Below, one piece after another: positions 1-64,000 of a DNA stretch of 64,000 nucleotides. How positions within the stretch are numbered: position 1 is the first letter of the stretch; every line of letters starts with the position of its first letter. Source of the stretch: a virus. A model generated the notes under the pieces. That model saw only the letters and a list, made by a program, of their open reading frames with translations, was not told the DNA's origin and searched no databases. The DNA is taken from positions 1 through 64,000 of the IMG/VR virus record IMGVR_UViG_3300021356_000011, one strand, 5' to 3'. Both the position numbers and the translations under genes were made by a program.

Positions 1-1
1 C

Positions 2-190
2 ACGGCTGTCGCTGTGGATGCAGTTGGTTATACGCCTCCATGTTCTCAAACGGCTGTTGCTGCGAATAAGGCTATTCAATTTTCTATTCTTACATCTTCA
101 TCAACAGATAAATCTTACAAGCTAAAGATCAGGTGTGTCACAACCGGAGGGGTTGTTGTTGACTACCTATATGTCGCATTCTCCGACTAG
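2..190 (+). CDS. 3' part of virion-associated protein (allele of 59148..59495)
   Basis: Near-identical to the 3' end of ORF 59148..59495; stop TAG at 188-190. Confidence 0.8.
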   Translation, partial: TAVAVDAVGYTPPCSQTAVAANKAIQFSILTSSSTDKSYKLKIRCVTTGGVVVDYLYVAFSD

Positions 191-200
191 CTTGCCTACA

Positions 201-230
201 TTCGTCGCTTAAACCAAATGTCTGTATAAT
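201..230 (+). promoter_or_regulatory. Putative late/head-operon promoter TTCGTCGCT-N12-CTGTATAAT
   Basis: Perfect TATAAT. Both boxes and the 12-nt spacing are conserved in copy B (59506-59535) while the spacer sequence has diverged. Confidence 0.55.
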
Positions 231-264
231 CTTATGGAAAATATTTCACTCATGGATGATGTAT

Positions 265-3075
265 ATGAAGAGTTGGAAATACGAAAAAGACACCAGCACA
301 GGTGAGGTTTACGCTGTCTACCACAGTGTTCCTATCTTCAAAGAGCATACTGGGTCAGATGGGACGAAATATACCCAGGAATTGCTAGAGGCTATTGCTG
401 ACAACAACAACGACAGGATCGAAGAGACGGGTGACTACTGCCCTATCGTTGGTTGGCATACTCCATCAGACAATGATCCATCCAAAGACCCACCAATTAT
501 TGGGTTTGCTGAGAACTTTCGCGTAGAGAAGTTTGGTAAGAAGCAACCCAAGTGGTGTATCTATGCGACATTCAAGATCCGCAAGGACAGGCATGACTAC
601 TTTCGGGACCATCCTCGCCGTAGTGTTGAGATCTGGCCTGAAGATAAACCTGAGAATCGGTATATCGACCCTATTGCGGTGCTTGGTGCTGAAACCCCCA
701 GGCAGGACCTAGGCTTGGTCTATAGCAAGTCTGCGGCAGGAGAAGAGTCTTACATGTACTCTTCTGTCGCTGGTGGCGGGAATACTTATGTGCCTGGGGA
801 GGTGCAAAGGAACAGTAGTGATGAGGGTTATGACGCTGAGCTTTGGAACCATAGGGACATCCAAGAGGCCCAAGAGTACGATTCAGCAAAAACCAGCCAA
901 AGCCAAATTTCTGCAACTCGCAGATTAATTGACCAAATGCATGGTTGGGAGGAAGGCTCAGTAAACGCAGACATTGGCGGGGGTCGTTATGACAAGTATA
1001 CAAATGCGATGAAAGAAGAACACGGCGTCACTAGTCATGTCTATGACCCATTTAATAGGGATGACGAGCATAACGCCAAGGTAGCGTCAATAATTTCAGA
1101 CGGCAAGTCAGACACTGCTACTGTCAACAATGTTTTAAATGTAATCAAAGAGCCGGAAATCAGAGAGCATGTAATAAAGCAAGCAAAAAACGCAATCAAG
1201 GATGATGGGTACGCTTACTTTCTTATACACGTTGGGAACAAGAGCGGGGTAGGCGGTTCTCCAGAGGGGACAACTCAATGGCAAGAAAACCGTTACCCTG
1301 AAACTTACATGGAAGAAATAGAAAAGCACTTTGGAGATGTAAAAAGAAAAGGCAATCTAATCATTGCCAAAAAAGACAGCGAGTCTTTATCGAAGCAGCA
1401 GTATGACAAGCCAGGACCAAAAGATCCTCGCAGAACTCCTGCTCCCAAGAAGGACAGGGTCAAAGGCAGTAGCAAGAACCCCAAGGGATCTGCATCTAAA
1501 GCTAACGAGAAGATAGAGGTTAGCGACAAGACTGAAGCGAGTCTTAAGAAAAAGATGGAGACTCACAACAAGTCTGACAAAGGATCCAAGGCAACCATCG
1601 GTGCGTTGAAGAGCGTCTATCGCAGAGGTGCTGGAGCGTATAGCACAAGCCATGCACCTAACATGTCTAGGCATGGATGGGCCATGGCGAGGGTTAATGC
1701 ATTTTTAAAGCTGCTTCGTAGTGGTAAGCCTGACAATTCAAACTACACCCAGGACTATGACCTGCTTCCGAAGGGTCATCCCAAAAAGTCTAAGAACTCA
1801 AAAGGTGGCACAGCTATGGAATATGCAAAGGACGAAGAGGGTCAAGAGCCTGATAAGAATTACGCAACACTTGCCGCAGCCGCAGCTCCTTTTGTTGCTG
1901 ATCTCGTTAGCGGAATGGTGAGTGGTGGTGGCGACAAGAACGCTAAGAAGACTGGACCTAGACCAATTAGAAAACCTAGAGCCAAGGGCTTTAAGTTTGA
2001 TAAAGACGAGATGCCCCAGGACGTTCCTGGGGATGACGATGTTTTGGATGGAGATGATGAAATGGCATTAGACCAGCAATCCGTCCAGCAAATTGTTGAA
2101 GGACTTAAGCCTACTATCATCGACATCGTACAGGAAGAAATTGCTTCCATCGTCGGTGATCAAGGCATGGGTCCAGAGGACATGCTGGAAGATCAAGAGG
2201 TCGAAGTTGTTCCTGACGAAGAAGTCGAGGAAATGCTTGACGAAGAACCTGAAGAAGGTCGCATGGCTGAAGAGCCTGAAGAAGACGAGGAAGAGCCTGA
2301 GCGTAATGCGAAGGAAGACGAAGACGACCCTGAGAAAAATGCCAAGTGCGAATACGGCAAAGAGATGTTCGCAAAGATGGCAGAAAAGCATCGTCTTTAT
2401 GAGAAGGATGCGGATCACAAGGGTGCTTCTCAGTATATGGCTTCCATGGAAGAGGCGGATAAAAACGCAATGGATTCATACATGAAAAGCGAAAAGGCTG
2501 AAAGCCACGAGAAAGAGGCTTACGGTAAATGCTCTGACTACGGCAAGGACATGAAAGAGTCTTACAGCAAAGACAGTGAAGTTGCCGAGGCAGATAAGTA
2601 CCGCAAGGAACTGAAGCAGGAAGCTGACAAGTATTCCAAGCTTCAACAGCAGTATTCAAAACTTCAATCAGAACTGGTTGAAGCTAAGGATCAGTTGACT
2701 GAAGTTCGCAGGAGTGAGCGATACCACAAGATCGCTGATCGCTTGTCTAATCTCGAAGCTGAAGGTTACTCCTTCGACAAAGAGAAAGAACTTGAGTTCT
2801 GCATGCAACTGTCGGATGAACTGCGAGAAGAACATCTTGCAGAACGCATTCCACAGCAGTATGCGAAGTGCCCAGTTGGTGCCCCAATCCCAGTCGAGGA
2901 GAGCGAAGAGCTTAAACCGATTGAGCAGAAGAGCATCAAGTACAGCCGAGCAGCAAACCTTGCTACTCAGAAACTGCGTGCCCAAGGCAATAAAGGCGTA
3001 AGCTTTGACAAAGTCTTGAAGCACATGTGCGATAACGATACGGATGAGTGCCCCTCCGTAGAAGACCTGAAGTAA
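265..3075 (+). CDS. Prohead protease (Mu I-like) / scaffold polyprotein with inserted SAM-methyltransferase-like domain and a basic conserved head domain
   Basis: N-terminal protease motifs PIVGWH, RRSVEI, AVLGAETP. Insert with DIGGGRYD and NNVLNVI. Domain LKSVYRRGAGAY..SH..WAMARVNAFL (DUF5824-like). Acidic coiled-coil C-terminus. Lies upstream of decoration and capsid genes. Start ATG 265 is conserved in copy B. Confidence 0.8.
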   Translation: MKSWKYEKDTSTGEVYAVYHSVPIFKEHTGSDGTKYTQELLEAIADNNNDRIEETGDYCPIVGWHTPSDNDPSKDPPIIGFAENFRVEKFGKKQPKWCIYATFKIRKDRHDYFRDHPRRSVEIWPEDKPENRYIDPIAVLGAETPRQDLGLVYSKSAAGEESYMYSSVAGGGNTYVPGEVQRNSSDEGYDAELWNHRDIQEAQEYDSAKTSQSQISATRRLIDQMHGWEEGSVNADIGGGRYDKYTNAMKEEHGVTSHVYDPFNRDDEHNAKVASIISDGKSDTATVNNVLNVIKEPEIREHVIKQAKNAIKDDGYAYFLIHVGNKSGVGGSPEGTTQWQENRYPETYMEEIEKHFGDVKRKGNLIIAKKDSESLSKQQYDKPGPKDPRRTPAPKKDRVKGSSKNPKGSASKANEKIEVSDKTEASLKKKMETHNKSDKGSKATIGALKSVYRRGAGAYSTSHAPNMSRHGWAMARVNAFLKLLRSGKPDNSNYTQDYDLLPKGHPKKSKNSKGGTAMEYAKDEEGQEPDKNYATLAAAAAPFVADLVSGMVSGGGDKNAKKTGPRPIRKPRAKGFKFDKDEMPQDVPGDDDVLDGDDEMALDQQSVQQIVEGLKPTIIDIVQEEIASIVGDQGMGPEDMLEDQEVEVVPDEEVEEMLDEEPEEGRMAEEPEEDEEEPERNAKEDEDDPEKNAKCEYGKEMFAKMAEKHRLYEKDADHKGASQYMASMEEADKNAMDSYMKSEKAESHEKEAYGKCSDYGKDMKESYSKDSEVAEADKYRKELKQEADKYSKLQQQYSKLQSELVEAKDQLTEVRRSERYHKIADRLSNLEAEGYSFDKEKELEFCMQLSDELREEHLAERIPQQYAKCPVGAPIPVEESEELKPIEQKSIKYSRAANLATQKLRAQGNKGVSFDKVLKHMCDNDTDECPSVEDLK
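2062..3075 (+). CDS. Probable nested in-frame scaffold protein (Mu Z-like), MALDQQSV...
   Basis: GGAG 8 nt upstream of in-frame ATG 2062. Copy B has GGAGG 7 nt upstream of the equivalent ATG 62475, where homology resumes. Confidence 0.55.
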   Translation: MALDQQSVQQIVEGLKPTIIDIVQEEIASIVGDQGMGPEDMLEDQEVEVVPDEEVEEMLDEEPEEGRMAEEPEEDEEEPERNAKEDEDDPEKNAKCEYGKEMFAKMAEKHRLYEKDADHKGASQYMASMEEADKNAMDSYMKSEKAESHEKEAYGKCSDYGKDMKESYSKDSEVAEADKYRKELKQEADKYSKLQQQYSKLQSELVEAKDQLTEVRRSERYHKIADRLSNLEAEGYSFDKEKELEFCMQLSDELREEHLAERIPQQYAKCPVGAPIPVEESEELKPIEQKSIKYSRAANLATQKLRAQGNKGVSFDKVLKHMCDNDTDECPSVEDLK

Positions 3076-3113
3076 GCGGGCCTTTTAGGTTTTAGCCACT
3101 ATAGGAGATTGAC

Positions 3114-3509
3114 ATGGCTAATACGTTTAGTTTCAAGGCTGGGGGGAACATCTTGCCTAGCCGAATCATCAAGTTGTCTGATGCTTTCGAGGTTCAGCAA
3201 GCTGCCGCTTCTGGTGATGACTTGCTTGGCGTTACTGCTGAAAGCACCAAGGACGCTCCTGGCCTGACTGGTGCAAGCACCAATCATGCTGAATCAGGCG
3301 ATCCAGTCCAATACTTTGGTCCTGGCGAAGTCTGCTTGGTAGAGGCTGGAGAAGCCTTGACTGCCCCTGCACTTTGCACTGCTGACTCTGTTGGTCGTGC
3401 TGTTGCTGCTGCTACTACTGAATATGCAGTCGTTCGTGTTATCGAAGACGCAAGTGCAGCAGGAGAGTTGGTTAGGTGCTTGGTTAGCGACCTTGTTTAC
3501 GTTCCCTAA
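3114..3509 (+). CDS. Capsid decoration/cement protein (DUF2190-like)
   Basis: 131 aa, Ala/Gly-rich, VEAG..ADSVGRAV pattern; located between protease and MCP; SD AGGAG. Confidence 0.7.
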   Translation: MANTFSFKAGGNILPSRIIKLSDAFEVQQAAASGDDLLGVTAESTKDAPGLTGASTNHAESGDPVQYFGPGEVCLVEAGEALTAPALCTADSVGRAVAAATTEYAVVRVIEDASAAGELVRCLVSDLVYVP

Positions 3510-3558
3510 CCATTAGCTGTTTTGGACTAACAGAGAAAATTTGTACGGAGATTAAAAA

Positions 3559-4608
3559 ATGGCTAGTGCGCCAGGACAATTTAATACCTACGTTCCGAGT
3601 ACGGAATCGACGAATAATCTGATTGCAGATTTCAGTCGTAATCCTGATAAGTTTCGTTTGGCAGAATGGTGCCAGTACGTTCCCGTTGAGAAGAACAAAG
3701 GCTTCTTCACTGAAATGACAGTGGAGCAAGCTGGTCGTATCATCAACGCTGATGGCGATGACATGCGATGGGCAGATGGAACGGAGGCTCCTCGCCAATC
3801 GTTTGGTCTGGAAAACTTCGAGTTCAAGCCATACGTTACTGAGCGTTTCGTATCTGGTTTTGAACTGGGTGAGATGGCAGCAGGTCAAGCAAGCTGGGAC
3901 GTTCTCGCTCAGCATGCTCGCATTCATGCTCAACGCATGATGACCCTGCGAACCGTCAAGGCTGTTGCAATCGCTGGTACTGCTGGCAGCTACCTGTCAG
4001 CCAACCAAGTTGACATTGCATCGGCTCCTGCTGACCTCAACATCTCAGGCAAACTGGATGTTGCTACTTCTGCCAACATGGATATCAAGCGAACCTTGGA
4101 TTACTCTGCTGAGTTGATCTACCAGGGTACTCTTGGTGCTGTTGGACAGGACGACCTTTGCGTGGTCATGAACCCTCTTACGGCTCGCCGCTTGTCGGTT
4201 ACCCAAGAGATTCGTGACACCCTCAAGCAGTCTCCTTTCGCAATGCAGATCGTAGAGAATCAGCTTGGCCCAGCGAATAACTGGGGCTTGCCTGCTCAAC
4301 TCTACGGTTACAACATCGTCTGCGAAGACGCTGTTAAAGTGACCAGCATCAAGGGTGCTACCGCTGTACGAGACTATGTCTTGGCTGATGGTGTTATCTT
4401 TGTTTGCAGTCGCCCAGGTGGACTGGAAGGCGTCGAAGGATCTCCTTCGTTCTCGACTTTCCAGACCTTCTTGAAGACTGAAATGCTGGTTGAATCCAAG
4501 CATGACCAGGACAACAAGCGACATGTTGGTCGAATCATCGATGACTTCGATGTTCGCATGGTTGCTCCGCTGTCTGGTGTTCACATCAGCAACGCATTGA
4601 CTGCATAG
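3559..4608 (+). CDS. Major capsid protein
   Basis: 349 aa after scaffold and decoration genes; HK97-like segment VVMNP..ARRL...LYGYNIV; SD GGAG; followed by a terminator. Confidence 0.8.
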   Translation: MASAPGQFNTYVPSTESTNNLIADFSRNPDKFRLAEWCQYVPVEKNKGFFTEMTVEQAGRIINADGDDMRWADGTEAPRQSFGLENFEFKPYVTERFVSGFELGEMAAGQASWDVLAQHARIHAQRMMTLRTVKAVAIAGTAGSYLSANQVDIASAPADLNISGKLDVATSANMDIKRTLDYSAELIYQGTLGAVGQDDLCVVMNPLTARRLSVTQEIRDTLKQSPFAMQIVENQLGPANNWGLPAQLYGYNIVCEDAVKVTSIKGATAVRDYVLADGVIFVCSRPGGLEGVEGSPSFSTFQTFLKTEMLVESKHDQDNKRHVGRIIDDFDVRMVAPLSGVHISNALTA

Positions 4609-4650
4609 TCGGTGCTTTAGGTTTTGCATCACTTCCCCTCTCGGTGATGC

Positions 4651-4685
4651 GGATGGGGGTGGTTTTCCACCCCTGTCCTTTTTTT
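4651..4685 (+). terminator. Rho-independent terminator after MCP
   Basis: GGATGGGGGTGG-TTTT-CCACCCCTGTCC followed by T7; preceded by a second hairpin GCATCAC..GTGATGC (4626-4650). Confidence 0.8.
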
Positions 4686-4710
4686 AGGTTTACACGCTAA
4701 GGGAAGACGA

Positions 4711-5268
4711 ATGGCTACACCAGTTACTGGGAGCGGAACGTCGATCACTCTGGCTAATGCTTCGGATTTAGCTAGTAGATACTCCCCTGGACTACTCGGT
4801 GATTTGCTTGCCGATGATGGGAACAGGGTGTTGGATCTGGCTGGTAGTGCCAAGCTTACGGCTATCCTTAACTCGGCTACAGGCAAAGTGCTTGCATCTC
4901 TTATGCAATCAGATCGCTACACTGTCGATCAGATTAACTCTTTAGGAGATTCAACTAGTTCTTCGTATAATCAACAGTCATACGAATACCTCGTAGACAT
5001 CATCTGTCGTGTTGCCTATTGGATGCTATGGCAAAGAAAGCCTTGGGATGATTCATCAGACGGATCTCGAAGGCAAGCCCAGGCAGAATCAGATGCAGCA
5101 CTGAAGATGCTGCGTGATGGAACTGAGATCCTGTTGTTGGGTGGAGCCAAGGAAGCTGGCAAGCCTGACAACGTGGGAGTAAAAGCCACTCAGCAGAAGA
5201 CAATGTGGTCACAAGCTGGACGGGGCAGGTGGTATCCAATTAATCAAAACATAGACAGGACAGGTTGA
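4711..5268 (+). CDS. Head-tail connector, Mu gp36/DUF1320-like
   Basis: Position after MCP; pattern DL..RY...L..L.....L..A...L...RY....C..A...L..R....A...L..LRDG. Confidence 0.65.
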   Translation: MATPVTGSGTSITLANASDLASRYSPGLLGDLLADDGNRVLDLAGSAKLTAILNSATGKVLASLMQSDRYTVDQINSLGDSTSSSYNQQSYEYLVDIICRVAYWMLWQRKPWDDSSDGSRRQAQAESDAALKMLRDGTEILLLGGAKEAGKPDNVGVKATQQKTMWSQAGRGRWYPINQNIDRTG

Positions 5269-5269
5269 T

Positions 5270-5803
5270 ATGGCTATCGAACATTTTTTTGCTGGTCCAG
5301 CTACCGTTAGTGTCCAGACAAGGACTCCATCGACAGGTGTTCTAGGAACAGCATTTGATTTAGGAATCAATCGAGAAGCGATTCCAATTATTGTTACACC
5401 CAGCATGCTGGACGTTCCATCTGATGATTTTGGTGGTCCTGATGGCGTCCCTGCTGACGTTCAATACATGGGTGCTATCGCTAACATCCAGCTTAGCTTG
5501 ACCAAGTTTGACAAGGCTTTTGTCGATTCATTTTTGACTGGCTACACCTGGGATGATGGTGGCGCTGACGATGTTCAGACGGCTGGTATCCTTCCAGAGT
5601 TTGGTGCTTTCGCTAGGCAGAACAGCTTCTTTTTTAAAATGACGCTAACTAGTGCGTATGTCATCAGGACATTTGAACAATGCATTATTAGAAATGGTGG
5701 TGCAACTGGTCAGGGAACGCGATATGCGTCCTACGACTTACAGGTTGAATGTCACATCGACACAACCACTGCACGAGAATTGTTTGGTGGTACTTACACC
5801 TAA
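5270..5803 (+). CDS. Putative tail tube protein
   Basis: 177 aa, beta-rich (GPA.V...LG....I.....DV.SD..GG), immediately upstream of the frameshifted chaperone and tape-measure genes. Confidence 0.55.
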   Translation: MAIEHFFAGPATVSVQTRTPSTGVLGTAFDLGINREAIPIIVTPSMLDVPSDDFGGPDGVPADVQYMGAIANIQLSLTKFDKAFVDSFLTGYTWDDGGADDVQTAGILPEFGAFARQNSFFFKMTLTSAYVIRTFEQCIIRNGGATGQGTRYASYDLQVECHIDTTTARELFGGTYT

Positions 5804-5827
5804 TTGAAAATCCGAGAGGGGGAAGTG

Positions 5828-6277
5828 ATGGAAGCTACGGAAAAGCAACGCGACGAGTACATCTTCAAGTATTTCAATGGCGAGAAGGAAGTATGCAGTG
5901 ATCCATCTCAGATCTACGATGATCTGATTGACGATCCTGAATATGACTTTCTCGGTGAATGGTCTGAAGTTGATCTCATCAAAGATCTGAAAGAAAAGAA
6001 GGAAGCATTCAACAAGCTGATTGCTCATGCCTGCAAGTCATTTAACGTCACTCTTCTAGGCGAAGATGGCAATGGTTTGACCAGGGCTGAGATAGCAGAG
6101 CTTGTTGGATCCTTTATCAATTGGATCAACGATGTCAAAAAAAAACTCGCAGTATTGCGGATACAATCGGAGACTTCGGAATCGAGTACACCGGATGCCG
6201 ACCTGACAGTCGAGACACCAGACTCATCCTTAAGCTCCACCGAGAAAGAATTATCTGCCGAAGGTCAGAAGTCGTAA
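5828..6277 (+). CDS. Tail assembly chaperone (gpG-like)
   Basis: Acidic helical protein between tube and tape measure; contains A9C slippery run at 6137-6146. Confidence 0.65.
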   Translation: MEATEKQRDEYIFKYFNGEKEVCSDPSQIYDDLIDDPEYDFLGEWSEVDLIKDLKEKKEAFNKLIAHACKSFNVTLLGEDGNGLTRAEIAELVGSFINWINDVKKKLAVLRIQSETSESSTPDADLTVETPDSSLSSTEKELSAEGQKS

Positions 6278-6411
6278 GGCTGGGAACAGCACATGCCATG
6301 TCTGGTTTAACAGAAGCTTACTTCATTCACATGTCAAAGACAGTTGAAGAAGGGAAAGCTCTCTGGGCTAAGTACAAAGCTAATCGGAAAAAGAAAACCG
6401 AGGTAAGTTAG
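6137..6411 (+). CDS. -1 frameshift extension of tail assembly chaperone (gpGT-like)
   Basis: The open -1 frame (ORF 6121..6411) is entered via A AAA AAC and ends immediately before the tape-measure ATG. Confidence 0.6.
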
Positions 6412-7440
6412 ATGGCAGGCAACATTGCTTCTGAAGTCACAAAGTTTCTAAAAGCTGAAGGGCAGAAACAGCTAAGGAATGTTGCGTCTGATGTTGTCGC
6501 TGGTGTAGTTGGTGGCAGCGGAGGCAGAAGGGCACAGGAGCAGGTTCGCCGGAGGAGCAACCTGTTGGGGATGGCGATGACTCCTGGCAGTGTGCTTACC
6601 CACGGAATCGCTAGAGGCTTTTCTGGTAAACTTCAAAAATACGCCACATCTGCTGGAGGCATGGTCGCCAAAGGTGCTACTGATGAATCTGGAGCAGCAC
6701 TGCAAGGCTCCATTGAGATGGCGAAGAATCAGGTGAACGCTTTCACCAACCTCTTCACTGCTCCTGGGATCAAAAGCATTGGCGAGTTCTTTAGTGTCAT
6801 GGCAGATGCACCGAAGAATGTCCTGTCTTTTGGTGAAGCATTACTATCTGTAACTGGGAAGCTGAAAGATGTCAGTCCTGCGTTTGCTGCTATTTCTGCT
6901 GAGCAGGAAATCCGGCAGTTGGAACGTGACATAAGAACTGGAGAGCAGACTGGAGGGTCAGCTACTGAGTTAAGCGAAGCAATGGAAGACTTCAAAGATT
7001 CAATGCTTCCAGTTCAGAACGAAATCTACAACACGACGGCAGAACTCGTTACAGATTTGATTCCAGTTGCAAAACAGATTTATGCAATCATGGGTCCATT
7101 CTTCAAGGCAGCAGCAACACTTCTTTCAGAAATTGTAAAAGTCCTTTCAAAAATCATGGTTCCGATATTAATCATGATTGTTGACACAATATTAAAAATG
7201 TTTGTCGCATTAAGGATAGTCGTCTCGGTCCTAGCGAGTGTTAGATTCCTTGGGGCACTTTCATCAGTGGCAGAAAAATTAGACCCAATAATAGAAACAT
7301 TGAATGGGATGCTGGATGGAATCCGTGATCTTAACGAAGAAGAAGACGAAGAAGAAAAGATGAATGCTCATCAAATCGCAGTTGCAGCGTTGAGAATGAG
7401 AACAAACGAAGTCACAGATCCAAGACCACCTGCCCCTTAA
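6412..7440 (+). CDS. Short tape measure protein
   Basis: Ala/Gly/Ser-rich helical protein with hydrophobic C-terminal stretch, directly after the G/GT frameshift pair. Confidence 0.55.
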   Translation: MAGNIASEVTKFLKAEGQKQLRNVASDVVAGVVGGSGGRRAQEQVRRRSNLLGMAMTPGSVLTHGIARGFSGKLQKYATSAGGMVAKGATDESGAALQGSIEMAKNQVNAFTNLFTAPGIKSIGEFFSVMADAPKNVLSFGEALLSVTGKLKDVSPAFAAISAEQEIRQLERDIRTGEQTGGSATELSEAMEDFKDSMLPVQNEIYNTTAELVTDLIPVAKQIYAIMGPFFKAAATLLSEIVKVLSKIMVPILIMIVDTILKMFVALRIVVSVLASVRFLGALSSVAEKLDPIIETLNGMLDGIRDLNEEEDEEEKMNAHQIAVAALRMRTNEVTDPRPPAP

Positions 7441-7462
7441 GTAACTCAATAGAAAGAACAGC

Positions 7463-9595
7463 ATGGCACTTTCACCATTACCAAATGCTGGAGTTCTTAA
7501 GGGTACTTCGGCTTTGTATCAGGTTTATAGAAATGCAACTTCGTATGAGTATGTCTCATTCTCGAATGTTCTGACTGAGAGCATTAATGTCAAACCATTA
7601 ATGGATGGGTTCAAGGCAGATCAAATTGGAACATCTGTCGAGATTCGCTTTACTGCAATTGCATCCTATTTCGTAGTTGACAGTAGCCCTTCCAGGACTG
7701 GTGCAAACTCCCTGGGAACTCCCGAGTTTGGGTCGCTCACTGACGCTGATGACATAAGAACAAAAACTTCAGGAGTAAACACTAAGACTGGTAACCTGGA
7801 ATTTGTTCTTAGGTTGTTGTCCAGCAACCGAGGTCGATTCGTCTACAAGATTGGCAACAGCGTCCTGTACGACGTTGCTCCAAAGTTGTCTGCTGCGGGA
7901 TTTCGCAATGGCGGCTGGGGTGGAGAAGCTGGAGTTGGTGTTGCAGTAAACCAGACCCCCATAGTGGAAGCTAGTGTCAACAAGGTATTGAGTGATAGCA
8001 CTGCTCATGTCTCTGTAACTGTCAAGTTTGATTATGTTAGATGCACAAACGAGGATGCAGTTGGTGGCAGAGCTAACACTGAGAGGTACTACTACAACGT
8101 AAAAAGCTTGCGATGGTACTTCGCGGATGACATTGACACTAGAAACTGGATGACCAAGAGGCACTACAGAGGAAGACTTGAGCTATACGATAGAGACATA
8201 AACGCACATGTTCTAAGACAGCTTGTCTTTCCTCCACTGCAACTGGGCTTTAAGCGGGAAAGTATTAGCCTCAATGAATCTGAAGATGGGATGTCCTTGG
8301 ATTTTGAGGTGGTAGATCAAGAGACTTACGGCATCCCTCCACATCCAATATCAAGCTGGCAGGGTGGAACCAACATTTCTTTCCCTCGTCTTCTTATCGG
8401 CAAGGCAAACGTCTCAACACAACTTGAGGTTGAGGCACCGCCGAGTGTAAGCAAGAGGCTCCTGGCTGCATGGGCTTTAAGAATTGTTGACGCAAAGATT
8501 CACTGGTACAACTCCGTGTCATCTGACAGGAGTGTGTTCACTGAACGATTCGACATCGCTGATTCTTTTACCAACAACAAGATTTCGATCAATGTAGACC
8601 TTTCGTTTATCTTGCCTAAGAGCAGCTACGATGGCTATGAAGTACCTACCAGTGGAATTTTCAGCACTATCGATACAGTCCTGAACAACGACTTGACTTA
8701 CGATGAGAACAGGAAACTTAGCCTGACAGAAAAGTCTGACCCTGAGCAGGCTGGTCCAGGCCACCTTGGAGGAATTCCTTACTACCAGCCTTGGTACAGT
8801 CGTCAGTGGTATCCAAGCAATCACACTGTCTTTGGAATTGTGTACTGTGCGCTTCAGAACCCATGCAATGGGAGCTTGCAAAGACCCTATTGGTATGTAG
8901 ATAAGCCAGCCGATCCCAACGAATCTCCTGAAGGCGACTCTTACAATAACCAGGAAGCAAGCGGAGGAAGTGGTCAGCAAGATCCAGATTATGGTGAGCC
9001 AATTGCAGCACTGCAATTAGATGATCAAGAGAAGACGTATCCGTATACGAAGTATGAAATACAGACAATCATGTCTACGGATATGGGTATCAGGACTTTC
9101 AGTCCAATGCATTCAATCAAAACTTTGACTGGAGAAACAGCTAACAGGATCATTCACCAATCAAACGCTCCGACTGAAACAGTGACATTGATGCTTGACG
9201 CTAAAAGGCTCAACCGCTGGCCTAATGGACCAAACGAGTTGAGCTTCAAGGATGAAGTGACTGGGATTTATTACATATGTCAATCTGTCGATATAATTGC
9301 AAATACTGCTGTAAATGACGCATTGAGGAAGACAGTTGAATACTCCTTGAGGGCAGTGGTCAAATATCAACTAAGCAGGAATCACAGGTTTGACGAAGAC
9401 AAGAGGGTCTTCACTCCTCCATTCATAACTGAAGCGGCTCAAGATGATGAAAATCTTGACAACTCCTTGCGTCATTATTACCAGTCTGAGTACAGCAAGA
9501 GTGGTTTCCACTTTAAGCCGGGAGGTGATGAAGACGCAGGTGCTACAGAGCCACCTGCTGGTGATGGCGATGATCCTATTACGCCTGTTGTGTAG
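7463..9595 (+). CDS. Putative tail tip/hub structural protein
   Basis: 710 aa, beta-rich, follows the tape measure in the tail operon; no family recognised. Confidence 0.45.
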   Translation: MALSPLPNAGVLKGTSALYQVYRNATSYEYVSFSNVLTESINVKPLMDGFKADQIGTSVEIRFTAIASYFVVDSSPSRTGANSLGTPEFGSLTDADDIRTKTSGVNTKTGNLEFVLRLLSSNRGRFVYKIGNSVLYDVAPKLSAAGFRNGGWGGEAGVGVAVNQTPIVEASVNKVLSDSTAHVSVTVKFDYVRCTNEDAVGGRANTERYYYNVKSLRWYFADDIDTRNWMTKRHYRGRLELYDRDINAHVLRQLVFPPLQLGFKRESISLNESEDGMSLDFEVVDQETYGIPPHPISSWQGGTNISFPRLLIGKANVSTQLEVEAPPSVSKRLLAAWALRIVDAKIHWYNSVSSDRSVFTERFDIADSFTNNKISINVDLSFILPKSSYDGYEVPTSGIFSTIDTVLNNDLTYDENRKLSLTEKSDPEQAGPGHLGGIPYYQPWYSRQWYPSNHTVFGIVYCALQNPCNGSLQRPYWYVDKPADPNESPEGDSYNNQEASGGSGQQDPDYGEPIAALQLDDQEKTYPYTKYEIQTIMSTDMGIRTFSPMHSIKTLTGETANRIIHQSNAPTETVTLMLDAKRLNRWPNGPNELSFKDEVTGIYYICQSVDIIANTAVNDALRKTVEYSLRAVVKYQLSRNHRFDEDKRVFTPPFITEAAQDDENLDNSLRHYYQSEYSKSGFHFKPGGDEDAGATEPPAGDGDDPITPVV

Positions 9596-9615
9596 ATAAT
9601 TACTGAGGAATAGAA

Positions 9616-11253
9616 ATGGCAATCAATTTCACTACGTTCTTTACGAAGTTTGGACATGCTGTCTATTCCGCAAAGAACTTGCTACAGAACACTGGTCCTG
9701 ACCAAGACACAGTCATTCAGAGCTTTGTTAATGACTTTGATTCTGAAAGTCTTAATGTCAAAAACGCTATTGATGGCTTGATCCCTAAGTTCAGACAAAG
9801 CCAAGCACAATCTCGTCAGGCTGTATCCAACGTCATCGTTGCTCCTATGCGTGCATTTATGACGCAGGAAATACGAGAAGACCTAGGGAAGACAGTCACA
9901 TTCAATGAGGCTATGACTGAGTTCTTAGATCAGCTTGACGCATCAGGCGATAGTGTTGAGAGCAGCACTGTCAGTTCTTCTGTTACAGCCGGTGGTGGCA
10001 ATACTGGTGACGGCGAGCTATTCATCTCGACTAAGTTTTATGATGGGACAGAGTCGCAGCTATTGATTGATGAAGACTTGCTGCTGACCTGCACGATTGT
10101 TGATCAGGATGGCAATCGTACATTTACTGGCAAGGGTGACGAGGCATACGCCAAGCTTGACGGTAACTATCCAGGTGGAACAGGCAGGAACTATTCAGTA
10201 GTTCCCAATCGTCTAAACAACAGCAACATCAACAACTTGCTAACATCTGCTAATTTCTCAACAGCAGATACCTTAGCGACATCTCAGCCTGCAAGCTGGC
10301 TTGCATATGATGCTGATGCGACAGGATCTCTGACTGATTATGTCACTCAAGACATTGAAATTACCAATACACCAACAGGCGGTTACTACAATATTGTTCT
10401 GTATGAGAAGGGCGGGACAAAAGCATTAGTATCGGAGAATATCTCATATGCTGCTAATGGTGATTCGGTTCAAGCCTCGCTTCGCAAGCTACCTGGGTAT
10501 TCACAAGTCACAGTCACATCAACAGGAACATCACCAGACTTTACTCATACAATCACATTTGTCGGCGTAGAGTATGCATATGCTGCCGTTGTCAGGGAAT
10601 TCCTAACTGGTGGTGGCGGGGCTCCCTACTCTGTTGTTTCTGCTTTAATCACTGATGGTGACTTCAGGACAGCAGGTCGATCACTAAAGATCACAGGTGA
10701 TGGGTCTGAACAGACGGATTACTACCAGAAGGTTCAAGTTGCGAAGAATACTGTTTACTTTGCTCATGCACTGATTAAAGAGACGACTGCAATCACAACA
10801 GGCACCCTTGGGTTATCTCTGGTGGATTCCCCAGGTGGTACAGTGCTTCAAGATCTTCAGGGCAATAATAACTCTGACACTGTCACACTTAGTAGTTTGA
10901 GTGCTGGATGGAATCACTTTGGTGTGTTCTTTAGAACTAGCGATGACTTACCAGAATCAGTCTATCTAAGACTCAACTGCCCAACTGCGATTGATGCGTC
11001 TGGGGTGCTTTGCATCGATTCTATTCGTTTGATCACTGCTGCACAGTTCTACTCCGGTGGACCTTACTACTGCATGTTTGAAGGTGACACAAACTTTGAG
11101 TTGAATGACACGTTTACTATTGCAGTCAACAACGACTACTCTGGTGAATTGCAGCAGTGGTTTGATCGAATCTACGATGTAAGAAATTTCCGTCGTCAGC
11201 TACCACATTCAGGGTCACCTACTTACGCTGACTCGTTAATCACAGCTTCGTAG
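9616..11253 (+). CDS. Virion structural protein with carbohydrate-binding-like domain
   Basis: Thr/Gly-rich; CBM-like segment (SLKITG..YQKV..NTVYF..W.HFG..F.T..LRL..IDSIRL). Confidence 0.5.
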   Translation: MAINFTTFFTKFGHAVYSAKNLLQNTGPDQDTVIQSFVNDFDSESLNVKNAIDGLIPKFRQSQAQSRQAVSNVIVAPMRAFMTQEIREDLGKTVTFNEAMTEFLDQLDASGDSVESSTVSSSVTAGGGNTGDGELFISTKFYDGTESQLLIDEDLLLTCTIVDQDGNRTFTGKGDEAYAKLDGNYPGGTGRNYSVVPNRLNNSNINNLLTSANFSTADTLATSQPASWLAYDADATGSLTDYVTQDIEITNTPTGGYYNIVLYEKGGTKALVSENISYAANGDSVQASLRKLPGYSQVTVTSTGTSPDFTHTITFVGVEYAYAAVVREFLTGGGGAPYSVVSALITDGDFRTAGRSLKITGDGSEQTDYYQKVQVAKNTVYFAHALIKETTAITTGTLGLSLVDSPGGTVLQDLQGNNNSDTVTLSSLSAGWNHFGVFFRTSDDLPESVYLRLNCPTAIDASGVLCIDSIRLITAAQFYSGGPYYCMFEGDTNFELNDTFTIAVNNDYSGELQQWFDRIYDVRNFRRQLPHSGSPTYADSLITAS

Positions 11254-11262
11254 GAGTGAGCT

Positions 11263-11799
11263 ATGGCTTATCCAGACTGGAACGGATTTGCTGACGGAAC
11301 AGTAGTTCAGTCGTCAAAGATGAGCGACATCTTGCTGGCGATAAAGAACCGCATGATCCAGTGCATACCTGATGCAACAGAAAGCACATGCAAGATCACC
11401 AATGATCCCTCCTATCGGATCACACCATCTGATCTTCGATGCTTCAACATCACTCCATCACCTCAGTCCCAGGTAGACCAAGGTGCATGGGATGGTGGTG
11501 CTAACTTGCAGTTGACTGTCAGGACTCGGGTCATCATCACAGTGTTCCTGCCAAACTCTCTCGATGACCCAAGAGAGACTGAATACTTTCATACCGCAAG
11601 CATGTCAGTGCATAACTCCAGGATCGATGTCCTCAAAGCCTTGAGCTTCTGGAATGAGTCTGGCGATAAAGGTACGTTCCTCCTGAACGATCCACTCTCC
11701 CCTGCTGAATGGCACTTCACTAAAGACAAGTCATCTGGCGACATACAGATCGCATTCGATTTGGAGTACGACGAAGACTTGGAGGTCGATTGTGACTGA
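11263..11799 (+). CDS. Putative tail completion/neck protein
   Basis: 178 aa in tail operon; size and composition fit the tail terminator class. Confidence 0.35.
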   Translation: MAYPDWNGFADGTVVQSSKMSDILLAIKNRMIQCIPDATESTCKITNDPSYRITPSDLRCFNITPSPQSQVDQGAWDGGANLQLTVRTRVIITVFLPNSLDDPRETEYFHTASMSVHNSRIDVLKALSFWNESGDKGTFLLNDPLSPAEWHFTKDKSSGDIQIAFDLEYDEDLEVDCD

Positions 11800-13861
11800 G
11801 TTCTCTCCATATAAAAGTGGGTTGCAAATAAACTCTCCAAACAGATCTGCTGACGAAGGTGCTTTCGTTCATTTCATGGACGACCTCGAAGGTGACCTAA
11901 CGAGAATCTTTTTCAACAGGCTTGGTAACCCGTCGTACAACTTGGGACCAGAGACTTATCACGACAGTAGCTACAACTCCTACGAAAATAACAACGGCTT
12001 TACGCTTCCATCATCAAGCAAGTTTAGATTCAGGGACGCAAAGGCTGCACGATTCAATGAACTAGCTTGCCCTATTGATAACCAGCGTAGGGCTCACGCC
12101 TACTTCCTTGTTTATATGCAAGGAGACATATACGAAAACTTCAGAGTTGGTGACACCCTTACTATCTGGCAGGGAGGTGCCATATTTGAATTGCCATGGG
12201 GATATGGCGTTCTGTCAGTGGAAAGCAAGACTCGGGTTGAGTATGCAGACAAAGAAATGGTAGGAGGGCGTGAGTACACATGGGAATCCTCCCAAGAAGA
12301 AACATCCACTGAAAAAGAGATCTTCATTCAAGATCGCATATTAGATTTGCTGGCACCTGAAGGTTTCCAAAGAGATTTTCAAATAGCAATACTGGAAGTG
12401 TCTGACAGAGTTACAGGCTCTAGCACACCTTCAGCTAACTTCCCTACGAATAGCAAAACCACCATTAACACAACATGGAACACTCTTGCTGCTCATAAAT
12501 TTCAAATTCAGCATAACCTAGATCCTCTGACTTCAGATGAACCTGTTATCCAGGACTTAAGGGAAAAGCAATTCTTTACGGTTCATCCCGCACCTGCAAG
12601 CAGGATGTCAGAAGGCGAAAAGGTTGACATGTACCATCTTGCCAATGGCTATTTTGGCAAGGGGATGTTTTACATTAAGCCTAGCGATTGCATGAGGAAT
12701 CACTCAAGTGTTGCAGGTGTTGATGGTCTTGAGTTCACCAAGGTGCCATCTTATGTGGATCAACAGTATGGACCTGGGCTGGGGATCTATCTAAGAAACC
12801 AGGATCGCACTTCAGATTATTACAACATACAGCAATGCATCACTAAGGTGAACGGATTTAAGTGGGTTGAAAATCTATTAAGCAGCCCCTTGGAAGACAT
12901 CTATGAGAGAACGTATCTAAGCAACGATGATACGCCTGAGCTTACTCATGAATTGGGAATCGACACCCTGATCGGAGAGCATTCTTGGTGGGACACGGAA
13001 GCAAGCAGCTATGCGGGTGCAGTTAGTTCAGATCCATTTTTTAGAGTAAACAGTACAACTGGAACACTAAAGCAATATGGCCCAGCGAGGGATGCTATTG
13101 AAGAAGGCTTTGCAGCACTCATCCCATATTCAAAGATGCTCCGCAAATCTCCATTCACTGTCCAGGTTTTGTTTGATGTCAGCAGACGATCTCAGCACCA
13201 TAAATGGAGAATCAACTTAAGAGATTACTGCATCACAAGGAGAATGTTTCCTGAGACTTTATACATACGCTTTGACAACTTTGCGTTAAATAAAAACACG
13301 ATGACAGTCATTGGTGAAGACGCAACTGACAACAGCGATGGAAATGATCGTCAATTACTCGTGGTGCCAGGATATGAACCTAACGAAGATGGAGGTGACA
13401 TCACAAAATACAACATGCTAGAGATAGACGTTGTACCAATGAATCCCGACATCTTCCCTACATCGCTGCCGATCATGTGGTCATATGAAGCATTCGATTC
13501 AGTGTATAACGCTCGCACTGGTAATGAGCAGCTTGCAGTCCAGAGGCTGACAGGTAGCTACGTCGATTACGGCTATGAACTTATGACAGTTGGTCAAGAC
13601 TTCTACTTCGATGATGGAACGAATACAGCAGAGACAAACTACCCCATCACCCAGGTAGACGAAGAGTATAGCAAGTGTTACCGAGAAAACTCTCTCAGGT
13701 TAGTCAGCACATACTCTGAATGGAAGTTTCCAACTCACTTGTCTGAACTTCCAACGATCTCAACAGACAGGGATTCAACAACTGCGTTTGGAATCAGGGA
13801 GCCCTCTGGTCATCGCATCATAGTAACCAACATCAACTGTGTCGTTCCTTCATCACCATAG
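11792..13861 (+). CDS. Hypothetical tail protein
   Basis: 689 aa ORF overlapping the previous stop, SD GGAGG; tail operon context. Confidence 0.5.
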   Translation: MTEFSPYKSGLQINSPNRSADEGAFVHFMDDLEGDLTRIFFNRLGNPSYNLGPETYHDSSYNSYENNNGFTLPSSSKFRFRDAKAARFNELACPIDNQRRAHAYFLVYMQGDIYENFRVGDTLTIWQGGAIFELPWGYGVLSVESKTRVEYADKEMVGGREYTWESSQEETSTEKEIFIQDRILDLLAPEGFQRDFQIAILEVSDRVTGSSTPSANFPTNSKTTINTTWNTLAAHKFQIQHNLDPLTSDEPVIQDLREKQFFTVHPAPASRMSEGEKVDMYHLANGYFGKGMFYIKPSDCMRNHSSVAGVDGLEFTKVPSYVDQQYGPGLGIYLRNQDRTSDYYNIQQCITKVNGFKWVENLLSSPLEDIYERTYLSNDDTPELTHELGIDTLIGEHSWWDTEASSYAGAVSSDPFFRVNSTTGTLKQYGPARDAIEEGFAALIPYSKMLRKSPFTVQVLFDVSRRSQHHKWRINLRDYCITRRMFPETLYIRFDNFALNKNTMTVIGEDATDNSDGNDRQLLVVPGYEPNEDGGDITKYNMLEIDVVPMNPDIFPTSLPIMWSYEAFDSVYNARTGNEQLAVQRLTGSYVDYGYELMTVGQDFYFDDGTNTAETNYPITQVDEEYSKCYRENSLRLVSTYSEWKFPTHLSELPTISTDRDSTTAFGIREPSGHRIIVTNINCVVPSSP

Positions 13862-13873
13862 CGCAGGCATGAC

Positions 13874-14755
13874 ATGGCAAACCAATGTTGCTGCAAAGAT
13901 TACAACTCTATTCCTAACTGCATTGGTTGTGATTCAGGATCTGGTACTAGCTACACAGTAACAGCCAGTGTTACCGGATTCACTGACACTTACGCTTGCG
14001 ATCTCGCAACACATGTGAACAGAACCTTGGTTCATGACTTTGGGTCTATAGCAGACACTGCTGGATCTGTATGTCGGAACACTTTGATCGTTGGCAATCA
14101 AACTCCTCCTGATAGTTGGTGTGAAGGATGGTGCCCTGCAAGTTCACTGCACCAAGCTCCAAACCTTGATCAAACTACTAACTGCTATCCTGACAGCCAC
14201 ATCGATGCTGAGCTTCCGGCAACTGTTGTTTCTCAAAGCCCTTTTGGCACATACATAAACTGGGAATGTCGATGTCGTGATCTTTGTGAGTATAACAAGA
14301 CAATCTATCGTGGACCTGCTGCTGGGTATACTGCACCAACATGTCACTTGACTATCTGGTATACCGTTGATTTTAAATACAACAGTGCCATACCAGCCAA
14401 CTCCAAGGTTGAGTATTACATCAGCTTCTTCCTTGCAGACACATACAAGACAGCAACCAGTATTAATCTTCCTTGTGACGACGGAGGTTCACGATTCTGT
14501 TTTGACGGAACAATCCTGCCTAACCTAGTTCTCCTGACTTTCGGTGGTGAAGAAACATACGACGCTGATCAGCTATGCAGTGCGATCAATATAGATGTTC
14601 CTCTTTGCCCCTGGAGAGGTGAGTTTCAATGTGACTGGGAGAAACCTGAGATACCAGAGAATTCTAATCTTGCATGTCTGCCGTGGGAGTATCTCTGTGG
14701 CTATCCCCTAGATTTCAGTTCAGCAAACGTCAATCTCACGGTGAACGTATCATGA
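13874..14755 (+). CDS. Cysteine-rich protein (~21 Cys, begins MANQCCC)
   Basis: Direct from translation; located at the distal end of the tail operon. Confidence 0.6.
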   Translation: MANQCCCKDYNSIPNCIGCDSGSGTSYTVTASVTGFTDTYACDLATHVNRTLVHDFGSIADTAGSVCRNTLIVGNQTPPDSWCEGWCPASSLHQAPNLDQTTNCYPDSHIDAELPATVVSQSPFGTYINWECRCRDLCEYNKTIYRGPAAGYTAPTCHLTIWYTVDFKYNSAIPANSKVEYYISFFLADTYKTATSINLPCDDGGSRFCFDGTILPNLVLLTFGGEETYDADQLCSAINIDVPLCPWRGEFQCDWEKPEIPENSNLACLPWEYLCGYPLDFSSANVNLTVNVS

Positions 14756-15816
14756 GTAAAATTGACTGGCAGTGTCCTAAATGTCTTGTCGTTTTTCCTA
14801 ACGTCCCTGATCCTGGCGACAAGGAGATTACTCACCGCTGCCGACCATCTCGTGGTCTTGGTGATACAGTCAAGAAGATCATCGACGTTGCATCTGGCAG
14901 TAAGATCAAGCAGTGTACTCCATGCAAGAACCGACAAGGCAAACTCAACGCTGCCTTTCCATCTGCAATGCCAACCTCTTACATCACAACTGAATTACTT
15001 GCCACTCTCAGTATCCAGATAGCAAGCAAGCTTCCAGCAAAATGCATTGTCATCGGCATGGCTCGCAGTGGCATGCTGCCTGCTTCAATAATCGCCACCT
15101 ACAACCATTGCAGTTTGTACTCCTTAGACCTGACCAACAAGACAATTAAAAATACTGGCTCAGGTCGCAGAGCGAATCAGAGAGTAGGCATCGAGATTAT
15201 TCTCGTTGACGATTCGGTTTGGAGTGGCACCTCAATGAAGGAAGCAGAATCAATTGTCAAAGACACATTCCCTGAGTCCAAGATCCACAAGGTAGCAGTC
15301 ATCGCAAGACCTGCGAGCATGAAAGTCTTAGACCACTTTGCTATTCTTCAGAACTTCCATTTCCTCGAATGGAATTTTCCCAACGCTGAGTTTACTAAGA
15401 ACTACGCATTCGACATGGACGGTACGTTGTGCGACGACTTCACTGAGCCTGATGACGATGATGGCAAGCGATACCTGAAGGCGATGAGGAACATGCCTGC
15501 GACGGCAATCAAGCCGCACAAGTATCCAATCAACATCATCACCGCAAGGCTTGAGAAGTACCGTGAACCCACAATCAAATGGCTGAAGGATCAAGGCTTT
15601 GTGATTGGCAACCTGCACATGGCACCGTGGAAAGACAAGCAGGAACGAGAGCAGAACGACATCATCGCCTGGAAGTCCCAGGTCATCAAAGACAATGGCT
15701 ACGATGGGATGGTTGAATCTAATCCATTCATCGCTGAAGGTATCTTCGTTAAGACTCAGAAGCCTGTTATCTGCAATACAAACAAACAGCTACTGCTTCC
15801 GCAAGGCATGCGATAA
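14752..15816 (+). CDS. Fusion: Cys/GLGD motif + phosphoribosyltransferase + HAD-like domain
   Basis: ATGA overlap with previous stop. RGLGDTVKK..C.PC..R..KLN motif; PRTase GMARSG and ILVDDSVWSGTSM; HAD FDMDGTLC and IITAR. Confidence 0.75.
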   Translation: MSKIDWQCPKCLVVFPNVPDPGDKEITHRCRPSRGLGDTVKKIIDVASGSKIKQCTPCKNRQGKLNAAFPSAMPTSYITTELLATLSIQIASKLPAKCIVIGMARSGMLPASIIATYNHCSLYSLDLTNKTIKNTGSGRRANQRVGIEIILVDDSVWSGTSMKEAESIVKDTFPESKIHKVAVIARPASMKVLDHFAILQNFHFLEWNFPNAEFTKNYAFDMDGTLCDDFTEPDDDDGKRYLKAMRNMPATAIKPHKYPINIITARLEKYREPTIKWLKDQGFVIGNLHMAPWKDKQEREQNDIIAWKSQVIKDNGYDGMVESNPFIAEGIFVKTQKPVICNTNKQLLLPQGMR

Positions 15817-17424
15817 CTACCGAAGCTTCTCTTCCACAACTCGACCACATCTCTCATACCAGTCAATCTCATTGATCGGCATGAACCTGAGATCTCTTGG
15901 TGGGTGATAACCCTGCTCGTGAACGAATAGAGCATACGCTTGATTGAACGTCCTGTTGGATTTACTGCAACGGTAGTAGCACCTGATCCACTGAGTCTCG
16001 CTGTCAGACTTACGCTTGACCTTGACCTTACTGATAGGTGGACCATCCAACGAGATGAGTTGACCATTACGCTGGATCACCATCCTGCGACTGTCTGAGT
16101 GGGTATAACCGCAACCTGGACATTTGAATCCAGACTGCCTGACCATCATGCACCGTGGGCATATGATTGGATTCTCAATCTCACCCTTCTCGATTTCTTT
16201 CTTCCTGACCTCGCTGGCTTGGTTGCTGGTCATGTAAAAGTAATCAGACCAATCTCGATCCTGGTTAGGACTACCATGCCTCCAGAAGTTTCCTGCATGA
16301 TCCTGGACAACAACCTTCTCGATGCTGGGATGGTTCCTTAGAACTCGACCAACGACCTGGACATAGGATGCCAGCGATCCAATAGGAGTGGCTAGGATGA
16401 TGTGATAAAGCTCAGGGATGTCGATGCCTTCCCGCATGACAAACCTGTTGCAGATCACCTTGATCTCTCCGCTCTTGAGTCTTTCAATGACCTCCTCTCG
16501 TTTCTCAGGGTCACTGCTATGCTCCTCGCCATCGATGTAAACGTCACTGCCATCGATGTGTGCGGCTGGGATGTCATGGCGATTGAGCATATCGCACAAC
16601 CACTTGGATTCCTTTACGCCTGGAGCAAAGAGTAAAGCAGGCTTCTGCTTCGGATTGAGCTTCTTGTAATGCTCGACGATATGACCAAAGATCTGCGGAG
16701 TCCAGACTTCCTTGATCACCTGCTGATTCGAGAACTCACCTGTCTTCAGTGGCTTAAGCTTCCTCGTATCCATCTCAGGACAGCCAAACGTCAGTGCTGG
16801 AACGTGGGCTGGATACTCTAGTTCCTTGCTCCGCATCTCAGAGTTGACGCAAACCGCCTCCAGGTTGTCGTAGATGTGAGATAAGTCCACTGGCGTAGCA
16901 GTAAACCCAATTAGGCTTGCACCTCTCTCAACGTGCTTCTCGAAGACCTGACAGGCTTTCGTCTGTCGCTGCTGATGTGCCTCGTCCACGATGACGATAT
17001 CAGCCTTCGGTAAATCATGTAGCTCCCTTTTGAAGCTTGCATAAACAGTGTCGAGAGAGCAGAGTTGGACTAGGGCGTTCCCCTTCTTAAGCTTCCTGAA
17101 CTGGGCGGCTCTTACACCAAAGTCCAACTTGCCCTTCTTCATACCTGCAATCAACTGTTGGATGAGTAGATTCCTACAGCAGTAGATAGCAACCCTCTTG
17201 TTATTTTCGATAGCCCATCGACATAGACCTAGGAAAATAATCGACTTACCTGCACCTGTTGGAGCAGTGATGACAGTCTTGCTACCGTAATCATTGGCGA
17301 GATCGATTGCCATTTCTAAGGCTCGACTCTGCCAAGGCCAAGGTTTCTCTACACCCAGGTAGTGCTTTAGAGTCTCTTCTGTGACTCCAGCACATCCATC
17401 GAAGATTGAAGGTATGTACGACAC
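15817..17424 (-). CDS. Superfamily 2 (DEAH) helicase with C-terminal Zn ribbon
   Basis: APTGAGKS, IVDEAH, GFTATP, EGIDIP, QVVGRVLR, CPRC..CPGC. Confidence 0.92.
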   Translation of the reverse strand: MSYIPSIFDGCAGVTEETLKHYLGVEKPWPWQSRALEMAIDLANDYGSKTVITAPTGAGKSIIFLGLCRWAIENNKRVAIYCCRNLLIQQLIAGMKKGKLDFGVRAAQFRKLKKGNALVQLCSLDTVYASFKRELHDLPKADIVIVDEAHQQRQTKACQVFEKHVERGASLIGFTATPVDLSHIYDNLEAVCVNSEMRSKELEYPAHVPALTFGCPEMDTRKLKPLKTGEFSNQQVIKEVWTPQIFGHIVEHYKKLNPKQKPALLFAPGVKESKWLCDMLNRHDIPAAHIDGSDVYIDGEEHSSDPEKREEVIERLKSGEIKVICNRFVMREGIDIPELYHIILATPIGSLASYVQVVGRVLRNHPSIEKVVVQDHAGNFWRHGSPNQDRDWSDYFYMTSNQASEVRKKEIEKGEIENPIICPRCMMVRQSGFKCPGCGYTHSDSRRMVIQRNGQLISLDGPPISKVKVKRKSDSETQWIRCYYRCSKSNRTFNQAYALFVHEQGYHPPRDLRFMPINEIDWYERCGRVVEEKLR

Positions 17425-17561
17425 TTGATTAACAACTCCTTTTCATCATCCTCAAGTTCAAGTTTATCTAAGAGATCACCAAGCAAGCGGTAGACTTCGC
17501 CTACCGACCTGCCTGAACGATACAGTAACTGCTTAACCTGTCGATCTAGTAGTCCTACCAA
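17367..17561 (-). CDS. Hypothetical protein
   Basis: 64 aa ORF overlapping both neighbours in the same-strand operon. Confidence 0.45.
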   Translation of the reverse strand: MVGLLDRQVKQLLYRSGRSVGEVYRLLGDLLDKLELEDDEKELLIKCRTYLQSSMDVLESQKRL

Positions 17562-18352
17562 CTTGCTCCCTCCACTGGATCCTGAGTCCCTGCGTACTTT
17601 TCCAGCATGGCAACATCCGCTTCCGCTAAGTATGCGAGTGTCATCTGATACGCTGCGGCTGATGCCTTGCCTCGTGGTGGATCATTGGTCCACCCTTTCA
17701 TTAGATACTCAATGTATCCACGATTCTTATCGTGAATCTCTGCGATGCTCATACCCTTGTGCTTGCCGAAGTCAATGACATATGCACCGGGATCGTTTGC
17801 CTCCACTGCCTTTAGTTGCTCATCAATCCAACTCTCAGGCTTTGGCTCCGCCTTAGCTTTTGGCTTTGGTGCTGCTGCTGATCGAGGCTTGCTGGAAGCA
17901 GGCTGACGGTTCTGATATTTGTCGCCATCATGCTTGCCCAGGTAAACCGATGCGGCAACTCCCAGGTAGCTCAACGTCTTGCCGATAGCATCAGTCTCTG
18001 CTGACTTGACTGCATCGTCGTCACCTCGACCATTAATCTCAGTGCCTCCCGTATGCCAAGCTGTATAGCCAATGTCACCTGACTCTGGATCTTTGAACCA
18101 TGCCTTGGCTCGAACGAAGATGATGGTCTTGCCACCGAAGTCTTCACGGCGATAAGGATCTACTTCTAATCCCCATCCAATACCAATGGGACCAAAGACA
18201 TGGGTCATGACCTCGGCTCTGTGCATTGGGTCAATACTGGAAAGCTTCGCTCCACCTGGGATCCGCTTCACAAACTCAGGATCAGGATCTTTCAGTGCAT
18301 TCCACCACCGCATGTTAGTTTGCATCTCGTCCTCTTGAATTCCACGATACAT
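17555..18352 (-). CDS. Rad52/Sak-like single-strand annealing protein with C-terminal FGKHKG domain
   Basis: SIDPMHR..MT.VFGPIGIGWG, DDAVKSAETDAIGK.LSYLGVAASVY; C-terminal IDFGKHKG..I.E....YIEYL. Confidence 0.7.
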   Translation of the reverse strand: MYRGIQEDEMQTNMRWWNALKDPDPEFVKRIPGGAKLSSIDPMHRAEVMTHVFGPIGIGWGLEVDPYRREDFGGKTIIFVRAKAWFKDPESGDIGYTAWHTGGTEINGRGDDDAVKSAETDAIGKTLSYLGVAASVYLGKHDGDKYQNRQPASSKPRSAAAPKPKAKAEPKPESWIDEQLKAVEANDPGAYVIDFGKHKGMSIAEIHDKNRGYIEYLMKGWTNDPPRGKASAAAYQMTLAYLAEADVAMLEKYAGTQDPVEGASW

Positions 18353-18363
18353 ATCATTCCCTC

Positions 18364-19086
18364 TCAAATCTTTGGTAGTAACTTATTGGCAAGCTCACGC
18401 AGTGCTTGCACATCCTCTAACAAGTAGTCCCTAGCAAGAGATTCATCCTCTCTTGCCACCTGGTGAAACTTGTCGCCTCGGAAACCACAAGTCTTTGCTG
18501 GAATTCCGAATGCCGCACATAGCTCATCGAATTTCGGCATGTCGAAGCTGCGGTTGTATCCGCTGCCATGTCGAAGCCATACCTTGGCAAGGGCAACGAA
18601 TGTACTAGGAGTCTTGCCAAACTCGTTGAATACTTCCGTACCCACAATGCCGTTGATATTGATTCCGAGAATGGCACAACGATTGGCGAGAAATGGAAGG
18701 TCAAAGGAATCTCCATTGTACGTCACAACCATGCCACCTCGACGAAACACATCACCGATCTGTTTGACAAGATCCTCGATGATCGTCGCCTCGTCTCTCA
18801 GATCTATTTCGACTACGGCGTCTCCATAACTCTCTCGGAAGTACCCTACGCCGACCACCTGACCAATCAATGGATTCAGAGCGGCTCGCGAGTACACCTT
18901 GCCATAATGCTGTTTCTTTCTTTGGTCTTTGTTCTCCTTCCATTCCTGTTTCTTTCTGGCTATGGTTTCTGGTCTCTTGGCATTACCAAGCTTCGGAGTT
19001 TCATCGTCCTCGTAGGCAATGATTTCCTCGATGACTCGGTACGACTGTGGACCTGTTTCAATGTCGAAGTACAACCTGTCAATCAC
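18364..19086 (-). CDS. DEDD 3'-5' exonuclease (PolB-exonuclease-like)
   Basis: ExoI YFDIET, ExoII YNGDSFDLPFL, ExoIII YLLEDV. Confidence 0.8.
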   Translation of the reverse strand: MIDRLYFDIETGPQSYRVIEEIIAYEDDETPKLGNAKRPETIARKKQEWKENKDQRKKQHYGKVYSRAALNPLIGQVVGVGYFRESYGDAVVEIDLRDEATIIEDLVKQIGDVFRRGGMVVTYNGDSFDLPFLANRCAILGININGIVGTEVFNEFGKTPSTFVALAKVWLRHGSGYNRSFDMPKFDELCAAFGIPAKTCGFRGDKFHQVAREDESLARDYLLEDVQALRELANKLLPKI

Positions 19087-19370
19087 CGTTGCTGTCTCCC
19101 CCAGCCAAGACTTCTATGCCTCCTTGGCCTGTTGTTTTCCTCTGCTAAGTCTGCATGCGTATCGTAGGCATGCTGAATCTTTGACGCTCTTGTTTGAATC
19201 CAAATATCGATAATCCCCTCCTGAGATTTACTGATCGTTCCGACTGGCTGCTTCAGTAACTGATCAACGTAGTATTCAACCAGCGGTTGAAACAATGGCA
19301 AGCCAAACTCGTCGAATCCGATGACGAACATATCGCTCTCAGTAATATCACCATCCTTGATCACTCTCAC
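19083..19370 (-). CDS. Hypothetical protein
   Basis: Tightly packed ORF in minus-strand operon. Confidence 0.5.
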   Translation of the reverse strand: MRVIKDGDITESDMFVIGFDEFGLPLFQPLVEYYVDQLLKQPVGTISKSQEGIIDIWIQTRASKIQHAYDTHADLAEENNRPRRHRSLGWGRQQR

Positions 19371-19670
19371 TTAATCGCCCTCCCTTTGAGCGTTTAAAAC
19401 ATACCTCTCTGTAATCTTCTGAGCCTTGACATAGAAGTCCTCTTCTATCCCTTTTGATACTGCTCGGTATCGTTTGATGTACTCCTTTCCGTAGCTAACG
19501 ATGTCCTTCCGCATTTCATACAGCAGCTTATCCAATGTCTTTGGCATCTTCCTGCTGGGATAATGGCTGAGTCTCATGCGAACATAGTGGACGATGTCGT
19601 CCTGCTTTATCCTGACTTCAGCCCTTCCGAGAATGTACTCCCCTCTCAAGTTTTGTTTGATCTTTGTCAT
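19371..19670 (-). CDS. Hypothetical basic protein
   Basis: Tightly packed ORF in minus-strand operon. Confidence 0.5.
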   Translation of the reverse strand: MTKIKQNLRGEYILGRAEVRIKQDDIVHYVRMRLSHYPSRKMPKTLDKLLYEMRKDIVSYGKEYIKRYRAVSKGIEEDFYVKAQKITERYVLNAQREGD

Positions 19671-19672
19671 GC

Positions 19673-20218
19673 CTAGTTCCCAAATGTTACTTGGTCCTCG
19701 TGACTAGTCTGGTCAACGCCACCTCGGAAAAGAGCTAAGGTTTGTTTGGGATCACTGAATGCTTCCCTAGGAACCAGGATCTTCCTTCCGTACAGATGTT
19801 CGTGATAATCTGGCTTGTAATTCTCAATGATGTCTTTGCTAAATATGTGACCAATGAATTCGATATGCTTAGGGTCGTCTCCTATTCGGAACAACACAAA
19901 GAGATCCACCTTTTTTGGCTCGTCTGGAAACAGGTGCATCTCCAGTTCCCTGCCTGACCACTCACGAGTCTTTACGTTGACTGTCATTCCATTGAAGATG
20001 AAGTCATACTTATCCCCTCCGATGTATATGTTTTTATCGATTGGCAATCCAGTAAGCTGACTGAATGCAATCTCACCCAGCGTACCTACCGTAGCGCAGT
20101 GGAGCAGACCTTCATTTCGACGTTGAATCTTGCTTTGACTTGGCTTCTTCTTTGATGCCCTGTCGAACGCAATAGCTGCTGCGTTCCCCCACTCTTCCCT
20201 AGTCAATGAAATTATCAT
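19673..20218 (-). CDS. Putative PD-(D/E)XK nuclease-like protein
   Basis: GTLGEIAF ... GGDKYDF ... VNVKT pattern; SD GGAGGGG upstream of ATG 20218. Confidence 0.55.
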   Translation of the reverse strand: MIISLTREEWGNAAAIAFDRASKKKPSQSKIQRRNEGLLHCATVGTLGEIAFSQLTGLPIDKNIYIGGDKYDFIFNGMTVNVKTREWSGRELEMHLFPDEPKKVDLFVLFRIGDDPKHIEFIGHIFSKDIIENYKPDYHEHLYGRKILVPREAFSDPKQTLALFRGGVDQTSHEDQVTFGN

Positions 20219-20396
20219 TCTCGCTCCCCTCCTTCTTTGCAGGCAATTCTTTCCTGCGAATATGAAAGTCCATGGGACCATCGAAGCAAAGTCTCACGCT
20301 GTCCTTCTTTGAGACCTTGCTGATGGTCAACTCTAATACCTTGCCACCAATTTCAATCACTGCGCTTTCGTTATACTTCCGTGTAATAACCAGCAT
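20199..20396 (-). CDS. csrA: Carbon storage regulator CsrA-like RNA-binding protein
   Basis: MLVITRK..ES.VI.....ELTI......VRL.FD.P....I.R.EL matches the CsrA consensus. Confidence 0.8.
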   Translation of the reverse strand: MLVITRKYNESAVIEIGGKVLELTISKVSKKDSVRLCFDGPMDFHIRRKELPAKKEGSENDNFID

Positions 20397-20498
20397 TTGC
20401 CCTACTCCGCTATCCATTTTGCGATCAACCATGCCATGCCTGTAAACACTGGCGAACAATACATCAAACCGATTGCGATCCTGTCGTGCTTATCCATC

Positions 20499-20750
20499 TC
20501 ACAGCCCCTCCCTTGCGACATTCGCCGCTGGCACAAAGCGAGCATGACCTCCGTCTAATTTGAATTTCCCGACGAAAAAATCATCTTCAAAGTAAAGCAA
20601 GGAACCAACTGGAGTCTGCTTAGGTTCTATTCCCGCTTCTCTCCTTTTTTTTCGTTCCTCAACTATCCCTTCTAACTCTTTAAGCAGGCTTGCCATTCCC
20701 TGCAAGTCTTCGTAGCTGAGAGAAAACTCCTCTTTATTTTTTTTTGCCAT
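20499..20750 (-). CDS. Hypothetical protein
   Basis: 83 aa, start overlaps the upstream stop. Confidence 0.5.
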   Translation of the reverse strand: MAKKNKEEFSLSYEDLQGMASLLKELEGIVEERKKRREAGIEPKQTPVGSLLYFEDDFFVGKFKLDGGHARFVPAANVAREGL

Positions 20751-20998
20751 TACATCGTATCTCCAAATTCGCGGTACAACTGATCCACTGCTGCGGCATC
20801 TTCCTTCAGCATCTGCTCGTCGTAATCGATGCCTTGGTCATCGTAGACTCGTCGCATCATATCCTCGGTGGATTCTCCACTACTGCTCGGTGCGTAGGTT
20901 GGTGCTGAACCACCACCTGCACAACCAAAGAAGATGATCCCCGCAACCAAGAAGATTGCAATCAACAGGTAAGCTTTGATTTGATCTTGTCTTGTCAT
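20750..20998 (-). CDS. Small membrane protein / possible lipoprotein
   Basis: N-terminal hydrophobic stretch ending FFGC (lipobox-like). Confidence 0.5.
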   Translation of the reverse strand: MTRQDQIKAYLLIAIFLVAGIIFFGCAGGGSAPTYAPSSSGESTEDMMRRVYDDQGIDYDEQMLKEDAAAVDQLYREFGDTM

Positions 20999-21000
20999 CG

Positions 21001-21291
21001 TTAGTTCCCTTCCGTATTAAGACTGCGTTCCAAGTAATCCATTGCATTGAATTCAACCAGGTCTTTGCGAGAGAGAGTGCTTAAGATTCGTATCAACTCA
21101 CTCTCTGTTTTCTGTAGATGGTTCACCTCCCTTTCCCAATGATGATGTCGCATTAATAAGTCTCGGTATTTCATCGCCAAGACTTCAACCTGTTGGTCAT
21201 CAAACTTGAACTTTCCGTATGTTCTTACTCGGTTGTCATTTCCTCGTTTGCCTGACTCGACTCTCGCAACCTTTGTCCTCTCACCACTCAT
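21001..21291 (-). CDS. Hypothetical protein
   Basis: Likely start MSGERTK at 21291 within ORF 21001..21408. Confidence 0.4.
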   Translation of the reverse strand: MSGERTKVARVESGKRGNDNRVRTYGKFKFDDQQVEVLAMKYRDLLMRHHHWEREVNHLQKTESELIRILSTLSRKDLVEFNAMDYLERSLNTEGN

Positions 21292-21467
21292 AAACTTGTA
21301 CCTCTGTGTCAATATGAAAGACAACGTAGCTTCCGCATTTAGGATCCGATGTTGGACGGCAACCTCTTTGGTCACCATTAATAAACTCATCCACTCTCCA
21401 CATGACACCTCCGTGAAAGAATGTGTCGCCTCCTGCTAACTCATAAATCGGCTTCATGTAAAACCCC

Positions 21468-21836
21468 CTACCACCAACTGGTGTAAATGATTTCGTATCC
21501 GTTGTGAATTTGATTGCGTGCTGTGTCGATAAATTCTAGATCGTGATCGAAGTAATACTCGTCTGAATTGCCTCCGAAGAAAAACCCTTGTGTCTCTGGC
21601 ATTGCCCCACCCTTGACAGCAACCTCCAGGTCTTGCAGGTCTTCGTCGCTGAGTTCAACGACGGCGCAATTGAAGTCTCCTTCATTTCCGCGATCTCGCC
21701 ATAGGCTTTCCATGTAACCTTGGAGATTCGGGTGCTTCCTCCAGTAACCGATCTCCGTCTTGTCTTCCCAGTTCACGTTACCATCTTCATCGATGTACCT
21801 GCCAGTTACGGCATATGCATATTGATCTAATCCCAT
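21468..21836 (-). CDS. Conserved phage protein (MGLDQY..YWRKH..GFFFG..SWW family)
   Basis: Recognisable motif set of a widespread uncharacterised phage family. Confidence 0.65.
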   Translation of the reverse strand: MGLDQYAYAVTGRYIDEDGNVNWEDKTEIGYWRKHPNLQGYMESLWRDRGNEGDFNCAVVELSDEDLQDLEVAVKGGAMPETQGFFFGGNSDEYYFDHDLEFIDTARNQIHNGYEIIYTSWW

Positions 21837-21994
21837 TACTCTTCCCTTCCTTTTTTCTCGCCGTCAGCGAATCCATCATCATAAGCGGCTTCAATTTGTG
21901 CTTGCACAATGTTGCAAAGCATATCGACATAGACAGGATCGATGCCGTTTAACGCCTTAACGATGACGTTCCATTCCAGAATTGGATTCTTCAT
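21836..21994 (-). CDS. Small hypothetical protein (52 aa, not in ORF track)
   Basis: SD GGGAGG + ATG at 21994; stop overlaps the next start. Confidence 0.4.
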   Translation of the reverse strand: MKNPILEWNVIVKALNGIDPVYVDMLCNIVQAQIEAAYDDGFADGEKKGREE

Positions 21995-22180
21995 AGAAAC
22001 CCTCCCAAGGTTTATGGTGAATGATCATCAGTTGCCCCCGTCCAACCACCACAGTGGACGAGGGCGAAGTGGCAACCACTCAGATTAAACTGGATGTAAC
22101 CCGATCAGCTTTGTGGAGTCAGAAAACCTGCATGAATATGGAAAATGCAGGAGAGGATCAACTCCAGCCAATAGCTGCCA

Positions 22181-23074
22181 CTACATTGAAAGTATCAACT
22201 CCTCGGCTCGCTGAACCGTAGAGTCCTCCAGGACACTCACAGAGCGATTAAACTCTTTCTGTTCACTGGTCATACCCTTCTCGCCATTACGAGTAACATC
22301 GTGTTGTCGGTAACCTTGGATCGCATTGAAAGCCATCCACCCAGTCGTCACAGGGTTAGCTAGGCTTGGCGTCTCTAGGTTAAGCTTGTGCGACTCACGC
22401 ATAACACGCGACCAGATAGCGCTGATCTTGTCGTTGTGCTTAGTGGTGGATTGCTTGGCTTCACTCTTTGGTGCTGGGTAGATCTCTGCCAGCAAGTGCT
22501 TGAGGTTGATACGCTTTGCATGCATGTTGCGACAATGGTCAACCACTTCGTCCCACTTGGCGACGATATCATAGAACTGGTCCTGGATCGTAGCGATCCT
22601 GGTCTCCAGGCTTTTGGTGTGTTTGATGCTGAAGTTGATTTCGCTTGAGTTGCGAACCATCATGAGATTACTGCATGCGTCACGCTGCAATGGCAATCGA
22701 CCTCTTGCAGGTAAGCCGCCAAGACCAAACCACAAGTCAAGTTGAGGCCAAACAGAATCGCCCTTAACGATCTCGCGACGGTATTTGTCGTCTGGACGAA
22801 TGCGAACGTAATGACCTTCTTTCCATCGTGCTTTCACTTTTGGATTATGAAACCCAGGTAAGCCAAGAACAGATTTAATGATAGGACGCAAGTGATGGAG
22901 TTGATGTGGGATGTATCGCTCAGTCACTGAGCCTCTCCCGACTGGCTTACCAGTCTCGGTGAATAGACCATAGTAACCGGTCTCCTCGCCGTTTGGACCG
23001 AATAGAGGTTGCTTGATAATGTGACGGGGAAACTTGTCGAGTTGTGATTCGATTGCGATTGGTAGAACTGTCAT
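22181..23074 (-). CDS. DUF932/DUF945-like protein
   Basis: V..RY.P.Q, R.ACSNLM, IKHT.S, T.W.AFNAI..Y..H motifs. Confidence 0.65.
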   Translation of the reverse strand: MTVLPIAIESQLDKFPRHIIKQPLFGPNGEETGYYGLFTETGKPVGRGSVTERYIPHQLHHLRPIIKSVLGLPGFHNPKVKARWKEGHYVRIRPDDKYRREIVKGDSVWPQLDLWFGLGGLPARGRLPLQRDACSNLMMVRNSSEINFSIKHTKSLETRIATIQDQFYDIVAKWDEVVDHCRNMHAKRINLKHLLAEIYPAPKSEAKQSTTKHNDKISAIWSRVMRESHKLNLETPSLANPVTTGWMAFNAIQGYRQHDVTRNGEKGMTSEQKEFNRSVSVLEDSTVQRAEELILSM

Positions 23075-23153
23075 GGTGGTACTTCCTTTTGGTGAATGTG
23101 AATGAGAATGATGGGCAGTTTGGCAACATGCCCAGGTTGCGGAATGGATATCC

Positions 23154-23579
23154 CTAGTTTGCTGCCAGTGCTTTTTCTAGGCACTTGCTGCACTTAGCCC
23201 CTGATTGGGCTCCACTGTTGTGGTACTGAACGAACACTTGGTTGTTGCAACCCTCCGCTCTGCAACTACCCTTCTTGATTGTGACCATGGGACTCGTGTT
23301 TGGTCGATGACTCCCGAAATTGCCGTAGTAGCATTCAGTCGTCGATGACAAGCAGACCTTGTCGGTAAGATCACCTTGCAGACACATACAAGCCCATTTG
23401 TAAGCTTGCGTCCAGGTCTCAAACATCTTTCGACCTTCGATGACCTCAAGCTTGAATCCGTCCATCAGAATCCCATTAGGGAAATTCTCGTCGTACTCTG
23501 CTTGGCTACTGAATGAATAGCATATCCAAGGAGTATTAGCCTGAGTGTCAATGACATTCCAAGTCTTCTGCGCCTTCAT
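23154..23579 (-). CDS. Hypothetical protein with C-terminal Cys cluster
   Basis: SD GGGAGG; C..EGC....C.KC. Confidence 0.5.
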   Translation of the reverse strand: MKAQKTWNVIDTQANTPWICYSFSSQAEYDENFPNGILMDGFKLEVIEGRKMFETWTQAYKWACMCLQGDLTDKVCLSSTTECYYGNFGSHRPNTSPMVTIKKGSCRAEGCNNQVFVQYHNSGAQSGAKCSKCLEKALAAN

Positions 23580-23647
23580 GTTGTTGCCCTCCCGAGGCAT
23601 AAGAAAGTGGTGGTTGTCACTCAATTTAGATGAGCGACTGGTAAAAC

Positions 23648-24028
23648 TTAACGACTCTGGTTTTCAGGATCAATACCGATTGAATCAAAATTTAAAGAAT
23701 CGTGTTTTTCGTTTAGCTCTTTTGCAAATCCGATGTAATCAAAGCCGTCTGGCCCCAGGTACTTAAGACTCATCGGTTGCGAATCAAGAAACCTTGAATA
23801 GTCTTCGACCTTTGTCTCTTTTTCTGACTCTTTTTTGATCTCTTGTTGTGGCTCTTCCTCCGCTTTGCCTGAATAAATCAATACCGATGCGGCAATCAGG
23901 TCGTTCTGAATCTGCTCTGGGATTCCTGGCATGCTGCTGTAACCGTGGATCCTCTCCGCCAACTGTTTACGTTCACTCTCGTCCATGTCATCAATCCTTA
24001 TCAACTTGGTGATCTTTTTGTACAACAA
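23648..24028 (-). CDS. Hypothetical protein
   Basis: Charged 126 aa ORF in early region. Confidence 0.45.
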   Translation of the reverse strand: MLYKKITKLIRIDDMDESERKQLAERIHGYSSMPGIPEQIQNDLIAASVLIYSGKAEEEPQQEIKKESEKETKVEDYSRFLDSQPMSLKYLGPDGFDYIGFAKELNEKHDSLNFDSIGIDPENQSR

Positions 24029-24067
24029 TATGAGTATATCTCATCCTTGTAATTGAATTGCGAGCGA

Positions 24068-24307
24068 TCAACGGTCCAGCAGATCGTTGAAATCTTCCTC
24101 AATCGCTTCTCTCCAACTCTCACCATACTTTTTGACCAGACTGTTCACGATGTCATCGAGTGCCTCGTCCAGATCGAATGGACAATCGAATTCTGGAACC
24201 GCATCGATTAACTCTACCATTTCGTCGATGCTCCACTCTCGTTGAGGCTCTTCTCCGGCTCTCCATGCTGCCTCTGAACCTGGACAGCGTCCTTCCCATT
24301 GAATCAT
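24068..24307 (-). CDS. Hypothetical acidic protein
   Basis: ATGA overlap with the upstream gene. Confidence 0.45.
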   Translation of the reverse strand: MIQWEGRCPGSEAAWRAGEEPQREWSIDEMVELIDAVPEFDCPFDLDEALDDIVNSLVKKYGESWREAIEEDFNDLLDR

Positions 24308-24633
24308 CCTGCCAACTCCCAATTAATGGTTTCGATATCGAAAAATGCCCACCTACTTGTGACCTTCTCATTCACCTCTTGGCGAATCGTTGCGTGTAGA
24401 CCATGGTGGGTGGTGTATGTCATCTCTATCGGGTGTGTCTTCTGCTTGAGTTTAACGAAAATCCTGACCTTCTGCCCTAGTCTTTGTGCCTGGTTATCTT
24501 CCAAGAGCAGATTCTTGATCTGCCTACGCAGGTTCTTTTTGTACTCCTGAATACAGAAATGGCAGATCGCCATATCGAATAGTCTGAACTGTGTCCTATC
24601 GCCGCACTGCGTGCATGGTTTCGTCGTCGTCAT
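24304..24633 (-). CDS. Hypothetical protein with N-terminal Zn finger
   Basis: CTQC..CHFC; SD GGAG. Confidence 0.5.
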   Translation of the reverse strand: MTTTKPCTQCGDRTQFRLFDMAICHFCIQEYKKNLRRQIKNLLLEDNQAQRLGQKVRIFVKLKQKTHPIEMTYTTHHGLHATIRQEVNEKVTSRWAFFDIETINWELAG

Positions 24634-24708
24634 TGCGTGGAATCTCCATAAGTGAAAGCAAAGAAAACAACCAGCAAGGTTTCCCCTGCCGGCTGTCCTG
24701 GCGTCGTC

Positions 24709-25125
24709 CTATTCGCCTCTACAAACTGGGCCAATCCCTAATCTAATCGATTCGGGGTCGGTTAGTTTTCGATTGCATACGATGCATCGACCCTCGACCT
24801 GGAACTCAATTCCTTTTGCGTGGAATCTGCTAGGGTCTTCAATCATCCTCGCGATTTTCTCCAGCGCCGTGCCTCGGTGCCTGCTCCATACGGCGATTCT
24901 GCCGCCATCCTTGACAAACCCGAAGCCTCTGAAGTCGGTTTCGTTGCATGGTCCAGATAGGATTGAAATAATCCGTTCACCTGGGGCGAATTTTGCATCG
25001 TCTTTCTGCGTCTTGATTTTTACGGTGCGGTGCTGACCCGTCTCCGGATTGGTCATCGTCACACACCCGTTGTGTGTGGACAAATCAAAGTCATCGATGC
25101 TGGTTTCCAGTTCTGCGGTTGCCAT
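24709..25125 (-). CDS. DUF6011-like Zn-finger protein
   Basis: C-terminal GRCIVCNRKLTDPESIRLGIGPVC; SD GAGGAG. Confidence 0.75.
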   Translation of the reverse strand: MATAELETSIDDFDLSTHNGCVTMTNPETGQHRTVKIKTQKDDAKFAPGERIISILSGPCNETDFRGFGFVKDGGRIAVWSRHRGTALEKIARMIEDPSRFHAKGIEFQVEGRCIVCNRKLTDPESIRLGIGPVCRGE

Positions 25126-25214
25126 TGTCCTGGCTCCTCTTGTGGTGGTGGGAAGTGAAAACGAGGAGAGCAGGCGCTACCCTGCCCTGGCTCGGTGTCA
25201 CTCATCGCCATGAA

Positions 25215-25493
25215 TCACGCTAGTTTTTGCGGTTCACCAATCAATGCGAGCGTCTCATCGTACAGCGTCAAGTACCGATTCTTGTCTGTGCATGTGACCA
25301 AGCAGTCGCCTGAATCATAAAATCTCGTTCCCTTCACGCCATCAGTGACCAGTCGAACCGTCAATGGTGAAGTGTATTCCTTCCCATCGATGACTGTTAC
25401 ATGCTCAACGGTGAATTGAGGCGTCGCCTCGTCGCTACCGAATAAACCAGTGGCGTCCAGATTTCGAGTAAAACGGGTAACTTCAAAACTCAT
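25215..25493 (-). CDS. Hypothetical protein
   Basis: Start MSFEV preceded by GAAAGGG and (CAC)6. Confidence 0.5.
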   Translation of the reverse strand: MSFEVTRFTRNLDATGLFGSDEATPQFTVEHVTVIDGKEYTSPLTVRLVTDGVKGTRFYDSGDCLVTCTDKNRYLTLYDETLALIGEPQKLA

Positions 25494-25530
25494 TGCAAAC
25501 CCTTTCGTTGTGGTGGTGGTGGTGGTGTTT

Positions 25531-25821
25531 CTATTCAAAATCGAATTGTGCAAACCAATACCGAACGTCGCCTTCATCCGGCGTAATATCGTCCCCATCA
25601 GCGAACCAATACTCACAAAATCCATCGAGCGTACATTCAAAATCACAATCCGGAGACGGGATTAACTCGGATTCAATTGACCATTCTCCATCCTCACGGC
25701 GTACTACAGGATTCATCGGAATCACCGTATCGCACGACTGAAAATTGCGGGGATTAAAATGACGGCGGTTGTACTCTCTGGCGATTGAAATGACAGATTC
25801 AAAAGACCCGCGCAAGATCAT
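25531..25821 (-). CDS. Hypothetical protein
   Basis: SD AGGAGG preceded by CACCACCAC. Confidence 0.55.
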   Translation of the reverse strand: MILRGSFESVISIAREYNRRHFNPRNFQSCDTVIPMNPVVRREDGEWSIESELIPSPDCDFECTLDGFCEYWFADGDDITPDEGDVRYWFAQFDFE

Positions 25822-25926
25822 AGCTAAGCCCTCCTAAGGCTATGTGGTGGTGAATACTGGCAACACTGCCAATCCTGTGGGGTTCCTGGCGTGGACCTGG
25901 AACCCTCAAGGACGAGCAGTGGTGGC

Positions 25927-26646
25927 CTAGTGTGCTGCAAAGAACACGTTACAGAGTCCACCGATGCAAGCGTTGCATGCGATCGTTTTCCTGCTGCCGG
26001 AGCAGGTAACCTCGTCGACTCCTCGCCTAAGCTTAGGACAGAATAAAAACTCCTCCCCCTCAATGCTCAGTTTTTTGGGGGCGTCGCTCATGCGTTTCTG
26101 ACCTCGTTTTTTGGCTGGGTGGAATTCCTCAGCATTGTCCACCCAAGCGAATAGGGTGAAGCCTGCCGACCTGGCCTGCTCCATGTCATCGGCGTTGTGA
26201 ATGCTGGCGTAGAGCGTGACATGCTCCCCCAACATGTCGACGATCCGAGGATCATATTCGTGGGTATAGGCCCACATTTCAGGAAGCTCAAAATCCAAGT
26301 CTAGCAGGCTCTCGATGGCCCAACGTATCGATTCCAGGTACTCCAGGTCGAGTGTGCCATCTTTTAGAAAATCACCGCGCTCGTGGAATCGTACTTTTTT
26401 CCCCTTGGCTGCTGCGGTGATGAGCATGGCGCGGATTACATTCCGCTCTGTGACCATTCCAGCGAGCCCATTTTTTCGGCTATGTGGAAATCGTGCCTCC
26501 GTTTTATCGGCATAGCATCGGTGTTTCCCTGCGTCATCCCTGGATGGATGGAATTGGCAGGAGGTGGGGCAGGAATCGCCAACTGCGCGTGATGTCACGA
26601 CTGCCTCGGTGCCGACTGCCGCGTTGCCGTTTTCTACATAATACAT
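25927..26646 (-). CDS. Gp88-like Cys-rich (radical-SAM-related) phage protein
   Basis: SCP.SC...CYA, VRFHERGDF, WAYTH, C-terminal CP..TC..C.AC..C. Confidence 0.6.
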   Translation of the reverse strand: MYYVENGNAAVGTEAVVTSRAVGDSCPTSCQFHPSRDDAGKHRCYADKTEARFPHSRKNGLAGMVTERNVIRAMLITAAAKGKKVRFHERGDFLKDGTLDLEYLESIRWAIESLLDLDFELPEMWAYTHEYDPRIVDMLGEHVTLYASIHNADDMEQARSAGFTLFAWVDNAEEFHPAKKRGQKRMSDAPKKLSIEGEEFLFCPKLRRGVDEVTCSGSRKTIACNACIGGLCNVFFAAH

Positions 26647-26746
26647 GGTTCTGATCCTCTAAAATGTGGTGGTGGTGTGCCTGGAACCCTCCCGGCATCC
26701 TGTCGGGCTCCCTGGCGGAAGCCCTCGAGGGCGACGGGGGTCGATA

Positions 26747-26980
26747 TTAATCCCGATTACCATATCGTTCGAGCCGCTCCTGAAAAGCCATTTTCTCGCC
26801 TTGCTTTGCCAGGTGGGCATCGATCCAATCGCGACATTCAAATACGTCAGATTTCCGACCTACTAACACTGGCCTACTGTCGATAATGTCGAGTTTTCCC
26901 ATTCTGCGAATTAGGTTGAATCCTCGATATCGCCAGTGGTTAGGGGCTACTCTCTCGGGTTTGATTCGTTTTGTGGTCAT
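26747..26980 (-). CDS. Hypothetical protein
   Basis: Preceded by CACCACCAC-GAAAGG element. Confidence 0.5.
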   Translation of the reverse strand: MTTKRIKPERVAPNHWRYRGFNLIRRMGKLDIIDSRPVLVGRKSDVFECRDWIDAHLAKQGEKMAFQERLERYGNRD

Positions 26981-27016
26981 GGTTTTTGCCTTTCGTGGTG
27001 GTGGTAGTGCCTTGAG

Positions 27017-27601
27017 CTATCGCTGGAAACGACCCAGGATCAGCTTCCTGGTATCTTCGGCGTCCTGCCTGTCATCGGTGTAATAGTCGGCATCTGGGTT
27101 CCTTTTCCCGTCCTGGTCATAGGCTTTGCAATGGAACTCGCCCCATTGGTTAGCGCGTTTGGGGATGGTGATTTTTACGGTGAGGCGAATGGGATCGATT
27201 GCCATAGCTTCGGCTCTCATTTTGGTGGTAGTGGCTGCGACAATGTAGCCTGATTCGCTCACCACAAAATAAACCGATGGACGATCACGGTAGGCTACCG
27301 AAACAACGCGACCATCGGCGGCGATATCGTAGGCGGCATTGTATTGGGCCAGTTTTAGGAACTCGAACCCATCAACGCGCCTTCCCACCAGGGAGCCTGC
27401 GACGCGATAAAATGCCTCTTGGCATTGATCGTAGGTGTAACCACATTCGCGTGCGTTGTCCTGAGCGTGGTAGGCATGTTCCAGGATGGAGCCCAATAAA
27501 AAACACTCATATTTTGGATCTGGCTCGTCGAGTTGGTCGAATCCGGCGCTGATGTTGGCCTCGACAATTTCGGTGATGGTGGGGCGTTGTGTGGTGGTCA
27601 T
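27017..27601 (-). CDS. Hypothetical protein
   Basis: Start MTTTQ preceded by CACCACCAC-GAAAGGG. Confidence 0.55.
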   Translation of the reverse strand: MTTTQRPTITEIVEANISAGFDQLDEPDPKYECFLLGSILEHAYHAQDNARECGYTYDQCQEAFYRVAGSLVGRRVDGFEFLKLAQYNAAYDIAADGRVVSVAYRDRPSVYFVVSESGYIVAATTTKMRAEAMAIDPIRLTVKITIPKRANQWGEFHCKAYDQDGKRNPDADYYTDDRQDAEDTRKLILGRFQR

Positions 27602-27633
27602 GGCTTTTTCCCTTTCGTGGTGGTGAATGTTGG

Positions 27634-28002
27634 CTATCGTCCTGGTTGGCGGATTTCGACGTTGATGAACTCCGGCAAATAAAGGCTGGACCATCGTTCG
27701 GCATCGATGTGATTATCTGCCCAGCGTACCGGCGAAACGGTAACGCCTGGTCGCTCCTCCCCGAAAATCAACTCAGCTAGAGGGTATCCGTTGGAGTCCT
27801 GGAAGCCGTCGAGATCCTTGCCGGATACAGCTGGGTGACAGTGATAGGTTTTCCCGTCGATCAATGCGACATCCAAGGCCCATTGGCTGCGATTTGGCTC
27901 CCAAACCAGGAAAGTGCGATATCCGCCGATGGCATAGGGTGCGTGATAAACGGTGACGGTAGGAATGGCGTTGTTGTCGATTGTGCCGCGTGTGGTGGTC
28001 AT
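27634..28002 (-). CDS. Hypothetical protein
   Basis: Start MTTTR preceded by CACCACCAC..GAGAGG. Confidence 0.55.
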   Translation of the reverse strand: MTTTRGTIDNNAIPTVTVYHAPYAIGGYRTFLVWEPNRSQWALDVALIDGKTYHCHPAVSGKDLDGFQDSNGYPLAELIFGEERPGVTVSPVRWADNHIDAERWSSLYLPEFINVEIRQPGR

Positions 28003-28090
28003 AGTTCTGATCCTCTCAAAATGTGGTGGTGCAATACAAATAAAACAAGCCAGGTCCAAGCCCCTCACAGGGGCTCGGTGCTGGGCTGTC

Positions 28091-28813
28091 TTACTCTGAA
28101 TCTGCGAGTGCGATAATCTCGGTAAATGCGTGGCCTACCCTGGCGTTCTCGCCCCATTCTGAACTGTTCTCGTCATTGCTCAACCATTCCACCATTTCGG
28201 GGGTATATTCGCGAGCGTTGCCAGAATTCAAAACTGCCTCAATCCAGGCGTTGGTATCGATGCTGCAATCACTCAACCAGCCGTCCCCGTCCCTGGGAAT
28301 ATCGATCAAATCGTGGCCAGCCTCGCCGCCGTAGTATTGCGGCATGCAGCGATATACGTGCCCTGATTCCTCCTCGCGAACATAGGCGGCATCACCCAAC
28401 CAGTAGCAGTCCTCGGTGTCCAGGATATCGGCTAGGCGGCACGTGGGATCGCTTGAGCAGCCTTGGCAAGCCTCCGAGTTAATCGTGTCTGCAATCTCGT
28501 CGAGAGATGGAACCATTTCGAGAGATTTCGATTTTGGCCCGAATCGATCCCATTCCTCCTCAGAGATGGGCTCCCTGGATACCTCATCGCAATACCAGCC
28601 AATCGTCCAGCCAAAAAACTCAGTATCGGCTAGCGAATTCCAACAGATAAAAAACCTCTCGTGGTCAATGGAAATACCGACGGGGTTGCTGTTGTGGATC
28701 CAGTCGGATTCGTCACAAGCATAAATCGTCCAGCCGAAATCGCGATCAAAATCGTTGCTGATGTTGCCGGTGTACTCGCTGCAAGCTTCGGCGTAGGTGG
28801 TGGTGGTGGTCAT
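28091..28813 (-). CDS. Highly acidic Trp-rich hypothetical protein (first early gene)
   Basis: Start MTTTTTY with GAGG; Asp/Glu-rich. Confidence 0.55.
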   Translation of the reverse strand: MTTTTTYAEACSEYTGNISNDFDRDFGWTIYACDESDWIHNSNPVGISIDHERFFICWNSLADTEFFGWTIGWYCDEVSREPISEEEWDRFGPKSKSLEMVPSLDEIADTINSEACQGCSSDPTCRLADILDTEDCYWLGDAAYVREEESGHVYRCMPQYYGGEAGHDLIDIPRDGDGWLSDCSIDTNAWIEAVLNSGNAREYTPEMVEWLSNDENSSEWGENARVGHAFTEIIALADSE

Positions 28814-29859
28814 CGTGTCGTTCCTCGTTTTGAGAGAGAGAGAAAAGGTTGTCGCCGCCGAACCACTCGGGGCGTGCTGGTTTTTGCTGATCCAGCTCTG
28901 GCAGTATCGGCAAGAGGAGAAAGAAGCGAACAAAAATTCCTGGCAAATTCCAGAAATACCTTGCAAACCCTTGCAAAATAACGACTTAAGGTCGTATGGG
29001 GTAAACCCTAGGTTTTTTGGCGAATCGTCCCAAAAACTAAGTGTCCACCTACTGATTGGTGCCGATTTGGTGGCTCCTGGCGTCGACCTGGCGTCGGTGG
29101 CGTTGAATCTGGCACCCTCTCCCTGGCTCCTGGTGGCGCCCTGGTGTGTCGTTGTGGCTCCGGTGGCTCCGAAGCCGTCCAGGGCTGTCCTGGCGTGGTT
29201 CCTGGCTTCTGGCTTCAGCGTGCTTCGGTGGATTGTCTCACAGCTTCGATCAATCGACTCGCATGCATGGCTGCGGCGATGATGGCAGCGCAGGCGATCA
29301 GCCAGAGCAGCCGAGGCAGACGACGAAGGAGGAAGACGCCGCAGGCGAGGAGCAGGGACCAGAGGGAAAAGCCGGAGGGGATCGCGAGGGGCGAGACGGG
29401 GTGACCCCCTACAGACACAAATCCATCTCTATCCATCTGTTCGTTTTCATATTTCACGGGGGGTACTCCTTCCTTGGGTTCCCATGTCTGAGTTATGAAT
29501 TATTTGTAAAGTGTTGCATGGCTTAACTTTATGGGTTAAGGTGGTGTCATGCAAAACAGCACCTTGGGCAAGTGCGTGCTGTCTCAAAACTGATTCAACA
29601 TGGATCATAAAACTTCGAGATAGTTATTAATTGGCATGCTGGCAGTGCATCAACTGAAAGCGATACTGTTCAGCTACAATGCCGTTGATGCATTTGGGGA
29701 GGGGGCGAGAGCCTCTTCCCCTTTTTATTGCGCTAAACATAGCAAGGATCTGTGATATTGCTTGAAAAACCAGGGAAAAGGTGAGTTGGGGATGTTTTGA
29801 GAATTGCGCTAAGTATCGCAAGCGGTTGCGACTATTTGCGTAACATTGCAAGTCTTAGA

Positions 29860-29887
29860 TTGCATTAAGTGGATAGCGGGATATAAT
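29860..29887 (+). promoter_or_regulatory. Putative sigma70-type rightward promoter
   Basis: TTGCAT-N16-TATAAT in the non-coding divergence region. Confidence 0.5.
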
Positions 29888-30264
29888 GACTGGCAGTGCA
29901 TAGCTGTCCTTGGTTGAATGAGCGAATGGACCTATAGATCTCAGGGAAAAGTTCTCGAAGTCAATCGCGGTAAAGAACAGTTTACTAGCACTCACACAGT
30001 CTCAGAGTATCTAGATGCCCTCCCAAGCTTTTAATGCCTGGGACTGTGACAGAGGGGGGTGGCTTGTCCAGGAAGCAAGGCAAGCTGCCCAACTCCTCTC
30101 TATGGGGAGCTTCCTCGCAGGTCAGGACGCATCGAAGACCTGCCGGTACTGTTAATCGCTCGCATTAGATTACAACACATTGAGCTACATTTAAGAATAT
30201 CTATTATATTGTTGTACAACGAAGATTACCTAGACTCGCATTAATACCCTGACTGGGGGTTAAA

Positions 30265-30441
30265 GTGGCAGTAGAACATGTAATCGAGGGTTTGAAAGAG
30301 CGTATTGGACGCCAAGCAGCGTTCATTGCACAGTTGAGGGGGAGGATAGCCTCACTGGAGCGAGAGCTTCAGGAGTGCCGTTCTGAGGAGGAGGAAGATG
30401 GCAACGAAGATATTCGCACCGAAGCGGGAGGAGAGCCCTAG
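30265..30441 (+). CDS. Small coiled-coil protein (58 aa, not in ORF track)
   Basis: GGGGG + GTG start; heptad pattern; overlaps the next gene. Confidence 0.35.
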   Translation: MAVEHVIEGLKERIGRQAAFIAQLRGRIASLERELQECRSEEEEDGNEDIRTEAGGEP

Positions 30442-30847
30442 TCGCTACCAGAAGGTAGGTAACTACCAAGTACCTGAACGGTTGGTTGAGCTAGAGGCTA
30501 AGGAGAGCATCACTCTTGAAGAGTACAGGGAGATCCTGCTTGCTCGGCAAGGGATGGTCTTGGATTACTCAGACACTCTTGACGGATGGAACACGGGAGT
30601 CTATGATCTTCCGTTCGCTGAGCTGATCCCCCTGGGGAAGATTCGGTATCAGCACACTAAACATGGTGGTCGTCAATCTAAGTTTGATGACATGGTTTGG
30701 TGCTACTACACGGCAATGACGATGGAGTTGCCGTCATGGAGGGTGGAGCAGTTGCTTCACCGAAGGAGTGGGTCTTTTAGACCATATGAGGCAATGAGAG
30801 TTTACGATGCTGCTCAGGGTCTCATGGAGGATTGTGGTCTCTATTAG
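30398..30847 (+). CDS. Hypothetical protein
   Basis: SD GGAGGA; 149 aa. Confidence 0.55.
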   Translation: MATKIFAPKREESPSRYQKVGNYQVPERLVELEAKESITLEEYREILLARQGMVLDYSDTLDGWNTGVYDLPFAELIPLGKIRYQHTKHGGRQSKFDDMVWCYYTAMTMELPSWRVEQLLHRRSGSFRPYEAMRVYDAAQGLMEDCGLY

Positions 30848-30865
30848 TCGCTTGGGAGGGGACTA

Positions 30866-32236
30866 ATGCTTGGATTGACGATGGGATGCTATGCAAGGAT
30901 CCCAGGAGGGTTTCGTCTTGAAAACATCTTTGACACAAAGACTAAGGCAGATAGGGCAGCTTGGCTAATTGGGGCAATACTGGAGAAGCAGATATGCTTT
31001 TCTGATTACAGTGGGGCACCGATGTCCTCGTCTGAGATCAGAAAGATCTGTGGCAACCCAATCACGACGAAGCAAATTGTCGAGAAGCTTAAGGAATGCC
31101 AAATACTGTTTGTGTCGGATAGTTACGAGGTAGGGGCTAAGTTTAAGAACTACTTGGTGAATCCTAAGTGGCTCAAAGTAGATAAGATTTCCACCGACAA
31201 TGTGGTTCATCATCACATCACCTCGCCATCTGTCATAGAAACGATTCGCAAGTCGTTGATCAAAGGTAAGGATTACGAGCATTACCGCTGGGACGAGTTT
31301 CACTTTCAGATTTACGAGAACTTGCAGTATCCCCAGATAGATCAGTATGAGGTGGATAGGTGTTTTCGAGACCTGCATGACCCTAGTGATAATGACTTTG
31401 GCAGTAGTGCTGCTGTGATAGGATTCCAGCTTGATCAGATACTGTCTGATACCAACAGGCGAATGTCTGTCAGCAAGACAGGGAGGGTTTACACTCCGCT
31501 TTGCAGGCTCAAGTCCTGGGTTCGTGGGTGTTTCAAGTACAACGATCACTGGTGTGTTGGTCATGATGTAAAGGCTTGCCAGCCTACGCTGCTCGCCGCA
31601 TTAATGCTCAGTATCGCCAATAAAGACAGTAGCTTTTTTGAGCGTACAGGGGTTTCCAGACATATGAAGTCCCTCGGAATTAGGATGAAACTGCTGGAAG
31701 CATGCGACATCACCCAGAAAGATGCTAGGGAGTTCGCTGGGTTTATTGAAGAGAATGATATCTACGACGTAATTGTCGCTAAACTTAAAAGTCGGGGGCA
31801 TTATCGCAGCAGGGATGACATCAAGATTGCCTTTATGCGTGACATATTTGCCAAGAAGAGCGAGTATGCGAGCGTTGAAGAGCATGAGTTCAGGGAGTTG
31901 TTCCCTGTGATATGGAGGCAGATCAAAGCGATTAATCGCAATGATTACAGAACTCTTATCAATTTCATGCAATTCATGGAGTCAGAAGTTGTCATTCATC
32001 ATGCGTTACAGAAAGCTTATCAGCTTGGCTGTCGAGGCTTTTTTACTGTTCATGACTCAATATATGCTGCTGACATTTACACGGATGCTATCCTAAAAGG
32101 CTTCGAGTATGCATCTAACGCAGTGGGCATCAAACTCAGAATAGACATTAGTCAAGACATTGTTGAGAGACGCAGGCAAGAGATTGAGGATCGTCTCTCC
32201 GTTGAAGACTTTAGCAGGAACGTATTGAAGGCGTAA
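30866..32236 (+). CDS. Family-A/T7-RNAP-related minimal polymerase (TV-Pol-like)
   Basis: TGRVY, motif A HDVKACQP, motif B RDDIK...F, Q..ES, motif C TVHDSI; no exonuclease domain. Confidence 0.65.
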   Translation: MLGLTMGCYARIPGGFRLENIFDTKTKADRAAWLIGAILEKQICFSDYSGAPMSSSEIRKICGNPITTKQIVEKLKECQILFVSDSYEVGAKFKNYLVNPKWLKVDKISTDNVVHHHITSPSVIETIRKSLIKGKDYEHYRWDEFHFQIYENLQYPQIDQYEVDRCFRDLHDPSDNDFGSSAAVIGFQLDQILSDTNRRMSVSKTGRVYTPLCRLKSWVRGCFKYNDHWCVGHDVKACQPTLLAALMLSIANKDSSFFERTGVSRHMKSLGIRMKLLEACDITQKDAREFAGFIEENDIYDVIVAKLKSRGHYRSRDDIKIAFMRDIFAKKSEYASVEEHEFRELFPVIWRQIKAINRNDYRTLINFMQFMESEVVIHHALQKAYQLGCRGFFTVHDSIYAADIYTDAILKGFEYASNAVGIKLRIDISQDIVERRRQEIEDRLSVEDFSRNVLKA

Positions 32237-32239
32237 TCT

Positions 32240-32476
32240 ATGGACATTTATGTGCCATGCGAGCCCTGTGCTAAATGCGGTGCATACCTCATCTATACTG
32301 ACGACAAAGCTGAGATACGTTGCGAAGTTTGCGATCACCTAAGACAGACAGAAACACATGACAAAGAAAAAGAAGCAAAACTTCAGCAAGCTAACAAGGG
32401 ACTATCTTGCTCATCACGGTGCGGCTTATGTCGAAAAGACAGAGACGTACAACGGATTCGGAAGAAACAAGAATGA
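32240..32476 (+). CDS. Small Zn-ribbon protein
   Basis: CAKC..CEVC. Confidence 0.4.
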   Translation: MDIYVPCEPCAKCGAYLIYTDDKAEIRCEVCDHLRQTETHDKEKEAKLQQANKGLSCSSRCGLCRKDRDVQRIRKKQE

Positions 32477-32768
32477 CTTGTTTGGGTTTGCAGACTGGAC
32501 AGCGATCATGGATCGCACATTTCAAGAGTTCTGGTTTGTTCAGGAAACAAGCCGGAGCAATATATCTGCCAGGAAGAAAAAGATCTGTAACTCTGAGGTG
32601 GCTAGGCTGATTATAGATAACCTTATGGCAAAGATCATTATTCTAGGATGGGATAAAGATAAAGAAGGGCAGTGGCGTGTTAAAAAGGTTGAGATCAAGG
32701 CTGAAGATTTTGTCGCCGGAGTCCTCTGTGCTGGGGAACCTGCGGAACCTTATTGGAAGGAAGGTTGA
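32358..32768 (+). CDS. Putative PD-(D/E)XK nuclease / Holliday junction resolvase
   Basis: VEK.E...DLFGFAD..A....FVQ.TS.SN..AR.KK motif. Confidence 0.55.
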   Translation: MTKKKKQNFSKLTRDYLAHHGAAYVEKTETYNGFGRNKNDLFGFADWTAIMDRTFQEFWFVQETSRSNISARKKKICNSEVARLIIDNLMAKIIILGWDKDKEGQWRVKKVEIKAEDFVAGVLCAGEPAEPYWKEG

Positions 32769-32775
32769 GAAAGTT

Positions 32776-32985
32776 ATGGCTACTATTTTGGAGAAGTGGC
32801 TGGTTGCCGCTCTTGGATCTTGGAAGACGACTGTTGTTGGTGGCTTGGCAATGATTGCTGTGCTTGTGTCTGAGGGTCTTAAGTTGGTAGATGGTGACCC
32901 TGAAAGTATCGCTAATTTTGAGGCTGTGATCGTTGCAGTCTCTGTGTTCTTTGGACTTAGCTTGGCTAAGGACGGTAACGAGTAA
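32776..32985 (+). CDS. Putative holin (2 TM)
   Basis: SWKTTVVG motif, two hydrophobic helices, ends ..AKD. Confidence 0.6.
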   Translation: MATILEKWLVAALGSWKTTVVGGLAMIAVLVSEGLKLVDGDPESIANFEAVIVAVSVFFGLSLAKDGNE

Positions 32986-33005
32986 TTTATTTTTGAGGGG
33001 AAGTG

Positions 33006-33338
33006 ATGCCTAGTTTTAACAGAGTTGTTTTGATGGGTAATTTGACTCGCGACGTTGAAGTGCGAGAGACTCCAGGTGGCGCATCAGTCACTGATCTTGG
33101 CCTTGCAGTCAATGACAGGGTCAAGAGGAATGACGAGTGGGTGGACGAAGTCACCTACGTTGATGTCACAATGTGGGGTCGAACCGCTGAAGTAGCTGGT
33201 GAGTATCTTCACAAAGGATCGCCAATTCTGATCGAAGGTCGCTTGAAGTTGGACTCCTGGGAAAAGGATGGCGAGAAGAGGAGTAAGCTTCGAGTGGTTG
33301 GCGAGAAGATGCAAATGCTTGGCAGGAGAGAAGAGTAG
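33006..33338 (+). CDS. ssb: Single-stranded DNA-binding protein (no acidic tail)
   Basis: [49 protein letters not shown]. Confidence 0.95.
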
Positions 33339-33339
33339 T

Positions 33340-33780
33340 ATGGAGCGTTCAAACACAGTCAGGAGAAGGCGAGTACGTCGAGTTGGCAAGCACGTTTGGA
33401 ACCTGATTGAGAAATACAATGGAGACGAAGATCGAGTCTATGAGGAGATGCGTAAGACAATTCCTTACGCTCTCTTGATTGAACTTGGCTTCCTGCTGTT
33501 TAAGGTTTTGGTTGAGCTTTGGCTAAAGAAGCGAGATCCAAGGCAAACAATCAACGCTCTATCCACGGCTGCTGCATTAGATTCGGAGGATATGTATCTA
33601 ATTGCAGATGACTGCGAAGAAGACGGGATGTCTAAAGAGTCGAAGGTTCTTAGGTGGATTGCATTGAACTCAACAGAGATTGGGTTTGATGATCACAATA
33701 GTAAACCTGATATAACGGATGGAGACGATGACTACAGATCAAGCGAACACGACGACGAATTCGACCCCTTCAATTTCTAA
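33340..33780 (+). CDS. Hypothetical protein, one TM segment, acidic C-terminus
   Basis: Hydrophobic ALLIELGFLLFKVLVELW; ends DDEFDPFNF. Confidence 0.5.
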   Translation: MERSNTVRRRRVRRVGKHVWNLIEKYNGDEDRVYEEMRKTIPYALLIELGFLLFKVLVELWLKKRDPRQTINALSTAAALDSEDMYLIADDCEEDGMSKESKVLRWIALNSTEIGFDDHNSKPDITDGDDDYRSSEHDDEFDPFNF

Positions 33781-34198
33781 ACTGAAGGTGGTTGGGATTG
33801 ATCTCAATACGATTCTAATTATCGCATTGGCTATTGGTGGCTATTGGTACATCAACAAGGACAAGGAAAAGGAAGCTGTTGTGCCTGCTGAAGTAATTCT
33901 CAAGGATGAAGCAATTGCGTTATCAGACATGTTCTCCCAGGGTATCCCTGTTCTTAGGACAAATCTGTATAAGACAGACGTTGACCTGGGGAAAGCTGTG
34001 GAGAACTTTTCTCTGATATACTTTCAAGACCTCACTACTCCGGCAAAGCAGTGGCTTGACTCTGCTCGCATTAGGATTGGCGAGGCAATTGGCAGTAAGG
34101 ATCTTGAGCAATCAAAGACCTTGAGCCCAATTGATCGTGAGAATGCGATTCGTGTATTTCAGCAGTTGTCTGAAGAGGCAAAAACTCTAGCAGGTTGA
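33719..34198 (+). CDS. Membrane-anchored protein
   Basis: TM ILIIALAIGGYWY followed by a helical domain. Confidence 0.55.
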   Translation: METMTTDQANTTTNSTPSISKLKVVGIDLNTILIIALAIGGYWYINKDKEKEAVVPAEVILKDEAIALSDMFSQGIPVLRTNLYKTDVDLGKAVENFSLIYFQDLTTPAKQWLDSARIRIGEAIGSKDLEQSKTLSPIDRENAIRVFQQLSEEAKTLAG

Positions 34199-34202
34199 AC
34201 TA

Positions 34203-35264
34203 ATGTCAGAAAATAGCTTTGGATGGATCCCAGACAACTCTGGGGTGATGCGTGTTACGGAACGTCAGGACTGGTACGGGGAAGTTGTCGATCAGGTACA
34301 GCAACTCGTGCAGGACGATCCTGGCGGAGATACGTTTCACTACAGATGCTTGTTTCAATTCAAGCCGGATGAGTTTGATTCTGATGGTCGCTTAAGGTCT
34401 CTGAACCAAGGGTCAGTTGGATCTTGTGTTGGCGTTGCTACTGCAAGATTGATTGATCATCTGCAAGCAATGGATATTGCTGTCAGAAGGCAGAATGAGA
34501 CTTTTTGTGACTTGACTAGTCCAGAGTGGTGTTATGCTACTGGCAGGGAGGCAGGTGGCATGCTTGGTGGCGGGGACGGTTCCACCAACTCTGGGCAGCT
34601 AAAAGCTTTGGAGAAGTATGGAGTATTGTTCCAAAGGGAATACGGGGATTACGATCTTGGAAAGTACAGCGTAGATCGCTGTAGGGACTGGGGTCGTAGA
34701 GGAGTGCCAGACCAGCTTAAGCCTGAAGGTGAAAAGCACCAGCTACTAAAGTCCTTTCGTGTACGGGGCGTGGATGAGTGGTGGGCGTTGGCTGGGGCTG
34801 GCTATCCCGTAAATCTTTGCAGCAGTTGGGGTGGTGTTGGATATCGAGATGACGAAGGCTACATGCGTAAGTCTGGTCGTTGGTCACATTCAATGGGTAA
34901 CCCAGGTGCTAGACGACTGCATCCCAAACGAGGCAAGAGCTTTTTGATCTGCAACTCTTGGGGTAGTGGTTGGGCAAAGAAGGGTGGCGTTTGGCCTGAA
35001 GATATGCCTTACGGATCTTTTTGGATCAGCGAGTCGGATGCAGCCTGGATTATTAGAAATGGAGAAGTCATAGCTTACGCTGATTTTGAGGGTGGATTCT
35101 CTGCTCCTTACGATTGGGGCAAGGCTATTGACTGGAGTAAGGATGATATCAATGTCGAGTGGGATTCGTCTCCTGTGGTAGGTGACACTGAAGACATTGA
35201 AGATGAGGACACTGAAGTGTTCGATGACCTTGACATGGAAGGTTACTTTAATGAAGAGCTTTAG
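34203..35264 (+). CDS. Papain-like (C1) cysteine peptidase
   Basis: NQGSVGSCVG (catalytic Cys), WSHSM (His), ICNSWG.GW (Asn). Confidence 0.85.
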   Translation: MSENSFGWIPDNSGVMRVTERQDWYGEVVDQVQQLVQDDPGGDTFHYRCLFQFKPDEFDSDGRLRSLNQGSVGSCVGVATARLIDHLQAMDIAVRRQNETFCDLTSPEWCYATGREAGGMLGGGDGSTNSGQLKALEKYGVLFQREYGDYDLGKYSVDRCRDWGRRGVPDQLKPEGEKHQLLKSFRVRGVDEWWALAGAGYPVNLCSSWGGVGYRDDEGYMRKSGRWSHSMGNPGARRLHPKRGKSFLICNSWGSGWAKKGGVWPEDMPYGSFWISESDAAWIIRNGEVIAYADFEGGFSAPYDWGKAIDWSKDDINVEWDSSPVVGDTEDIEDEDTEVFDDLDMEGYFNEEL

Positions 35265-35688
35265 TTCTAAGCTTGTGGGCATTGCCTTGTTGGTGGCGAT
35301 TGCGTTTATTGCGTTTAGCTACTATGGAAGTGTCAATGTTGATGCTAAGGACAGCACTGTTCGACAGTCTCGTGCGAGGTGGGCATGGATTGCTGCATCT
35401 AGAGACTTGCTTCCAAGCGTCCCTGACGACGAGAAGCTTGGAGATGAATGTGCAGATTGCAACGGAGATGGCTTTGTTGGCGATGGCACAATTAAGATTG
35501 ATTGCGACACCTGTAATGGAACCGGCAAGAGGGGTTTTCAGATGACGATCTTGGAAATGCCGGTTCAAGATTCCCAGGCTTGTGTTGGTGGTAGCTGCGA
35601 CACTGCTCGCAAACCTGTTCGCGGTGTTGCGAGGCATGGAAGAAACCTAGTGCGTAACGCTCTCGGTCGTCTACGTTGTCGCAAATAA
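35251..35688 (+). CDS. Membrane/secreted protein with CxxCxGxG Zn-finger repeats
   Basis: N-terminal TM; CADCNGDG and CDTCNGTG. Confidence 0.6.
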   Translation: MKSFSSKLVGIALLVAIAFIAFSYYGSVNVDAKDSTVRQSRARWAWIAASRDLLPSVPDDEKLGDECADCNGDGFVGDGTIKIDCDTCNGTGKRGFQMTILEMPVQDSQACVGGSCDTARKPVRGVARHGRNLVRNALGRLRCRK

Positions 35689-35719
35689 GTTCAGATCAAA
35701 TAGGAGAGGTGCTTCAGTT

Positions 35720-36637
35720 ATGGAAAAAGCAACAAAGATTTACCAATGCTGCAAACTTATTAGTTCACGATTCAATGAGTGGGCTAGTGATCCGCATGAT
35801 ATTCCCTTGCCACCAGACTACTATCTGGCAGTGGAGGAATTAATTGAGCTTGCTGACATTGGCAGAGACATAAAGGCTTCCTTGTCTGAAGCATTTCTTC
35901 CTGTTCGATTTCAAGCAGGTATTCAAAAGCTTGATGTCTATTACCAAGACTATCTTCACAAGAAGAGTTCACGACCTAATAGCAATCCATCGGCTGACTT
36001 CTTTAGTCAGATCAATCATGTGGTTGCTCAGGTTTTGGATTGGCCCAATCTGCATACTCGCCGCATCATTGTTGATACGGTTGAGAATCTGCATCGCCAA
36101 GGTCTTTACCCAAATCAGATTGCTTTGATGTATGGACTTAAGCATGAGGCAAGTGGTGAAGGTCGAGGCGACTTGATTGAGCAGGAACTTGCTAGTCCTG
36201 GTAGTGTCATTGGCCCTGACTATGTTCACCCAGGTGAACTTGAGCGGCAAAAGCTTCGTGCAGAGATAGAGACTTGGATCAACAAGAGTGCTGAAGGTAT
36301 TAAGAAGGAAGTAGCTGCCAAGCAAGAGGCGATTGATTTAGATGATATCAAAACACTTGCCCAGGCAAGGTCTGCTGGCCTTTCTGTTAAATCTGCTGCT
36401 ACTCATCTTGGTCTGCCAGAAAGTCAAGTTCAGTCGTTCTATGACAACGAGGAAAACCTCGAAGAATCCAAGGGCGACCAGAACGATGATAGTGAAGACC
36501 CTGACTGGTCAAAGGGAATCTCGTTTGAGAATCTTTGCCTGAAGGCTAAGGATCTCGGCATCGTGACTCGCAAGTCGATGAAGCGAAGCACCGTTGTCTC
36601 CAAGATCGAGGAGGCTACGGCAAATGCAGCAAACTAA
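35720..36637 (+). CDS. Hypothetical protein with HTH-like and Rho-N-like segments
   Basis: GLSVKSAATHLGLPESQV; C-terminal L..KAKDLGI....MKR..VV..I. Confidence 0.5.
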   Translation: MEKATKIYQCCKLISSRFNEWASDPHDIPLPPDYYLAVEELIELADIGRDIKASLSEAFLPVRFQAGIQKLDVYYQDYLHKKSSRPNSNPSADFFSQINHVVAQVLDWPNLHTRRIIVDTVENLHRQGLYPNQIALMYGLKHEASGEGRGDLIEQELASPGSVIGPDYVHPGELERQKLRAEIETWINKSAEGIKKEVAAKQEAIDLDDIKTLAQARSAGLSVKSAATHLGLPESQVQSFYDNEENLEESKGDQNDDSEDPDWSKGISFENLCLKAKDLGIVTRKSMKRSTVVSKIEEATANAAN

Positions 36638-36959
36638 AATTGAAGAACTGCTTAGTTCAAATCCTGAGCTTGCAAAGAAAGTGCAGGATCTCCTACAGAG
36701 TGAGATTAAAGACTCTCACGGCTTGGAGGCAGAGTCTACTAATCAGCGATACTACCTGCGTGAAAGTGAGAACTTGCCCAAGGGTTCAAGATGTAGACTT
36801 TGGACTGGCTGGGAGCATGTCACTGCCAGGATCGTCAGCAATGGAGTGCGTGGGGCTGTTGTGAAATACAACGACGTTCTGTTGTACGCTGACCATCAAT
36901 ACGTCTCCACCAACCTCACGGAGGAGGAGGCTGCTAGGTACAAAGAGGAAGAGGCTTAA
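36624..36959 (+). CDS. Hypothetical protein
   Basis: SD GAGGAGG; overlaps neighbours. Confidence 0.5.
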   Translation: MQQTKIEELLSSNPELAKKVQDLLQSEIKDSHGLEAESTNQRYYLRESENLPKGSRCRLWTGWEHVTARIVSNGVRGAVVKYNDVLLYADHQYVSTNLTEEEAARYKEEEA

Positions 36960-37507
36960 TGAGCCGAGGATCTGAGCAGCGTATCAAGTATAAGAAGCAG
37001 GACTTTTTGTCGGTGCTGTCAAAGGTTAAGAGCATGAGGAAGGCTTGCAATCTTTGCGGCACGACAATGAGTCAAATTGCCAAGTGGTCAAAAGCTGATA
37101 AGTGGTTTGCTGATGAGCTTAGGAACGCTCAGGCTGAGATTGTAATGGAGCTTGAAACCATTGCATTCGATCAGGCTTTAAGCGGAGATACCAAGCAGTT
37201 GCAGTTCCTACTTAAGTCTTGGGCACCAGAGAGGTATGCACCTAAGACTGGCGTGAATGTCAACGTAAATGAGAAATCTGACATTCGTATCGCAGGTCAA
37301 GATCCCGCTAAAATCAAAGGCGAGATAGCTGATCGTCTATTGTCTGCGATTGGCGATATGCCTGGGGGACAAGAGATAGTAGGGCATGTGAAAGATGGAA
37401 CTTCAGATGCAACCAGAACTGATGATTCAGTACCTTCAAGCAGGAGTGAAGGTAGACTGGATGAAATTGAGGGATCTACAGTTCGAGGTAAACAGTCAGA
37501 TCAGTAG
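36959..37507 (+). CDS. terS: Terminase small subunit (putative)
   Basis: FL..L.....KAC...G......W...D..FA....A...LE..A....LQFLLK...PERY pattern, upstream of TerL. Confidence 0.65.
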   Translation: MSRGSEQRIKYKKQDFLSVLSKVKSMRKACNLCGTTMSQIAKWSKADKWFADELRNAQAEIVMELETIAFDQALSGDTKQLQFLLKSWAPERYAPKTGVNVNVNEKSDIRIAGQDPAKIKGEIADRLLSAIGDMPGGQEIVGHVKDGTSDATRTDDSVPSSRSEGRLDEIEGSTVRGKQSDQ

Positions 37508-37814
37508 CGAATTCATACGAAGGCATATGCAGATAAACATGCAGAAGCTTGAAGAAGAAGCTAGGAATTTGATTCAGGCACGCTTTTTTATTGAAGCTGT
37601 TATCAGGTGTGGTGGTTGGCTTGAGATACATGACGAACACATTTTGATTTGCGATGACGGTGATAATTCTGTCAGCGATGAAATGATAGAGTCGTTCAAA
37701 TGTCTCTGGCCTTATGTACTTTACATCTTTAACGAGCAAGATTTAGAAGAGTATGGCGAGGAAGACGGAAGAGTGGAAACCTTCGACAGTTCAAGAGGCG
37801 GTTGGTCATCTTGA
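37395..37814 (+). CDS. Hypothetical protein
   Basis: ORF bridging TerS and TerL. Confidence 0.45.
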   Translation: MELQMQPELMIQYLQAGVKVDWMKLRDLQFEVNSQISSEFIRRHMQINMQKLEEEARNLIQARFFIEAVIRCGGWLEIHDEHILICDDGDNSVSDEMIESFKCLWPYVLYIFNEQDLEEYGEEDGRVETFDSSRGGWSS

Positions 37815-39225
37815 GCGTCAATTAGAACGTATGTATTTCACGTTCCAACCTCGACCTGACAAGGTTGAAGAGTGGGACATGCAGACAAGCTTCTACAACT
37901 CAAGACACAAAGGCATTACGTTTTTACTGGGAGGGAATGGAGCAGGGACAACAACACTGACGCTTGCAAAAGCAGTTAAGTTTCTGCTTCGAGACCAGCC
38001 GCCACCTCGACCTGCAACTCCATTTTGGATCATCTCGGAAGGTTATCCGATGGTCATGGACGTTGCTTGGAACGAGAAGATGTGCGGGAGGGGAATGTTA
38101 CCAGAGGAAGAAGTGCAGTGGGACAAGGTTGATTGGTATAAGCCTAATCAGAACTGGCCCTTTCGTATTCCTCTGAAGCCTTGGCCTGGGCACGATCCAA
38201 ACAACTACTGGGTGATTGAGCTTAAGTCTTATGATCAGGGTCGATCAAAGATGCAGGCTTCATCTATTGGTGGTTTTGTTTTCATTGAGCAATGTCCATT
38301 CTCCTTGATCGAAGAGGTGCTTCGTGGGTGCCGAGACTATAATTTCCCAGGTGCTAAGCTTGCTGAGTTTACTCCTATTGATCCTCATCTATCTCGCCCA
38401 CTCGAAGACATGATCAATAACGGTACGCTGCCAGAAGACTGGGCTGTGTACTACTGCAATACAAAGTGTGCTGTAGAGGCAGGTCATGTAGACAAAGCTT
38501 GGTTTGACGAGTTCTTCGGGATGGTTTCCGAAGAGATGCGTGAAGTCAGAATGCGTGGTGCATTCGCAAGCTTTGAAGGTCTCGTTTACCCTACGTTCAA
38601 TCCCCGCATCCATACAGATTCTGATCTAATAGACAGCTTCACAGATGGCATGTACCACTATCGTGCAATCGACTGGGGTAGTGGTCCTGAAAATGCTTTT
38701 GTTTGCTTGTGGGCGGCAAAGGATTCTGTGGGAACGTGGTACATTTACGACGAGTATTACAGCACCGATCAGAACATGACCTACATGGATCATGCGGATC
38801 GGATTTACAATAAGCACCCTTGGCCTAACGATGCTTGGCATGGACCTACATACGGTGACCCTGCATCTCCAGGCTTGGCTCGATTGTTTACACAGTCAGG
38901 CATTCCAATTGTGGGTGCTAACAACCAAGTGATTGAGGGTATTGAAACTGTAAGGGTCGCTTTGCAGCTAAACAACGGCGACCCCAAAGTGGTGATCGAC
39001 AGAGATCGATGCCCTAATTTAATTCGTGAACTTCAAACTTATGTCTGGGAGAAAAGTAAAGGAGGCAAGTTCACTAGGAATGCAGCACCAAGACCATTGA
39101 AGAGAGACGATCACTCTTGCGATGCGTTGAGGTATTTACTTCATACGAATAGCAGTGCTGCTGGTAAAGGCTCGGTTACGGGAGGGAAGATCAAGCCTAA
39201 GAACCGCAAGAGGTTCATCAACTAA
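37753..39225 (+). CDS. terL: Terminase large subunit
   Basis: ATPase-like N-terminus (GGNGAGTT, KSYDQGR, FTP); RNase H nuclease motifs AIDWG, GDPA, DDHSCDALRY. Confidence 0.88.
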   Translation: MARKTEEWKPSTVQEAVGHLERQLERMYFTFQPRPDKVEEWDMQTSFYNSRHKGITFLLGGNGAGTTTLTLAKAVKFLLRDQPPPRPATPFWIISEGYPMVMDVAWNEKMCGRGMLPEEEVQWDKVDWYKPNQNWPFRIPLKPWPGHDPNNYWVIELKSYDQGRSKMQASSIGGFVFIEQCPFSLIEEVLRGCRDYNFPGAKLAEFTPIDPHLSRPLEDMINNGTLPEDWAVYYCNTKCAVEAGHVDKAWFDEFFGMVSEEMREVRMRGAFASFEGLVYPTFNPRIHTDSDLIDSFTDGMYHYRAIDWGSGPENAFVCLWAAKDSVGTWYIYDEYYSTDQNMTYMDHADRIYNKHPWPNDAWHGPTYGDPASPGLARLFTQSGIPIVGANNQVIEGIETVRVALQLNNGDPKVVIDRDRCPNLIRELQTYVWEKSKGGKFTRNAAPRPLKRDDHSCDALRYLLHTNSSAAGKGSVTGGKIKPKNRKRFIN

Positions 39226-39235
39226 GGACAACGTA

Positions 39236-39649
39236 ATGGCAGTAGTCGGCAACTTTGATCGTAGCCGATACCTAAGCAGAGCTGAGATATGTGATTTCCT
39301 GACAAGGATGACAGGCAAGGTGATTACACCAGAGCTAGTTACTGCTTGGTGCAAAGGTACGATGACGAGGAAGTATAGCGCCGTGAAGCATAATGGCGTT
39401 TACTATCTTCCAGACAAGGAAGTGATAAAGATCATGCACGACATAAGGAGTGGTGATCAGTTAGTTACGATAACATCTGAGAAAGACGATATAGCTTTAC
39501 GAAGAAATGCTACGCACATTGATATAAAAGTATCAAACAAGGCAGTAAAGGAATGTGCAAGCAAGGTTGTGAGCCATATCAAACCTGTGTTTTACAAGTG
39601 TTTCATCGATAAAGTTAAAAGCGGGGAAGATTTAGATGAAGTCAGATGA
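39236..39649 (+). CDS. Putative HTH DNA-binding protein
   Basis: YLSRAEIC.FL......T.E.V.AWC.G excisionase-like HTH. Confidence 0.45.
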   Translation: MAVVGNFDRSRYLSRAEICDFLTRMTGKVITPELVTAWCKGTMTRKYSAVKHNGVYYLPDKEVIKIMHDIRSGDQLVTITSEKDDIALRRNATHIDIKVSNKAVKECASKVVSHIKPVFYKCFIDKVKSGEDLDEVR

Positions 39650-39971
39650 AAGCCAGCAGGCACTAATTGACCTGCACAGGAGCATGACGGATCGATGCTT
39701 AAGTACGATGATTGCCAAAAACAACGATTACGCTAACCCAGAGCATGCGAGGAATCCATTTGCAAACTTTGATGCGAGTCGTGTGTTTGGTATTCACCCT
39801 GCAATGGGTGTGCTATTGAGGGTTCAGGACAAGCTTAAGAGGATCGAGTCATTCGTGAGAAATGGTGAGCTTTCCGTGAGTGAAGAGTCGTGGATGGATT
39901 CATGCGAGGATGTGATTAATTACATGGTCTTGATGGCTGCGATTCTGAAGAGGGAAGCTGATGACGAATAA
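39636..39971 (+). CDS. DUF1599-like nucleotide-modification-associated protein
   Basis: KNNDYA..PFANF..GVLLR..DKLKRI..V..ES..D...DVINY. Confidence 0.7.
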   Translation: MKSDESQQALIDLHRSMTDRCLSTMIAKNNDYANPEHARNPFANFDASRVFGIHPAMGVLLRVQDKLKRIESFVRNGELSVSEESWMDSCEDVINYMVLMAAILKREADDE

Positions 39972-40194
39972 TCTCACACATGTGATGTCAGTAGCTGAAG
40001 GTCTTGAGGTCAAAGGCGAACTCGTTGCAAGAACGACGTTAGTGGCTTGTGCCCTTGAGATATCGGAATTGCGAAAATATATGGTTCAACTACTTGATGG
40101 TAAAATAGAGGAAAAGAAGTTGCCTCGTTCCTTGCAGGACAGCTTAGAGCAGATACGGGAGGACGAAAAGCGAGCAACGTACTGCCGCCGCTAA
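39961..40194 (+). CDS. Hypothetical protein
   Basis: Overlapping operonic ORF. Confidence 0.45.
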   Translation: MTNNLTHVMSVAEGLEVKGELVARTTLVACALEISELRKYMVQLLDGKIEEKKLPRSLQDSLEQIREDEKRATYCRR

Positions 40195-40231
40195 ATGTCT
40201 GCTGGGTTGAATGCGCAACCTGGGAGCCAGT

Positions 40232-40507
40232 ATGAGAGTCAAGATACTATCGAAGTGCTGGACATTTATAAGAGTCAAGGATTTGTACACAGAGGGAGGG
40301 GCTTATGGTCAGATAGAACATCCAGGCAAGAAAGGGAAAACCCTTAAGGTGGATGATTCTTTGACCAACCGTCATGAACTAGAGATTATCATCCATGAAT
40401 TCTTACATGGGGCTGATTGGTCTAAAGACGAAGAATGGATTGAAGAAACGTCAGAAGACCTGTCTCGTTTTTTGTGGAGATTGGGATACAGAAAATGCGA
40501 GTCTTAG
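40232..40507 (+). CDS. Small HExxH metallopeptidase-like protein
   Basis: LEIIIHEFLHG..W...EE. Confidence 0.6.
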   Translation: MRVKILSKCWTFIRVKDLYTEGGAYGQIEHPGKKGKTLKVDDSLTNRHELEIIIHEFLHGADWSKDEEWIEETSEDLSRFLWRLGYRKCES

Positions 40508-41193
40508 CTGTTGGAGATATGCACCTCCCATTTGTGCATCCGATGTATTTGAGCTTTTGCCAAGATCTATACAAGCTCTGGTCATGCGACAAGGTGGTCC
40601 TGATCGGAGATGTTGTGGATGCTCATGCTTTGTCTTTCTGGGATACAGATCCCAATGGACTATCAGCAGAGCAGGAAGCAATACAGGTGTTAGATAGCCT
40701 GGAGGTCTGGAAGTCAGCGTTCCCTGGTGCATTGGTCTGCATTGGCAATCATGACGAAAGGCACTTCAGGAAAGCTAGGAAGTCTGGCATACCTGACAGG
40801 TATCTGAGAACTTATAATGAAATCTATGGCACTCCTACCTGGGAGTGGGACTTTGATCACCATGTAGATGGTGTTTTATATACCCATGGAACGGGATGTA
40901 GCGGCAAGGATGCTGCAATTAATCTAGCTATTCAGAAGCGTAGTAATATTGTGATGGGTCACACTCACACTTGGGGTGGTGTAAAGTATCATTGCAATGA
41001 GAGCAGTCGAATCTTTGGTTTAAACACAGGATGTGGTATTGATGTCTCGGCGTATGCATTTGCTTACGGTGCCCATCTGCCCAACCGTCCCACCTTGGGT
41101 GCAGGCATTATTATCGATGGCAAGGAAGCCTACTTCGAGCCAATGGCGATAAATGAGGGTGAGGACTACCACAGGAGCAAGCAGGATGGCTAG
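40495..41193 (+). CDS. Calcineurin-like metallophosphoesterase
   Basis: GDMHLP, GDVVD, GNHD, THG, GHTH. Confidence 0.9.
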   Translation: MRVLAVGDMHLPFVHPMYLSFCQDLYKLWSCDKVVLIGDVVDAHALSFWDTDPNGLSAEQEAIQVLDSLEVWKSAFPGALVCIGNHDERHFRKARKSGIPDRYLRTYNEIYGTPTWEWDFDHHVDGVLYTHGTGCSGKDAAINLAIQKRSNIVMGHTHTWGGVKYHCNESSRIFGLNTGCGIDVSAYAFAYGAHLPNRPTLGAGIIIDGKEAYFEPMAINEGEDYHRSKQDG

Positions 41194-42253
41194 AGGCAAT
41201 CGCTTATTGCAGGCGGCAATCAACCTCGCCAAGTCTAAGAAGAAGCCTAATATCCCAGTATTTTCAATGCTTGGCAGTGAATTTGGTCCTGCTGGTCGTC
41301 TTCTGGGTGGGCTGATAGATGTCTTTCGTGTTGGAGGAAAGGTATCCCAGGAAGATGTCAGCCGCAGTAAAACGGTGATGGAAGAGGCTGGGTTGCCTTT
41401 AACGCCATCTGGGATTCGAGTGGTGGATCTCAGGGAATGGGCTTCCCAGCAGGGTTTGGATCCAGAGTCGCAGTTTCTAGTTGATACGGTTCCAGACTAC
41501 AGAACTAAGATGCTTTCTCCCAGTTCACCTGAAGAGCTACCTCCGACCAAGGGTGGATTACCTGGGCCAAGATCTAGAAAAGCAATTCCTGATATCGATA
41601 CGGATCGTGGAAGAGAGACCACTCCCCTAGTGAAGCGTGTTCGTCAGGTAGGAAGATCAGGGGCTTCCAGGCGTAGAACATCGACTCAGGACCAAGATCC
41701 TCAGTTTAATGACTATGTGCTTGGAGGATTGATGCCTCCTGGGCCAAGCGAGCCTGATGTGTTTGCCAATGAGCAGATATTCAAAAGCTCATCCAGCAAT
41801 GTCTATTCCATGGCTTACGATGAATTGCGAGGAATACTGTATGTGACCTACAAGGCTCCTGGGAGCATTGGGAGGGTGGGTGATATCAACTCATGTACAG
41901 GTAAGGAGTACACATATGCCATACGACCTGAAGAGCGAGGTCCAATGTATGCATATGGTGGGGCTGGCAATCCAGTCCCTAAAAGTGTTTGGGAGGAAGC
42001 TAAATCCACAGCATCCGCAGGTAAGTTTGTTTGGGACAAGCTGAGGGTATGCGGGTCATTTACTGGTCACCAATATAAGTACACACTTGTCTCGCCAAGC
42101 ATGAGTGGGTCACTATATATCCCTAGAAAAGCTGTTATTTACAGGGATCCAGAGACGAATGAAGGCAAGCTGGGCTTTAGGGTCAGAGCAGTGCCCACAG
42201 TTGGCAGAGGTAAAAGACCATACCTAACATCTGACGGTGACTATGTAACATAA
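41186..42253 (+). CDS. Protein with C-terminal KTSC-like domain
   Basis: SSNVYSMAYD....LYVTY ... Y.Y ... VP..VW.....ASAGKFV...LR. Confidence 0.55.
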   Translation: MARGNRLLQAAINLAKSKKKPNIPVFSMLGSEFGPAGRLLGGLIDVFRVGGKVSQEDVSRSKTVMEEAGLPLTPSGIRVVDLREWASQQGLDPESQFLVDTVPDYRTKMLSPSSPEELPPTKGGLPGPRSRKAIPDIDTDRGRETTPLVKRVRQVGRSGASRRRTSTQDQDPQFNDYVLGGLMPPGPSEPDVFANEQIFKSSSSNVYSMAYDELRGILYVTYKAPGSIGRVGDINSCTGKEYTYAIRPEERGPMYAYGGAGNPVPKSVWEEAKSTASAGKFVWDKLRVCGSFTGHQYKYTLVSPSMSGSLYIPRKAVIYRDPETNEGKLGFRVRAVPTVGRGKRPYLTSDGDYVT

Positions 42254-42285
42254 CTAGATTATGTCAACCAAAGCTAATTGTGTAG

Positions 42286-42315
42286 AATGCCCACCTAAGC
42301 CGTGGGCATTTTTTT
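42286..42315 (+). terminator. Rho-independent terminator
   Basis: AATGCCCAC-CTAAGCC-GTGGGCATT followed by a T run. Confidence 0.7.
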
Positions 42316-42331
42316 GTTGGGGTTTGCCAAA

Positions 42332-42802
42332 GTGTATTACTCATACGAAGAAATAACCGCAGAGGACTGGGAAGAGTTTGCTGAGTGGGCATATGCAGAG
42401 AACTGCATTAGCCTGGAAGAGCTAGACAGTCTTCTAGATACCAAGAGGTATCGCTTTAGGGCAGTGCTTCGTTGCCATGAGAATGTCAAAGATAGTGACG
42501 ACTACTGCCTGTTTGTGACCTATAGCAGGAAGAGCAAGGTGATAGAGATTGGATCGTTCTTTACGATTGGTAGATTTTCACCTTCAGCATTTGCTTGCTT
42601 GATTAAGAGCTTCAAAGTTGACGCTCATCGTTACAGCAGAAGAGTTGAAATGGTTGTGTCTGATACAAACTCTCAATGTCACAACCTTCTAAAGAACATG
42701 AAGTTCAAGTCGCAGGCTGTTCGAGTTCCTGAATATGTAGGATCCGATGGCGTAACTAGCGAGCATCTATACAAATTCACCTACATCCCTGAGTCAAAAT
42801 AG
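42332..42802 (+). CDS. GNAT/RimI-like acetyltransferase (divergent)
   Basis: V.DTN..CHNLLK.MKFK resembles the GNAT motif B V.E.N..A..F....GF. Confidence 0.45.
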   Translation: MYYSYEEITAEDWEEFAEWAYAENCISLEELDSLLDTKRYRFRAVLRCHENVKDSDDYCLFVTYSRKSKVIEIGSFFTIGRFSPSAFACLIKSFKVDAHRYSRRVEMVVSDTNSQCHNLLKNMKFKSQAVRVPEYVGSDGVTSEHLYKFTYIPESK

Positions 42803-42811
42803 GGCATCCTT

Positions 42812-45800
42812 ATGTCTATCATCGTCAACGGCAAAGAGTATCCAGACGAGCGTTCGGTCCCAGAGCAGTATCGAATGCAGACCCAGATGGGAACACGGCA
42901 GCGAGATCCTGGGAACTTCAGCCCAGACCTAGCTCCCAATGTAGGTCGCAGCGTATTACCGCATGTGACTACGTTCTCAGGCATGATGTCTACTCTTGCC
43001 AGGACTTATCGTCAGCATGACGAGGCGATTAGGCACAATAAGCACAACGCAAATATGATGCGTCGTGACCCTATGATTATGGGTCCACTGTTTGCTCGAC
43101 AGATGGCAGTGGCTTTGCTCCAATGGCAAGTGCAGCCAGAGGATAGTAGCGATGAGAAGCAGGTGCAGGTCGCTAAAGAATTGACCTTCATGGTTTCTCG
43201 CATTCCTCGGTTCCGAGAATACCTTCGTAACTTGATGGAAGCAGTTTGGTATGGTCGATATGGCATTCAAAATGTTTGGGGGTTCACTAGGGACAGTCGC
43301 GGTGTTCGTTATCGCACTGTTGTTGATTGGGTTCCCGTCAATGGTGACAAACTTTTGTTTCGTTATGATGATGGGACTGGGCGTTATGACCATGATGAAA
43401 TTGGCGTCAAAGTCTCAGTAGCTCATGTCAAAGATGACATCTGGGCTGGTAAGCCTGACATTGAGTGGAACTCTGAAGGAACAGGTGTATTCCTTCGTCG
43501 ATGGGAGCGTAGTCGTTTAGTCGTCCATAAGAACTTCATGATGGACGGTGACTACGAGGATCCAACCACCGCAGGCATGATCCATGGTGTTGGTCTTCGA
43601 CACTTCTTGTATTGGTCTTGGTATCAGAAACAAGAGACTCTCGCTCAGCTTGCAGAAGTGGTTGAGCGAGCAGGTATGGGTTTCACTGTCTACACTTACC
43701 CTGCCGGTAATGCCCAGGCACGAGAAGAGGTCGAGCGTCTAGCAGAAGAGCAGGCACATAAGAATCAAATCGTGCTTCCAATGGAAGTGTCGAATCCTGA
43801 TGCCTACAGCATTCAACAGATCCCACCAAATACGCAAGGCATCATGGCTTTGCAGTCTTTGATTGATGACTACTTTGGTAGCTGGATCATCAAGTTCATC
43901 CTGGGTCAAACACTATCGTATCGAGCAGAAGCGGGTACGCCAGGAATCTCTGATCTGCATCGCGACAGCTTCTTGCAGATTGTGAAGTACGACAGTCTTG
44001 GTGTTGAAGAGACTGTCACCAAAGATCTGATTCGTATGCTGTTGATGTTCAACTTCCCTTCGTATCAGAACGTCAACTTCCAGTTCAAACTGAACACAGA
44101 AGAAGCAGTGCCATTAGAGAAACTGCAAGCACTGCAAGCTGCCTGGAGTATGGGGGCGAAGATTAAATCTGAAGACGTTATGGGTCTTATCGGATTGAAT
44201 GTCGCAGGTGCCACAGATCAAGCTCTCTACAATCCTCAAGTTCTAGCATCACTCAAAGAGTACGAGATGATGGAAGAGCAACAGGAGAAAGAAGAGGAGG
44301 GTGGTCAAGGAACGCAGATCACTGAAAGCCAAGACGAAGCGTTGGCTGCAATGCTTGGTCCTGTCATGCAATCAAAGAGGTACTCCAAATACAGCAATGA
44401 AGATAATTTTGATGTATTTGACGATGCTGATTTTGAAGGCAGTGCTGATGTTCCAATGCCTTCTACTGTCATGCCAACGGGAGAGCAAACAGAAGATCGC
44501 AAAGAGTTAAGGGATGAGTTTGATCCTAAGTTGGACCAAGTCAAGTCAGACGCCACTTTGCATCCAGAAAAGGAAGAGTTTTTCTCCGAGTCTAAAGTGC
44601 GTGACAATGATGGCAAGCTGCTAGTTTTGTATCACGGTACTCCGAATGGAAAATTAGTCCAGCATGACAGAAGACTTTCGGGAGATCCAGATTTAGCTTC
44701 GCATGGTCAAGGTTATTATCACACTGACAACTTAGATGCGGCGAAAGATTATGCTCTTAATAGCGACGGAACAGGGGAAGCGAATCCCGCCGTACATGCT
44801 GTCCATTTAAATATTAAAAATCCTTTTGATGTTAGCAAAGATGAGATTGATTCTAAAGACTTTATTAGTTGGTATAAAGGAACAACTGGGGACGCTGAAT
44901 CTGCGAAGAAGATGATGCAAAAAATTGATGAGATGTCATCTAACGCAGGAAAAATTCCTAGTGACTATGAAAGTCTTAAAGCTTTAGGTGGAGGCACTCA
45001 AAAATATCTTTCGAGATACTTGAGATCAAAGGGGTTTGATGGATTGAAAGCACAGGGCAGTCATGGGCGTCCTGGTCAGCGTTCGATAGATCACACAATC
45101 TACATGGCTTTCCACCCAAGTCAGATTAAATCGGTGAGCAATGTAACGCCATCTGGCGATCCAAGGATGGACTATGTCAAGGACGAGTATGCTAAGAAGA
45201 GCGAAAGCGGGAACTACAAGCCAACTAAGGGAATGATTGGCAATGCTAAGAGAGGCTTGGAACTACGCAAGAAGCACGAGAAGGGCGGGACCGCAGTAGG
45301 TGTTGCTCGTGCTAGAGATATTATAAATGGCAAAGACCTTAGCTTCTCTACCGTTAAACGGATGCACTCATTCTTTAGTCGCCATGCTGGGAACGAAGAG
45401 GGTGGTGAGGATGATGCTGGTTACATCGCATGGTTGTTGTGGGGTGGTGACAGTGGACGCAACTGGGCACGCAGTATTGTAGAGTCAGAGCGTAAAAACC
45501 AAGCTGGCGACGTTGACAATGAAGGTGATCCATCAGTCATTGATACGCCAGAGGAAGACCTGACGGAGCCTGCTCCACAAAGAAGAGGTGAGGACAGCCT
45601 CTTCGGTGCCATTGCCTCTGGTGCGATGGAGGGTGCAACTCGTGGTGCTGCTAGAAGACTGACTGGTCAACAGGGATTCCAGTTTGCTAAAGATGAAGAT
45701 GATGATGGTCTTCGCCAGGGCGGTTTGTTTGACGATGTGCCTGTTAAGGATGACTACATCCCCAAGAAGAAAGAGCCTAAAGCACCTAGCAACGAAAGGC

Positions 45801-48800
45801 AGGGCAGGCTTTTCTCTGAGGATGATCTGCACAATCTTCAGCATGATCTTGAACAAAGAAAGATGTTCGAGAAGAAGAATGATCCTGATCGTTACATGAT
45901 GGATGAGGATGATCGCAAGGAACTTGAGGAGTATCTAAGTAAACAAGAAGAAGGTGATGCCAAGTTCTCTGATTCTGAAATAGAGATGAGGGAAGATCTT
46001 GAGCGAGATCTTAAGAGATACGCTAGTGTAATGCTTGAGAAGTATGGCGATGATGATGAAGACTATGCTGCTGCAACTTTCTTTCTTAAGAACTTAGATC
46101 GTTTTAAAGATTCAGAAGAGTTGCTTTCTTACATAGAAGAGTTTGGTACTGGATTTGATTACGACGAGATAAAAGATAAATGGGACCGAGGAATCTATCA
46201 GATATCTGACCTTGGCGACTCTCCAAGTGAATTGATTGAGAAAGCCTTGGTTCATTTTGGTGAGACAGAAAATCCCAAACAGGCAGGGTATATCTTGCCT
46301 GATGGAACTATGCTTAACTTTGGCTCTGATGGAGTTAGGCATGAAGACCATCGCAGTATTGGTGTTGCATATAAGGAGCATCCTCACCCTGGAGATAAAG
46401 GGAATGACCCAACGGCTTACATGAGCCATTTCATGGATCAGACAGGTGCGATTAGGTGGATGCCTTCAGCACCTGGACTTTCTTTGCATTCTGCTCCAAC
46501 CAAAGCTCAGATGGATACGATTAATAGAAGTCTTGAACTTATGGGCTCAGAAGGTGAAGAGTTTTATTGGGACAGGGATGAGCATGACCCTAAAGGTGAA
46601 AAGGGATATCCGTACAAGACAACGATGACTGGAGACAGTCTCTATTCTCTGCACGACGCTATCAATAGTGATTTTGACGAGGAGTTGATGCAAGAGAATG
46701 AGGATTACAGCAAAGAACCAGAGCGTAATGCTATGGGTGCTGGTCCTCGTGATCACTCTCCTGAAGACTTTGATGTCACCGGAAAGCAGATCAATGGACA
46801 AGCTACAGCCAACAGAGGCACAATGCCCAAGCAGGCAACTCAGTCTTCTATGCCATCTAAGGCAGACAAGGGATCTGTATCTACTAATCCAGTAAGCAAA
46901 ACTGGAATGTCTTCCGATGCTACTCGCATGGATAGAGGTGCTTCTCTAGCCAACATGCGTGACAAGTTCATGAAGTATCGCAAGACCAAGCTGATTGAGA
47001 TGCTTCAGCCATTTGTCCAGGAAGATCCTGACTTCTCGCTGACAGATGCACAGGGCAAGAAGCGTAGGACCAGCCTATTCAAAGCCGACAAGTATTCTCT
47101 TGCGAACACTCTTGCGAGTAAGTATGCCGAGGGTGAAGACCCTTATGCGAGAACTAAACCGCTTGATAGGCATATCGATGGAGTAATTGAGTCTTACGTT
47201 GGTGAAGGCATGGGTGCTGAAGATAAGAAAGACTTATCAGACAGCCTGTACAACACTTGGCGGGATGTGCATAGTGAACATCAAGCTGACGTAAGTGATT
47301 TCAATAAAAACTTAAACAGCTTAGCTCAGCAGTTTGGGTACGAAAGAGCAGAGGGTGCTTTTACTCGAAAGGCTAGGAGTGCAGAAGACGTTGATGCCAT
47401 AAAGCGTCTAGATGAATCTCAGCAGGATTTAGTTAGAAACACAATTAGCTCTGCCGGGAAGCTTGGCCTTAAGGTTTCAGGAGGCGATGACATTGAGAAG
47501 GTCCACTCTGCCCTTATGCATGGTCATCAAAAGCCACTTGGAAAAACGCATGATGATATTTGGAAAGAAGTCATACAGCGAGAAAGGCTTGACGAGTTCT
47601 CAAAAGAGCAGAATGAAGAGGAAGAAGTTCCGCCGATCACAGGAGAAGAAGCGGAGTCTTTACTTGAAGGTCAGAGAGCGGCTACTGAGCAACAGCTAGA
47701 GGAGTTTATCGAAGGCCAGGGTGCTGAAAAGCCAACTCCATCAGCAAATGAACCAGATGAGCCATATGGTTTGGAACCTACTGCTGATCCTGAAGTCCCA
47801 ACTATTAGAGTTGAAGGCGAACTTCCTGTGACAGTAGAGGAGAGCCCTTTAACTAAGATCACCGAATCTGCTTTAGGGGCAGAGAATATCAGGTCGTTCA
47901 TGAGGGGCATTGGTAAGGATCTGGGAGGCATTAGTGTAGAGCATAAAAGGCAATGGTTGGAAGCTAATGATATAGAGCCAAAGAATATTCAGAGTGAAAA
48001 GACTCTTAACTCAATGATCCGCAAATTCATTCGAGAGAAGGCTGAGTCTAAACCTGAAGAAGAGCCTACTCAGCAAGAGTTGTCATTGCAGCCAACCCCA
48101 GAGCCTGTCAAGCCAATCCAGCCTACGCAGGCACAGCTAGACATGGTTCAAGACTTGATCAAGTCGGAGGAGACTCCTGATAAGCTTCAAGGATTCATTA
48201 ACGAATTGAAGGGTGCTGCTGAGTCAGGTGATGCGAAGTCTCTCAATGACATCTTAGAAGAGCGTGATGAATTTGCTTTTGATAAAACCTTGGTGACTGA
48301 TCCAGAGCGTCTTGAGTCTCTCAATGTTTGGATCGACAGTATTGAACAGACTGCCAAGACTGGAGATATGGATGCTGTCAAATCTCTTGCTTCTGGTGAA
48401 GAGCCTGTCAGCATGAGGGCTCTGGATGAAGAGAAGGAAAAGCAGATAGCCCAAGGCCAGCAGGAAAGAGAAAAGCGAGCCGCTCAAGAGAAGCAGGAAG
48501 CAACCTTCCAGCAAAACAGGCAGCGATATTGGGATCAGGTGGGTGAAGAGGAGGGGATGAAGCGGATCCTTGACTTCATCGTATCTGATCAGGCACCTGA
48601 TAAGCTTGAGGGATTTGTCAACAAGCTAAAGGAAGCTGCGGATAGTGGAACTACAAGCGACTTAATTTCTGTTTTGGATGAGTGGGAGCAGACGGAAGAG
48701 GATATTGTTGATCCAGGAGTGAAGCAGGAAGATATCCCCCTGGAACGCAAAAACGATCTCAACGACTGGATAGGTTCTATTGAGGGGCTTGTCAGGTCAG

Positions 48801-49903
48801 GAGATATTGAAGCTGCAAAATCTTTCGCTCGTGGGGAGAAGCCAGTTGAGCTTCCAAGGCTAATTAAAGGAATCTCCAAGGAAACAGGTTTGGTTGAGGG
48901 CGAATTGACTGATGCGGAGAAGCTTGAGCAGCTTAAGCAGGATCAGGAAGAAAGAATAATTCAACGTCGAGCGAAGGCTAGAGCGGCATTTGAAGAGCAG
49001 GAAACCAAAGAACGCAATCAAACATTAAAAGAGCTTAAGGAAATGGCTTTAGATCAGAAAGCTAAAGCTGAGATGTTTGAAAGCAAAACTCCAGTGACAG
49101 CCGATGGGGGAAGGGTTAGCGAAAGCACTATTGATGAGTACCATGCCTCAGCATTGCCTCACTTGGACTCCAGCACTGTAGTTAAGATTGGAGTGGCAGG
49201 AGAGGATAGGGGTGCAATAAGGTTTAGCTCAGATGGTGCTGGAAGCTTTGTAATGGAACATGAGAAGCCTAATGGCGACAAGATCTACTACGATGCTAAG
49301 CAAGCTAAGAAGGCTTTAGGAAAGTCGTTCAATAAGATAGCAGGTCAAGCAATCCTACGAGACAACAAAGCTTGGGCTGGCAAGGCACTAATGGCGGGTC
49401 TTGTGACTCCAGATGCTGCGTCTAAATTAACTAAACCAGCAAGCCAAACCTACATGACAACTCAGATGAAAGCCAAGATTAATGAGGCAGCGATAACTGC
49501 CATGGCAAATCTTGGAACGTCAAATGGCGGCATCAATCTTGGTGACTATAGCAATACAAGGGATGCTGCTGATGCTGCCTTTGACAAGATGCGTGGTCAC
49601 ATGAATGACATCCAAAAGCCTGGAGGGTGGCTGGATACTCTGAAAGGTGCTGGGTTTGCTTACAACGACAAGGCTTCCGTTGCAGACAACTATGTCAACG
49701 GAATGCAGTATGTCATGGAGAAGGCAGGCCAGACAGGTTTTAGAGCCAGCAAGCAGAAGAATGCCGTCGAGAACATGCAGGGTGCAATACAGCATTTGTC
49801 TGAGCAATCTGAAGATGAAAAAGGGTGGAGCCCATGGGCAGTTGCTGGTGGAATCGGCATCTTAGCGGTACTTCTCTTGTTCTACTCGGTAATGAAGGAC
49901 TAG
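42812..49903 (+). CDS. Giant portal polyprotein: DUF935 (Mu gp29-like) portal + ADP-ribosyltransferase-like and further cargo domains + C-terminal TM
   Basis: Portal motifs RRDP.I...L.AR..AV, L.EAVWYG, G.GLR..LYW.W..K, ILGQTLS in the first ~480 aa. ART-like YHGT..G.G.Y.T.....A..YA..LNIKNP..GFDG..F.PSQIKS. Hydrophobic C-terminus. Confidence 0.85.
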   Translation: MSIIVNGKEYPDERSVPEQYRMQTQMGTRQRDPGNFSPDLAPNVGRSVLPHVTTFSGMMSTLARTYRQHDEAIRHNKHNANMMRRDPMIMGPLFARQMAVALLQWQVQPEDSSDEKQVQVAKELTFMVSRIPRFREYLRNLMEAVWYGRYGIQNVWGFTRDSRGVRYRTVVDWVPVNGDKLLFRYDDGTGRYDHDEIGVKVSVAHVKDDIWAGKPDIEWNSEGTGVFLRRWERSRLVVHKNFMMDGDYEDPTTAGMIHGVGLRHFLYWSWYQKQETLAQLAEVVERAGMGFTVYTYPAGNAQAREEVERLAEEQAHKNQIVLPMEVSNPDAYSIQQIPPNTQGIMALQSLIDDYFGSWIIKFILGQTLSYRAEAGTPGISDLHRDSFLQIVKYDSLGVEETVTKDLIRMLLMFNFPSYQNVNFQFKLNTEEAVPLEKLQALQAAWSMGAKIKSEDVMGLIGLNVAGATDQALYNPQVLASLKEYEMMEEQQEKEEEGGQGTQITESQDEALAAMLGPVMQSKRYSKYSNEDNFDVFDDADFEGSADVPMPSTVMPTGEQTEDRKELRDEFDPKLDQVKSDATLHPEKEEFFSESKVRDNDGKLLVLYHGTPNGKLVQHDRRLSGDPDLASHGQGYYHTDNLDAAKDYALNSDGTGEANPAVHAVHLNIKNPFDVSKDEIDSKDFISWYKGTTGDAESAKKMMQKIDEMSSNAGKIPSDYESLKALGGGTQKYLSRYLRSKGFDGLKAQGSHGRPGQRSIDHTIYMAFHPSQIKSVSNVTPSGDPRMDYVKDEYAKKSESGNYKPTKGMIGNAKRGLELRKKHEKGGTAVGVARARDIINGKDLSFSTVKRMHSFFSRHAGNEEGGEDDAGYIAWLLWGGDSGRNWARSIVESERKNQAGDVDNEGDPSVIDTPEEDLTEPAPQRRGEDSLFGAIASGAMEGATRGAARRLTGQQGFQFAKDEDDDGLRQGGLFDDVPVKDDYIPKKKEPKAPSNERQGRLFSEDDLHNLQHDLEQRKMFEKKNDPDRYMMDEDDRKELEEYLSKQEEGDAKFSDSEIEMREDLERDLKRYASVMLEKYGDDDEDYAAATFFLKNLDRFKDSEELLSYIEEFGTGFDYDEIKDKWDRGIYQISDLGDSPSELIEKALVHFGETENPKQAGYILPDGTMLNFGSDGVRHEDHRSIGVAYKEHPHPGDKGNDPTAYMSHFMDQTGAIRWMPSAPGLSLHSAPTKAQMDTINRSLELMGSEGEEFYWDRDEHDPKGEKGYPYKTTMTGDSLYSLHDAINSDFDEELMQENEDYSKEPERNAMGAGPRDHSPEDFDVTGKQINGQATANRGTMPKQATQSSMPSKADKGSVSTNPVSKTGMSSDATRMDRGASLANMRDKFMKYRKTKLIEMLQPFVQEDPDFSLTDAQGKKRRTSLFKADKYSLANTLASKYAEGEDPYARTKPLDRHIDGVIESYVGEGMGAEDKKDLSDSLYNTWRDVHSEHQADVSDFNKNLNSLAQQFGYERAEGAFTRKARSAEDVDAIKRLDESQQDLVRNTISSAGKLGLKVSGGDDIEKVHSALMHGHQKPLGKTHDDIWKEVIQRERLDEFSKEQNEEEEVPPITGEEAESLLEGQRAATEQQLEEFIEGQGAEKPTPSANEPDEPYGLEPTADPEVPTIRVEGELPVTVEESPLTKITESALGAENIRSFMRGIGKDLGGISVEHKRQWLEANDIEPKNIQSEKTLNSMIRKFIREKAESKPEEEPTQQELSLQPTPEPVKPIQPTQAQLDMVQDLIKSEETPDKLQGFINELKGAAESGDAKSLNDILEERDEFAFDKTLVTDPERLESLNVWIDSIEQTAKTGDMDAVKSLASGEEPVSMRALDEEKEKQIAQGQQEREKRAAQEKQEATFQQNRQRYWDQVGEEEGMKRILDFIVSDQAPDKLEGFVNKLKEAADSGTTSDLISVLDEWEQTEEDIVDPGVKQEDIPLERKNDLNDWIGSIEGLVRSGDIEAAKSFARGEKPVELPRLIKGISKETGLVEGELTDAEKLEQLKQDQEERIIQRRAKARAAFEEQETKERNQTLKELKEMALDQKAKAEMFESKTPVTADGGRVSESTIDEYHASALPHLDSSTVVKIGVAGEDRGAIRFSSDGAGSFVMEHEKPNGDKIYYDAKQAKKALGKSFNKIAGQAILRDNKAWAGKALMAGLVTPDAASKLTKPASQTYMTTQMKAKINEAAITAMANLGTSNGGINLGDYSNTRDAADAAFDKMRGHMNDIQKPGGWLDTLKGAGFAYNDKASVADNYVNGMQYVMEKAGQTGFRASKQKNAVENMQGAIQHLSEQSEDEKGWSPWAVAGGIGILAVLLLFYSVMKD

Positions 49904-49906
49904 GTA

Positions 49907-50263
49907 ATGGATGACCTATGGCAACCTACATCTGGCTTGTTGATAGCTGTGGTCACTGCGGCTACAGCCTGGATTAATCACAAGTTGAAAGATCTGGATC
50001 GTCAGGTCAACAACAAGGGTAAGCATGGACGCAAAGAGTCGCTTTATGAGCTAGTCCATAAGAATGATATAATTGCCGAGCAACAGCTTGGCATGCTTAA
50101 TATGATCGATGAAAAGCTAGGTCATACAGACGAACTATGTCGCAAGACATCAGAAGAACTTGAGGGACTGCTGGAGTCCAGAAAGAGTGACTGGGATGTC
50201 ATTCATCAGAAGTTTGACCATTTAGAAAACCGTATCGACGTTATAGAGAAGCGTCTCCCTTAA
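49907..50263 (+). CDS. Membrane-anchored coiled-coil protein
   Basis: N-terminal TM followed by heptad repeats. Confidence 0.5.
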   Translation: MDDLWQPTSGLLIAVVTAATAWINHKLKDLDRQVNNKGKHGRKESLYELVHKNDIIAEQQLGMLNMIDEKLGHTDELCRKTSEELEGLLESRKSDWDVIHQKFDHLENRIDVIEKRLP

Positions 50264-50275
50264 GGAAGGTAAGTC

Positions 50276-50644
50276 ATGTCAACGATTGATCGAGCGTATT
50301 TCAAAAAGGTAGATGCTACCATCACCAGCGGTACTGATTACTCAGATGCGATTGATTTCCAAGGAGCGTCAGCAGGTTGTCTTGTCGCTGCCTCTGGATT
50401 TGGTAACGCAAGTGTTACCATCGAGTGGAATGGCAATGCTAAGACAGATAAGCCTGACAACTCTGACACATGGTACGCATTGAAAGATCCAGACAATGCT
50501 GCTGTTGCTGCTGCCACAGTCAACGCTACCACGGCTGACTACATGGAATTACCTGCTACAGCATTCGGTAAGCCATGGTTGCGAATCAAGCTTGGTGGTA
50601 ATGCTGCTGCGACGAAAACAATCAATGTTCACGCCGTTGGCTAA
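50276..50644 (+). CDS. Small beta-sandwich virion protein (putative)
   Basis: SD AAGGAAGG; W..L ... WLRIKL pattern. Confidence 0.45.
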   Translation: MSTIDRAYFKKVDATITSGTDYSDAIDFQGASAGCLVAASGFGNASVTIEWNGNAKTDKPDNSDTWYALKDPDNAAVAAATVNATTADYMELPATAFGKPWLRIKLGGNAAATKTINVHAVG

Positions 50645-50653
50645 GGTTGAGAC

Positions 50654-51496
50654 ATGGCATATCCAAACGACCCACCTGCCCCAAGCGGGATGACACTTAC
50701 TGGCAATAGCCTGAACAATGGCTGTGTCCTATTCTACCCAATGACAGAAGGTTCGGGGTCTGTAATTGAGGACATTAGCGGCAACGGCTATGACGCGACT
50801 GGTTTGGCTAGCTTTGTGCCAACTTGGGCTACTGAGACGAAGGGTACAGTGGCTGAGTTTGTCGGTGGTCAAAGATATATGGTTCCACAGGCATGGTGGA
50901 ACGATAACATTTCCGGCGGCACAGATTTGTCTATGTCGTGCTGGGTCAAAATGGACCCAGTTCTTCAGTCGAGTTTTAACGGCACCGCTGTGGGGCTGAT
51001 GCACTACGATTCCGGCGGAAATAAATTTTTGATCGAGGCTAGTCGACCGTATTCGTATTGCCAATTAATTTTCGGTCAACCGGCGTTTCAGCAAATGGGT
51101 GTTCTGGGTCGGTTTTATGCAGATACGTGGTATCACGTTGTTTTTACTTCATCCAATGGCGGCGAGATGCGTGTTTATTTTGATGGTGCTATATCTACTC
51201 GCGCATACTCACAGGGAGATTTTTTAGCGAAAACCGCAGGCACCTATACCAACATCACTGCTGACTCAGCCATTGGTGCTAGTGCCTACACTCTTGACGA
51301 CCGAAGACACTTTGAAGGCTACCAGCAGAATATCAGGCTCTGGAATCGGGTGTTGACGCCAACAGAGGTGCAGACCCTTTATGATGATCCTTGGGCAGGA
51401 ACCGACTACTCGCCCAACGAAGTATCAGGCGGATCTGCTTTGTCAGCAGCACATCTAGCAAACGCTATTCGTTTACAACCCAACTACAAACGATAA
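50654..51496 (+). CDS. LamG/concanavalin A-like lectin domain protein
   Basis: YPMTEGSG..EDISGNG, SMSCWVK, WYHVVFT, YFDG, F.G....IRLWNRVLT..EV..LY. Confidence 0.85.
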   Translation: MAYPNDPPAPSGMTLTGNSLNNGCVLFYPMTEGSGSVIEDISGNGYDATGLASFVPTWATETKGTVAEFVGGQRYMVPQAWWNDNISGGTDLSMSCWVKMDPVLQSSFNGTAVGLMHYDSGGNKFLIEASRPYSYCQLIFGQPAFQQMGVLGRFYADTWYHVVFTSSNGGEMRVYFDGAISTRAYSQGDFLAKTAGTYTNITADSAIGASAYTLDDRRHFEGYQQNIRLWNRVLTPTEVQTLYDDPWAGTDYSPNEVSGGSALSAAHLANAIRLQPNYKR

Positions 51497-51507
51497 GGAA
51501 ATAAACC

Positions 51508-51813
51508 ATGGGTAATCTATCAAACTTTGAATCAACTGAAATTGGTCAAGCTCGTATGAATCGCTTGCGAGCAATGGGCAACAAGGTTGTCAGCCTCGTG
51601 AACAGCTTGTACGCATCTGCCGTGGAATACAACAACTACCGAGTGGAACTCGATCCGGTCGAAGATGCAGAAGACATCGCCTATTCCGATACAGCATTTG
51701 TCTACACCGCCGATCAAGCCAAGCCAATTCTGGACAACCTAGCTCCAGAAGAGAAGGCGTGGTTGGATGCGATGCTTGATGCTCTGGGTTATCAACCTAA
51801 GCCTGCTGAGTAG
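51508..51813 (+). CDS. Hypothetical protein
   Basis: SD AAGGA; 101 aa helical protein. Confidence 0.5.
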   Translation: MGNLSNFESTEIGQARMNRLRAMGNKVVSLVNSLYASAVEYNNYRVELDPVEDAEDIAYSDTAFVYTADQAKPILDNLAPEEKAWLDAMLDALGYQPKPAE

Positions 51814-51821
51814 TGAAATCT

Positions 51822-51850
51822 GGGTGGGCTACCACCCGCCCTTTTTTCTT
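51822..51850 (+). terminator. Possible intrinsic terminator
   Basis: GGGTGG-GCTA-CCACCC followed by GCCCTTTTTT. Confidence 0.45.
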
Positions 51851-51860
51851 GAGGTGATTC

Positions 51861-53210
51861 GTGACGACTCCGAGCGGCAACATTATCTTCAATAACGCAG
51901 GTGGTTTAGACACTGCTGCCAGTGGTCTTGGACCTGCAACGGCTGAGACTGGTGCTGGTGCGTCCACTGACGGGACGGCAGTTGTGACCGGCATTACAAC
52001 CACTGGAGTATCGGCTGGTGATTTACTTTGGGTGCAGACTGCAAGCGGTCGTCAGTTCTCCATCATCGCCAGCGTCGATAGTGGTACGCAGGTAACTTGC
52101 GACGATACATTTGTGCTTGGTTCTGGTCAGACTTGGGCTATCGGTGGACAGCGAAAGACCATTGGGAACACTAATAGTCAACTGATGTTCGCAGACGCTC
52201 ACGACGATTGGACGATTGAACTGGAAGACGATCAGAGCATTAGTGCTGCGATTACTTGGAGTGGTGGAGATGATTCAGAACGCGGATTCCGATTAATTGG
52301 GACGGCTGGCTCTATTAAGTCCATCACGCAAACTGCCAGCAGCACAGCACACTTTTCCCTGTCTGGTGCCTCGTGTAATTTTAACAACATCAAGTTTCTC
52401 AATTCAGCAGTAACCCAAGAGGTTGCAGTGCTTGGTGGGTCTGGGGCTAATGAGGCTAGGTTTCATGATTGCATTTGCGGCGAAGGGAGCGGAGGAAACA
52501 ACCCATCTGGATTTTGCAGGCGTGGAACTAGTGGTCTTTCCATGACTTTTTTCAACTGCATCGCAGACCATTGCACAGATGTGGGGTTTGGGTCAACTAA
52601 CACTCGTGGGTATATTGTCGCAAGGAACTGCAAAGCTATAGGCTGCACAAGCCATGGTTTTGCAACTCGTGGAGACGGCGATGTAATGATGCACAACTGC
52701 ATCTCTGATTCAAATGGCGGCGATGGTGTAAATGCAGGCGCAACCGAAACTGGTTCGGTATTCATTACAAACTGCGTCTTTAGAAACAATACAGGCGACG
52801 GCTTTGGTACTGAAAAAGACGATGTACATTTCAGTTCTGCATCTATTGTAAATTGTCAAATTACAGAAAATGGTGCCTATGGCATTAGTTGGCCTAATTG
52901 GATTGGCAATCCAGAAATGGCGTTTTTCGACGGCAACAACTTTGGCACTGGTGCAACAGCAAACACATCAGGCGACTACCAAGGCGTGACAGGTGGATCA
53001 CGAGACACTGCCGTCGATCCAGCTTACGCCGACACGGCTAACGGCGATTACACACCGGGAACAACGGAACAACTAACCGCTGGATATCCTGAGTTTACAA
53101 TTGACACAACATCTGTCTCATCCAACCAGCCGATTGGTGTGGTTGGTGGCAGTGCAACAGGCGGCGGTGCAACACTCGCATCTGACGCTCGCATCGAGAG
53201 GCTGAAGTAA
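51861..53210 (+). CDS. Right-handed beta-helix (pectate-lyase-like) protein
   Basis: Repeated NC....N..DG units; DPAYAD.ANGDY. Confidence 0.75.
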   Translation: MTTPSGNIIFNNAGGLDTAASGLGPATAETGAGASTDGTAVVTGITTTGVSAGDLLWVQTASGRQFSIIASVDSGTQVTCDDTFVLGSGQTWAIGGQRKTIGNTNSQLMFADAHDDWTIELEDDQSISAAITWSGGDDSERGFRLIGTAGSIKSITQTASSTAHFSLSGASCNFNNIKFLNSAVTQEVAVLGGSGANEARFHDCICGEGSGGNNPSGFCRRGTSGLSMTFFNCIADHCTDVGFGSTNTRGYIVARNCKAIGCTSHGFATRGDGDVMMHNCISDSNGGDGVNAGATETGSVFITNCVFRNNTGDGFGTEKDDVHFSSASIVNCQITENGAYGISWPNWIGNPEMAFFDGNNFGTGATANTSGDYQGVTGGSRDTAVDPAYADTANGDYTPGTTEQLTAGYPEFTIDTTSVSSNQPIGVVGGSATGGGATLASDARIERLK

Positions 53211-54427
53211 TGGCTAATCGGTATTGGGTCAACGGCGGTTCAACAAACAACTGGTCAGATACGTCCAACTGGTCTACCACTAGCGGTGGTACTGGCGGTG
53301 CTTCTGTTCCCGGTGTTTCCGACGATGCAATATTTGACACAAACTCTGCGAGCTACAACTGCACGCTTGACCAGAATGTCAATGTCAACTCATGGACGTA
53401 TCCTACCTCTGCCTATGGCGGAACCATTGATTGCGTCACTTATGATGTGACAACCGCTGGAAATTTGTGGGGGCGATCCGGTGCTACTCTGTATATGGGA
53501 ACAGGCACGTTTAACGTCGGTGGAAGTTTCAGTTGTCGTGACGGCAATTTATATGGGCAGACAGCTACATTAAGGTTTACAACCCTCAGCGGTGCCTTGA
53601 GCCTTTCAAATGCCCAGCAAGACACTGGGCCAAATTTAGAAGTTGCTAGTGGTGCGAGATGCATATATACGTTTACCGGGAAACAAGATGTCAAAAGTTT
53701 CGATTGTTATGGTGAATTTTATTTTGGCGGTGGTGGGGGCTTAGAGGTATTTGGCGATGTTACTATTCGTTCTACAGGATCGCTTACAAATACTACTAGT
53801 AGGTACATCAGAATCCAGACGACAAGTAACCCCGTTTGTACCCTAGAAGCAGGTGCTTCCGTTGGGGACACTGCTTTTACTACATATAGATCAAACCCCT
53901 CTTCGACTGCATCCCTCACTTTTGCTGGAGCAGGGTGGGCGACTGCAACAGGTGTAAGCCTTCAGTTAAATTACCTAACAACCGTAAATGGCAGATGGAC
54001 TTATGTTTTTCCGGCGGCTATGCACGTTAAAGAAGTACGACTTGAGCCAAGGTATAGCAGTTCTCGAACGACCCTCGATTTTTCAACAAACAGCACGCAG
54101 CTTACTGTCGAGACACACTTTCGAGATGTTTCAGCCCACGGCACAGATACCTACAACATAAACGTGGGCAGTTCAAAGCTGACCTTCAATCTCTCTTCTA
54201 ATAGCACGTTCTCGCCTAGAGGAAATACATTTCCACCAATCATAATCGCGGATGATGCTGTTGGGACTCTGACGCTAGATAGCAACTTAACCACTGAGTA
54301 TGTGCATGACTGTAACAGTATGATTGACCTGAATGGTTTCACGATTACTGAGACAGGCACAGACCCGGTTGGTTGTATCACCCCTGACGTTTTCTACCTC
54401 CTAGACGAAGCTTTTAAGAGATTGTAA
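53210..54427 (+). CDS. Adhesin-like beta-solenoid protein
   Basis: ANRYWV.G...NWSDTSNWSTTSGG.GGASVP...DDAIFD motif. Confidence 0.65.
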   Translation: MANRYWVNGGSTNNWSDTSNWSTTSGGTGGASVPGVSDDAIFDTNSASYNCTLDQNVNVNSWTYPTSAYGGTIDCVTYDVTTAGNLWGRSGATLYMGTGTFNVGGSFSCRDGNLYGQTATLRFTTLSGALSLSNAQQDTGPNLEVASGARCIYTFTGKQDVKSFDCYGEFYFGGGGGLEVFGDVTIRSTGSLTNTTSRYIRIQTTSNPVCTLEAGASVGDTAFTTYRSNPSSTASLTFAGAGWATATGVSLQLNYLTTVNGRWTYVFPAAMHVKEVRLEPRYSSSRTTLDFSTNSTQLTVETHFRDVSAHGTDTYNINVGSSKLTFNLSSNSTFSPRGNTFPPIIIADDAVGTLTLDSNLTTEYVHDCNSMIDLNGFTITETGTDPVGCITPDVFYLLDEAFKRL

Positions 54428-57364
54428 ATGAGCTACCCTAACAACCCACCAGTCCCAGCGAGTATCACCGTCGATGCCACTGCGTCGATTAACAGTGGGT
54501 TGGTGGGGTTCTGGCCCTTGACGGATGGAACTAGTACGAATGCAACAGACCTGTCAACGGGTGGTAATGACGGGACGCTTGTGAGTACTGCTGCGTGGGT
54601 TAGTTCCACCAAGGGTTCGGCTGTAGAACTAGATGCCACTGGTGAATATGTAGACACAAATTTAAGTGGTTCCTATGACATCAGAAGCCAAGAACTATCA
54701 ATCTCAGGGTGGGTTAAATGTGGTACGGAAACGCACACGCAGAGATTCGTTTCAGCTAGAGGTGGAACGACAGGTGCAGGCAGTGAGTATCCACTCGACC
54801 TCTGGACTGTGGCTACGACAGGGAAATGCCGTGTCGCTGCCTACGATGGGACTAGCTCTATCAATGCGGATTCAACCACAACTATTGGGGATGACAATTG
54901 GCATCATATCTGTGGTGTTGCTGATGCCACAAACCTTTATATCTACGTTGACGGCGTACTAGAAAACCAGGTGGCTATTTCGGGGCTATCTAGTTCGAGT
55001 GCTGGGGCCAATGATTTTTATATTGGTCAGACACAGGCTGCAACTGACTCAACGAGGCAGCTTCTTGGCGAGATCCAAAACGTCAGAATCTACAACCGAG
55101 CCCTAACCGCCACCGAAGTCGCAGAACTCTATTCTGTACCGTGGACAGGCACCGACTACGTAGCCCAGAACCTAACGCCCGACACGCCAATCGCCATGGG
55201 TGTAGATCCTAATCACAGCCTGTCGTCTGGCCTCGTAGGATACTGGCCTTTGTCTGAGGGCAGTGGGACGGTAGCGAAGGACTTAACGGGGACCGCAGAC
55301 CTAACATCAACAAACCCTAACTGGGGCGAATCTAGTATTGGTACAGTTGGTGTTTTTCCTAACTCATCAACCGCATCGTTTATCGCATCGTCGTATGTCC
55401 CCGTTTCCGGGGCAGGCGAGTTGTCGGTGAGTGCTTGGTTTAAAACGACATCCGGTGGCGCTGGCAACATTGTGACATGGGGGACATCTGCCGCGGGGCA
55501 AGTGTTTGAGCTTAATGTTGAGGGTGGAGTGCTTTGGTCACGAAATCATAGTGGCAATACCGTATCTGGAGGGAGTGGTTTAAATGACGGAGAATGGCAT
55601 GTCGTAACCTGGACGAAACCAGGAAACGGTACAACATCAGACATAAAAATGTTTGTTGACGGGAAACAGTTATCCGTAACGGCAGGTGGGAGTACCACAC
55701 TCAGTTTTGGAACATCGTCACCGCTGGAAATAGGAGACAGAGGGTACAGTTCTAGTAAATCGTTTGATGGTGAAATTCAAAATGTTCGTGCCTATAACCG
55801 AGTCTTATCAGCTACCGAAGTAGAAGCCCTCTATAACGAGCCCTGGGCAGGCGTAGTGACAGCGAAGTCAGCACCACCGCAGTATCTCACAGTTGACACC
55901 GCAGATAGTATCAACACAGGATTACAGGGCTTCTGGCCCTTGTCTGACAACGATACGACGGCTGTAGATTTGAGCGGGAATGGGAATGACGGGACTGAAA
56001 GTGGTGGCGTTACGTGGTCAGCTGATGATAAGGGACTGAGTGCTAGTTTTGATGGGGTAGATGATAGGTTTGTTCTGAGTAATGGACTTTCGCGTAATCA
56101 AACCGCGATGACTATTTCTGCTTGGGTTAAGCCAGATGTCGTTAGCACTAACACGATGGTTTATTATGAGTCGAATAACACAGGAACCCAATTCACTCGT
56201 ATAAACCTTGTGGTGAACAGCGGAAGTGTTCAAACTGGTGGTCGTGACGACGATGGCGATAGCTTTACGACGTTTGCGCAGTCTAACACAGGTATTGTTG
56301 CAACCAATATTTGGCAGCATCTAGTCGCGGTGGTTGATCCAACTGGTGGTGGGTGCAAGGTGTATTTAGACGGGGAGAATGTAACTAATACATCTAACAA
56401 CACTGGAGACGGGTTCCCAGACACTGACCCTTTGTACTATGCGATTGGTTCACACTCATCAAATTCGTACACTTTCGATGGCAATATCCAAAACGTCAGA
56501 GTCTATAACCGAGCCCTGTCAGCGGCAGAGGTATCCCGCCTCTACCAAGATCCTTGGGCAGGCACTGACCGAGCGATTGAACCATCACCCACGGCTAAAG
56601 ACCTCGACACATCCAGCAGCCTGACAACCAACCTCGTTGGCTGGTGGCCTCTCACTGAGTATGGGCCACAGGATACGCTGGCTTATGATATCAGTGGCAA
56701 TGACTACCACGGCGTAGCTAATGGTGGTGTGCAACGGCAGTTTACTGATACGGTACGGGCTGCGAACCTTGATGGGGTGGATGATAGGTTTGACCTGTCA
56801 ACGCTTGGGGATTACGAAGCACACTCAAACCCGTTGACAGTCAGTATGTGGTGTTACCTGCGGGACGACTCCCTGCAACAGTATTGGTTCAACAAGGCAG
56901 ACTCAGACGCCATGTTCTTTGCATGGACAAACGTCAATGGAAGTTTGGAATTTAAGATTCGGGATCTGACCGTTGTGAACGCCACGGGCAAGATGTACAG
57001 CGGATTAGCTACTAACATTCTCAACCGATGGGCTCATTTGGTTTTTGTATCTTCGGGGACCGATTACACGCTTGCCTCCAACCTTGATGTCTATTTGGAC
57101 GGTGTGGTTCAGACTGCGACCTCGTCAACTAATGGCGACGGGTACACAAGCGGAGAGTCTTCCGTAGGAATGCTTACGCTAGGCGGTAGGTATTATGACA
57201 ACAACCGTAATATGGATGCAATGTTCCAAAACGTCAGAGTCTACAGTCGAGCCTTATCAGCCGCAGAAGTTCAAACACTGTATGATGATCCTTGGGTCGG
57301 ATTGGCTACCGACAGTTTAGTTTACGCATATTACTCCGCTGCCTTCTTGCAGCGTTTAGGCTAA
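54428..57364 (+). CDS. Protein with four tandem LamG domains
   Basis: Four units GLVG.WPL ... QNVR.Y.RAL.A.EV..LY..PW.G. Confidence 0.88.
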   Translation: MSYPNNPPVPASITVDATASINSGLVGFWPLTDGTSTNATDLSTGGNDGTLVSTAAWVSSTKGSAVELDATGEYVDTNLSGSYDIRSQELSISGWVKCGTETHTQRFVSARGGTTGAGSEYPLDLWTVATTGKCRVAAYDGTSSINADSTTTIGDDNWHHICGVADATNLYIYVDGVLENQVAISGLSSSSAGANDFYIGQTQAATDSTRQLLGEIQNVRIYNRALTATEVAELYSVPWTGTDYVAQNLTPDTPIAMGVDPNHSLSSGLVGYWPLSEGSGTVAKDLTGTADLTSTNPNWGESSIGTVGVFPNSSTASFIASSYVPVSGAGELSVSAWFKTTSGGAGNIVTWGTSAAGQVFELNVEGGVLWSRNHSGNTVSGGSGLNDGEWHVVTWTKPGNGTTSDIKMFVDGKQLSVTAGGSTTLSFGTSSPLEIGDRGYSSSKSFDGEIQNVRAYNRVLSATEVEALYNEPWAGVVTAKSAPPQYLTVDTADSINTGLQGFWPLSDNDTTAVDLSGNGNDGTESGGVTWSADDKGLSASFDGVDDRFVLSNGLSRNQTAMTISAWVKPDVVSTNTMVYYESNNTGTQFTRINLVVNSGSVQTGGRDDDGDSFTTFAQSNTGIVATNIWQHLVAVVDPTGGGCKVYLDGENVTNTSNNTGDGFPDTDPLYYAIGSHSSNSYTFDGNIQNVRVYNRALSAAEVSRLYQDPWAGTDRAIEPSPTAKDLDTSSSLTTNLVGWWPLTEYGPQDTLAYDISGNDYHGVANGGVQRQFTDTVRAANLDGVDDRFDLSTLGDYEAHSNPLTVSMWCYLRDDSLQQYWFNKADSDAMFFAWTNVNGSLEFKIRDLTVVNATGKMYSGLATNILNRWAHLVFVSSGTDYTLASNLDVYLDGVVQTATSSTNGDGYTSGESSVGMLTLGGRYYDNNRNMDAMFQNVRVYSRALSAAEVQTLYDDPWVGLATDSLVYAYYSAAFLQRLG

Positions 57365-57376
57365 GGAGAAATAACA

Positions 57377-59005
57377 TTGGCTACCTCTGGAGCATATAAA
57401 AATCAGGCGTTTACTTTTAACTACGCCCTGCCAAAGAGCAGCGACCCTACTGCGTTCTTCACTGGCCCATTTGCAAGTGGAGAGGTGACGTATCGTCTAC
57501 GAAACGGTTCAACGTTGGGTGCTGCTGTGTCCTTGACTCCATTGCCGACGTTTCCAACGCCAAGCACTGGACCGTTCACTGTTGCATTGACTAGTTCAAT
57601 GATGAATGCGGATGAGGTTATCATCGAGTTCATTGCATCTACCAGTGATTTTGCAACTCGTACAGTTTCGATTGTTACAGAACCAACGCCCAGCGATATT
57701 CTGGAAGTACAGCAAACAGCAGTTAGCGGCGTAGCAGATTTCAAGGCGACTGGTTTTAGTACGTTTGATCCTGCTGCTGATACAGTTGCCAATGTCACAA
57801 CGGTGGGATCAGTCAGTGGATCTGTTGGATCTGTTGTTGCGTCTGTGACTGCTGGAACTGTTACGGATAAGTCGGGTTACTTCATCAGTGGATCACTAAC
57901 AACACTCGATGCACTGGAGAACATTGCAGCTACAGACATTGTATCGGCAGGACCGATTACGACTCTCAGTGGTGCAGTTGTTAATGTCGATACGGTCGAT
58001 GTGACTACTACGAACTCTGACATGCGTGGTACTGATAATGCTGCAACGCAAACATCGGTTAACACGATTGATACTGAAGTAGGCCAGATCAAAGCGAAAA
58101 CCGATCAGTTGACATTTACCGTAGCTAATCAAGTCGATGCGAACGCATTGACTGGGGCTAGTGATGCAACAGCATCCAACCAGACGACGATCATCAATCA
58201 TCTGACAGATGTTAAAGGTGCTGGGTGGACTAGCACAGACAACCTTGCTGAGATCACCGAGGATGTGACTGGTTTGAATGGTGATGCCATGCGAGGGACG
58301 GATGGTGCCAATACTACAACGCCTCCAACAGAGGCACAGATCTATGCTGAGTTTGTAGCAGATAGTAACGAAGATGCATTTAAGGCAGATGTGAGTTCAT
58401 TGGCAACTAGTGCCGAAGTCTCTGATCTCAACAACCTGTCATCGAGTGATGTTGCAGCGGCGGTTTGGAATGCTGCCTATGCGAGTTACAACTCGGCAGG
58501 CACCTTCGGCAAGCTCATGGACATCATCCGCAAAAGCAACTTGACCATTGAGGGAAGTGTTGCTGGCACAGGAACGCCGACCACAACAGAGTTTCATACA
58601 GACTTGACCTATGTGGACGATGCTTTTGATGAGCAGATTCTGCTGTTTGTGTCAGGGGCATTGGAGGGTGAGTCACGACCTATCAATCGAAACTTCCAGA
58701 CTGACGGAAGAGTTGTACTGGATGAAGCATTCACCTCTCCACCTACTAGTGGCGATGAGTTTGTCATATTGCCTGAGCATGTTCATAGTCTGGCATCTAT
58801 CTCAGATTCCATACTCAGTCGCAATGTTAGCAATGTGGAAGCTAGTCTTGATGAGCATACGCTTGGAACGATTGTGCTATGTATCCTTGAATCAGTACGA
58901 TCTGGGACTACATGGACGATTAAGCGAAGCGATTCCACTACGACACATGTGACTAAAACATTAACTCTTGATGCATCCGCCCAGCCTGTGATTGGAGTTG
59001 ACTGA
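57377..59005 (+). CDS. Tail fibre-like structural protein
   Basis: Thr/Ser/Asp-rich; DVAAAVWN, IKAKTD, DMRGTD repeats. Confidence 0.55.
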   Translation: MATSGAYKNQAFTFNYALPKSSDPTAFFTGPFASGEVTYRLRNGSTLGAAVSLTPLPTFPTPSTGPFTVALTSSMMNADEVIIEFIASTSDFATRTVSIVTEPTPSDILEVQQTAVSGVADFKATGFSTFDPAADTVANVTTVGSVSGSVGSVVASVTAGTVTDKSGYFISGSLTTLDALENIAATDIVSAGPITTLSGAVVNVDTVDVTTTNSDMRGTDNAATQTSVNTIDTEVGQIKAKTDQLTFTVANQVDANALTGASDATASNQTTIINHLTDVKGAGWTSTDNLAEITEDVTGLNGDAMRGTDGANTTTPPTEAQIYAEFVADSNEDAFKADVSSLATSAEVSDLNNLSSSDVAAAVWNAAYASYNSAGTFGKLMDIIRKSNLTIEGSVAGTGTPTTTEFHTDLTYVDDAFDEQILLFVSGALEGESRPINRNFQTDGRVVLDEAFTSPPTSGDEFVILPEHVHSLASISDSILSRNVSNVEASLDEHTLGTIVLCILESVRSGTTWTIKRSDSTTTHVTKTLTLDASAQPVIGVD

Positions 59006-59148
59006 TGTGGGTATTTGAATGGGTCTTTGGCTGGTTCGGCGGTGGGGATTCTGCTACTTCTGGGGTTTTTACTAAGACTTATCAGAAACCGCCGTTCACT
59101 TCCACTTATTTGAGTGCTTCCGATACTTACACAAAGGCAAGCAAATAA
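59005..59148 (+). CDS. Small protein (47 aa, MWVFEWVFGWFGGG..., not in ORF track)
   Basis: TGATG and TAATG overlaps with both neighbours; SD GGAG. Confidence 0.5.
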   Translation: MWVFEWVFGWFGGGDSATSGVFTKTYQKPPFTSTYLSASDTYTKASK

Positions 59149-59495
59149 TGTCACTTAAAAGATATGCAACAGCGAGCCTTACGCTTGGCAGCACAAGGTT
59201 AGTTCATCATGACATGACAGATGCATTGGAGGTATCAGAAACCATAGCCTCGGTCACTGTCACTGATGTTACAGATAATGGATCTTCAACTGGCGATTTG
59301 TCCATCACGGCTGTCGCTGTGGATGCAGTTGGTTATACGCCTCCATGTTCTCAAACGGCTGTTGCTGCGAATAAGGCTATTCAATTTTCTATTCTTACAT
59401 CTTCATCAACAGACAAGTCTTACAAGCTAAAGATCAGGTGTGTCACAACCGGAGGGGTTGTTGTGGACTATTTATATGTGTCTTTTTCTGATTGA
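59148..59495 (+). CDS. Small Ig-like virion protein (putative)
   Basis: D....L...ETI.S.....Y...I...TT.G pattern; allele of 2..190. Confidence 0.55.
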   Translation: MSLKRYATASLTLGSTRLVHHDMTDALEVSETIASVTVTDVTDNGSSTGDLSITAVAVDAVGYTPPCSQTAVAANKAIQFSILTSSSTDKSYKLKIRCVTTGGVVVDYLYVSFSD

Positions 59496-59505
59496 CATTG
59501 CCTGA

Positions 59506-59535
59506 TTCGTCGCTAAATGAAGATGACTGTATAAT
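59506..59535 (+). promoter_or_regulatory. Putative head-operon promoter (copy B)
   Basis: TTCGTCGCT-N12-CTGTATAAT, same as 201-230. Confidence 0.55.
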
Positions 59536-59570
59536 TTTCAACTAAATTTCGCTTTCATGGATGATTGCAT

Positions 59571-62500
59571 ATGAAGAGTTGGAAGTACGAAAAAGACAAT
59601 GTGACAGGCGAAATCCTTGCTGTTTACCATAGTGTTCCTATTTTTAAGGAGCATACTGGGTCAGATGGTACTGAATACACCAAGGAATTGCTTGAAGCCA
59701 TTGCTGACAACAATAACGACAGGATCGAGGAAACTGGTGATTTCTGTCCTATCGTTGGTTGGCATACTCCATCAGACAATGATCCATCCAAAGACCCGCC
59801 AATCATTGGGTTTGCTGAAAACTTTCGTGTAGAGAAGTTTGGTAAGAAGCAGCCCAAGTGGTGCATCTATGCGACGTTCAAGATCCGCAAGGATAAGCAT
59901 GGATACTTTCGGGACCATCCTCGCCGCAGCGTTGAGATCTGGCCTGAAGATAAACCTGAGAATCGCTACATCGACCCTATTGCGGTGCTTGGTGCTGAAA
60001 CCCCCAGGCAAGACTTAGGCTTGGTCTACAGCAAGTCTGCGGCAGGGGAGGAGTCTTATATGTACTCTTCCGTTGCTGGTGGCGGGAATACCTATGTGCC
60101 GGGCGAGGTTGAGAAGAGTGCAAAAAAGCCTTCGGTAAAAGAGAGAAGAGCAGCATTTGGAGACAGCAAGAGAGTTAAAGCTCCAATCGTCCCAGAAGGC
60201 AAAGAACCAAATTCAAGAGATATTCGCAATCATACCTATGAAATGGTCAAAGCATTCGCTGATGCTTACCCGGTTGATGCGACTCTTAAAGAAGGTGAAC
60301 TTCCCAAAGAGGCAAAGAAAAAGGGAAGAGGAGTTCAACCGGGAGATAGAGTTGCTGTTAGAAGAAACCTGCATGAAAGCCACGCCAATTGGCTTAGGAA
60401 AAACCTTGGTGAAGAAAATTACCAAGAGCTTCTTGAAAGTGTAAAAGCTGACAGGATGGGTGTAACTCCTCAGACAATTCATTCAGCAGTTAAGGGTGGC
60501 AGTGCTGATTTGATAGGTGCTGGGGAAACTGACGAGCAGATTAAAAAGAATATAAGTGAGCTACACAGTACAAGCTGGGGCAATCACCCTCTGGTTCACC
60601 TTAGCGATGTTGATTTTGTTGTCCATGAACTGTCCAGATCAGATATAGCCAAGGGAGTTACTAATAAGAAACCCATGGCATCTGCTAGAGGAAGCTATGA
60701 GCATAGCAATCCTGAAAAGTTTAAGGACTTCCTTGAAAGAAATGCGGGTGATATCCAAGAGATTAGATTTAATCCGATGACGGATCATCACTTTGTTGAT
60801 CTCAATTCACATGCGGTCAAGGGTGCGAAGGAAGCTACCCTGTTCAATGATCGTGTCTATGCAACTGGCGTTGAGTACCTACCTCAAAAGGACTCTGACG
60901 GCTATGTGGCTTATCCGGATGATCCAGACGGCAAGGGTTTTTCTAGGATAGCAGAGGAGTCAGGAACCCTTCATAAGTTTAATAAGGAACAGTATGACAA
61001 GCCGGGACCAAAAGATCCAAGGCGAACTCCTGCTCCTAAAAAGGATCAGGTCAAGGGTAGCGACAAGAATCCCAAAGGATCTGCGTCCAAAGCCAATACT
61101 AAAATTGAGATAAGCGACAAGACCGAAGCCAGCCTGAAGAAAAAGATGCAGGAGCATAATAAGAAAGGCAAAGGCTCCAATGCAACTTTGGGTGCATTGA
61201 AAAGTGTTTATCGCAGAGGTGCTGGAGCGTACAGCAGCAGCCATCATCCCAAAATGTCTAGGCATGGATGGGCCATGGCAAGAGTGAATGCATTCCTAAC
61301 ATTGCTTCGCACTGGCAAGCCCAGTAACTCCAATTACAAGCAAGACAACGACCTGCTGCCGAAGGGGCATCCTAAGAAGTCTAAAAATAGCAAGAAGCAT
61401 GCAGGCATGATTGAAAGCTTGCAGAAATATGCAAAGGAGATGGGAATGCTTTCTCATGAAGAGCTTGGTGGTGAGGGATATACGCATGCTCATAAGTGGG
61501 GCTACCGCCCTAAGGCTGAACAATCTCAGAAGTATGCGGAAGCTGGGCGCCGAGCTTTCAATGAACCTCATGCTGCAACAGCTGAGATCGCAAGAAAATA
61601 TATTGAAGCGAATCGTGATCTCATTGGTGACGCTCACGCTCCTCGACAGATCTCGAAACTTGATCCATCAATTTCAAAGCGAATTGCCGCAGAATATATC
61701 TCAGGGAAGCATGACCCTTCTGACCCTAAGGTCATGAGAGCTTATCAGGCCATGGCAGATGAATCTGCCAAACAAATGCAAGCTTTGACTGATGCTGGCT
61801 ATAAGGTTGAGATGTACCCAGAAGGTGCGGAGCCTTACCCCAATTCGCAGGCGTTGATTGATGATCTAAATCAGAACAAGCACCTCTGGATCTTTCCTAC
61901 CGAAGATGGTTTTGGCGAAGAGCCAATTACCGATGAGGAAAGAAAGATCAACCCGCTGCTGCAAGACTCTGGGTTTAAGGATGCCAATGGCAAACCCATG
62001 CTATTGAATGACACCTTTAGGGCGGTGCATGACTTCTTTGGCCATTCGGAACTGGGCAATGCATTCGGACCTGTCGGTGAGGAGAACGCATGGCAACTGC
62101 ATAGTCGCATGTTCTCACCTGAAGCCCGAAGGGCCGTGACCACAGAGACTCGCGGTCAAAATAGCTGGGTAAACTTTGGACCTCACATTGTCAGAGAAGA
62201 TGGTAGCGTTCCGAAAAGGAGTGACCCGGACTTCAAGCCACTCAAAGATCGCCCATTTGCTGACCAGAAGATGTTTCTATTGTCAGACGACACTGTGTTT
62301 GGCACTGACGATCACGAAGGCGAGCCATTGGAGAAGATGCGAAAGAAAGGCCCGCGAGTCTTTAAGCTTCCTCCCAAGAGCAGGCCAAAAATGTCCAAGG
62401 AAGGCCAATATGCAAAATACGAAGAAACCGAGGATGGTCCTGGGTTGGATTCTTTATTAAATGGAGGAACTGACATGGCACTTGACCAACAGTCAGTCAC

Positions 62501-63455
62501 TCAGATTATCGAAGGCCTCAAGCCGACCATCATCGACATTGTGCAGGAAGAACTGCCAAAGATGCTTGGTTACGACGAGGCCTCTGATGAAATGATTGAT
62601 GACATGGATCAGGAGGAAATGCCTGAGGAAGAGCCTGAAGATGAACTTCAGGAAGAGCCTGAAGATGAGGTCTTGCGGGAAGAACCTGGGGACGAAGATG
62701 AAGACGAAGTTGAGCGGAATGCCAAATGCGAATACGGAAAAGAAATGTTCGCAAAGATGGCAGAGAAGCACAACTTATATGGAAAAGATGCTGACCACAA
62801 AGGTGCATCTCAATACATGGCATCCATGGATGAAGCTGATCGGAATGCTATGGGCATGTACATGAAGAGTGACATGCCGAGCAAGGAAGAGAAAGACGCT
62901 TACGCCAAATGCAATGAATGTGAGAAGAACATGAAAGAAAACTACAGCAAAGCTTCAGAAGGCAGCGAGGCTGATAAGTTCAGAAAGCAACTTGATGAGC
63001 AGGCTGACAAGTTTTCCAAACTTCAGCAGCAATATTCGAAGCTCCAATCTGAGCTTGTTGAAGCTAAGGATCAGCTGACGGAAGCTCGACGAAGCGAGAA
63101 GTATCACAAGATTGCTGACCGCCTCTCCTTGCTTGAAGCCGAAGGCTATGTCTTTGATAAAGAGCAAGAGCTTGAGTTTTGCATGCAGCTGAACGACGAT
63201 CTTCGAGAAGAACATTTGAATGACCGCATCCCCAGCAAGTACACGAAGTCCCCGAGTGGACAAGTTGTACCTGTTGAGAAGTCAGAGGTCATTACTCCTG
63301 TTGAGCAGAAGAGCGTCAAGTACAGCAAGTCTGCACAACAAGCAACTATCGCTTTGCGTTCCCAGGGAGCCAAAGGCGTCGATTATAAGTCCGTTCTCAA
63401 TTGGATGATTGAAAACGATACGGAAGTGTGCCCCACCGTAGAAGACCTGAAGTAA
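59571..63455 (+). CDS. Prohead protease / scaffold polyprotein, allele B with two different cargo domains
   Basis: Protease, DUF5824-like and scaffold parts match allele A; inserts at ~60111-60983 and ~61395-62474 are largely unrelated to allele A. Confidence 0.8.
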   Translation: MKSWKYEKDNVTGEILAVYHSVPIFKEHTGSDGTEYTKELLEAIADNNNDRIEETGDFCPIVGWHTPSDNDPSKDPPIIGFAENFRVEKFGKKQPKWCIYATFKIRKDKHGYFRDHPRRSVEIWPEDKPENRYIDPIAVLGAETPRQDLGLVYSKSAAGEESYMYSSVAGGGNTYVPGEVEKSAKKPSVKERRAAFGDSKRVKAPIVPEGKEPNSRDIRNHTYEMVKAFADAYPVDATLKEGELPKEAKKKGRGVQPGDRVAVRRNLHESHANWLRKNLGEENYQELLESVKADRMGVTPQTIHSAVKGGSADLIGAGETDEQIKKNISELHSTSWGNHPLVHLSDVDFVVHELSRSDIAKGVTNKKPMASARGSYEHSNPEKFKDFLERNAGDIQEIRFNPMTDHHFVDLNSHAVKGAKEATLFNDRVYATGVEYLPQKDSDGYVAYPDDPDGKGFSRIAEESGTLHKFNKEQYDKPGPKDPRRTPAPKKDQVKGSDKNPKGSASKANTKIEISDKTEASLKKKMQEHNKKGKGSNATLGALKSVYRRGAGAYSSSHHPKMSRHGWAMARVNAFLTLLRTGKPSNSNYKQDNDLLPKGHPKKSKNSKKHAGMIESLQKYAKEMGMLSHEELGGEGYTHAHKWGYRPKAEQSQKYAEAGRRAFNEPHAATAEIARKYIEANRDLIGDAHAPRQISKLDPSISKRIAAEYISGKHDPSDPKVMRAYQAMADESAKQMQALTDAGYKVEMYPEGAEPYPNSQALIDDLNQNKHLWIFPTEDGFGEEPITDEERKINPLLQDSGFKDANGKPMLLNDTFRAVHDFFGHSELGNAFGPVGEENAWQLHSRMFSPEARRAVTTETRGQNSWVNFGPHIVREDGSVPKRSDPDFKPLKDRPFADQKMFLLSDDTVFGTDDHEGEPLEKMRKKGPRVFKLPPKSRPKMSKEGQYAKYEETEDGPGLDSLLNGGTDMALDQQSVTQIIEGLKPTIIDIVQEELPKMLGYDEASDEMIDDMDQEEMPEEEPEDELQEEPEDEVLREEPGDEDEDEVERNAKCEYGKEMFAKMAEKHNLYGKDADHKGASQYMASMDEADRNAMGMYMKSDMPSKEEKDAYAKCNECEKNMKENYSKASEGSEADKFRKQLDEQADKFSKLQQQYSKLQSELVEAKDQLTEARRSEKYHKIADRLSLLEAEGYVFDKEQELEFCMQLNDDLREEHLNDRIPSKYTKSPSGQVVPVEKSEVITPVEQKSVKYSKSAQQATIALRSQGAKGVDYKSVLNWMIENDTEVCPTVEDLK

Positions 63456-63496
63456 ACGGGGCCTTGTAGGTCTAGCCACAACTAAGGAGATACACG

Positions 63497-63895
63497 ATGG
63501 CTGATACCTTTTCCTTCAAGGCTGGTGGGAACATTGCACCTAGCCGAATCATTGCTCTTAGCGATGCCTTCACTGTGACCCAAGCTGGTGCCACAGATGA
63601 TGATGACTTGCTAGGAGTGTCCGCTGAAAGCACGAAAGATGCTCCGGGTCTTTCTGGTGCAAGCACCAACCATGCAGAATCGGGCGATCCGGTTCAATAC
63701 TATGGCCCTGGTCAGGTTTGCTTGGTTGAAGCAGGTGCTTCGATTACCGCTCCTGCTCTTTGCACCGCAGATGCCAACGGTCGAGCCGTAGCTGCAACGA
63801 CTGGCGAACGTGCCGTTCTTCGAGTTTTCGAAGACGCTGGTGCGTTGGGTGAGAAGGTTCGAGCATTAGTCATTGATCCTATTGATCTTGACTAA
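63497..63895 (+). CDS. Capsid decoration protein, allele B
   Basis: Homologous to 3114..3509. Confidence 0.7.
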   Translation: MADTFSFKAGGNIAPSRIIALSDAFTVTQAGATDDDDLLGVSAESTKDAPGLSGASTNHAESGDPVQYYGPGQVCLVEAGASITAPALCTADANGRAVAATTGERAVLRVFEDAGALGEKVRALVIDPIDLD

Positions 63896-63934
63896 TTTCC
63901 ATGGATGAACATTTGAGAAACGGAGTTTAATAAC

Positions 63935-64000
63935 ATGGCTGCTGCTTTTCCCGGTCAATTCAATACTTACATTCCAAGTACGGAAGCGACCGACAATTTG
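63935..64000 (+). CDS. Major capsid protein allele B (5' partial)
   Basis: MAAAFPGQFNTYIPSTEATDNL vs MASAPGQFNTYVPSTESTNNL at 3559. Confidence 0.8.
   Translation, partial: MAAAFPGQFNTYIPSTEATDNL

Follow-up and report, generated by a model that had tools for sequence, protein, structure and literature searches.

The locus analysed here raises the question of why two core head proteins of a phage, the portal and a protease-scaffold protein, carry strings of unrelated domains, and whether a short motif that recurs at the domain junctions marks the places where the head protease would set these domains free. The window, 64,000 nucleotides in length, comprises bases 1–64000 of the 74,605-bp IMG/VR record IMGVR_UViG_3300021356_000011, an uncultured marine phage; all features described below lie on the plus strand, and their coordinates are those of the window. 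The first 15 kb of the record recur from base 59306 as a collinear, diverged copy (68–88% identical). Independent contigs extend 195 nt past base 1 of the record, and the stretch common to the two copies of the protease-scaffold gene, alleles A and B, is fragmented into small unitigs. Most likely, the alleles represent two co-occurring strains that were co-assembled, one at either end of the record, and not one genome. Hence, of the two alleles described in the earlier note, both are present, but they probably do not reside in the same genome.

The head genes are arranged in the order protease-scaffold, cement protein, putative capsid protein, and the protease is fused to the scaffold. Allele A (256..3075) encodes 939 aa, its true start probably being the ATG at 265 (relatives begin with MKSWKYEKD), while allele B (59565..63455, 1296 aa) lies in the second, diverged copy of this module. 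The gene at 3114..3509 encodes a cement or minor capsid protein, not a scaffold, as indicated by matches to XM1_gp53 and Phage_cement, both below the gathering score, and to phrog_673. The product of 3559..4608 is a putative major capsid protein by position only; it contains no Y-x-K, and PHROG and family profile scans gave no family match for it. The large terminase is encoded at 37753..39225 (PHROG terminase families, E 2e-22), and the portal at 42812..49903. Scanning of the larger ORFs neighbouring the portal yielded no adjoining MuF (gp30) gene; the ORFs downstream of the portal comprise small unknowns, a LamG protein, and a beta-helix protein. The genome size is ∼59 kb.

To characterize the protease-scaffold, we modelled aa 1–175 of allele A with AF2. 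The pLDDT exceeds 90 over aa 4–150 and falls below 50 from aa 154 onward, where a disordered tail follows the protease fold. In a structure search (VIA, 48,161 chains), the best match was T4 gp21 (5jbl; Z 8.5, rmsd 4.2, 128 aa aligned), followed by the VZV protease (1vzv, Z 7.9) and the HCMV protease (8j3s, Z 5.9); Foldseek alone gave E 0.1, and the strength of the match to known proteases is middling. Residues H31, H68, S123, and E125 are unchanged in all 65 family members aligned, the first three being candidate conserved residues of the catalytic type. By its model, the N-terminal domain (aa 4–153; 265..714) is a putative protease with the capsid-maturation fold of T4 gp21 and herpesvirus assemblin. 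The fold, together with the invariant His, His, and Ser, supports the proposal that a head protease is joined here to a scaffold. At the level of profiles, no Pfam family, Peptidase S77/S78/S80, Mu-like_Pro, and Phage_GPO included, matched the N-terminal domain in any of the 65 members, and a PDB profile search of the protease-scaffold returned coiled-coil matches only. No cultured relative of the protease was found by tblastn against 50,697 phage records. The unannotated family of assemblin-fold protease-scaffolds falls into 1195 or more clusters when grouped at 50% identity.

The scaffold part, which has coiled-coil profile matches and is dense in Y-x-K, begins at M603 in allele A (2062..3075) and at the internal M971 in allele B (62475..63455). 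The former has GGAG 9 nt upstream and the latter GGAGG 7 nt upstream; both alleles thus have an SD-like GGAG(G) ahead of the internal Met, even though this stretch encodes different residues in the two. From the sequence of allele A, its scaffold part may possibly also be made separately from the internal ATG. In Mu-like phages, the scaffold gene is nested in-frame within the protease gene (PMC2628397).

Between the N-terminal protease and the coiled-coil scaffold lies a linker with two slots for cargo modules. In allele A, slot 1 holds a methyltransferase-like module (aa 187–382; 814..1401) whose match to Methyltransf_23 (E 4e-5) is below the gathering score, at 23.8 vs. the cut-off of 27. 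In allele B, the same slot holds an unrelated module (60120..60992) weakly similar to L5 gp82 (26.5 vs. 27). The third allele, P0004, has an empty slot 1 with the junction ERN|DKPGP, the insert ending in QY|DKPGP in both filled alleles. The basic DUF5824-like domain that follows (1411..1821 in allele A; PF19141, 30.1 bits vs. the cut-off of 25) is common to all three alleles, that of allele A being 88% identical in P0004. Slot 2 of allele B (61437..62408) contains a module whose sole match is phrog_3170, of unknown function. Slots thus are empty, filled, or differently filled among close alleles as read from their sequences, and the cargo of the scaffold is indeed swappable, as had been suggested. 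Homologues without any cargo, 523 and 584 aa long, exist, and other long family members also have 350–590 aa between the protease and the scaffold.

The portal is a fusion protein of 2363 aa, Portal_Mu and ART-PolyVal being found in one polypeptide, and agrees with its earlier description as a core head protein with a string of unrelated domains. Its Mu-type core (aa 1–523; 42812..44380; Portal_Mu at aa 81–457, E 8e-41) is 91–100% identical in close relatives and only 23–30% identical to the portals of cultured Mu-like phages. The tail of ∼1840 aa beyond the core consists of ART-PolyVal, several unnamed domains, and a last module. In particular, the ART module spans aa 527–792 (44390..45187; Pfam ART-PolyVal at aa 598–778, E 1e-16, 62 bits vs. 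the cut-off of 31.2), the modules at aa 796–1298 (45197..46705) include a phrog_2859 domain at aa 803–900 followed by a region replaced in relatives, and the further modules at aa 1302–2338 (46715..49825) include an internal duplication. The domain content of the portals that we collected varies: relatives with near-identical cores lack the ART module (P0154 and P0155; it is also missing in P0158, P0159, and P0161) or hold other modules, and 110 long portal relatives bear differing polyvalent-protein domains, among them PF18823, PF18796, PF18905, SNF2 helicase, sigma-70, ParB, and NUDIX. The ART module is the only cargo domain confidently placed in an enzyme family. The description of the cargo as enzymatic therefore stands for ART-PolyVal, but not for the methyltransferase-like and L5 gp82-like modules, whose scores are below threshold.

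The two carriers share their cargo. All three scaffold cargo modules have counterparts, 42–56% identical, within the portal tails of other phages: slot 1 of allele A matches portal P0174 at aa 1630–1829 (56%), slot 1 of allele B matches portal P0176 at aa 1880–2128 (42%), and slot 2 of allele B matches P0176 at aa 1518–1808 (54%). Three of the portal-tail counterparts are directly preceded by YAK. By sequence similarity, the cargo modules have clearly moved between the portal-tail and scaffold carriers.

Every motif instance that the earlier note had listed is present at its place. However, the motif is narrower than the proposed Y/F/N-x-K, being Y-[A/S/D]-K and also Y-x-R. Allele A has 17 copies of Y-x-K vs. 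4.7 in shuffled sequences, and allele B has 15 vs. 4.7, a three- to fourfold over-representation; Y[SA]K occurs 6–7 times per scaffold allele vs. 0.7. The observed counts were not attained in any shuffle. There is no excess of Y-x-K in the rest of the proteome (25 vs. 27). The expected enrichment thus holds for the scaffold alleles but not, by count, for the portal of this window, where neither Y-x-K (6 vs. 5.3) nor Y[SA]K (3 vs. 0.8, shuffle fraction 0.05) is significant. When all gapped residue pairs were scanned in 150 family members, YxK ranked first (654 vs. 177, z 36) and YxR second. Of the 150 scaffolds, 131 have more copies than expected, as do 83 of the 110 portal tails, portal cores not being enriched; part of this family-wide enrichment stems from common descent of the conserved columns and does not represent independent events. 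F-x-K and N-x-K are enriched neither in the proteome nor in the families and show no association with breakpoints (0.4–1.45 times the expectation); we have rejected F and N as the first residue. ERNAK/EPERNAM constitutes a different motif that is particular to this lineage.

Several copies of the motif lie at or near putative domain boundaries. In allele A, the first motif, Y156-S-K158 (721..729), is situated in the disordered tail where the pLDDT drops past the protease fold, and a Y-x-[KR] column at this place is present in 40 of 64 family members. Y383-D-K385 (1402..1410) closes slot 1, at the point from which allele A again matches allele B and P0004 (DKPGPKD), and Y523-A-K525 (1822..1830) follows the DUF5824 domain as EYAK, with EYSK in P0004 and KYAK in allele B. 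In allele B, by sequence position, Y477-D-K479 (60993–61001) ends slot 1, and slot 2 is flanked by Y622-A-K (61428–61436) and Y949-A-K (62409–62417). In the portal, where the motif also falls at HMM domain boundaries, Y524-S-K526 (44381..44389; KKYAK or KKYDK in relatives) ends the core, Y793-A-K795 (45188..45196), with Y788-V-K790 just before it, joins the ART module to the next one (E-x-Y-A/S-K-K-S/E-x-S-G in relatives), and Y1299-S-K1301 (46706..46714) is followed by EPERNAM (Y-D-K-EPERN in relatives). The AF2 model of the portal tail, with pLDDT 41, was too poor for domain boundaries.

Homology breakpoints provide a further comparison. When this portal is compared with its close relatives, breakpoints concentrate at aa 530 (13 endpoints), 791 (9 endpoints), and 1302 (9 endpoints), not more than five residues from Y524SK, Y793AK, and Y1299SK; the three Y[SA]K sites of the portal are thus located at its three most recurrent breakpoints (P about 0.002). 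A fourth cluster, at aa 1448, coincides with Y1445AR, while the clusters at aa 499 and 905 have no Y-x-[KR] nearby. In the all-against-all comparison of portals, 41 recurrent breakpoints are near Y[AS]K vs. 8.1 expected, and in the close clade 25 of 107 are near Y[ASD]K vs. 3.3 expected, whereas control motifs reach 0.1–1.5 times the expectation. The suggested coincidence of breakpoints with the motif is thus far above chance for Y-[A/S/D]-K. Portals that are more distantly related have QYAT or QYAE in place of Y-x-K at the ends of their modules.

The explanation that, on balance, we favour with some reserve is that the portal and the protease-scaffold carry cargo modules, which the head protease frees at Y-x-K/R and which are ejected with the DNA. 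The sites of the T4 prohead protease have the form L/I-x-E, those of phiKZ-like phages (phiKZ/SPN3US) S/A/G-x-E, in each case a short P3-x-P1 motif in head-internal proteins, and those of herpesvirus assemblin V/L-x-A. By analogy, Y-x-K is probably the site predicted to be cut by the head protease; with T4 and herpesviruses as the guide, Y-x-K/R would most likely be read as P3-x-P1, with the cut after Lys. The steps that we infer, namely cleavage and its side, retention of the cargo, its ejection, and its function, would be as follows. The portal and the scaffold would enter every prohead, and because they are built into it, the fused cargo would end up inside the shell. Cleavage would separate the protease from the rest, set every cargo module free, reduce the scaffold to short peptides, and trim the portal tail. 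A precedent for such trimming is Mu, whose virions lack the C-terminal 124 aa of the portal, a loss that has been attributed to protease I (PMC11915804). The freed modules would remain in the head and exit with the DNA, and they might then serve host takeover or anti-defence, as the earlier note proposed. A broader claim, which we put forward tentatively and would place a little short of even, is that the assemblin-fold protease-scaffold family as a whole reads the Y-x-K/R code, that in one marine lineage effector cassettes bounded by this code move between the portal tail and the scaffold linker, and that the prohead protease acting in trans, not an embedded metallopeptidase, frees them.

Alternatively, the fusions could be packaged without being cut at the motif, Y-x-K/R being a structural or assembly element, for instance a coiled-coil feature or a site touching the inside of the shell, and also a signature of linkers that is carried along with the modules, while the cargo stays tethered or is processed elsewhere. 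Many Y-x-K copies do fall within predicted helical or coiled-coil scaffold sequence, and the local composition around Y-x-K shows no difference from that around other tyrosines; in particular, local hydrophobicity, a crude proxy, does not differ, and therefore gives no sign of a linker location. Most portal breakpoints have no motif, Y-x-[KR] being near only ∼19–25% of the recurrent ones, and the N4 vRNAP and some other large virion proteins are packaged unprocessed (PMC5512222). Still, one would not expect a motif for scaffold contact to occur in portal tails (83/110), at the end of the protease fold, and at both cassette ends, and a scaffold tethered to 45–85 kDa of cargo and an active protease could hardly exit the prohead. 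The P3-x-P1 shape, moreover, agrees with the sites generally known for this protease fold in T4 gp21 and assemblin, and we consider packaging of uncut fusions unlikely.

Less likely still, the junction motif could mark recombination, short conserved joints permitting in-frame exchange of cassettes and the protein motif being a by-product. The modules have evidently moved between genes, the DNA similarity between alleles A and B restarts at nt 1393, 3–4 codons ahead of the Y-D-K that ends slot 1, and the junction peptides exceed the tripeptide (e.g., E-x-Y-A-K-K-S-E-S-G and Y-D-K-EPERN). However, the motif peaks in the scaffold part, which shows no exchange of cassettes, and ∼8 motif columns are conserved in the scaffold-family alignment despite a mean column identity of 16%. 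The residues flanking Y-x-K vary from junction to junction, and therefore Y-x-K alone is common to them. Recombination at the joints is also not exclusive of cleavage: a cleavage site kept at every module end would double as a recombination joint.

Cutting at the motif by another protease, from the host or borne by the cargo, is very improbable: embedded zincin-like metallopeptidases have been proposed as the usual processors of polyvalent proteins (Iyer et al., PMC5512222), but family profile scans detected no metallopeptidase family in the portal or either scaffold allele, allele A and P0004 retain all motifs while lacking the slot 2 module, and the motif characterizes the whole family of proteins bearing this protease domain.

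The proposed cleavage of the fusions by the head protease can be set against known systems. [quoted passage not shown] Portal-fused polyvalent proteins as head-anchored, injected multi-domain effectors are thus already published; what looks new is the cargo slot of the protease-scaffold, the junction motif common to both carriers, and the protease family without annotation. The portal described here is similar in joining a virion anchor to unrelated domains, in carrying ART-PolyVal, one of the Iyer families, in the mosaic of domains among relatives with 91–100% identical cores, and in having relatives with the hallmark families PF18823, PF18796, and PF18905. Unlike in the published cases, the protease occupies the N-terminus, with the cargo placed between it and the scaffold, no metallopeptidase was detected, and a defined junction motif is common to the scaffold and the portal tail.

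T4 Alt is a packaged ADP-ribosyltransferase. With the T4 internal proteins and Alt and with phiKZ/SPN3US, our system shares the fold class of the protease and a short motif that recurs among head proteins without an excess elsewhere in the proteome. In T4 and phiKZ, however, the cargo consists of separate gene products with a short targeting propeptide, whereas here it is fused to the portal and the protease-scaffold, and P1 is Glu there, while the predicted P1 here is Lys and the protease has no curated family match. The head module of Mu (portal gp29/H, protease I, nested scaffold Z) is similar in its DUF935/Portal_Mu portal and in a cement protein akin to those of Mu-type heads. By contrast, the Mu portal tail of ∼124 aa has no cargo domains, the protease here matches neither the Mu I family nor any other in Pfam, and no MuF gene was found by the portal. 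MuF-anchored polymorphic toxins and DarA/DarB/DdrB of P1 are effectors delivered in the capsid that vary on a constant head-targeting part. Effector parts vary here in the same manner, but the carriers are the portal and the protease-scaffold, not MuF or separately targeted proteins, and there are several modules per polypeptide. Processing of P1 DdrB is discussed in PMC5512222.

If the head protease does free the modules at Y-x-K, this code would be a simple testable rule that turns giant polyvalent virion proteins into separate injected effectors, a processing step left open in the 2017 description. The protease-scaffold linker would then be a second carrier for polyvalent cargo, the specificity of a large protease family without annotation would be defined, and the boundaries of mature effectors could be predicted in metagenomic phages. 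The design of slots and motifs could serve to load chosen proteins into phage capsids. A cut after Lys would resemble a tryptic end and be invisible to ordinary tryptic proteomics, which may explain why such sites have gone unnoticed.

The last module of the portal tail is kept in 13 relatives. It bears a C-terminal hydrophobic segment (aa 2339–2360; 49826..49891), recognized in the translation and likely to be a membrane anchor.

The window comprises bases 1-64000 of a linear IMG/VR virus record of 74,605 bp, and bases 1 to ~15,000 of this record are present again, collinear and 68-88% identical, from base 59306 onward. The duplicated head-to-tail module (window 1-15000 and 59306-64000, continuing to base 74605) carries protease-scaffold, cement, capsid and tail genes. 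The protease-scaffold gene thus appears as allele A in the first copy (P0001, 939 aa, 256-3075) and as allele B in the second (P0002, 1296 aa, 59565-63455). The earlier note spoke of two alleles, and they are indeed the same gene in two repeat copies, but the degree of divergence and the shattering of nt 130-760, common to both alleles, into small unitigs make two strains the most likely source. As a unitig from independent contigs extends 195 nt past base 1 of the window, and the shared stretch is so broken, the start of the record is not a physical end. Most likely, sequences of two co-occurring strains were joined in a chimeric or wrap-around assembly, in which case the real genome is probably ~59 kb rather than 74.6 kb long; a single molecule carrying both copies is less likely. 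Two marine metagenome runs, each from a different study, contain allele B, and allele A is present in both at 100% identity. On one molecule or not, alleles A and B are natural variants of one gene.

Residues 1-160 of both alleles matched no Pfam or PHROG family, nor did this region in 64 relatives, and a profile search of PDB with the protease-scaffold yielded coiled-coil matches only. Among 1.84 billion representative proteins we found at least 1195 relatives of the domain, mostly 450-630 aa long. No match was obtained by tblastn in 50,697 phage records, and cultured phages appear to lack this protease. An AF2 model based on 65 aligned members had pLDDT >90 for aa 4-150, with disorder from aa 154. 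Foldseek comparison of the model with PDB gave nothing at E 0.001 or better, with T4 gp21 at E 0.1; an exhaustive VIA search through 48,161 chains ranked T4 gp21 first (Z 8.5, 128 aa), followed by the proteases of VZV (Z 7.9) and HCMV (Z 5.9). H31, H68, S123 and E125 are invariant in the 65 members, S123 being the serine of the RRSVE sequence named in the earlier note. Given the modelled fold, the three best structural matches and the invariant residues, we accept the N-terminal domain as a predicted capsid-maturation protease with the assemblin fold, from a family not yet curated.

The linker between the protease and the scaffold holds cargo that is swappable, as had been proposed. An empty slot 1, with the junction GEVERN/DKPGPKD, is seen in P0004, a further allele of 852 aa retrieved from databases, whose protease is 98% identical. 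The same slot is filled by a 196-aa methyltransferase-like module in allele A and by an unrelated 290-aa module in allele B, both ending in QY/DKPGP. A DUF5824-like basic domain common to all three alleles is followed by EYAK, EYSK or KYAK. Slot 2, closed by NAK, YAK or QYAK ahead of the scaffold, holds a phrog_3170 module of 320 aa in allele B, low-complexity sequence in P0004 and only a short stretch in allele A. Forms lacking cargo (523 and 584 aa), where the scaffold comes almost directly after the protease, are encoded on two related viral contigs; other long family members have an additional 350-590 residues at this site. What decides the matter is that the three cargo modules all have clear counterparts inside portal tails of other phages (56%, 42% and 54% identical; E 1e-55 to 1e-100), with YAK directly before three of these counterparts. 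Therefore, cargo cassettes move between the portal and the protease-scaffold. For the allele B slot 2, allele A slot 1 and ART modules, neither a protein atlas nor a phmmer search of PDB sequences was informative, and portal aa 796-960 had no detectable similarity to the scaffold gene's DUF5824 domain.

The second carrier, the 2363-aa portal (42812-49903, plus strand), matches Portal_Mu at aa 81-457 (E 8e-41) and ART-PolyVal at aa 598-778 (E 1e-16), and is only 23-30% identical to portals of cultured Mu-like phages. Its 110 relatives are 1300-4077 aa long and differ in their sets of tail domains, among them polyvalent-protein families, SNF2 helicase, sigma-70, ParB and NUDIX. In relatives with 91-100% identical cores, the ART module is missing or different modules are present, and many cargo-less portals of 510-600 aa reside on contigs of 57-65 kb. 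One candidate for a cargo-less close relative, P0264 (577 aa), was rejected, as it ends in an adaptor-like sequence and comes from a truncated record. An AF2 model of portal aa 330-1529 (23-row alignment) had a mean pLDDT of 41 and was unusable for placing domain boundaries. The tail ends with a hydrophobic segment of ~22 residues (aa 2339-2360, 49826-49891) followed by MKD, which by its sequence is likely to be a membrane anchor. A segment of this kind is unusual in the product of a portal gene; the module that bears it is conserved among 13 relatives. Among the relatives P0179-P0200 and P0279-P0284, some have sigma-70 region 2/4, SNF2/DarB-like helicase-methylase sets, ParB, NUDIX or ADP-ribosylating toxin domains; such tails provide an inventory of candidate effectors that uncultured phages may inject.

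All motif instances listed in the earlier note exist, and the observation is real once its (Y/F/N)-x-K motif is narrowed to Y-x-K/R. The excess is absent from the rest of the proteome, and F-x-K and N-x-K, showing no consistent excess in these proteins and none in the remaining proteome, were rejected as parts of the motif by both the counts and the breakpoint tests. There are 17 Y-x-K in allele A and 15 in allele B, versus 4.7 in shuffles of either, and 25 versus 27 in the rest of the proteome. When all gapped residue pairs were scanned in 150 family members, YxK ranked first (654 vs. 177, z 36) and YxR second. In the portal tails of the 110 relatives, YxK was the third most enriched pair (443 vs. 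283), the observed number exceeding the expected one in 83 proteins; the portal cores had no excess. The consensus is [R/K]-Y-[A/S]-[K/R]. In the protease-scaffold family, where mean column identity is only 16%, the motif is conserved at about eight columns, and one of them falls in the disordered residues directly after the protease fold.

In the portal studied here it is the position of the motif that matters, and not the count, which taken alone is not significant (6 vs. 5.3). Compared with 24 close relatives, it has breakpoint clusters at aa 530 (13 endpoints), 791 (9) and 1302 (9), each at most five residues from Y524SK, Y793AK or Y1299SK (P ~0.002 for three of six clusters, with the reservation that related proteins do not give independent endpoints). 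Of the other clusters, the one at aa 1448 coincides with Y1445AR, and those at aa 499 and 905 lack the motif. In all 111 portals, Y[AS]K was no more than 8 aa from a recurrent breakpoint 41 times versus 8.1 expected, and in the close clade 25 of 107 breakpoints had Y[ASD]K versus 3.3 expected. The control motifs YxE, YxD, FxK, LxK, WxK and ExK occurred at 0.1-1.1 times the expectation, and NxK at 1.3-1.45 times. Still, only one fifth to one quarter of portal breakpoints carry the motif. By a crude proxy of local hydrophobicity, Y-x-K sites did not differ from other tyrosines.

Besides Y-x-K/R there is another short motif, (P)ERNA(K/M), which is lineage-specific and common to the scaffold alleles (ERNAK and EKNAK at 2290-2350, and a further site at 62710-62730) and the portal tail (EPERNAM, 46715-46735), and absent from more distant family members. 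The ERN/DK of the empty slot in P0004 resembles it.

The C-terminal 340 aa of the protease-scaffold form a coiled coil. The ORF at 3114-3509, between the protease-scaffold and putative capsid genes, was rejected as a scaffold, since it resembles cement proteins of Mu-type heads, and therefore the C-terminal part is the only scaffold candidate. It opens with an internal methionine, and in both alleles GGAG or GGAGG lies 7-9 nt upstream. This Shine-Dalgarno-like sequence with the internal ATG (2032-2064 and 62445-62477) is kept despite differences in the encoded residues, and one relative has GGGAG at the corresponding place. Nested scaffolds have precedents in lambda C/Nu3 and Mu I/Z. The arrangement suggests that the scaffold gene is nested here as well, similar to the one nested in the protease gene of Mu-like phages (PMC2628397). 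If so, the full-length cargo-bearing form would be a minor product.

Several independent computational lines support, as the best and a plausible reading, carriage of cargo combined with cutting at Y-x-K/R. The portal and the protease-scaffold would bring cargo into the prohead, where the protease would cut at Y-x-K/R, thereby freeing itself, releasing the cargo modules, trimming the portal and degrading the scaffold. We infer cleavage and its side, the retention and ejection of cargo, and the cargo roles. In its P3-x-P1 form the motif resembles the sites known for T4 gp21 and herpesvirus assemblin, and its copies in the allele A scaffold are 5-30 residues apart, a spacing consistent with degradation to small peptides. 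The combined mass of twelve portal tails is ~2.4 MDa, within the range of known ejection-protein loads, and the putative membrane anchor on the last portal module would fit an ejected, envelope-inserting protein. The Mu portal lacks its last 124 residues in the virion, a loss that has been attributed to protease I (PMC11915804).

Polyvalent proteins, including portal and MuF fusions and ART-PolyVal, were defined by Iyer et al. (2017), who predicted their injection, proposed embedded zincin metallopeptidases as processing agents, and found assemblin-like peptidases only at the C-termini (PMC5512222). The portal described here is a member of this class. What appears new is the use of the protease-scaffold linker as a cargo carrier, the uncurated protease family itself, and the junction motif common to both carriers and the wider scaffold family; such sharing points to a prohead protease acting in trans.

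Between the portal and protease genes, a LamG protein (50654-51496) and a beta-helix protein (51861-53210) adjoin the region of a 978-aa ORF (54428-57364), and all three may be fibres or spikes. A 91-nt unit occurs four times in the ORF, at intervals of ~700-740 nt and with 64-71% identity, and gives the protein a recurrent NVR-Y-NRAL-(S/T)A-E(V/I) motif; the product probably consists of LamG-like domains in repeats. A metallophosphoesterase gene (40474-41193; phrog_221, E 9e-49) is located between the terminase and the portal region.

Follow-up and report, generated by a model that had tools for sequence, protein, structure and literature searches.

A gp82-like domain in a strain-variable slot, probably for swappable head cargo, within a phage protein of the protease-scaffold kind

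Towards its end, a stretch of viral DNA of 64,000 nucleotides (IMGVR_UViG_3300021356_000011:1-64000, here called the window) bears a presumed head gene, gene B, in which a segment between conserved flanks is unlike the segment found at the same place in a sister gene, gene A. What does this segment encode, how did it come to lie there and what might its product do for the phage? The first-pass annotation had described it as an unrelated domain of about 290 amino acids that replaces a methyltransferase in a cassette-like slot. The coordinates of both genes and of their parts are given in Table 1.

Table 1. Carrier genes and their parts, with positions counted from the first nucleotide of the window.
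Feature	Position	Strand	Remarks
Gene A, sister gene, from the genome of another, related phage within this record	256..3075	+	939 aa
Slot 1 allele A, methyltransferase-like insert	805..1392	+	Methyltransf_23, 23.8 bits, E 4e-5, cut-off 27; DIGGGRY
Portal polyprotein (Portal_Mu, ART-PolyVal, further domains), second cargo carrier (proposed)	42812..49903	+	Portal_Mu E 8e-41, ART-PolyVal E 1e-16
Gene B, polyprotein of protease, slot 1, DUF5824, slot 2 and scaffold-like parts	59571..63455	+	1296 aa
N-terminal domain with prohead-protease (assemblin-like) fold, and linker	59571..60110	+	H67 and S122 invariant
Slot 1 allele B: basic/helical leader (residues 183-259), then gp82-like module	60111..60983	+	unalignable with allele A
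Full gp82-like module, residues 206-470	60180..60974	+	profile from 43 family members
Pfam PF25735 Phage_L5_gp82 match, residues 340-433	60582..60863	+	26.6 bits, E 6e-6
Shared basic domain DUF5824 (PF19141)	60984..61394	+	25.8 bits against a cut-off of 25; 78% nucleotide identity to allele A
Slot 2 allele B, phrog_3170 domain with HDFFGH motif, missing in allele A	61395..62474	+	phrog_3170 E 1e-17
GGAGG, 7-nt spacer and in-frame ATG (M971), putative nested scaffold-only start	62463..62477	+	conserved
Acidic tract and C-terminal helical scaffold-like domain	62475..63455	+	common to all carriers by alignment

The window is the first 64 kb of an IMG/VR virus record of 74,605 bases. The repeat period in the record is 59.3 kb and the record covers 1.26 genome lengths, its final 15.3 kb being a second pass over the opening 15.3 kb at 70-88% identity. 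A related phage of 58,786 bases has a single copy of the carrier gene, and the remaining carriers were found on contigs of 57-60 kb. When gene A was aligned with gene B at the DNA level, positions 1-803 matched 59306-60109 (88% identity), 1393-1796 matched 60984-61387 (78%), 2015-2139 matched 62428-62552, and the sequence from 2227 onward matched that from 62613 onward (about 70%). Between the first and the second of these blocks no DNA alignment was obtained. Since the flanks align with gene A and nothing between them does, 60111-60983 is exactly the non-homologous segment. The two alleles thus have the same flanks, as the first-pass annotation had claimed. Its claim of an in-frame swap at both ends likewise holds, as the insert is 873 nucleotides long, divisible by three, corresponds to residues 183-473 and is in frame at both junctions.

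The two genes were further considered with respect to the assembly. Two public marine metagenome runs, one from each of two studies, supplied contigs that were mapped on positions 55000-64000. In both runs, the summed contig depth was 33-38 as far as about 59.5 kb but had dropped to 14-16 at 59.98 kb and beyond, and between 58.46 and 59.78 kb short contigs only were present. In each run, a single long contig extends over 59981-64000 (1 and 4 differences), and the record may itself derive from one or other of the two runs. No RNA run was among the sequencing runs listed with the sequence. From these results we infer that the record represents two co-occurring related phages with a near-identical upstream backbone, the assembly wrapping from one into the other. 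A record that spans 1.26 genome lengths and mixes two strains might also have joined unrelated DNA, in which case the slot-1 cassette would be an assembly chimera. However, both junctions are bridged by single contigs in the runs of both studies, the frame is open across 1296 amino acids and the independent contigs L006-L011 show identical slot boundaries. A chimera is therefore hardly credible, and since single long contigs span 59981-64000 in both runs, we conclude that the cassette is not an assembly artefact.

The frame of gene B extends from 59565 to 63455 on the plus strand. It opens with a TTG at 59565, and the conserved ATG at 59571 is the likely start. The fold of the N-terminal domain resembles the T4 gp21 and herpesvirus proteases, with a fold match that is moderate. 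Its residues H67 and S122, 55 residues apart, are invariant in 29 relatives and form a putative catalytic pair. Residues 1-182 gave no match in Pfam, NCBIfam or PHROGs, and none to families of the Peptidase_S78, S80 or U35 type. Since no curated family is matched, we describe the domain as one that presumably works like a prohead protease and claim no membership of a sequence family.

At the other end of the protein, the C-terminal 326 residues begin at a conserved methionine and are common to all carriers, down to minimal proteins of 358-600 amino acids. For this scaffold-like domain Pfam gives a match of the coiled-coil type only. A GGAG(G) sequence at Shine-Dalgarno distance from an ATG precedes the scaffold domain in each of the eight genes compared (gene A, gene B and those of the loci L006-L011). 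Gene B lies upstream of a scaffold-like gene and of a presumed major capsid gene, the homologue of positions 3559-4608, and the next gene downstream matches the head scaffolding family phrog_673. The conserved nested Shine-Dalgarno sequence and ATG, the Mu-type portal in the genome and the scaffolding PHROG next door suggest that gene B unites protease and scaffold in the manner of Mu I/Z or lambda C/Nu3 and has additional domains between the two; a protease activity and a nested scaffold product would both follow from this reading. It is usual for Mu-like phages, and for many others, to have the scaffold gene embedded in frame in the protease gene (PMC2628397). Like Mu I/Z, KS10 gp28/gp29, lambda C/Nu3 and P2 gpO, gene B would hold an N-terminal protease and a C-terminal scaffold in a single frame, and it shares with these nested genes the internal Shine-Dalgarno sequence and ATG before the scaffold part, in a genome with a Mu-type portal. 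It differs in having no membership of a sequence family, as neither part gave a Pfam match of this kind, and in having up to about 790 amino acids of accessory domains between protease and scaffold.

What, then, is the segment in slot 1? All motifs quoted in the first-pass annotation are present in the translation, namely GDRVAVRRNL (residues 260-269), QTIH (303-306), DVDF, IAKG, PMAS, IRFNP, HHFVD and VKGAKEATL. It had been thought to be a folded domain of unknown function, and this is borne out by the AlphaFold2 model of the insert, with a pTM of 0.74 and a pLDDT of about 90 over insert residues 160-260, and by the database matches, which lead to a family with no assigned function. A phmmer search with the insert against 1.84 billion representative proteins gave 104 matches at E<=1e-3. 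Near-whole coverage of the insert was found in only one of these, the protein P0003 of 3099 amino acids (E 5e-44). The rest share a core, in proteins that range from stand-alone ones of 110-450 amino acids to giants of 1.6-6.4 thousand amino acids. Hence the family includes small stand-alone proteins as well as domains of giant phage polyvalent proteins, which answers a question raised in the first pass.

The profile search suggested there led to the PF25735 superfamily (Phage_L5_gp82). The insert alone scores 26.6 bits (E 6.2e-6) on the PF25735 model, 0.4 bits short of the gathering cut-off of 27, and the second gp82-like version found in other carriers (v2, see below) scores 20.4 bits against the same cut-off. 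The homologues P0004-P0017, found by phmmer with the insert at E 1e-13 to 1e-9, connect it to the family: the homologues scanned score 32-59 bits on PF25735, the giants among them also holding LPD38 and ART-PolyVal domains, and PF25735 is the one family matched by 42 of the 43 members aligned. When a profile was built from the 43 members, hmmsearch aligned the insert over profile positions 4-215 of 238 (E 1e-53), as the sole copy in the 74.6-kb record. The conserved unit comprises about 210 profile positions (about 210-250 amino acids for the full unit), of which the PF25735 model covers roughly half, and six giant proteins contain it as adjacent tandem pairs.

Most of the conserved residues of the family are kept in allele B: R266, N268, Q303, T304, H306, F351, R358, K368, G376, E399, N403, P404, H408, D412, T425, R430 and Y438. 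Three family-conserved positions are changed, N to H270, Y to N340 and Q to E355. Taken together, the match of residues 340-433 to the model, homologues well above the cut-off and the residues kept indicate that the insert is a divergent member of the PF25735 superfamily. Within it, allele B (v1) falls in a long-branched subclade together with v2 and P0003. This subclade is set apart by two helical insertions and by a GNH motif in place of the Y of the family.

The polar residues among those conserved (R266, N268, Q303-T304-x-H306, R358, K368, E399, N403, H408, D412, T425, R430 and Y438) suggest an enzyme or a binder of nucleotides or nucleic acids; this is the weakest step of our reading. A fold search of BFVD with the insert model returned phage proteins only, among them giants named PcfJ-like, lysozyme, Zeta toxin and ART-PolyVal as well as small unnamed proteins. 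The Foldseek search against the PDB was done with the whole 291-residue model, floppy parts included, and its best match had an E-value of 0.33 and a TM-score of about 0.1. Since no solved structure was found to resemble this whole-insert model, the predicted fold is uninformative on activity.

Several other searches were negative. A tblastn search of the insert against 50,697 phage records gave no match, even at E 1, and the close stand-alone homologue P0009 as query gave one weak match in a Bacillus phage only. No match was obtained in PDB sequence searches with the whole protein and the family profile, or in a word-indexed search with residues 183-473 among proteins of 712-2268 amino acids. 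NCBIfam had nothing for the insert, nor had PADLOC, where one family member gave a match at chance level. The literature searched held nothing on PF25735, L5 gp82 or DUF5824.

An ADP-ribosyltransferase was also considered, as a weak lead that hhalign did not support. Language-model neighbours of this kind (OspC, DarT, PARP, Arr) scored only 0.77-0.83, and values below 0.9 count as a lead only. When the insert was compared by hhalign with the genome's own ART-PolyVal domain, the probability was 0.09%, and no ADP-ribosyltransferase appeared among the PDB fold matches.

The occupant of slot 1 in the sister gene is of another kind. Two variants of the allele A insert score 23.8 and 23.9 bits on Methyltransf_23, below the cut-off of 27, with DIGGGRY as motif I, and the best PDB sequence match of the insert is a type 11 methyltransferase at E 0.079. 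The allele A insert thus resembles class I SAM methyltransferases, with a Pfam score below the cut-off. Conceivably, alleles A and B could be diverged versions of one ancestral insert, and MAFFT did force a few scattered identities between them. However, hhalign of the allele A insert against the gp82-like family gave a probability of 0.12%, the two inserts match different Pfam families, and they are 291 and 196 amino acids long in alleles B and A, respectively. Furthermore, the inserts are unalignable while their flanks keep 78-88% DNA identity, and a near-isogenic contig has a third version that is 32% identical to allele B. Common descent of the two inserts is accordingly very improbable and close to refuted. 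At the profile level, the insert is unrelated to the methyltransferase-like one, as had been claimed at first, and the comparisons show that the cassette replaces the methyltransferase-like insert of the sister strain and does not descend from it. The GC3 of the cassette is 0.357, compared to about 0.52 in both flanks, and we count this foreign base composition in favour of a cassette.

The contents of the slot were compared among 24 close carriers, whose protease domains are 93-96% identical to the one studied here. These are the two genes of the window, the proteins P0107-P0120, the loci L006-L011, which overlap in part with the proteins counted among the 24, and P0151 and P0152, which are truncated fragments, 98-100% identical over the part retained. 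In nine of the 24, slot 1 was empty, with six residues only. Seven carriers had the methyltransferase-like insert, five had v2 (244 amino acids, 32% identical to v1), and v1 was present in one, the carrier of this record only. The slot was too rearranged or truncated for scoring in two carriers. Slot 1 is polymorphic among near-identical carriers, with sharp breakpoints at the conserved flanks. These four states fit the cassette-like slot first proposed from two alleles, and the further variants add two contents to it, the empty slot and v2.

Slot 2 varies independently and holds a basal linker, a phrog_3170 domain or an Ala/Lys-rich extension. DUF5824 is missing in some carriers. When ten more carriers were scanned with Pfam for other types of cargo, DUF5824 alone was found. 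By tblastn, the slot-2 domain has matches of 41-48% identity in cyanophage genes annotated as 'large polyvalent protein' and 'lysin'.

Contig L010 is 95.7% identical at the nucleotide level to positions 60993-65758 (4.8 kb) and 85% identical at 58803-60125. It bears v2 where the window bears v1, and no DNA alignment was obtained across the slot. This pattern is the signature of a cassette exchange by recombination in conserved flanks. Since slot 1 holds a gp82-like domain here, a methyltransferase-like domain in the sister strain and nothing in other relatives, we read it as a slot for swappable cargo, which probably carries proteins that are packed into the virus head.

The same cassette was found on a second type of carrier, the portal polyprotein P0003 of a related phage. 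The Mu-type portal at the start of P0003 and the portal domain of this phage are 52% identical. Residues 1517-1804 of P0003 correspond to the slot-2 domain (52% identity) and are directly followed, at residues 1848-2092, by the slot-1 cassette of allele B (41%). A quick maximum-likelihood tree was made from 108 copies of the domain. In this tree, v1, v2 and P0003 fall into a single long-branched clade (support 98), where v1 groups with P0003 instead of v2 (support 85). The presence of the cassette on the portal polyprotein P0003, together with this grouping, indicates that the modules behave as cargo independent of the carrier.

These results bear on the role of the domain. It could be an internal component of the head that organises the DNA, sets the size of the scaffold or core, or controls the protease, with no target in the host. 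Its place between protease and scaffold, both purely morphogenetic, would suit such a component. The same holds for the very basic DUF5824 and cassette leader, which are like DNA-binding internal proteins, and for the insert in which no enzymatic family or fold was recognised. However, carriers whose protease domain is 94-96% identical may have an empty slot, which indicates that the domain is dispensable for assembly, and the alternative occupant is a methyltransferase-like enzyme. In addition, the cassette occurs on a portal polyprotein as well, and the family adjoins ART-PolyVal, LPD38, Zeta-toxin and lysozyme domains or stands alone in small proteins. We therefore regard a purely structural role as unlikely.

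A further possibility is that the domain acts in the producing cell, uncleaved or freshly cleaved, where it might, for instance, modify factors of the host or the phage's own DNA at a late stage, the head gene being a convenient means of expression. The methyltransferase of allele A could in this way act on replicating DNA before packaging, and the gene for L5 gp82 belongs to the small right-arm genes, outside the L5 virion module. On the other hand, the insert sits exactly between two domains targeted to the head, with a linker at either junction, the cassette is also found on a portal polyprotein, and the domain network of the polyvalent proteins is tied to packaging contexts (PMC5512222). 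Action in the producing cell is, in our judgement, quite improbable.

We favour, with somewhat more confidence than doubt, that the gp82-like domain is an accessory cargo domain, an in-frame slot-1 cassette of the head-maturation polyprotein of a marine phage. The scaffold would load this domain, the protease would release it, and it would probably be injected. Cassettes would be swapped by recombination in the conserved domains on either side. The full-length protein would co-assemble into the procapsid via its scaffold domain, beside a more abundant nested scaffold-only product, for which Mu-like phages and lambda C/Nu3 give the precedent. The protease would then cut the linkers in cis, possibly at Y-x-K sites, and free the cargo within the head. 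The cargo would leave with the DNA and act early in the next host cell, where it may be a dispensable factor of anti-defence or host takeover with a job alternative to that of the methyltransferase. An accessory role directed at the host, such as counter-defence, is expected since the slot can be empty and the alternative occupant is methyltransferase-like. A phage normally degrades its prohead protease and scaffold and expels them, and a domain placed between the two might be lost from the head, which counts against this mechanism. Head-packaged, injected effectors fused to MuF or portal domains have been described, and for polyvalent proteins and these fusions a host-directed role like the one expected here has been proposed (PMC5512222).

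Candidate cleavage sites were examined in the protein of gene B. The motif Y-x-K was observed 15 times where 4.7 are expected (z 5.1). It is present at all four domain junctions (Y155, Y477, Y622 and Y949), and the scaffold-like domain has nine copies compared to 1.3 expected. The absence of the motif inside the cargo domains is not significant because fewer than one copy is expected per domain. Portal polyproteins with the same cargo showed no enrichment of Y-x-K.

A more far-reaching version of the proposed mechanism, which we put forward only tentatively, is a modular cargo loader in which fixed slots bounded by Y-x-K would receive cassettes exchanged by recombination and moving from this carrier to the portal polyprotein or back. 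In that case, the gp82-like module would have a previously unsolved fold with a conserved R/N/H/K/E/D site and may be an injected anti-defence enzyme, alternative to a DNA methyltransferase.

How does this arrangement compare with known systems? The logic proposed here is that of the T4 internal proteins. In T4, IPI-III and Alt are directed into the prohead as cargo, trimmed by the prohead protease gp21 and injected with the DNA. The T4 cargo proteins have separate genes and a short N-terminal targeting peptide, whereas here the cargo lies covalently within the protease-scaffold protein. Alt is cited in the account of the polyvalent proteins (PMC5512222). Like these (Iyer et al. 2017, PMC5512222), the protein of gene B combines several unrelated effector-type domains (the gp82-like module, DUF5824 and the phrog_3170 domain, besides protease and scaffold) in one polypeptide of the head module, with shuffling between relatives. 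Its domains recur in proteins of 1.6-6.4 thousand amino acids with LPD38 and ART-PolyVal, and in the cyanophage 'large polyvalent protein'. The carriers described there are MuF, portal and giant proteins (PMC5512222), whereas here the carrier is a protease-scaffold protein and the cargo is internal, at two fixed slots, and not appended. No description of a fusion of cargo to a protease-scaffold protein with internal slots was found in PMC5512222 or in the literature searched.

Some of this is already known: the PF25735 family is catalogued, and multi-domain proteins delivered with the head are a known theme. As judged from PMC5512222 and the literature searched, the protease-scaffold protein as a putative carrier, its fixed internal slots and the presence, absence or replacement of cassettes at the level of strains appear to be new. 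Enzymes have been loaded into virus-like particles by engineered scaffold fusions, and since the arrangement resembles these, it may be useful for design.

The first weapons of an infection are the proteins that a phage packs into its head and injects. Most of those known are carried by MuF, by the portal or by a short targeting peptide. The family studied here would add a third carrier, the protease-scaffold protein itself. Since the contents of the slot differ between co-occurring strains, they offer a natural experiment on interchangeable functions, with a methyltransferase, a gp82-like module or nothing in the same place. For PF25735, the locus provides a concrete context, that of a dispensable and strain-variable cargo whose delivery by the head is proposed.

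The IMG/VR record is about 1.26 genome lengths long, and its last 15.3 kb (59306-74605) repeat the first 15.3 kb of the window (1-15300) at 70-88% identity. Near 59.5-59.9 kb, the contig depth falls from about 35 to about 15 in two runs. This drop suggests that the record consists of two co-occurring strains that were joined through wrap-around assembly.

The slot-1 inserts of the two sister genes, methyltransferase-like in gene A (805-1392) and gp82-like in gene B (60111-60983), have a third-position GC of 0.43 and 0.36, respectively, against about 0.52 elsewhere in their genes. Since both values lie below the rest of the genes, the base composition fits an acquisition of both inserts from a lower-GC source. 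The conserved gp82-like unit covers about 210 profile positions, roughly twice the length of Pfam PF25735. Two adjacent copies were found in six giant polyvalent proteins (P0004-P0007, P0010 and P0014). Both cargo modules of gene B are borne by P0003 (3099 aa), a relative of the portal polyprotein encoded in the window.

For the slot-2 domain of gene B, no family was found in Pfam. Its relatives with 41-48% identity are cyanophage genes annotated as 'large polyvalent protein', 'RelA/SpoT' or 'lysin'. About 200 mycobacteriophage genomes hold relatives at 35% identity. In the carrier locus L011, slot 2 contains a phrog_3170 domain and a long Ala/Lys/Thr-rich tract.

Features of gene B, the portal polyprotein and two carrier variants
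Feature	Position	Strand	Content or basis
Portal polyprotein, 2363 aa	42812-49903	+	Portal_Mu, ART-PolyVal and more (Pfam)
Y-x-K at gene B domain junctions	60027-60035, 60993-61001, 61428-61436, 62409-62417	+	Motif count
Slot-2 domain, phrog_3170	61395-62474	+	HDFFGH motif; PHROG match
Putative nested start (M971)	62463-62477	+	GGAGG, 7-nt spacer, in-frame ATG; conserved, 8/8 genes
Carrier variant L011	326-4138		Slot 1 empty; slot 2 of 594 aa
Carrier variant L009	325-2961		Methyltransferase-like insert; DUF5824 absent

The Y-x-K motif occurs 15 times in gene B, where 4.7 copies are expected. It is present at all four domain junctions, and nine further copies lie within the scaffold domain. These motifs are candidate protease sites. 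When the portal polyproteins were checked for Y-x-K, no enrichment was observed.

The scaffold-like domain is opened by GGAG(G) and an ATG in each of the eight genes examined (genes A and B and the loci L006-L011). This conserved, in-frame arrangement suggests a nested product consisting only of the scaffold.

Follow-up and report, generated by a model that had tools for sequence, protein, structure and literature searches.

An insert in a long viral open reading frame is probably a member of a huge, unnamed family of enzyme-like modules of ~250 residues, and it is similarly probable that phages and some plasmids build these HDxxGH modules into proteins that are delivered with their DNA. We are fairly confident that the HDxxGH module is a packaged enzymatic effector module. 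The frame in question (ORF B) lies near the end of the window, the whole 64,000-nucleotide stretch of DNA analyzed here, which makes up positions 1 to 64,000 of a 74.6-kb IMG/VR virus record. The family is among the commonest conserved modules of giant polyvalent proteins, is spread over many bacterial phyla, and is without a name, a Pfam or NCBIfam model, a structure or a paper. Its confidently predicted fold and invariant, catalytic-looking residues make it a target in the search for a new enzyme activity at the onset of infection.

Limits and conservation of the HDxxGH module

A summary of the features is presented in Table 1. The motifs that the initial annotation had quoted for 61395-62474 (aa 611-970) were all located there by translation and a coordinate check, as were the flanking KYAK/KYAE and KMRK/QYAK sequences. 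It had described a domain of ~300 residues with no counterpart in the second copy of the gene, ORF A. The insert is indeed discrete, and in a BLASTP comparison residues 616-925 of ORF B did not align with ORF A, where only a low-complexity linker is found in this slot; the size needs correction, since the 360-residue range includes both linkers and the domain proper is ~250 residues long.

Table 1. Features of the carrier locus, of related carriers and of the bacterial loci
Feature	Coordinates	Strand	Residues, motifs or modules	Basis or remarks
ORF B, carrier gene	59565..63455	+	1296 aa; variable module + DUF5824 + HDxxGH	open frame; probable real start ATG 59571
Prohead-protease-like N-terminal domain	59565..60020	+	aa 1-152	invariant H67 (59763) and S122 (59928)
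Variable module 1	60123..60977	+	aa 187-471	differs in allele A; no alignment to A
DUF5824 module	60978..61409	+	aa 472-615	PF19141 E 1.3e-5; 83% identity to allele A
Linker preceding HDxxGH domain	61410..61547	+	QKYAK (YAK 61428-61436), QKYAE (61530)	
HDxxGH domain proper	61548..62294	+	aa 662-910	homologue alignment limits; AF2 model
NDTFR	62007-62021	+		coordinates verified
HDFFGH	62028..62045	+	H822, D823, G826, H827	helix 4 of predicted model
GEENAWQLH	62076..62102	+	G838, E839, E840, H846	helix next after HDFFGH helix in predicted model
ETRGQNSWVNFG, most conserved stretch	62145..62180	+	E861-G872	verified
ADQK, conserved C-terminal motif of domain	62259..62270	+	Q901, K902	verified
Linker following HDxxGH domain	62295..62489	+	KMRK (62334), QYAK (62406-62417)	
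Conserved C-terminal acidic/coiled-coil region of carrier	62490..63455	+		BLASTP to L005 orthologue; module map
Head scaffolding protein gene, downstream of ORF B	63497..63895	+		phrog_673
ORF A, diverged second carrier copy without HDxxGH domain	256..3075	+	939 aa; methyltransferase-like + DUF5824	slot 2 at ~1804-2061
Second head scaffolding gene copy	3114-3509			phrog_673
Repeated end (L009)	window 59306-64000 + record 64001-74605			compared with window 1-12000
Carrier relative L005	2551-4122		523 aa; no modules between N and C parts	
Carrier relative L006	5061-6815		584 aa; no modules between N and C parts	
Carrier relative P0003			variable module + DUF5824 + HDxxGH	
Carrier relative P0004			DUF5824 + HDxxGH	
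Carrier relative P0005			HDxxGH + another module	
Carrier relative P0006			HDxxGH located before protease	
Bacterial trio locus L028	4805-7141		SAHH-like + HDxxGH + DUF3293	
Bacterial trio locus L074	5842-8227		SAHH-like + HDxxGH + DUF3293	
Bacterial trio loci L022, L025, L036, L037, L040, L044, L045, L046, L062, L063			SAHH-like + HDxxGH + DUF3293	

The H, D, G and H of the HDxxGH motif are each kept in 342-343 of 344 aligned copies. Conservation above 98% is seen for about 30 polar residues, both among these copies and among 33 stand-alone members. In P0001 numbering, positions above this level are Y727, Q737, G745, Y758, D767 and G784 in the first part of the domain; N815, D816, F818, R819, H822, D823, G826 and H827 around the hexapeptide; F834, G838, E839, E840, A842, H846, A854 and A857 beyond it; E861, T862, R863, G864, Q865, N866, S867 and N870; and finally Q901 and K902. 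A lack of conserved His, Asp and Glu residues in homologues had been named beforehand as grounds for abandoning an enzymatic reading. As these residues (including H822, D823, H827, E839, E840, H846 and E861) are more than 98% conserved in the 344 copies, those grounds are absent. The distant gp103 of Mycobacterium phage Catera keeps NDxFRAVHDFFGH..GE..H..ETKGQNS, in which ETKGQNS represents the ETRGQNSWVNFG stretch.

Size and contexts of the family

A HMMER search of the HDxxGH domain against 1.84 billion representatives (clusters at 50% identity) retrieved 4,671 clusters with E<=1e-3, of which 2,583 reached E<=1e-30; given 4,671 homologous clusters, the signal is far above chance. Most copies are located in the middle of proteins of 2,000-4,500 aa, and some form proteins of 250-400 aa on their own; the protein hosting the module has a median length of ~1,900 aa, the largest being 4,560 aa. 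The family records comprise 214 phage and 4 plasmids. A survey of domain contexts, which the initial annotation had suggested as a check, uncovered both polyvalent-protein domains and virion-gene neighbourhoods. Domains residing in the same proteins are LPD38, LPD23, Kinase-PolyVal, ParB_N, RadC, DUF3293 and TPR, and the Planktothrix phage Pag-Yong1 protein called 'large polyvalent protein' is itself a family member. In Octadecabacter BD virus 1 the module-bearing gp16 (2,986 aa) is encoded between portal/lysozyme genes and a tailspike gene. Gp103 of ~200 Bxz1-type mycobacteriophages is a member lying within the head-gene block, and in Catera its gene is between those for the major head and head decoration proteins. 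Catera gp103, of the Bixzunavirus group, matches the family profile with E 2e-39 and shares its motifs; it differs from the module described here in being a stand-alone protein of 418 aa without the beta-hairpin insert. The PHROGs match of the domain is to the same group, phrog_3170, annotated 'unknown function' (E 1e-17).

Iyer, Burroughs, Anand, de Souza and Aravind (2017; PMC5512222) described the polyvalent proteins of phages and conjugative elements as packaged and injected. The HDxxGH family resembles them in its giant multi-domain hosts with LPD38, LPD23, Kinase-PolyVal, ParB_N and RadC, in its solo forms among virion genes, in its distribution over phages and a few plasmids, and in the predicted role of a packaged, early-acting protein. 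The HDxxGH module is probably a capsid-cargo module that belongs to the polyvalent-protein world. In a quick ML tree, the copies found in protease carriers such as ORF B form one clade nested among the polyvalent copies. No Pfam LPD model matches the HDxxGH domain, which may be one of the LPD domains of 2017 that were never made into Pfam models (LPD19 and LPD21 are examples). More generally, neither the domain alone nor 33 family members had a Pfam match at E<=10; weak Pfam rows for YdjC, MATCAP and M27 were set aside as noise. The domain is matched by no NCBIfam model and by no PDB entry, by sequence or profile, and its only matches in the ESM Atlas are unnamed viral clusters. A literature search on 'HDXXGH' returned no paper.

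Predicted fold

An AF2 model of the domain, based on a 33-sequence alignment, has a pLDDT of 93.3 and a pTM of 0.90. The predicted elements are, in order, two helices, a strand, helix and strand, a beta-hairpin and three consecutive helices; the latter would bear HDxxGH, GEENAW..H and TTETRGQNSWVNFG, respectively. The model also includes a four-stranded sheet. Foldseek found no PDB chain below E 0.5, and among BFVD entries only uncharacterised viral proteins match the model. The weak Foldseek rows contain several zincins (ArdC, abylysin, PprI and NleC) and aromatic amino-acid hydroxylases, which are to be taken as leads only. Judged from the model, the HDxxGH fold is possibly new relative to the PDB. 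Because no solved fold or profile matches, both the 'hydrolase' and the 'metal' parts of a functional assignment are read from residue identity.

A bacterial cassette containing the module

The neighbourhoods of module copies were taken from genome contigs, giving 75 genome loci with the module. At 12 of the 75, from 5 phyla (Pseudomonadota, Actinomycetota, Cyanobacteriota and Myxococcota are those named), the module stands in a trio with an SAHH-like protein and DUF3293. The three frames overlap or, in L046 and L022, are joined into a single one. The SAHH-like protein matches AhcY over both domains, with scores far under the equivalog cut-offs (TIGR00936 1e-23, PDB 3ce6 1e-15). In six phage proteins DUF3293 is fused directly beside the HDxxGH module. 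A quick ML tree places the cassette copies in one clade (SH-aLRT 99), and the SAHH-like/DUF3293 link holds for this one cellular clade only. Neither partner was found in the window, and a literature search on DUF3293 found no paper.

SAH hydrolases act on adenosyl nucleosides. The HDxxGH module has three invariant basic residues and many Asn, Gln, Ser and Thr residues. Because of these residues and of the link to SAHH-like and DUF3293 proteins, we favor a nucleoside or nucleotide over a peptide when guessing at the substrate. As a tentative proposal, the target would be a small molecule containing a nucleoside or nucleotide, such as an adenosyl compound or a signalling nucleotide, and not a protein. 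The partnership narrows the substrate search, and small stand-alone versions in cultivable hosts and phages (Enterovibrio, Actinophytocola and mycobacteriophage Catera) make the family testable.

The carrier protein

ORF B and ORF A are two long paralogous frames within the window. By BLASTP, they share 92% identity over residues 1-186 of B, 83% over the DUF5824 part (B 472-615, A 378-521) and 58% over B 926-1296 (A 564-939); B 187-471, like the HDxxGH segment, is without a counterpart in ORF A. The start assigned to ORF B is based on the orthologues P0003-P0006, which begin with MKSW. The same mosaic pattern is seen among orthologues, in which the N and C parts are common and the modules between them differ; relatives of the carrier bear 0-3 modules (Table 1). 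In the relatives without cargo, the C-terminal region is joined nearly directly to the protease domain. Tblastn searches with the carrier N and C parts had no match among 50,697 cultured phage records.

The N-terminal domain displays the assemblin fold, and was compared with T4 gp21, HK97 gp4 and herpesvirus assemblin. Among 39 sequences H67 and S122 are invariant and H30 is nearly so; their structural equivalence to the catalytic residues of gp21 is putative. The sequence has no Pfam S78 or S80 match. The domain is a putative Ser/His head-maturation protease of the assemblin type. Within the first variable slot of ORF B, aa 340-433 (60582-60863) have a weak match to Phage_L5_gp82 (PF25735 E 2e-4; phrog_586), and in the same slot of ORF A (~970-1230, aa 239-325) there is a weak methyltransferase-like match (Methyltransf_23 E 6e-4). 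The DUF5824 module (60978-61409 and 1387-1818), with its motif YRRGAGAYS..HGWAMARVNAF, is a constant cargo present in both alleles and several relatives. The slot-2 linker of ORF A includes at ~1861-1935 (aa 536-560) a hydrophobic Ala/Gly-rich stretch, ATLAAAAAPFVADLVSGMVSGGG, which has no ORF B counterpart.

Each carrier has 5-10 tripeptides of the form Y-[A/S/T/H/Q]-K where 0.4-1.2 are expected, a 6-16-fold enrichment seen in 8/8 carriers; for each of the eight proteins the observed count was reached in 0/2000 shuffles. These tripeptides are found at module borders and where the protease domain ends. Examples are YSK 155, YAK 622 and YAK 949 in B, and positions 485, 604 and 639 in P0005. In our reading, the motif would be the site code of the protease. 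The motif is also repeated many times within the carrier C-terminal region, and because of this abundance its role may lie in assembly or binding and not in cleavage.

This architecture can be compared with known systems. Assemblin-like peptidases of polyvalent proteins have been reported at C termini only (PMC5512222), and for this reason the carrier layout is considered a variant: its protease is at the N terminus and is followed first by the modules and then by a C-terminal assembly region. In T4 and SPN3US, prohead proteases process internal head proteins that are later ejected (PMC10052503). The cargo of these phages (the IPs and Alt of T4, the gp245 substrates of SPN3US) is encoded in separate genes with propeptides, whereas in the carrier the protease gene itself contains the cargo, fused in cis, and this cargo, unlike theirs, varies between close relatives. 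T4-like proteases recognize Glu-based motifs, in contrast to the candidate Y[AS]K site of the carrier. The carrier architecture illustrates a route by which capsid-delivered enzymes can be swapped within a phage lineage, and it could be used as a natural template when proteins are to be loaded into phage heads.

Function of the module

We consider that the HDxxGH module is, on balance, a metal-dependent hydrolase, as judged from its conserved residues. The initial annotation had proposed a metal-dependent enzyme, zincin-like or HD-like, of a kind found in large phage virion proteins. The reading as a metal-dependent enzyme of large phage virion proteins is plausible and partly supported; the comparisons described below do not establish either the zincin-like or the HD-like assignment. 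HD-domain phosphohydrolases have H...HD...D motifs in an all-helical fold; for the module, there was no PF01966 match at E<=10, the model has a four-stranded sheet, and no HD structure was among the fold matches.

A divergent zincin-like metallopeptidase, kin to the HEXXXH clade of polyvalent-protein MPTases, would cut either the carrier polyprotein or, after injection, a host protein. This appears unlikely to us. Zincins have a Glu as third ligand on the helix after their motif; the model places the invariant E839/E840 pair on the helix following the HDxxGH helix, where it may or may not face the two His. In place of the zincin HEXXH/HEXXXH signature, which lies on the first C-terminal helix, the module has H-D-x-x-G-H, with Asp in 343/344 copies. 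Hhalign comparisons with five HExxH clades (HEFGH, HEIQH, HEAFH, HEYLH and HEMAH) taken from the module's own giant host proteins all gave less than 6%. A match of 97.8% to the HEVFH group was rejected as an artefact, because the segment extracted for it includes the last part of the HDxxGH domain, located directly upstream of the zincin. That the HDxxGH domain replaces a processing zincin is ruled out, since HExxH co-occurs in 46% of the large carriers (127 observed vs 3.9 expected). An alternative with far less to recommend it is that of a non-haem Fe(II) enzyme, an oxygenase or similar, with a 2-His-1-carboxylate site. Aromatic amino-acid hydroxylases bind iron through H-[ED]-x-x-G-H, which H-D-x-x-G-H resembles. 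The invariant H-x4-H with a downstream Glu is compatible with such a site, and Phe/Trp hydroxylase chains appear four times in the weak Foldseek list (2v27, 2v28, 1mlw and 3hf6; E ~2). Almost as improbable is a non-catalytic module, namely an internal head protein with a structural, DNA-binding or sponge-like role, whose conserved residues would support folding or bind a ligand without turnover. Sponges that phages use against immune nucleotides offer a precedent, the copy number in the head is potentially high, and no activity is known for the family. However, a set of ~30 polar or charged residues, with three His, two Asp and three Glu among them, that stays invariant over 4,671 clusters and many phyla is typical of active sites, and the operon and fusion link to an SAHH-like enzyme suggests a step in a pathway.

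The metal-dependent hydrolase that we prefer finds a useful analogy in M49 dipeptidyl peptidase III, whose zinc site is formed by HEXXGH and EEXR(K)AE(D), separated by 22-55 residues (PMC5667867). Both have an H-acid-x-x-G-H hexapeptide and then an EE doublet on a later helix, and M49 demonstrates that H-x4-H is able to hold one metal ion. The module has Asp for Glu, and its HDFFGH and EENAWQ are 11 residues apart instead of the 22-55 of the M49 definition (PMC5667867). Moreover, M49 is a two-lobe enzyme of ~700 aa, compared with the ~250 aa of the HDxxGH module, which has no sequence or fold match to it. The likeness is one of analogy, not of membership.

In the mechanism that we propose, the carrier would be a polypeptide with an N-terminal assemblin-type protease, up to 3 interchangeable modules and a C-terminal region that probably anchors it inside the procapsid, with which the polyprotein would co-assemble. 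Recurrent Y-[A/S/T]-K motifs border each module, and cuts by the protease at or near them would release a ~37-kDa piece (roughly aa 625-951). By analogy with other phages, this piece would be kept in the head and exit with the DNA, so that it could be active in the host as soon as infection begins. Going by the conserved residues, its metal could be held by H822 and H827, an H-x4-H pair on one helix as in the M49 HEXXGH, together with E839 or E840 from the next helix. D823, H846 or E861 may activate the water, and R819, R863, K902, Q865, N866 and S867 could bind an anionic substrate. A broader reading, which we hold to be possible and still doubtful, would make the family a new metalloenzyme superfamily with a PDB-unseen fold, injected by phages against an adenosyl or nucleotide host metabolite or an immune signal, with a three-enzyme pathway in cells and the protease gene as a plug-in rack with Y[AS]K slots. 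The cellular relatives would then perform the same step in an undescribed pathway together with the SAHH-like protein and DUF3293.

In 11 polyvalent proteins (P0140 and ten others) an HEVFH zincin is located directly C-terminal to the HDxxGH module, forming a recurrent pair.

Organization of the window

Over its last 15 kb the record repeats, collinearly and with 68-88% identity, the 12-15 kb with which it begins. Because of this collinearity, alleles A and B are regarded as one locus read twice. Most likely, the contig wraps round a genome of ~59 kb into a second strain and is thus a chimeric assembly; a true duplication of the carrier locus is less likely. The two scaffolding gene copies match phrog_673 with E 5e-16 and 4e-15. 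No function was obtained from PHROGs for the 542-aa ORF immediately upstream of the carrier (57377-59005), which matches no PHROG, or for the 349-aa ORF past the scaffolding gene, and for this reason the labels 'portal' and 'major capsid' are unconfirmed for these two ORFs. Further upstream, a 978-aa ORF (54428-57364) matches phrog_8510, 'virion structural protein', with E 2e-57.
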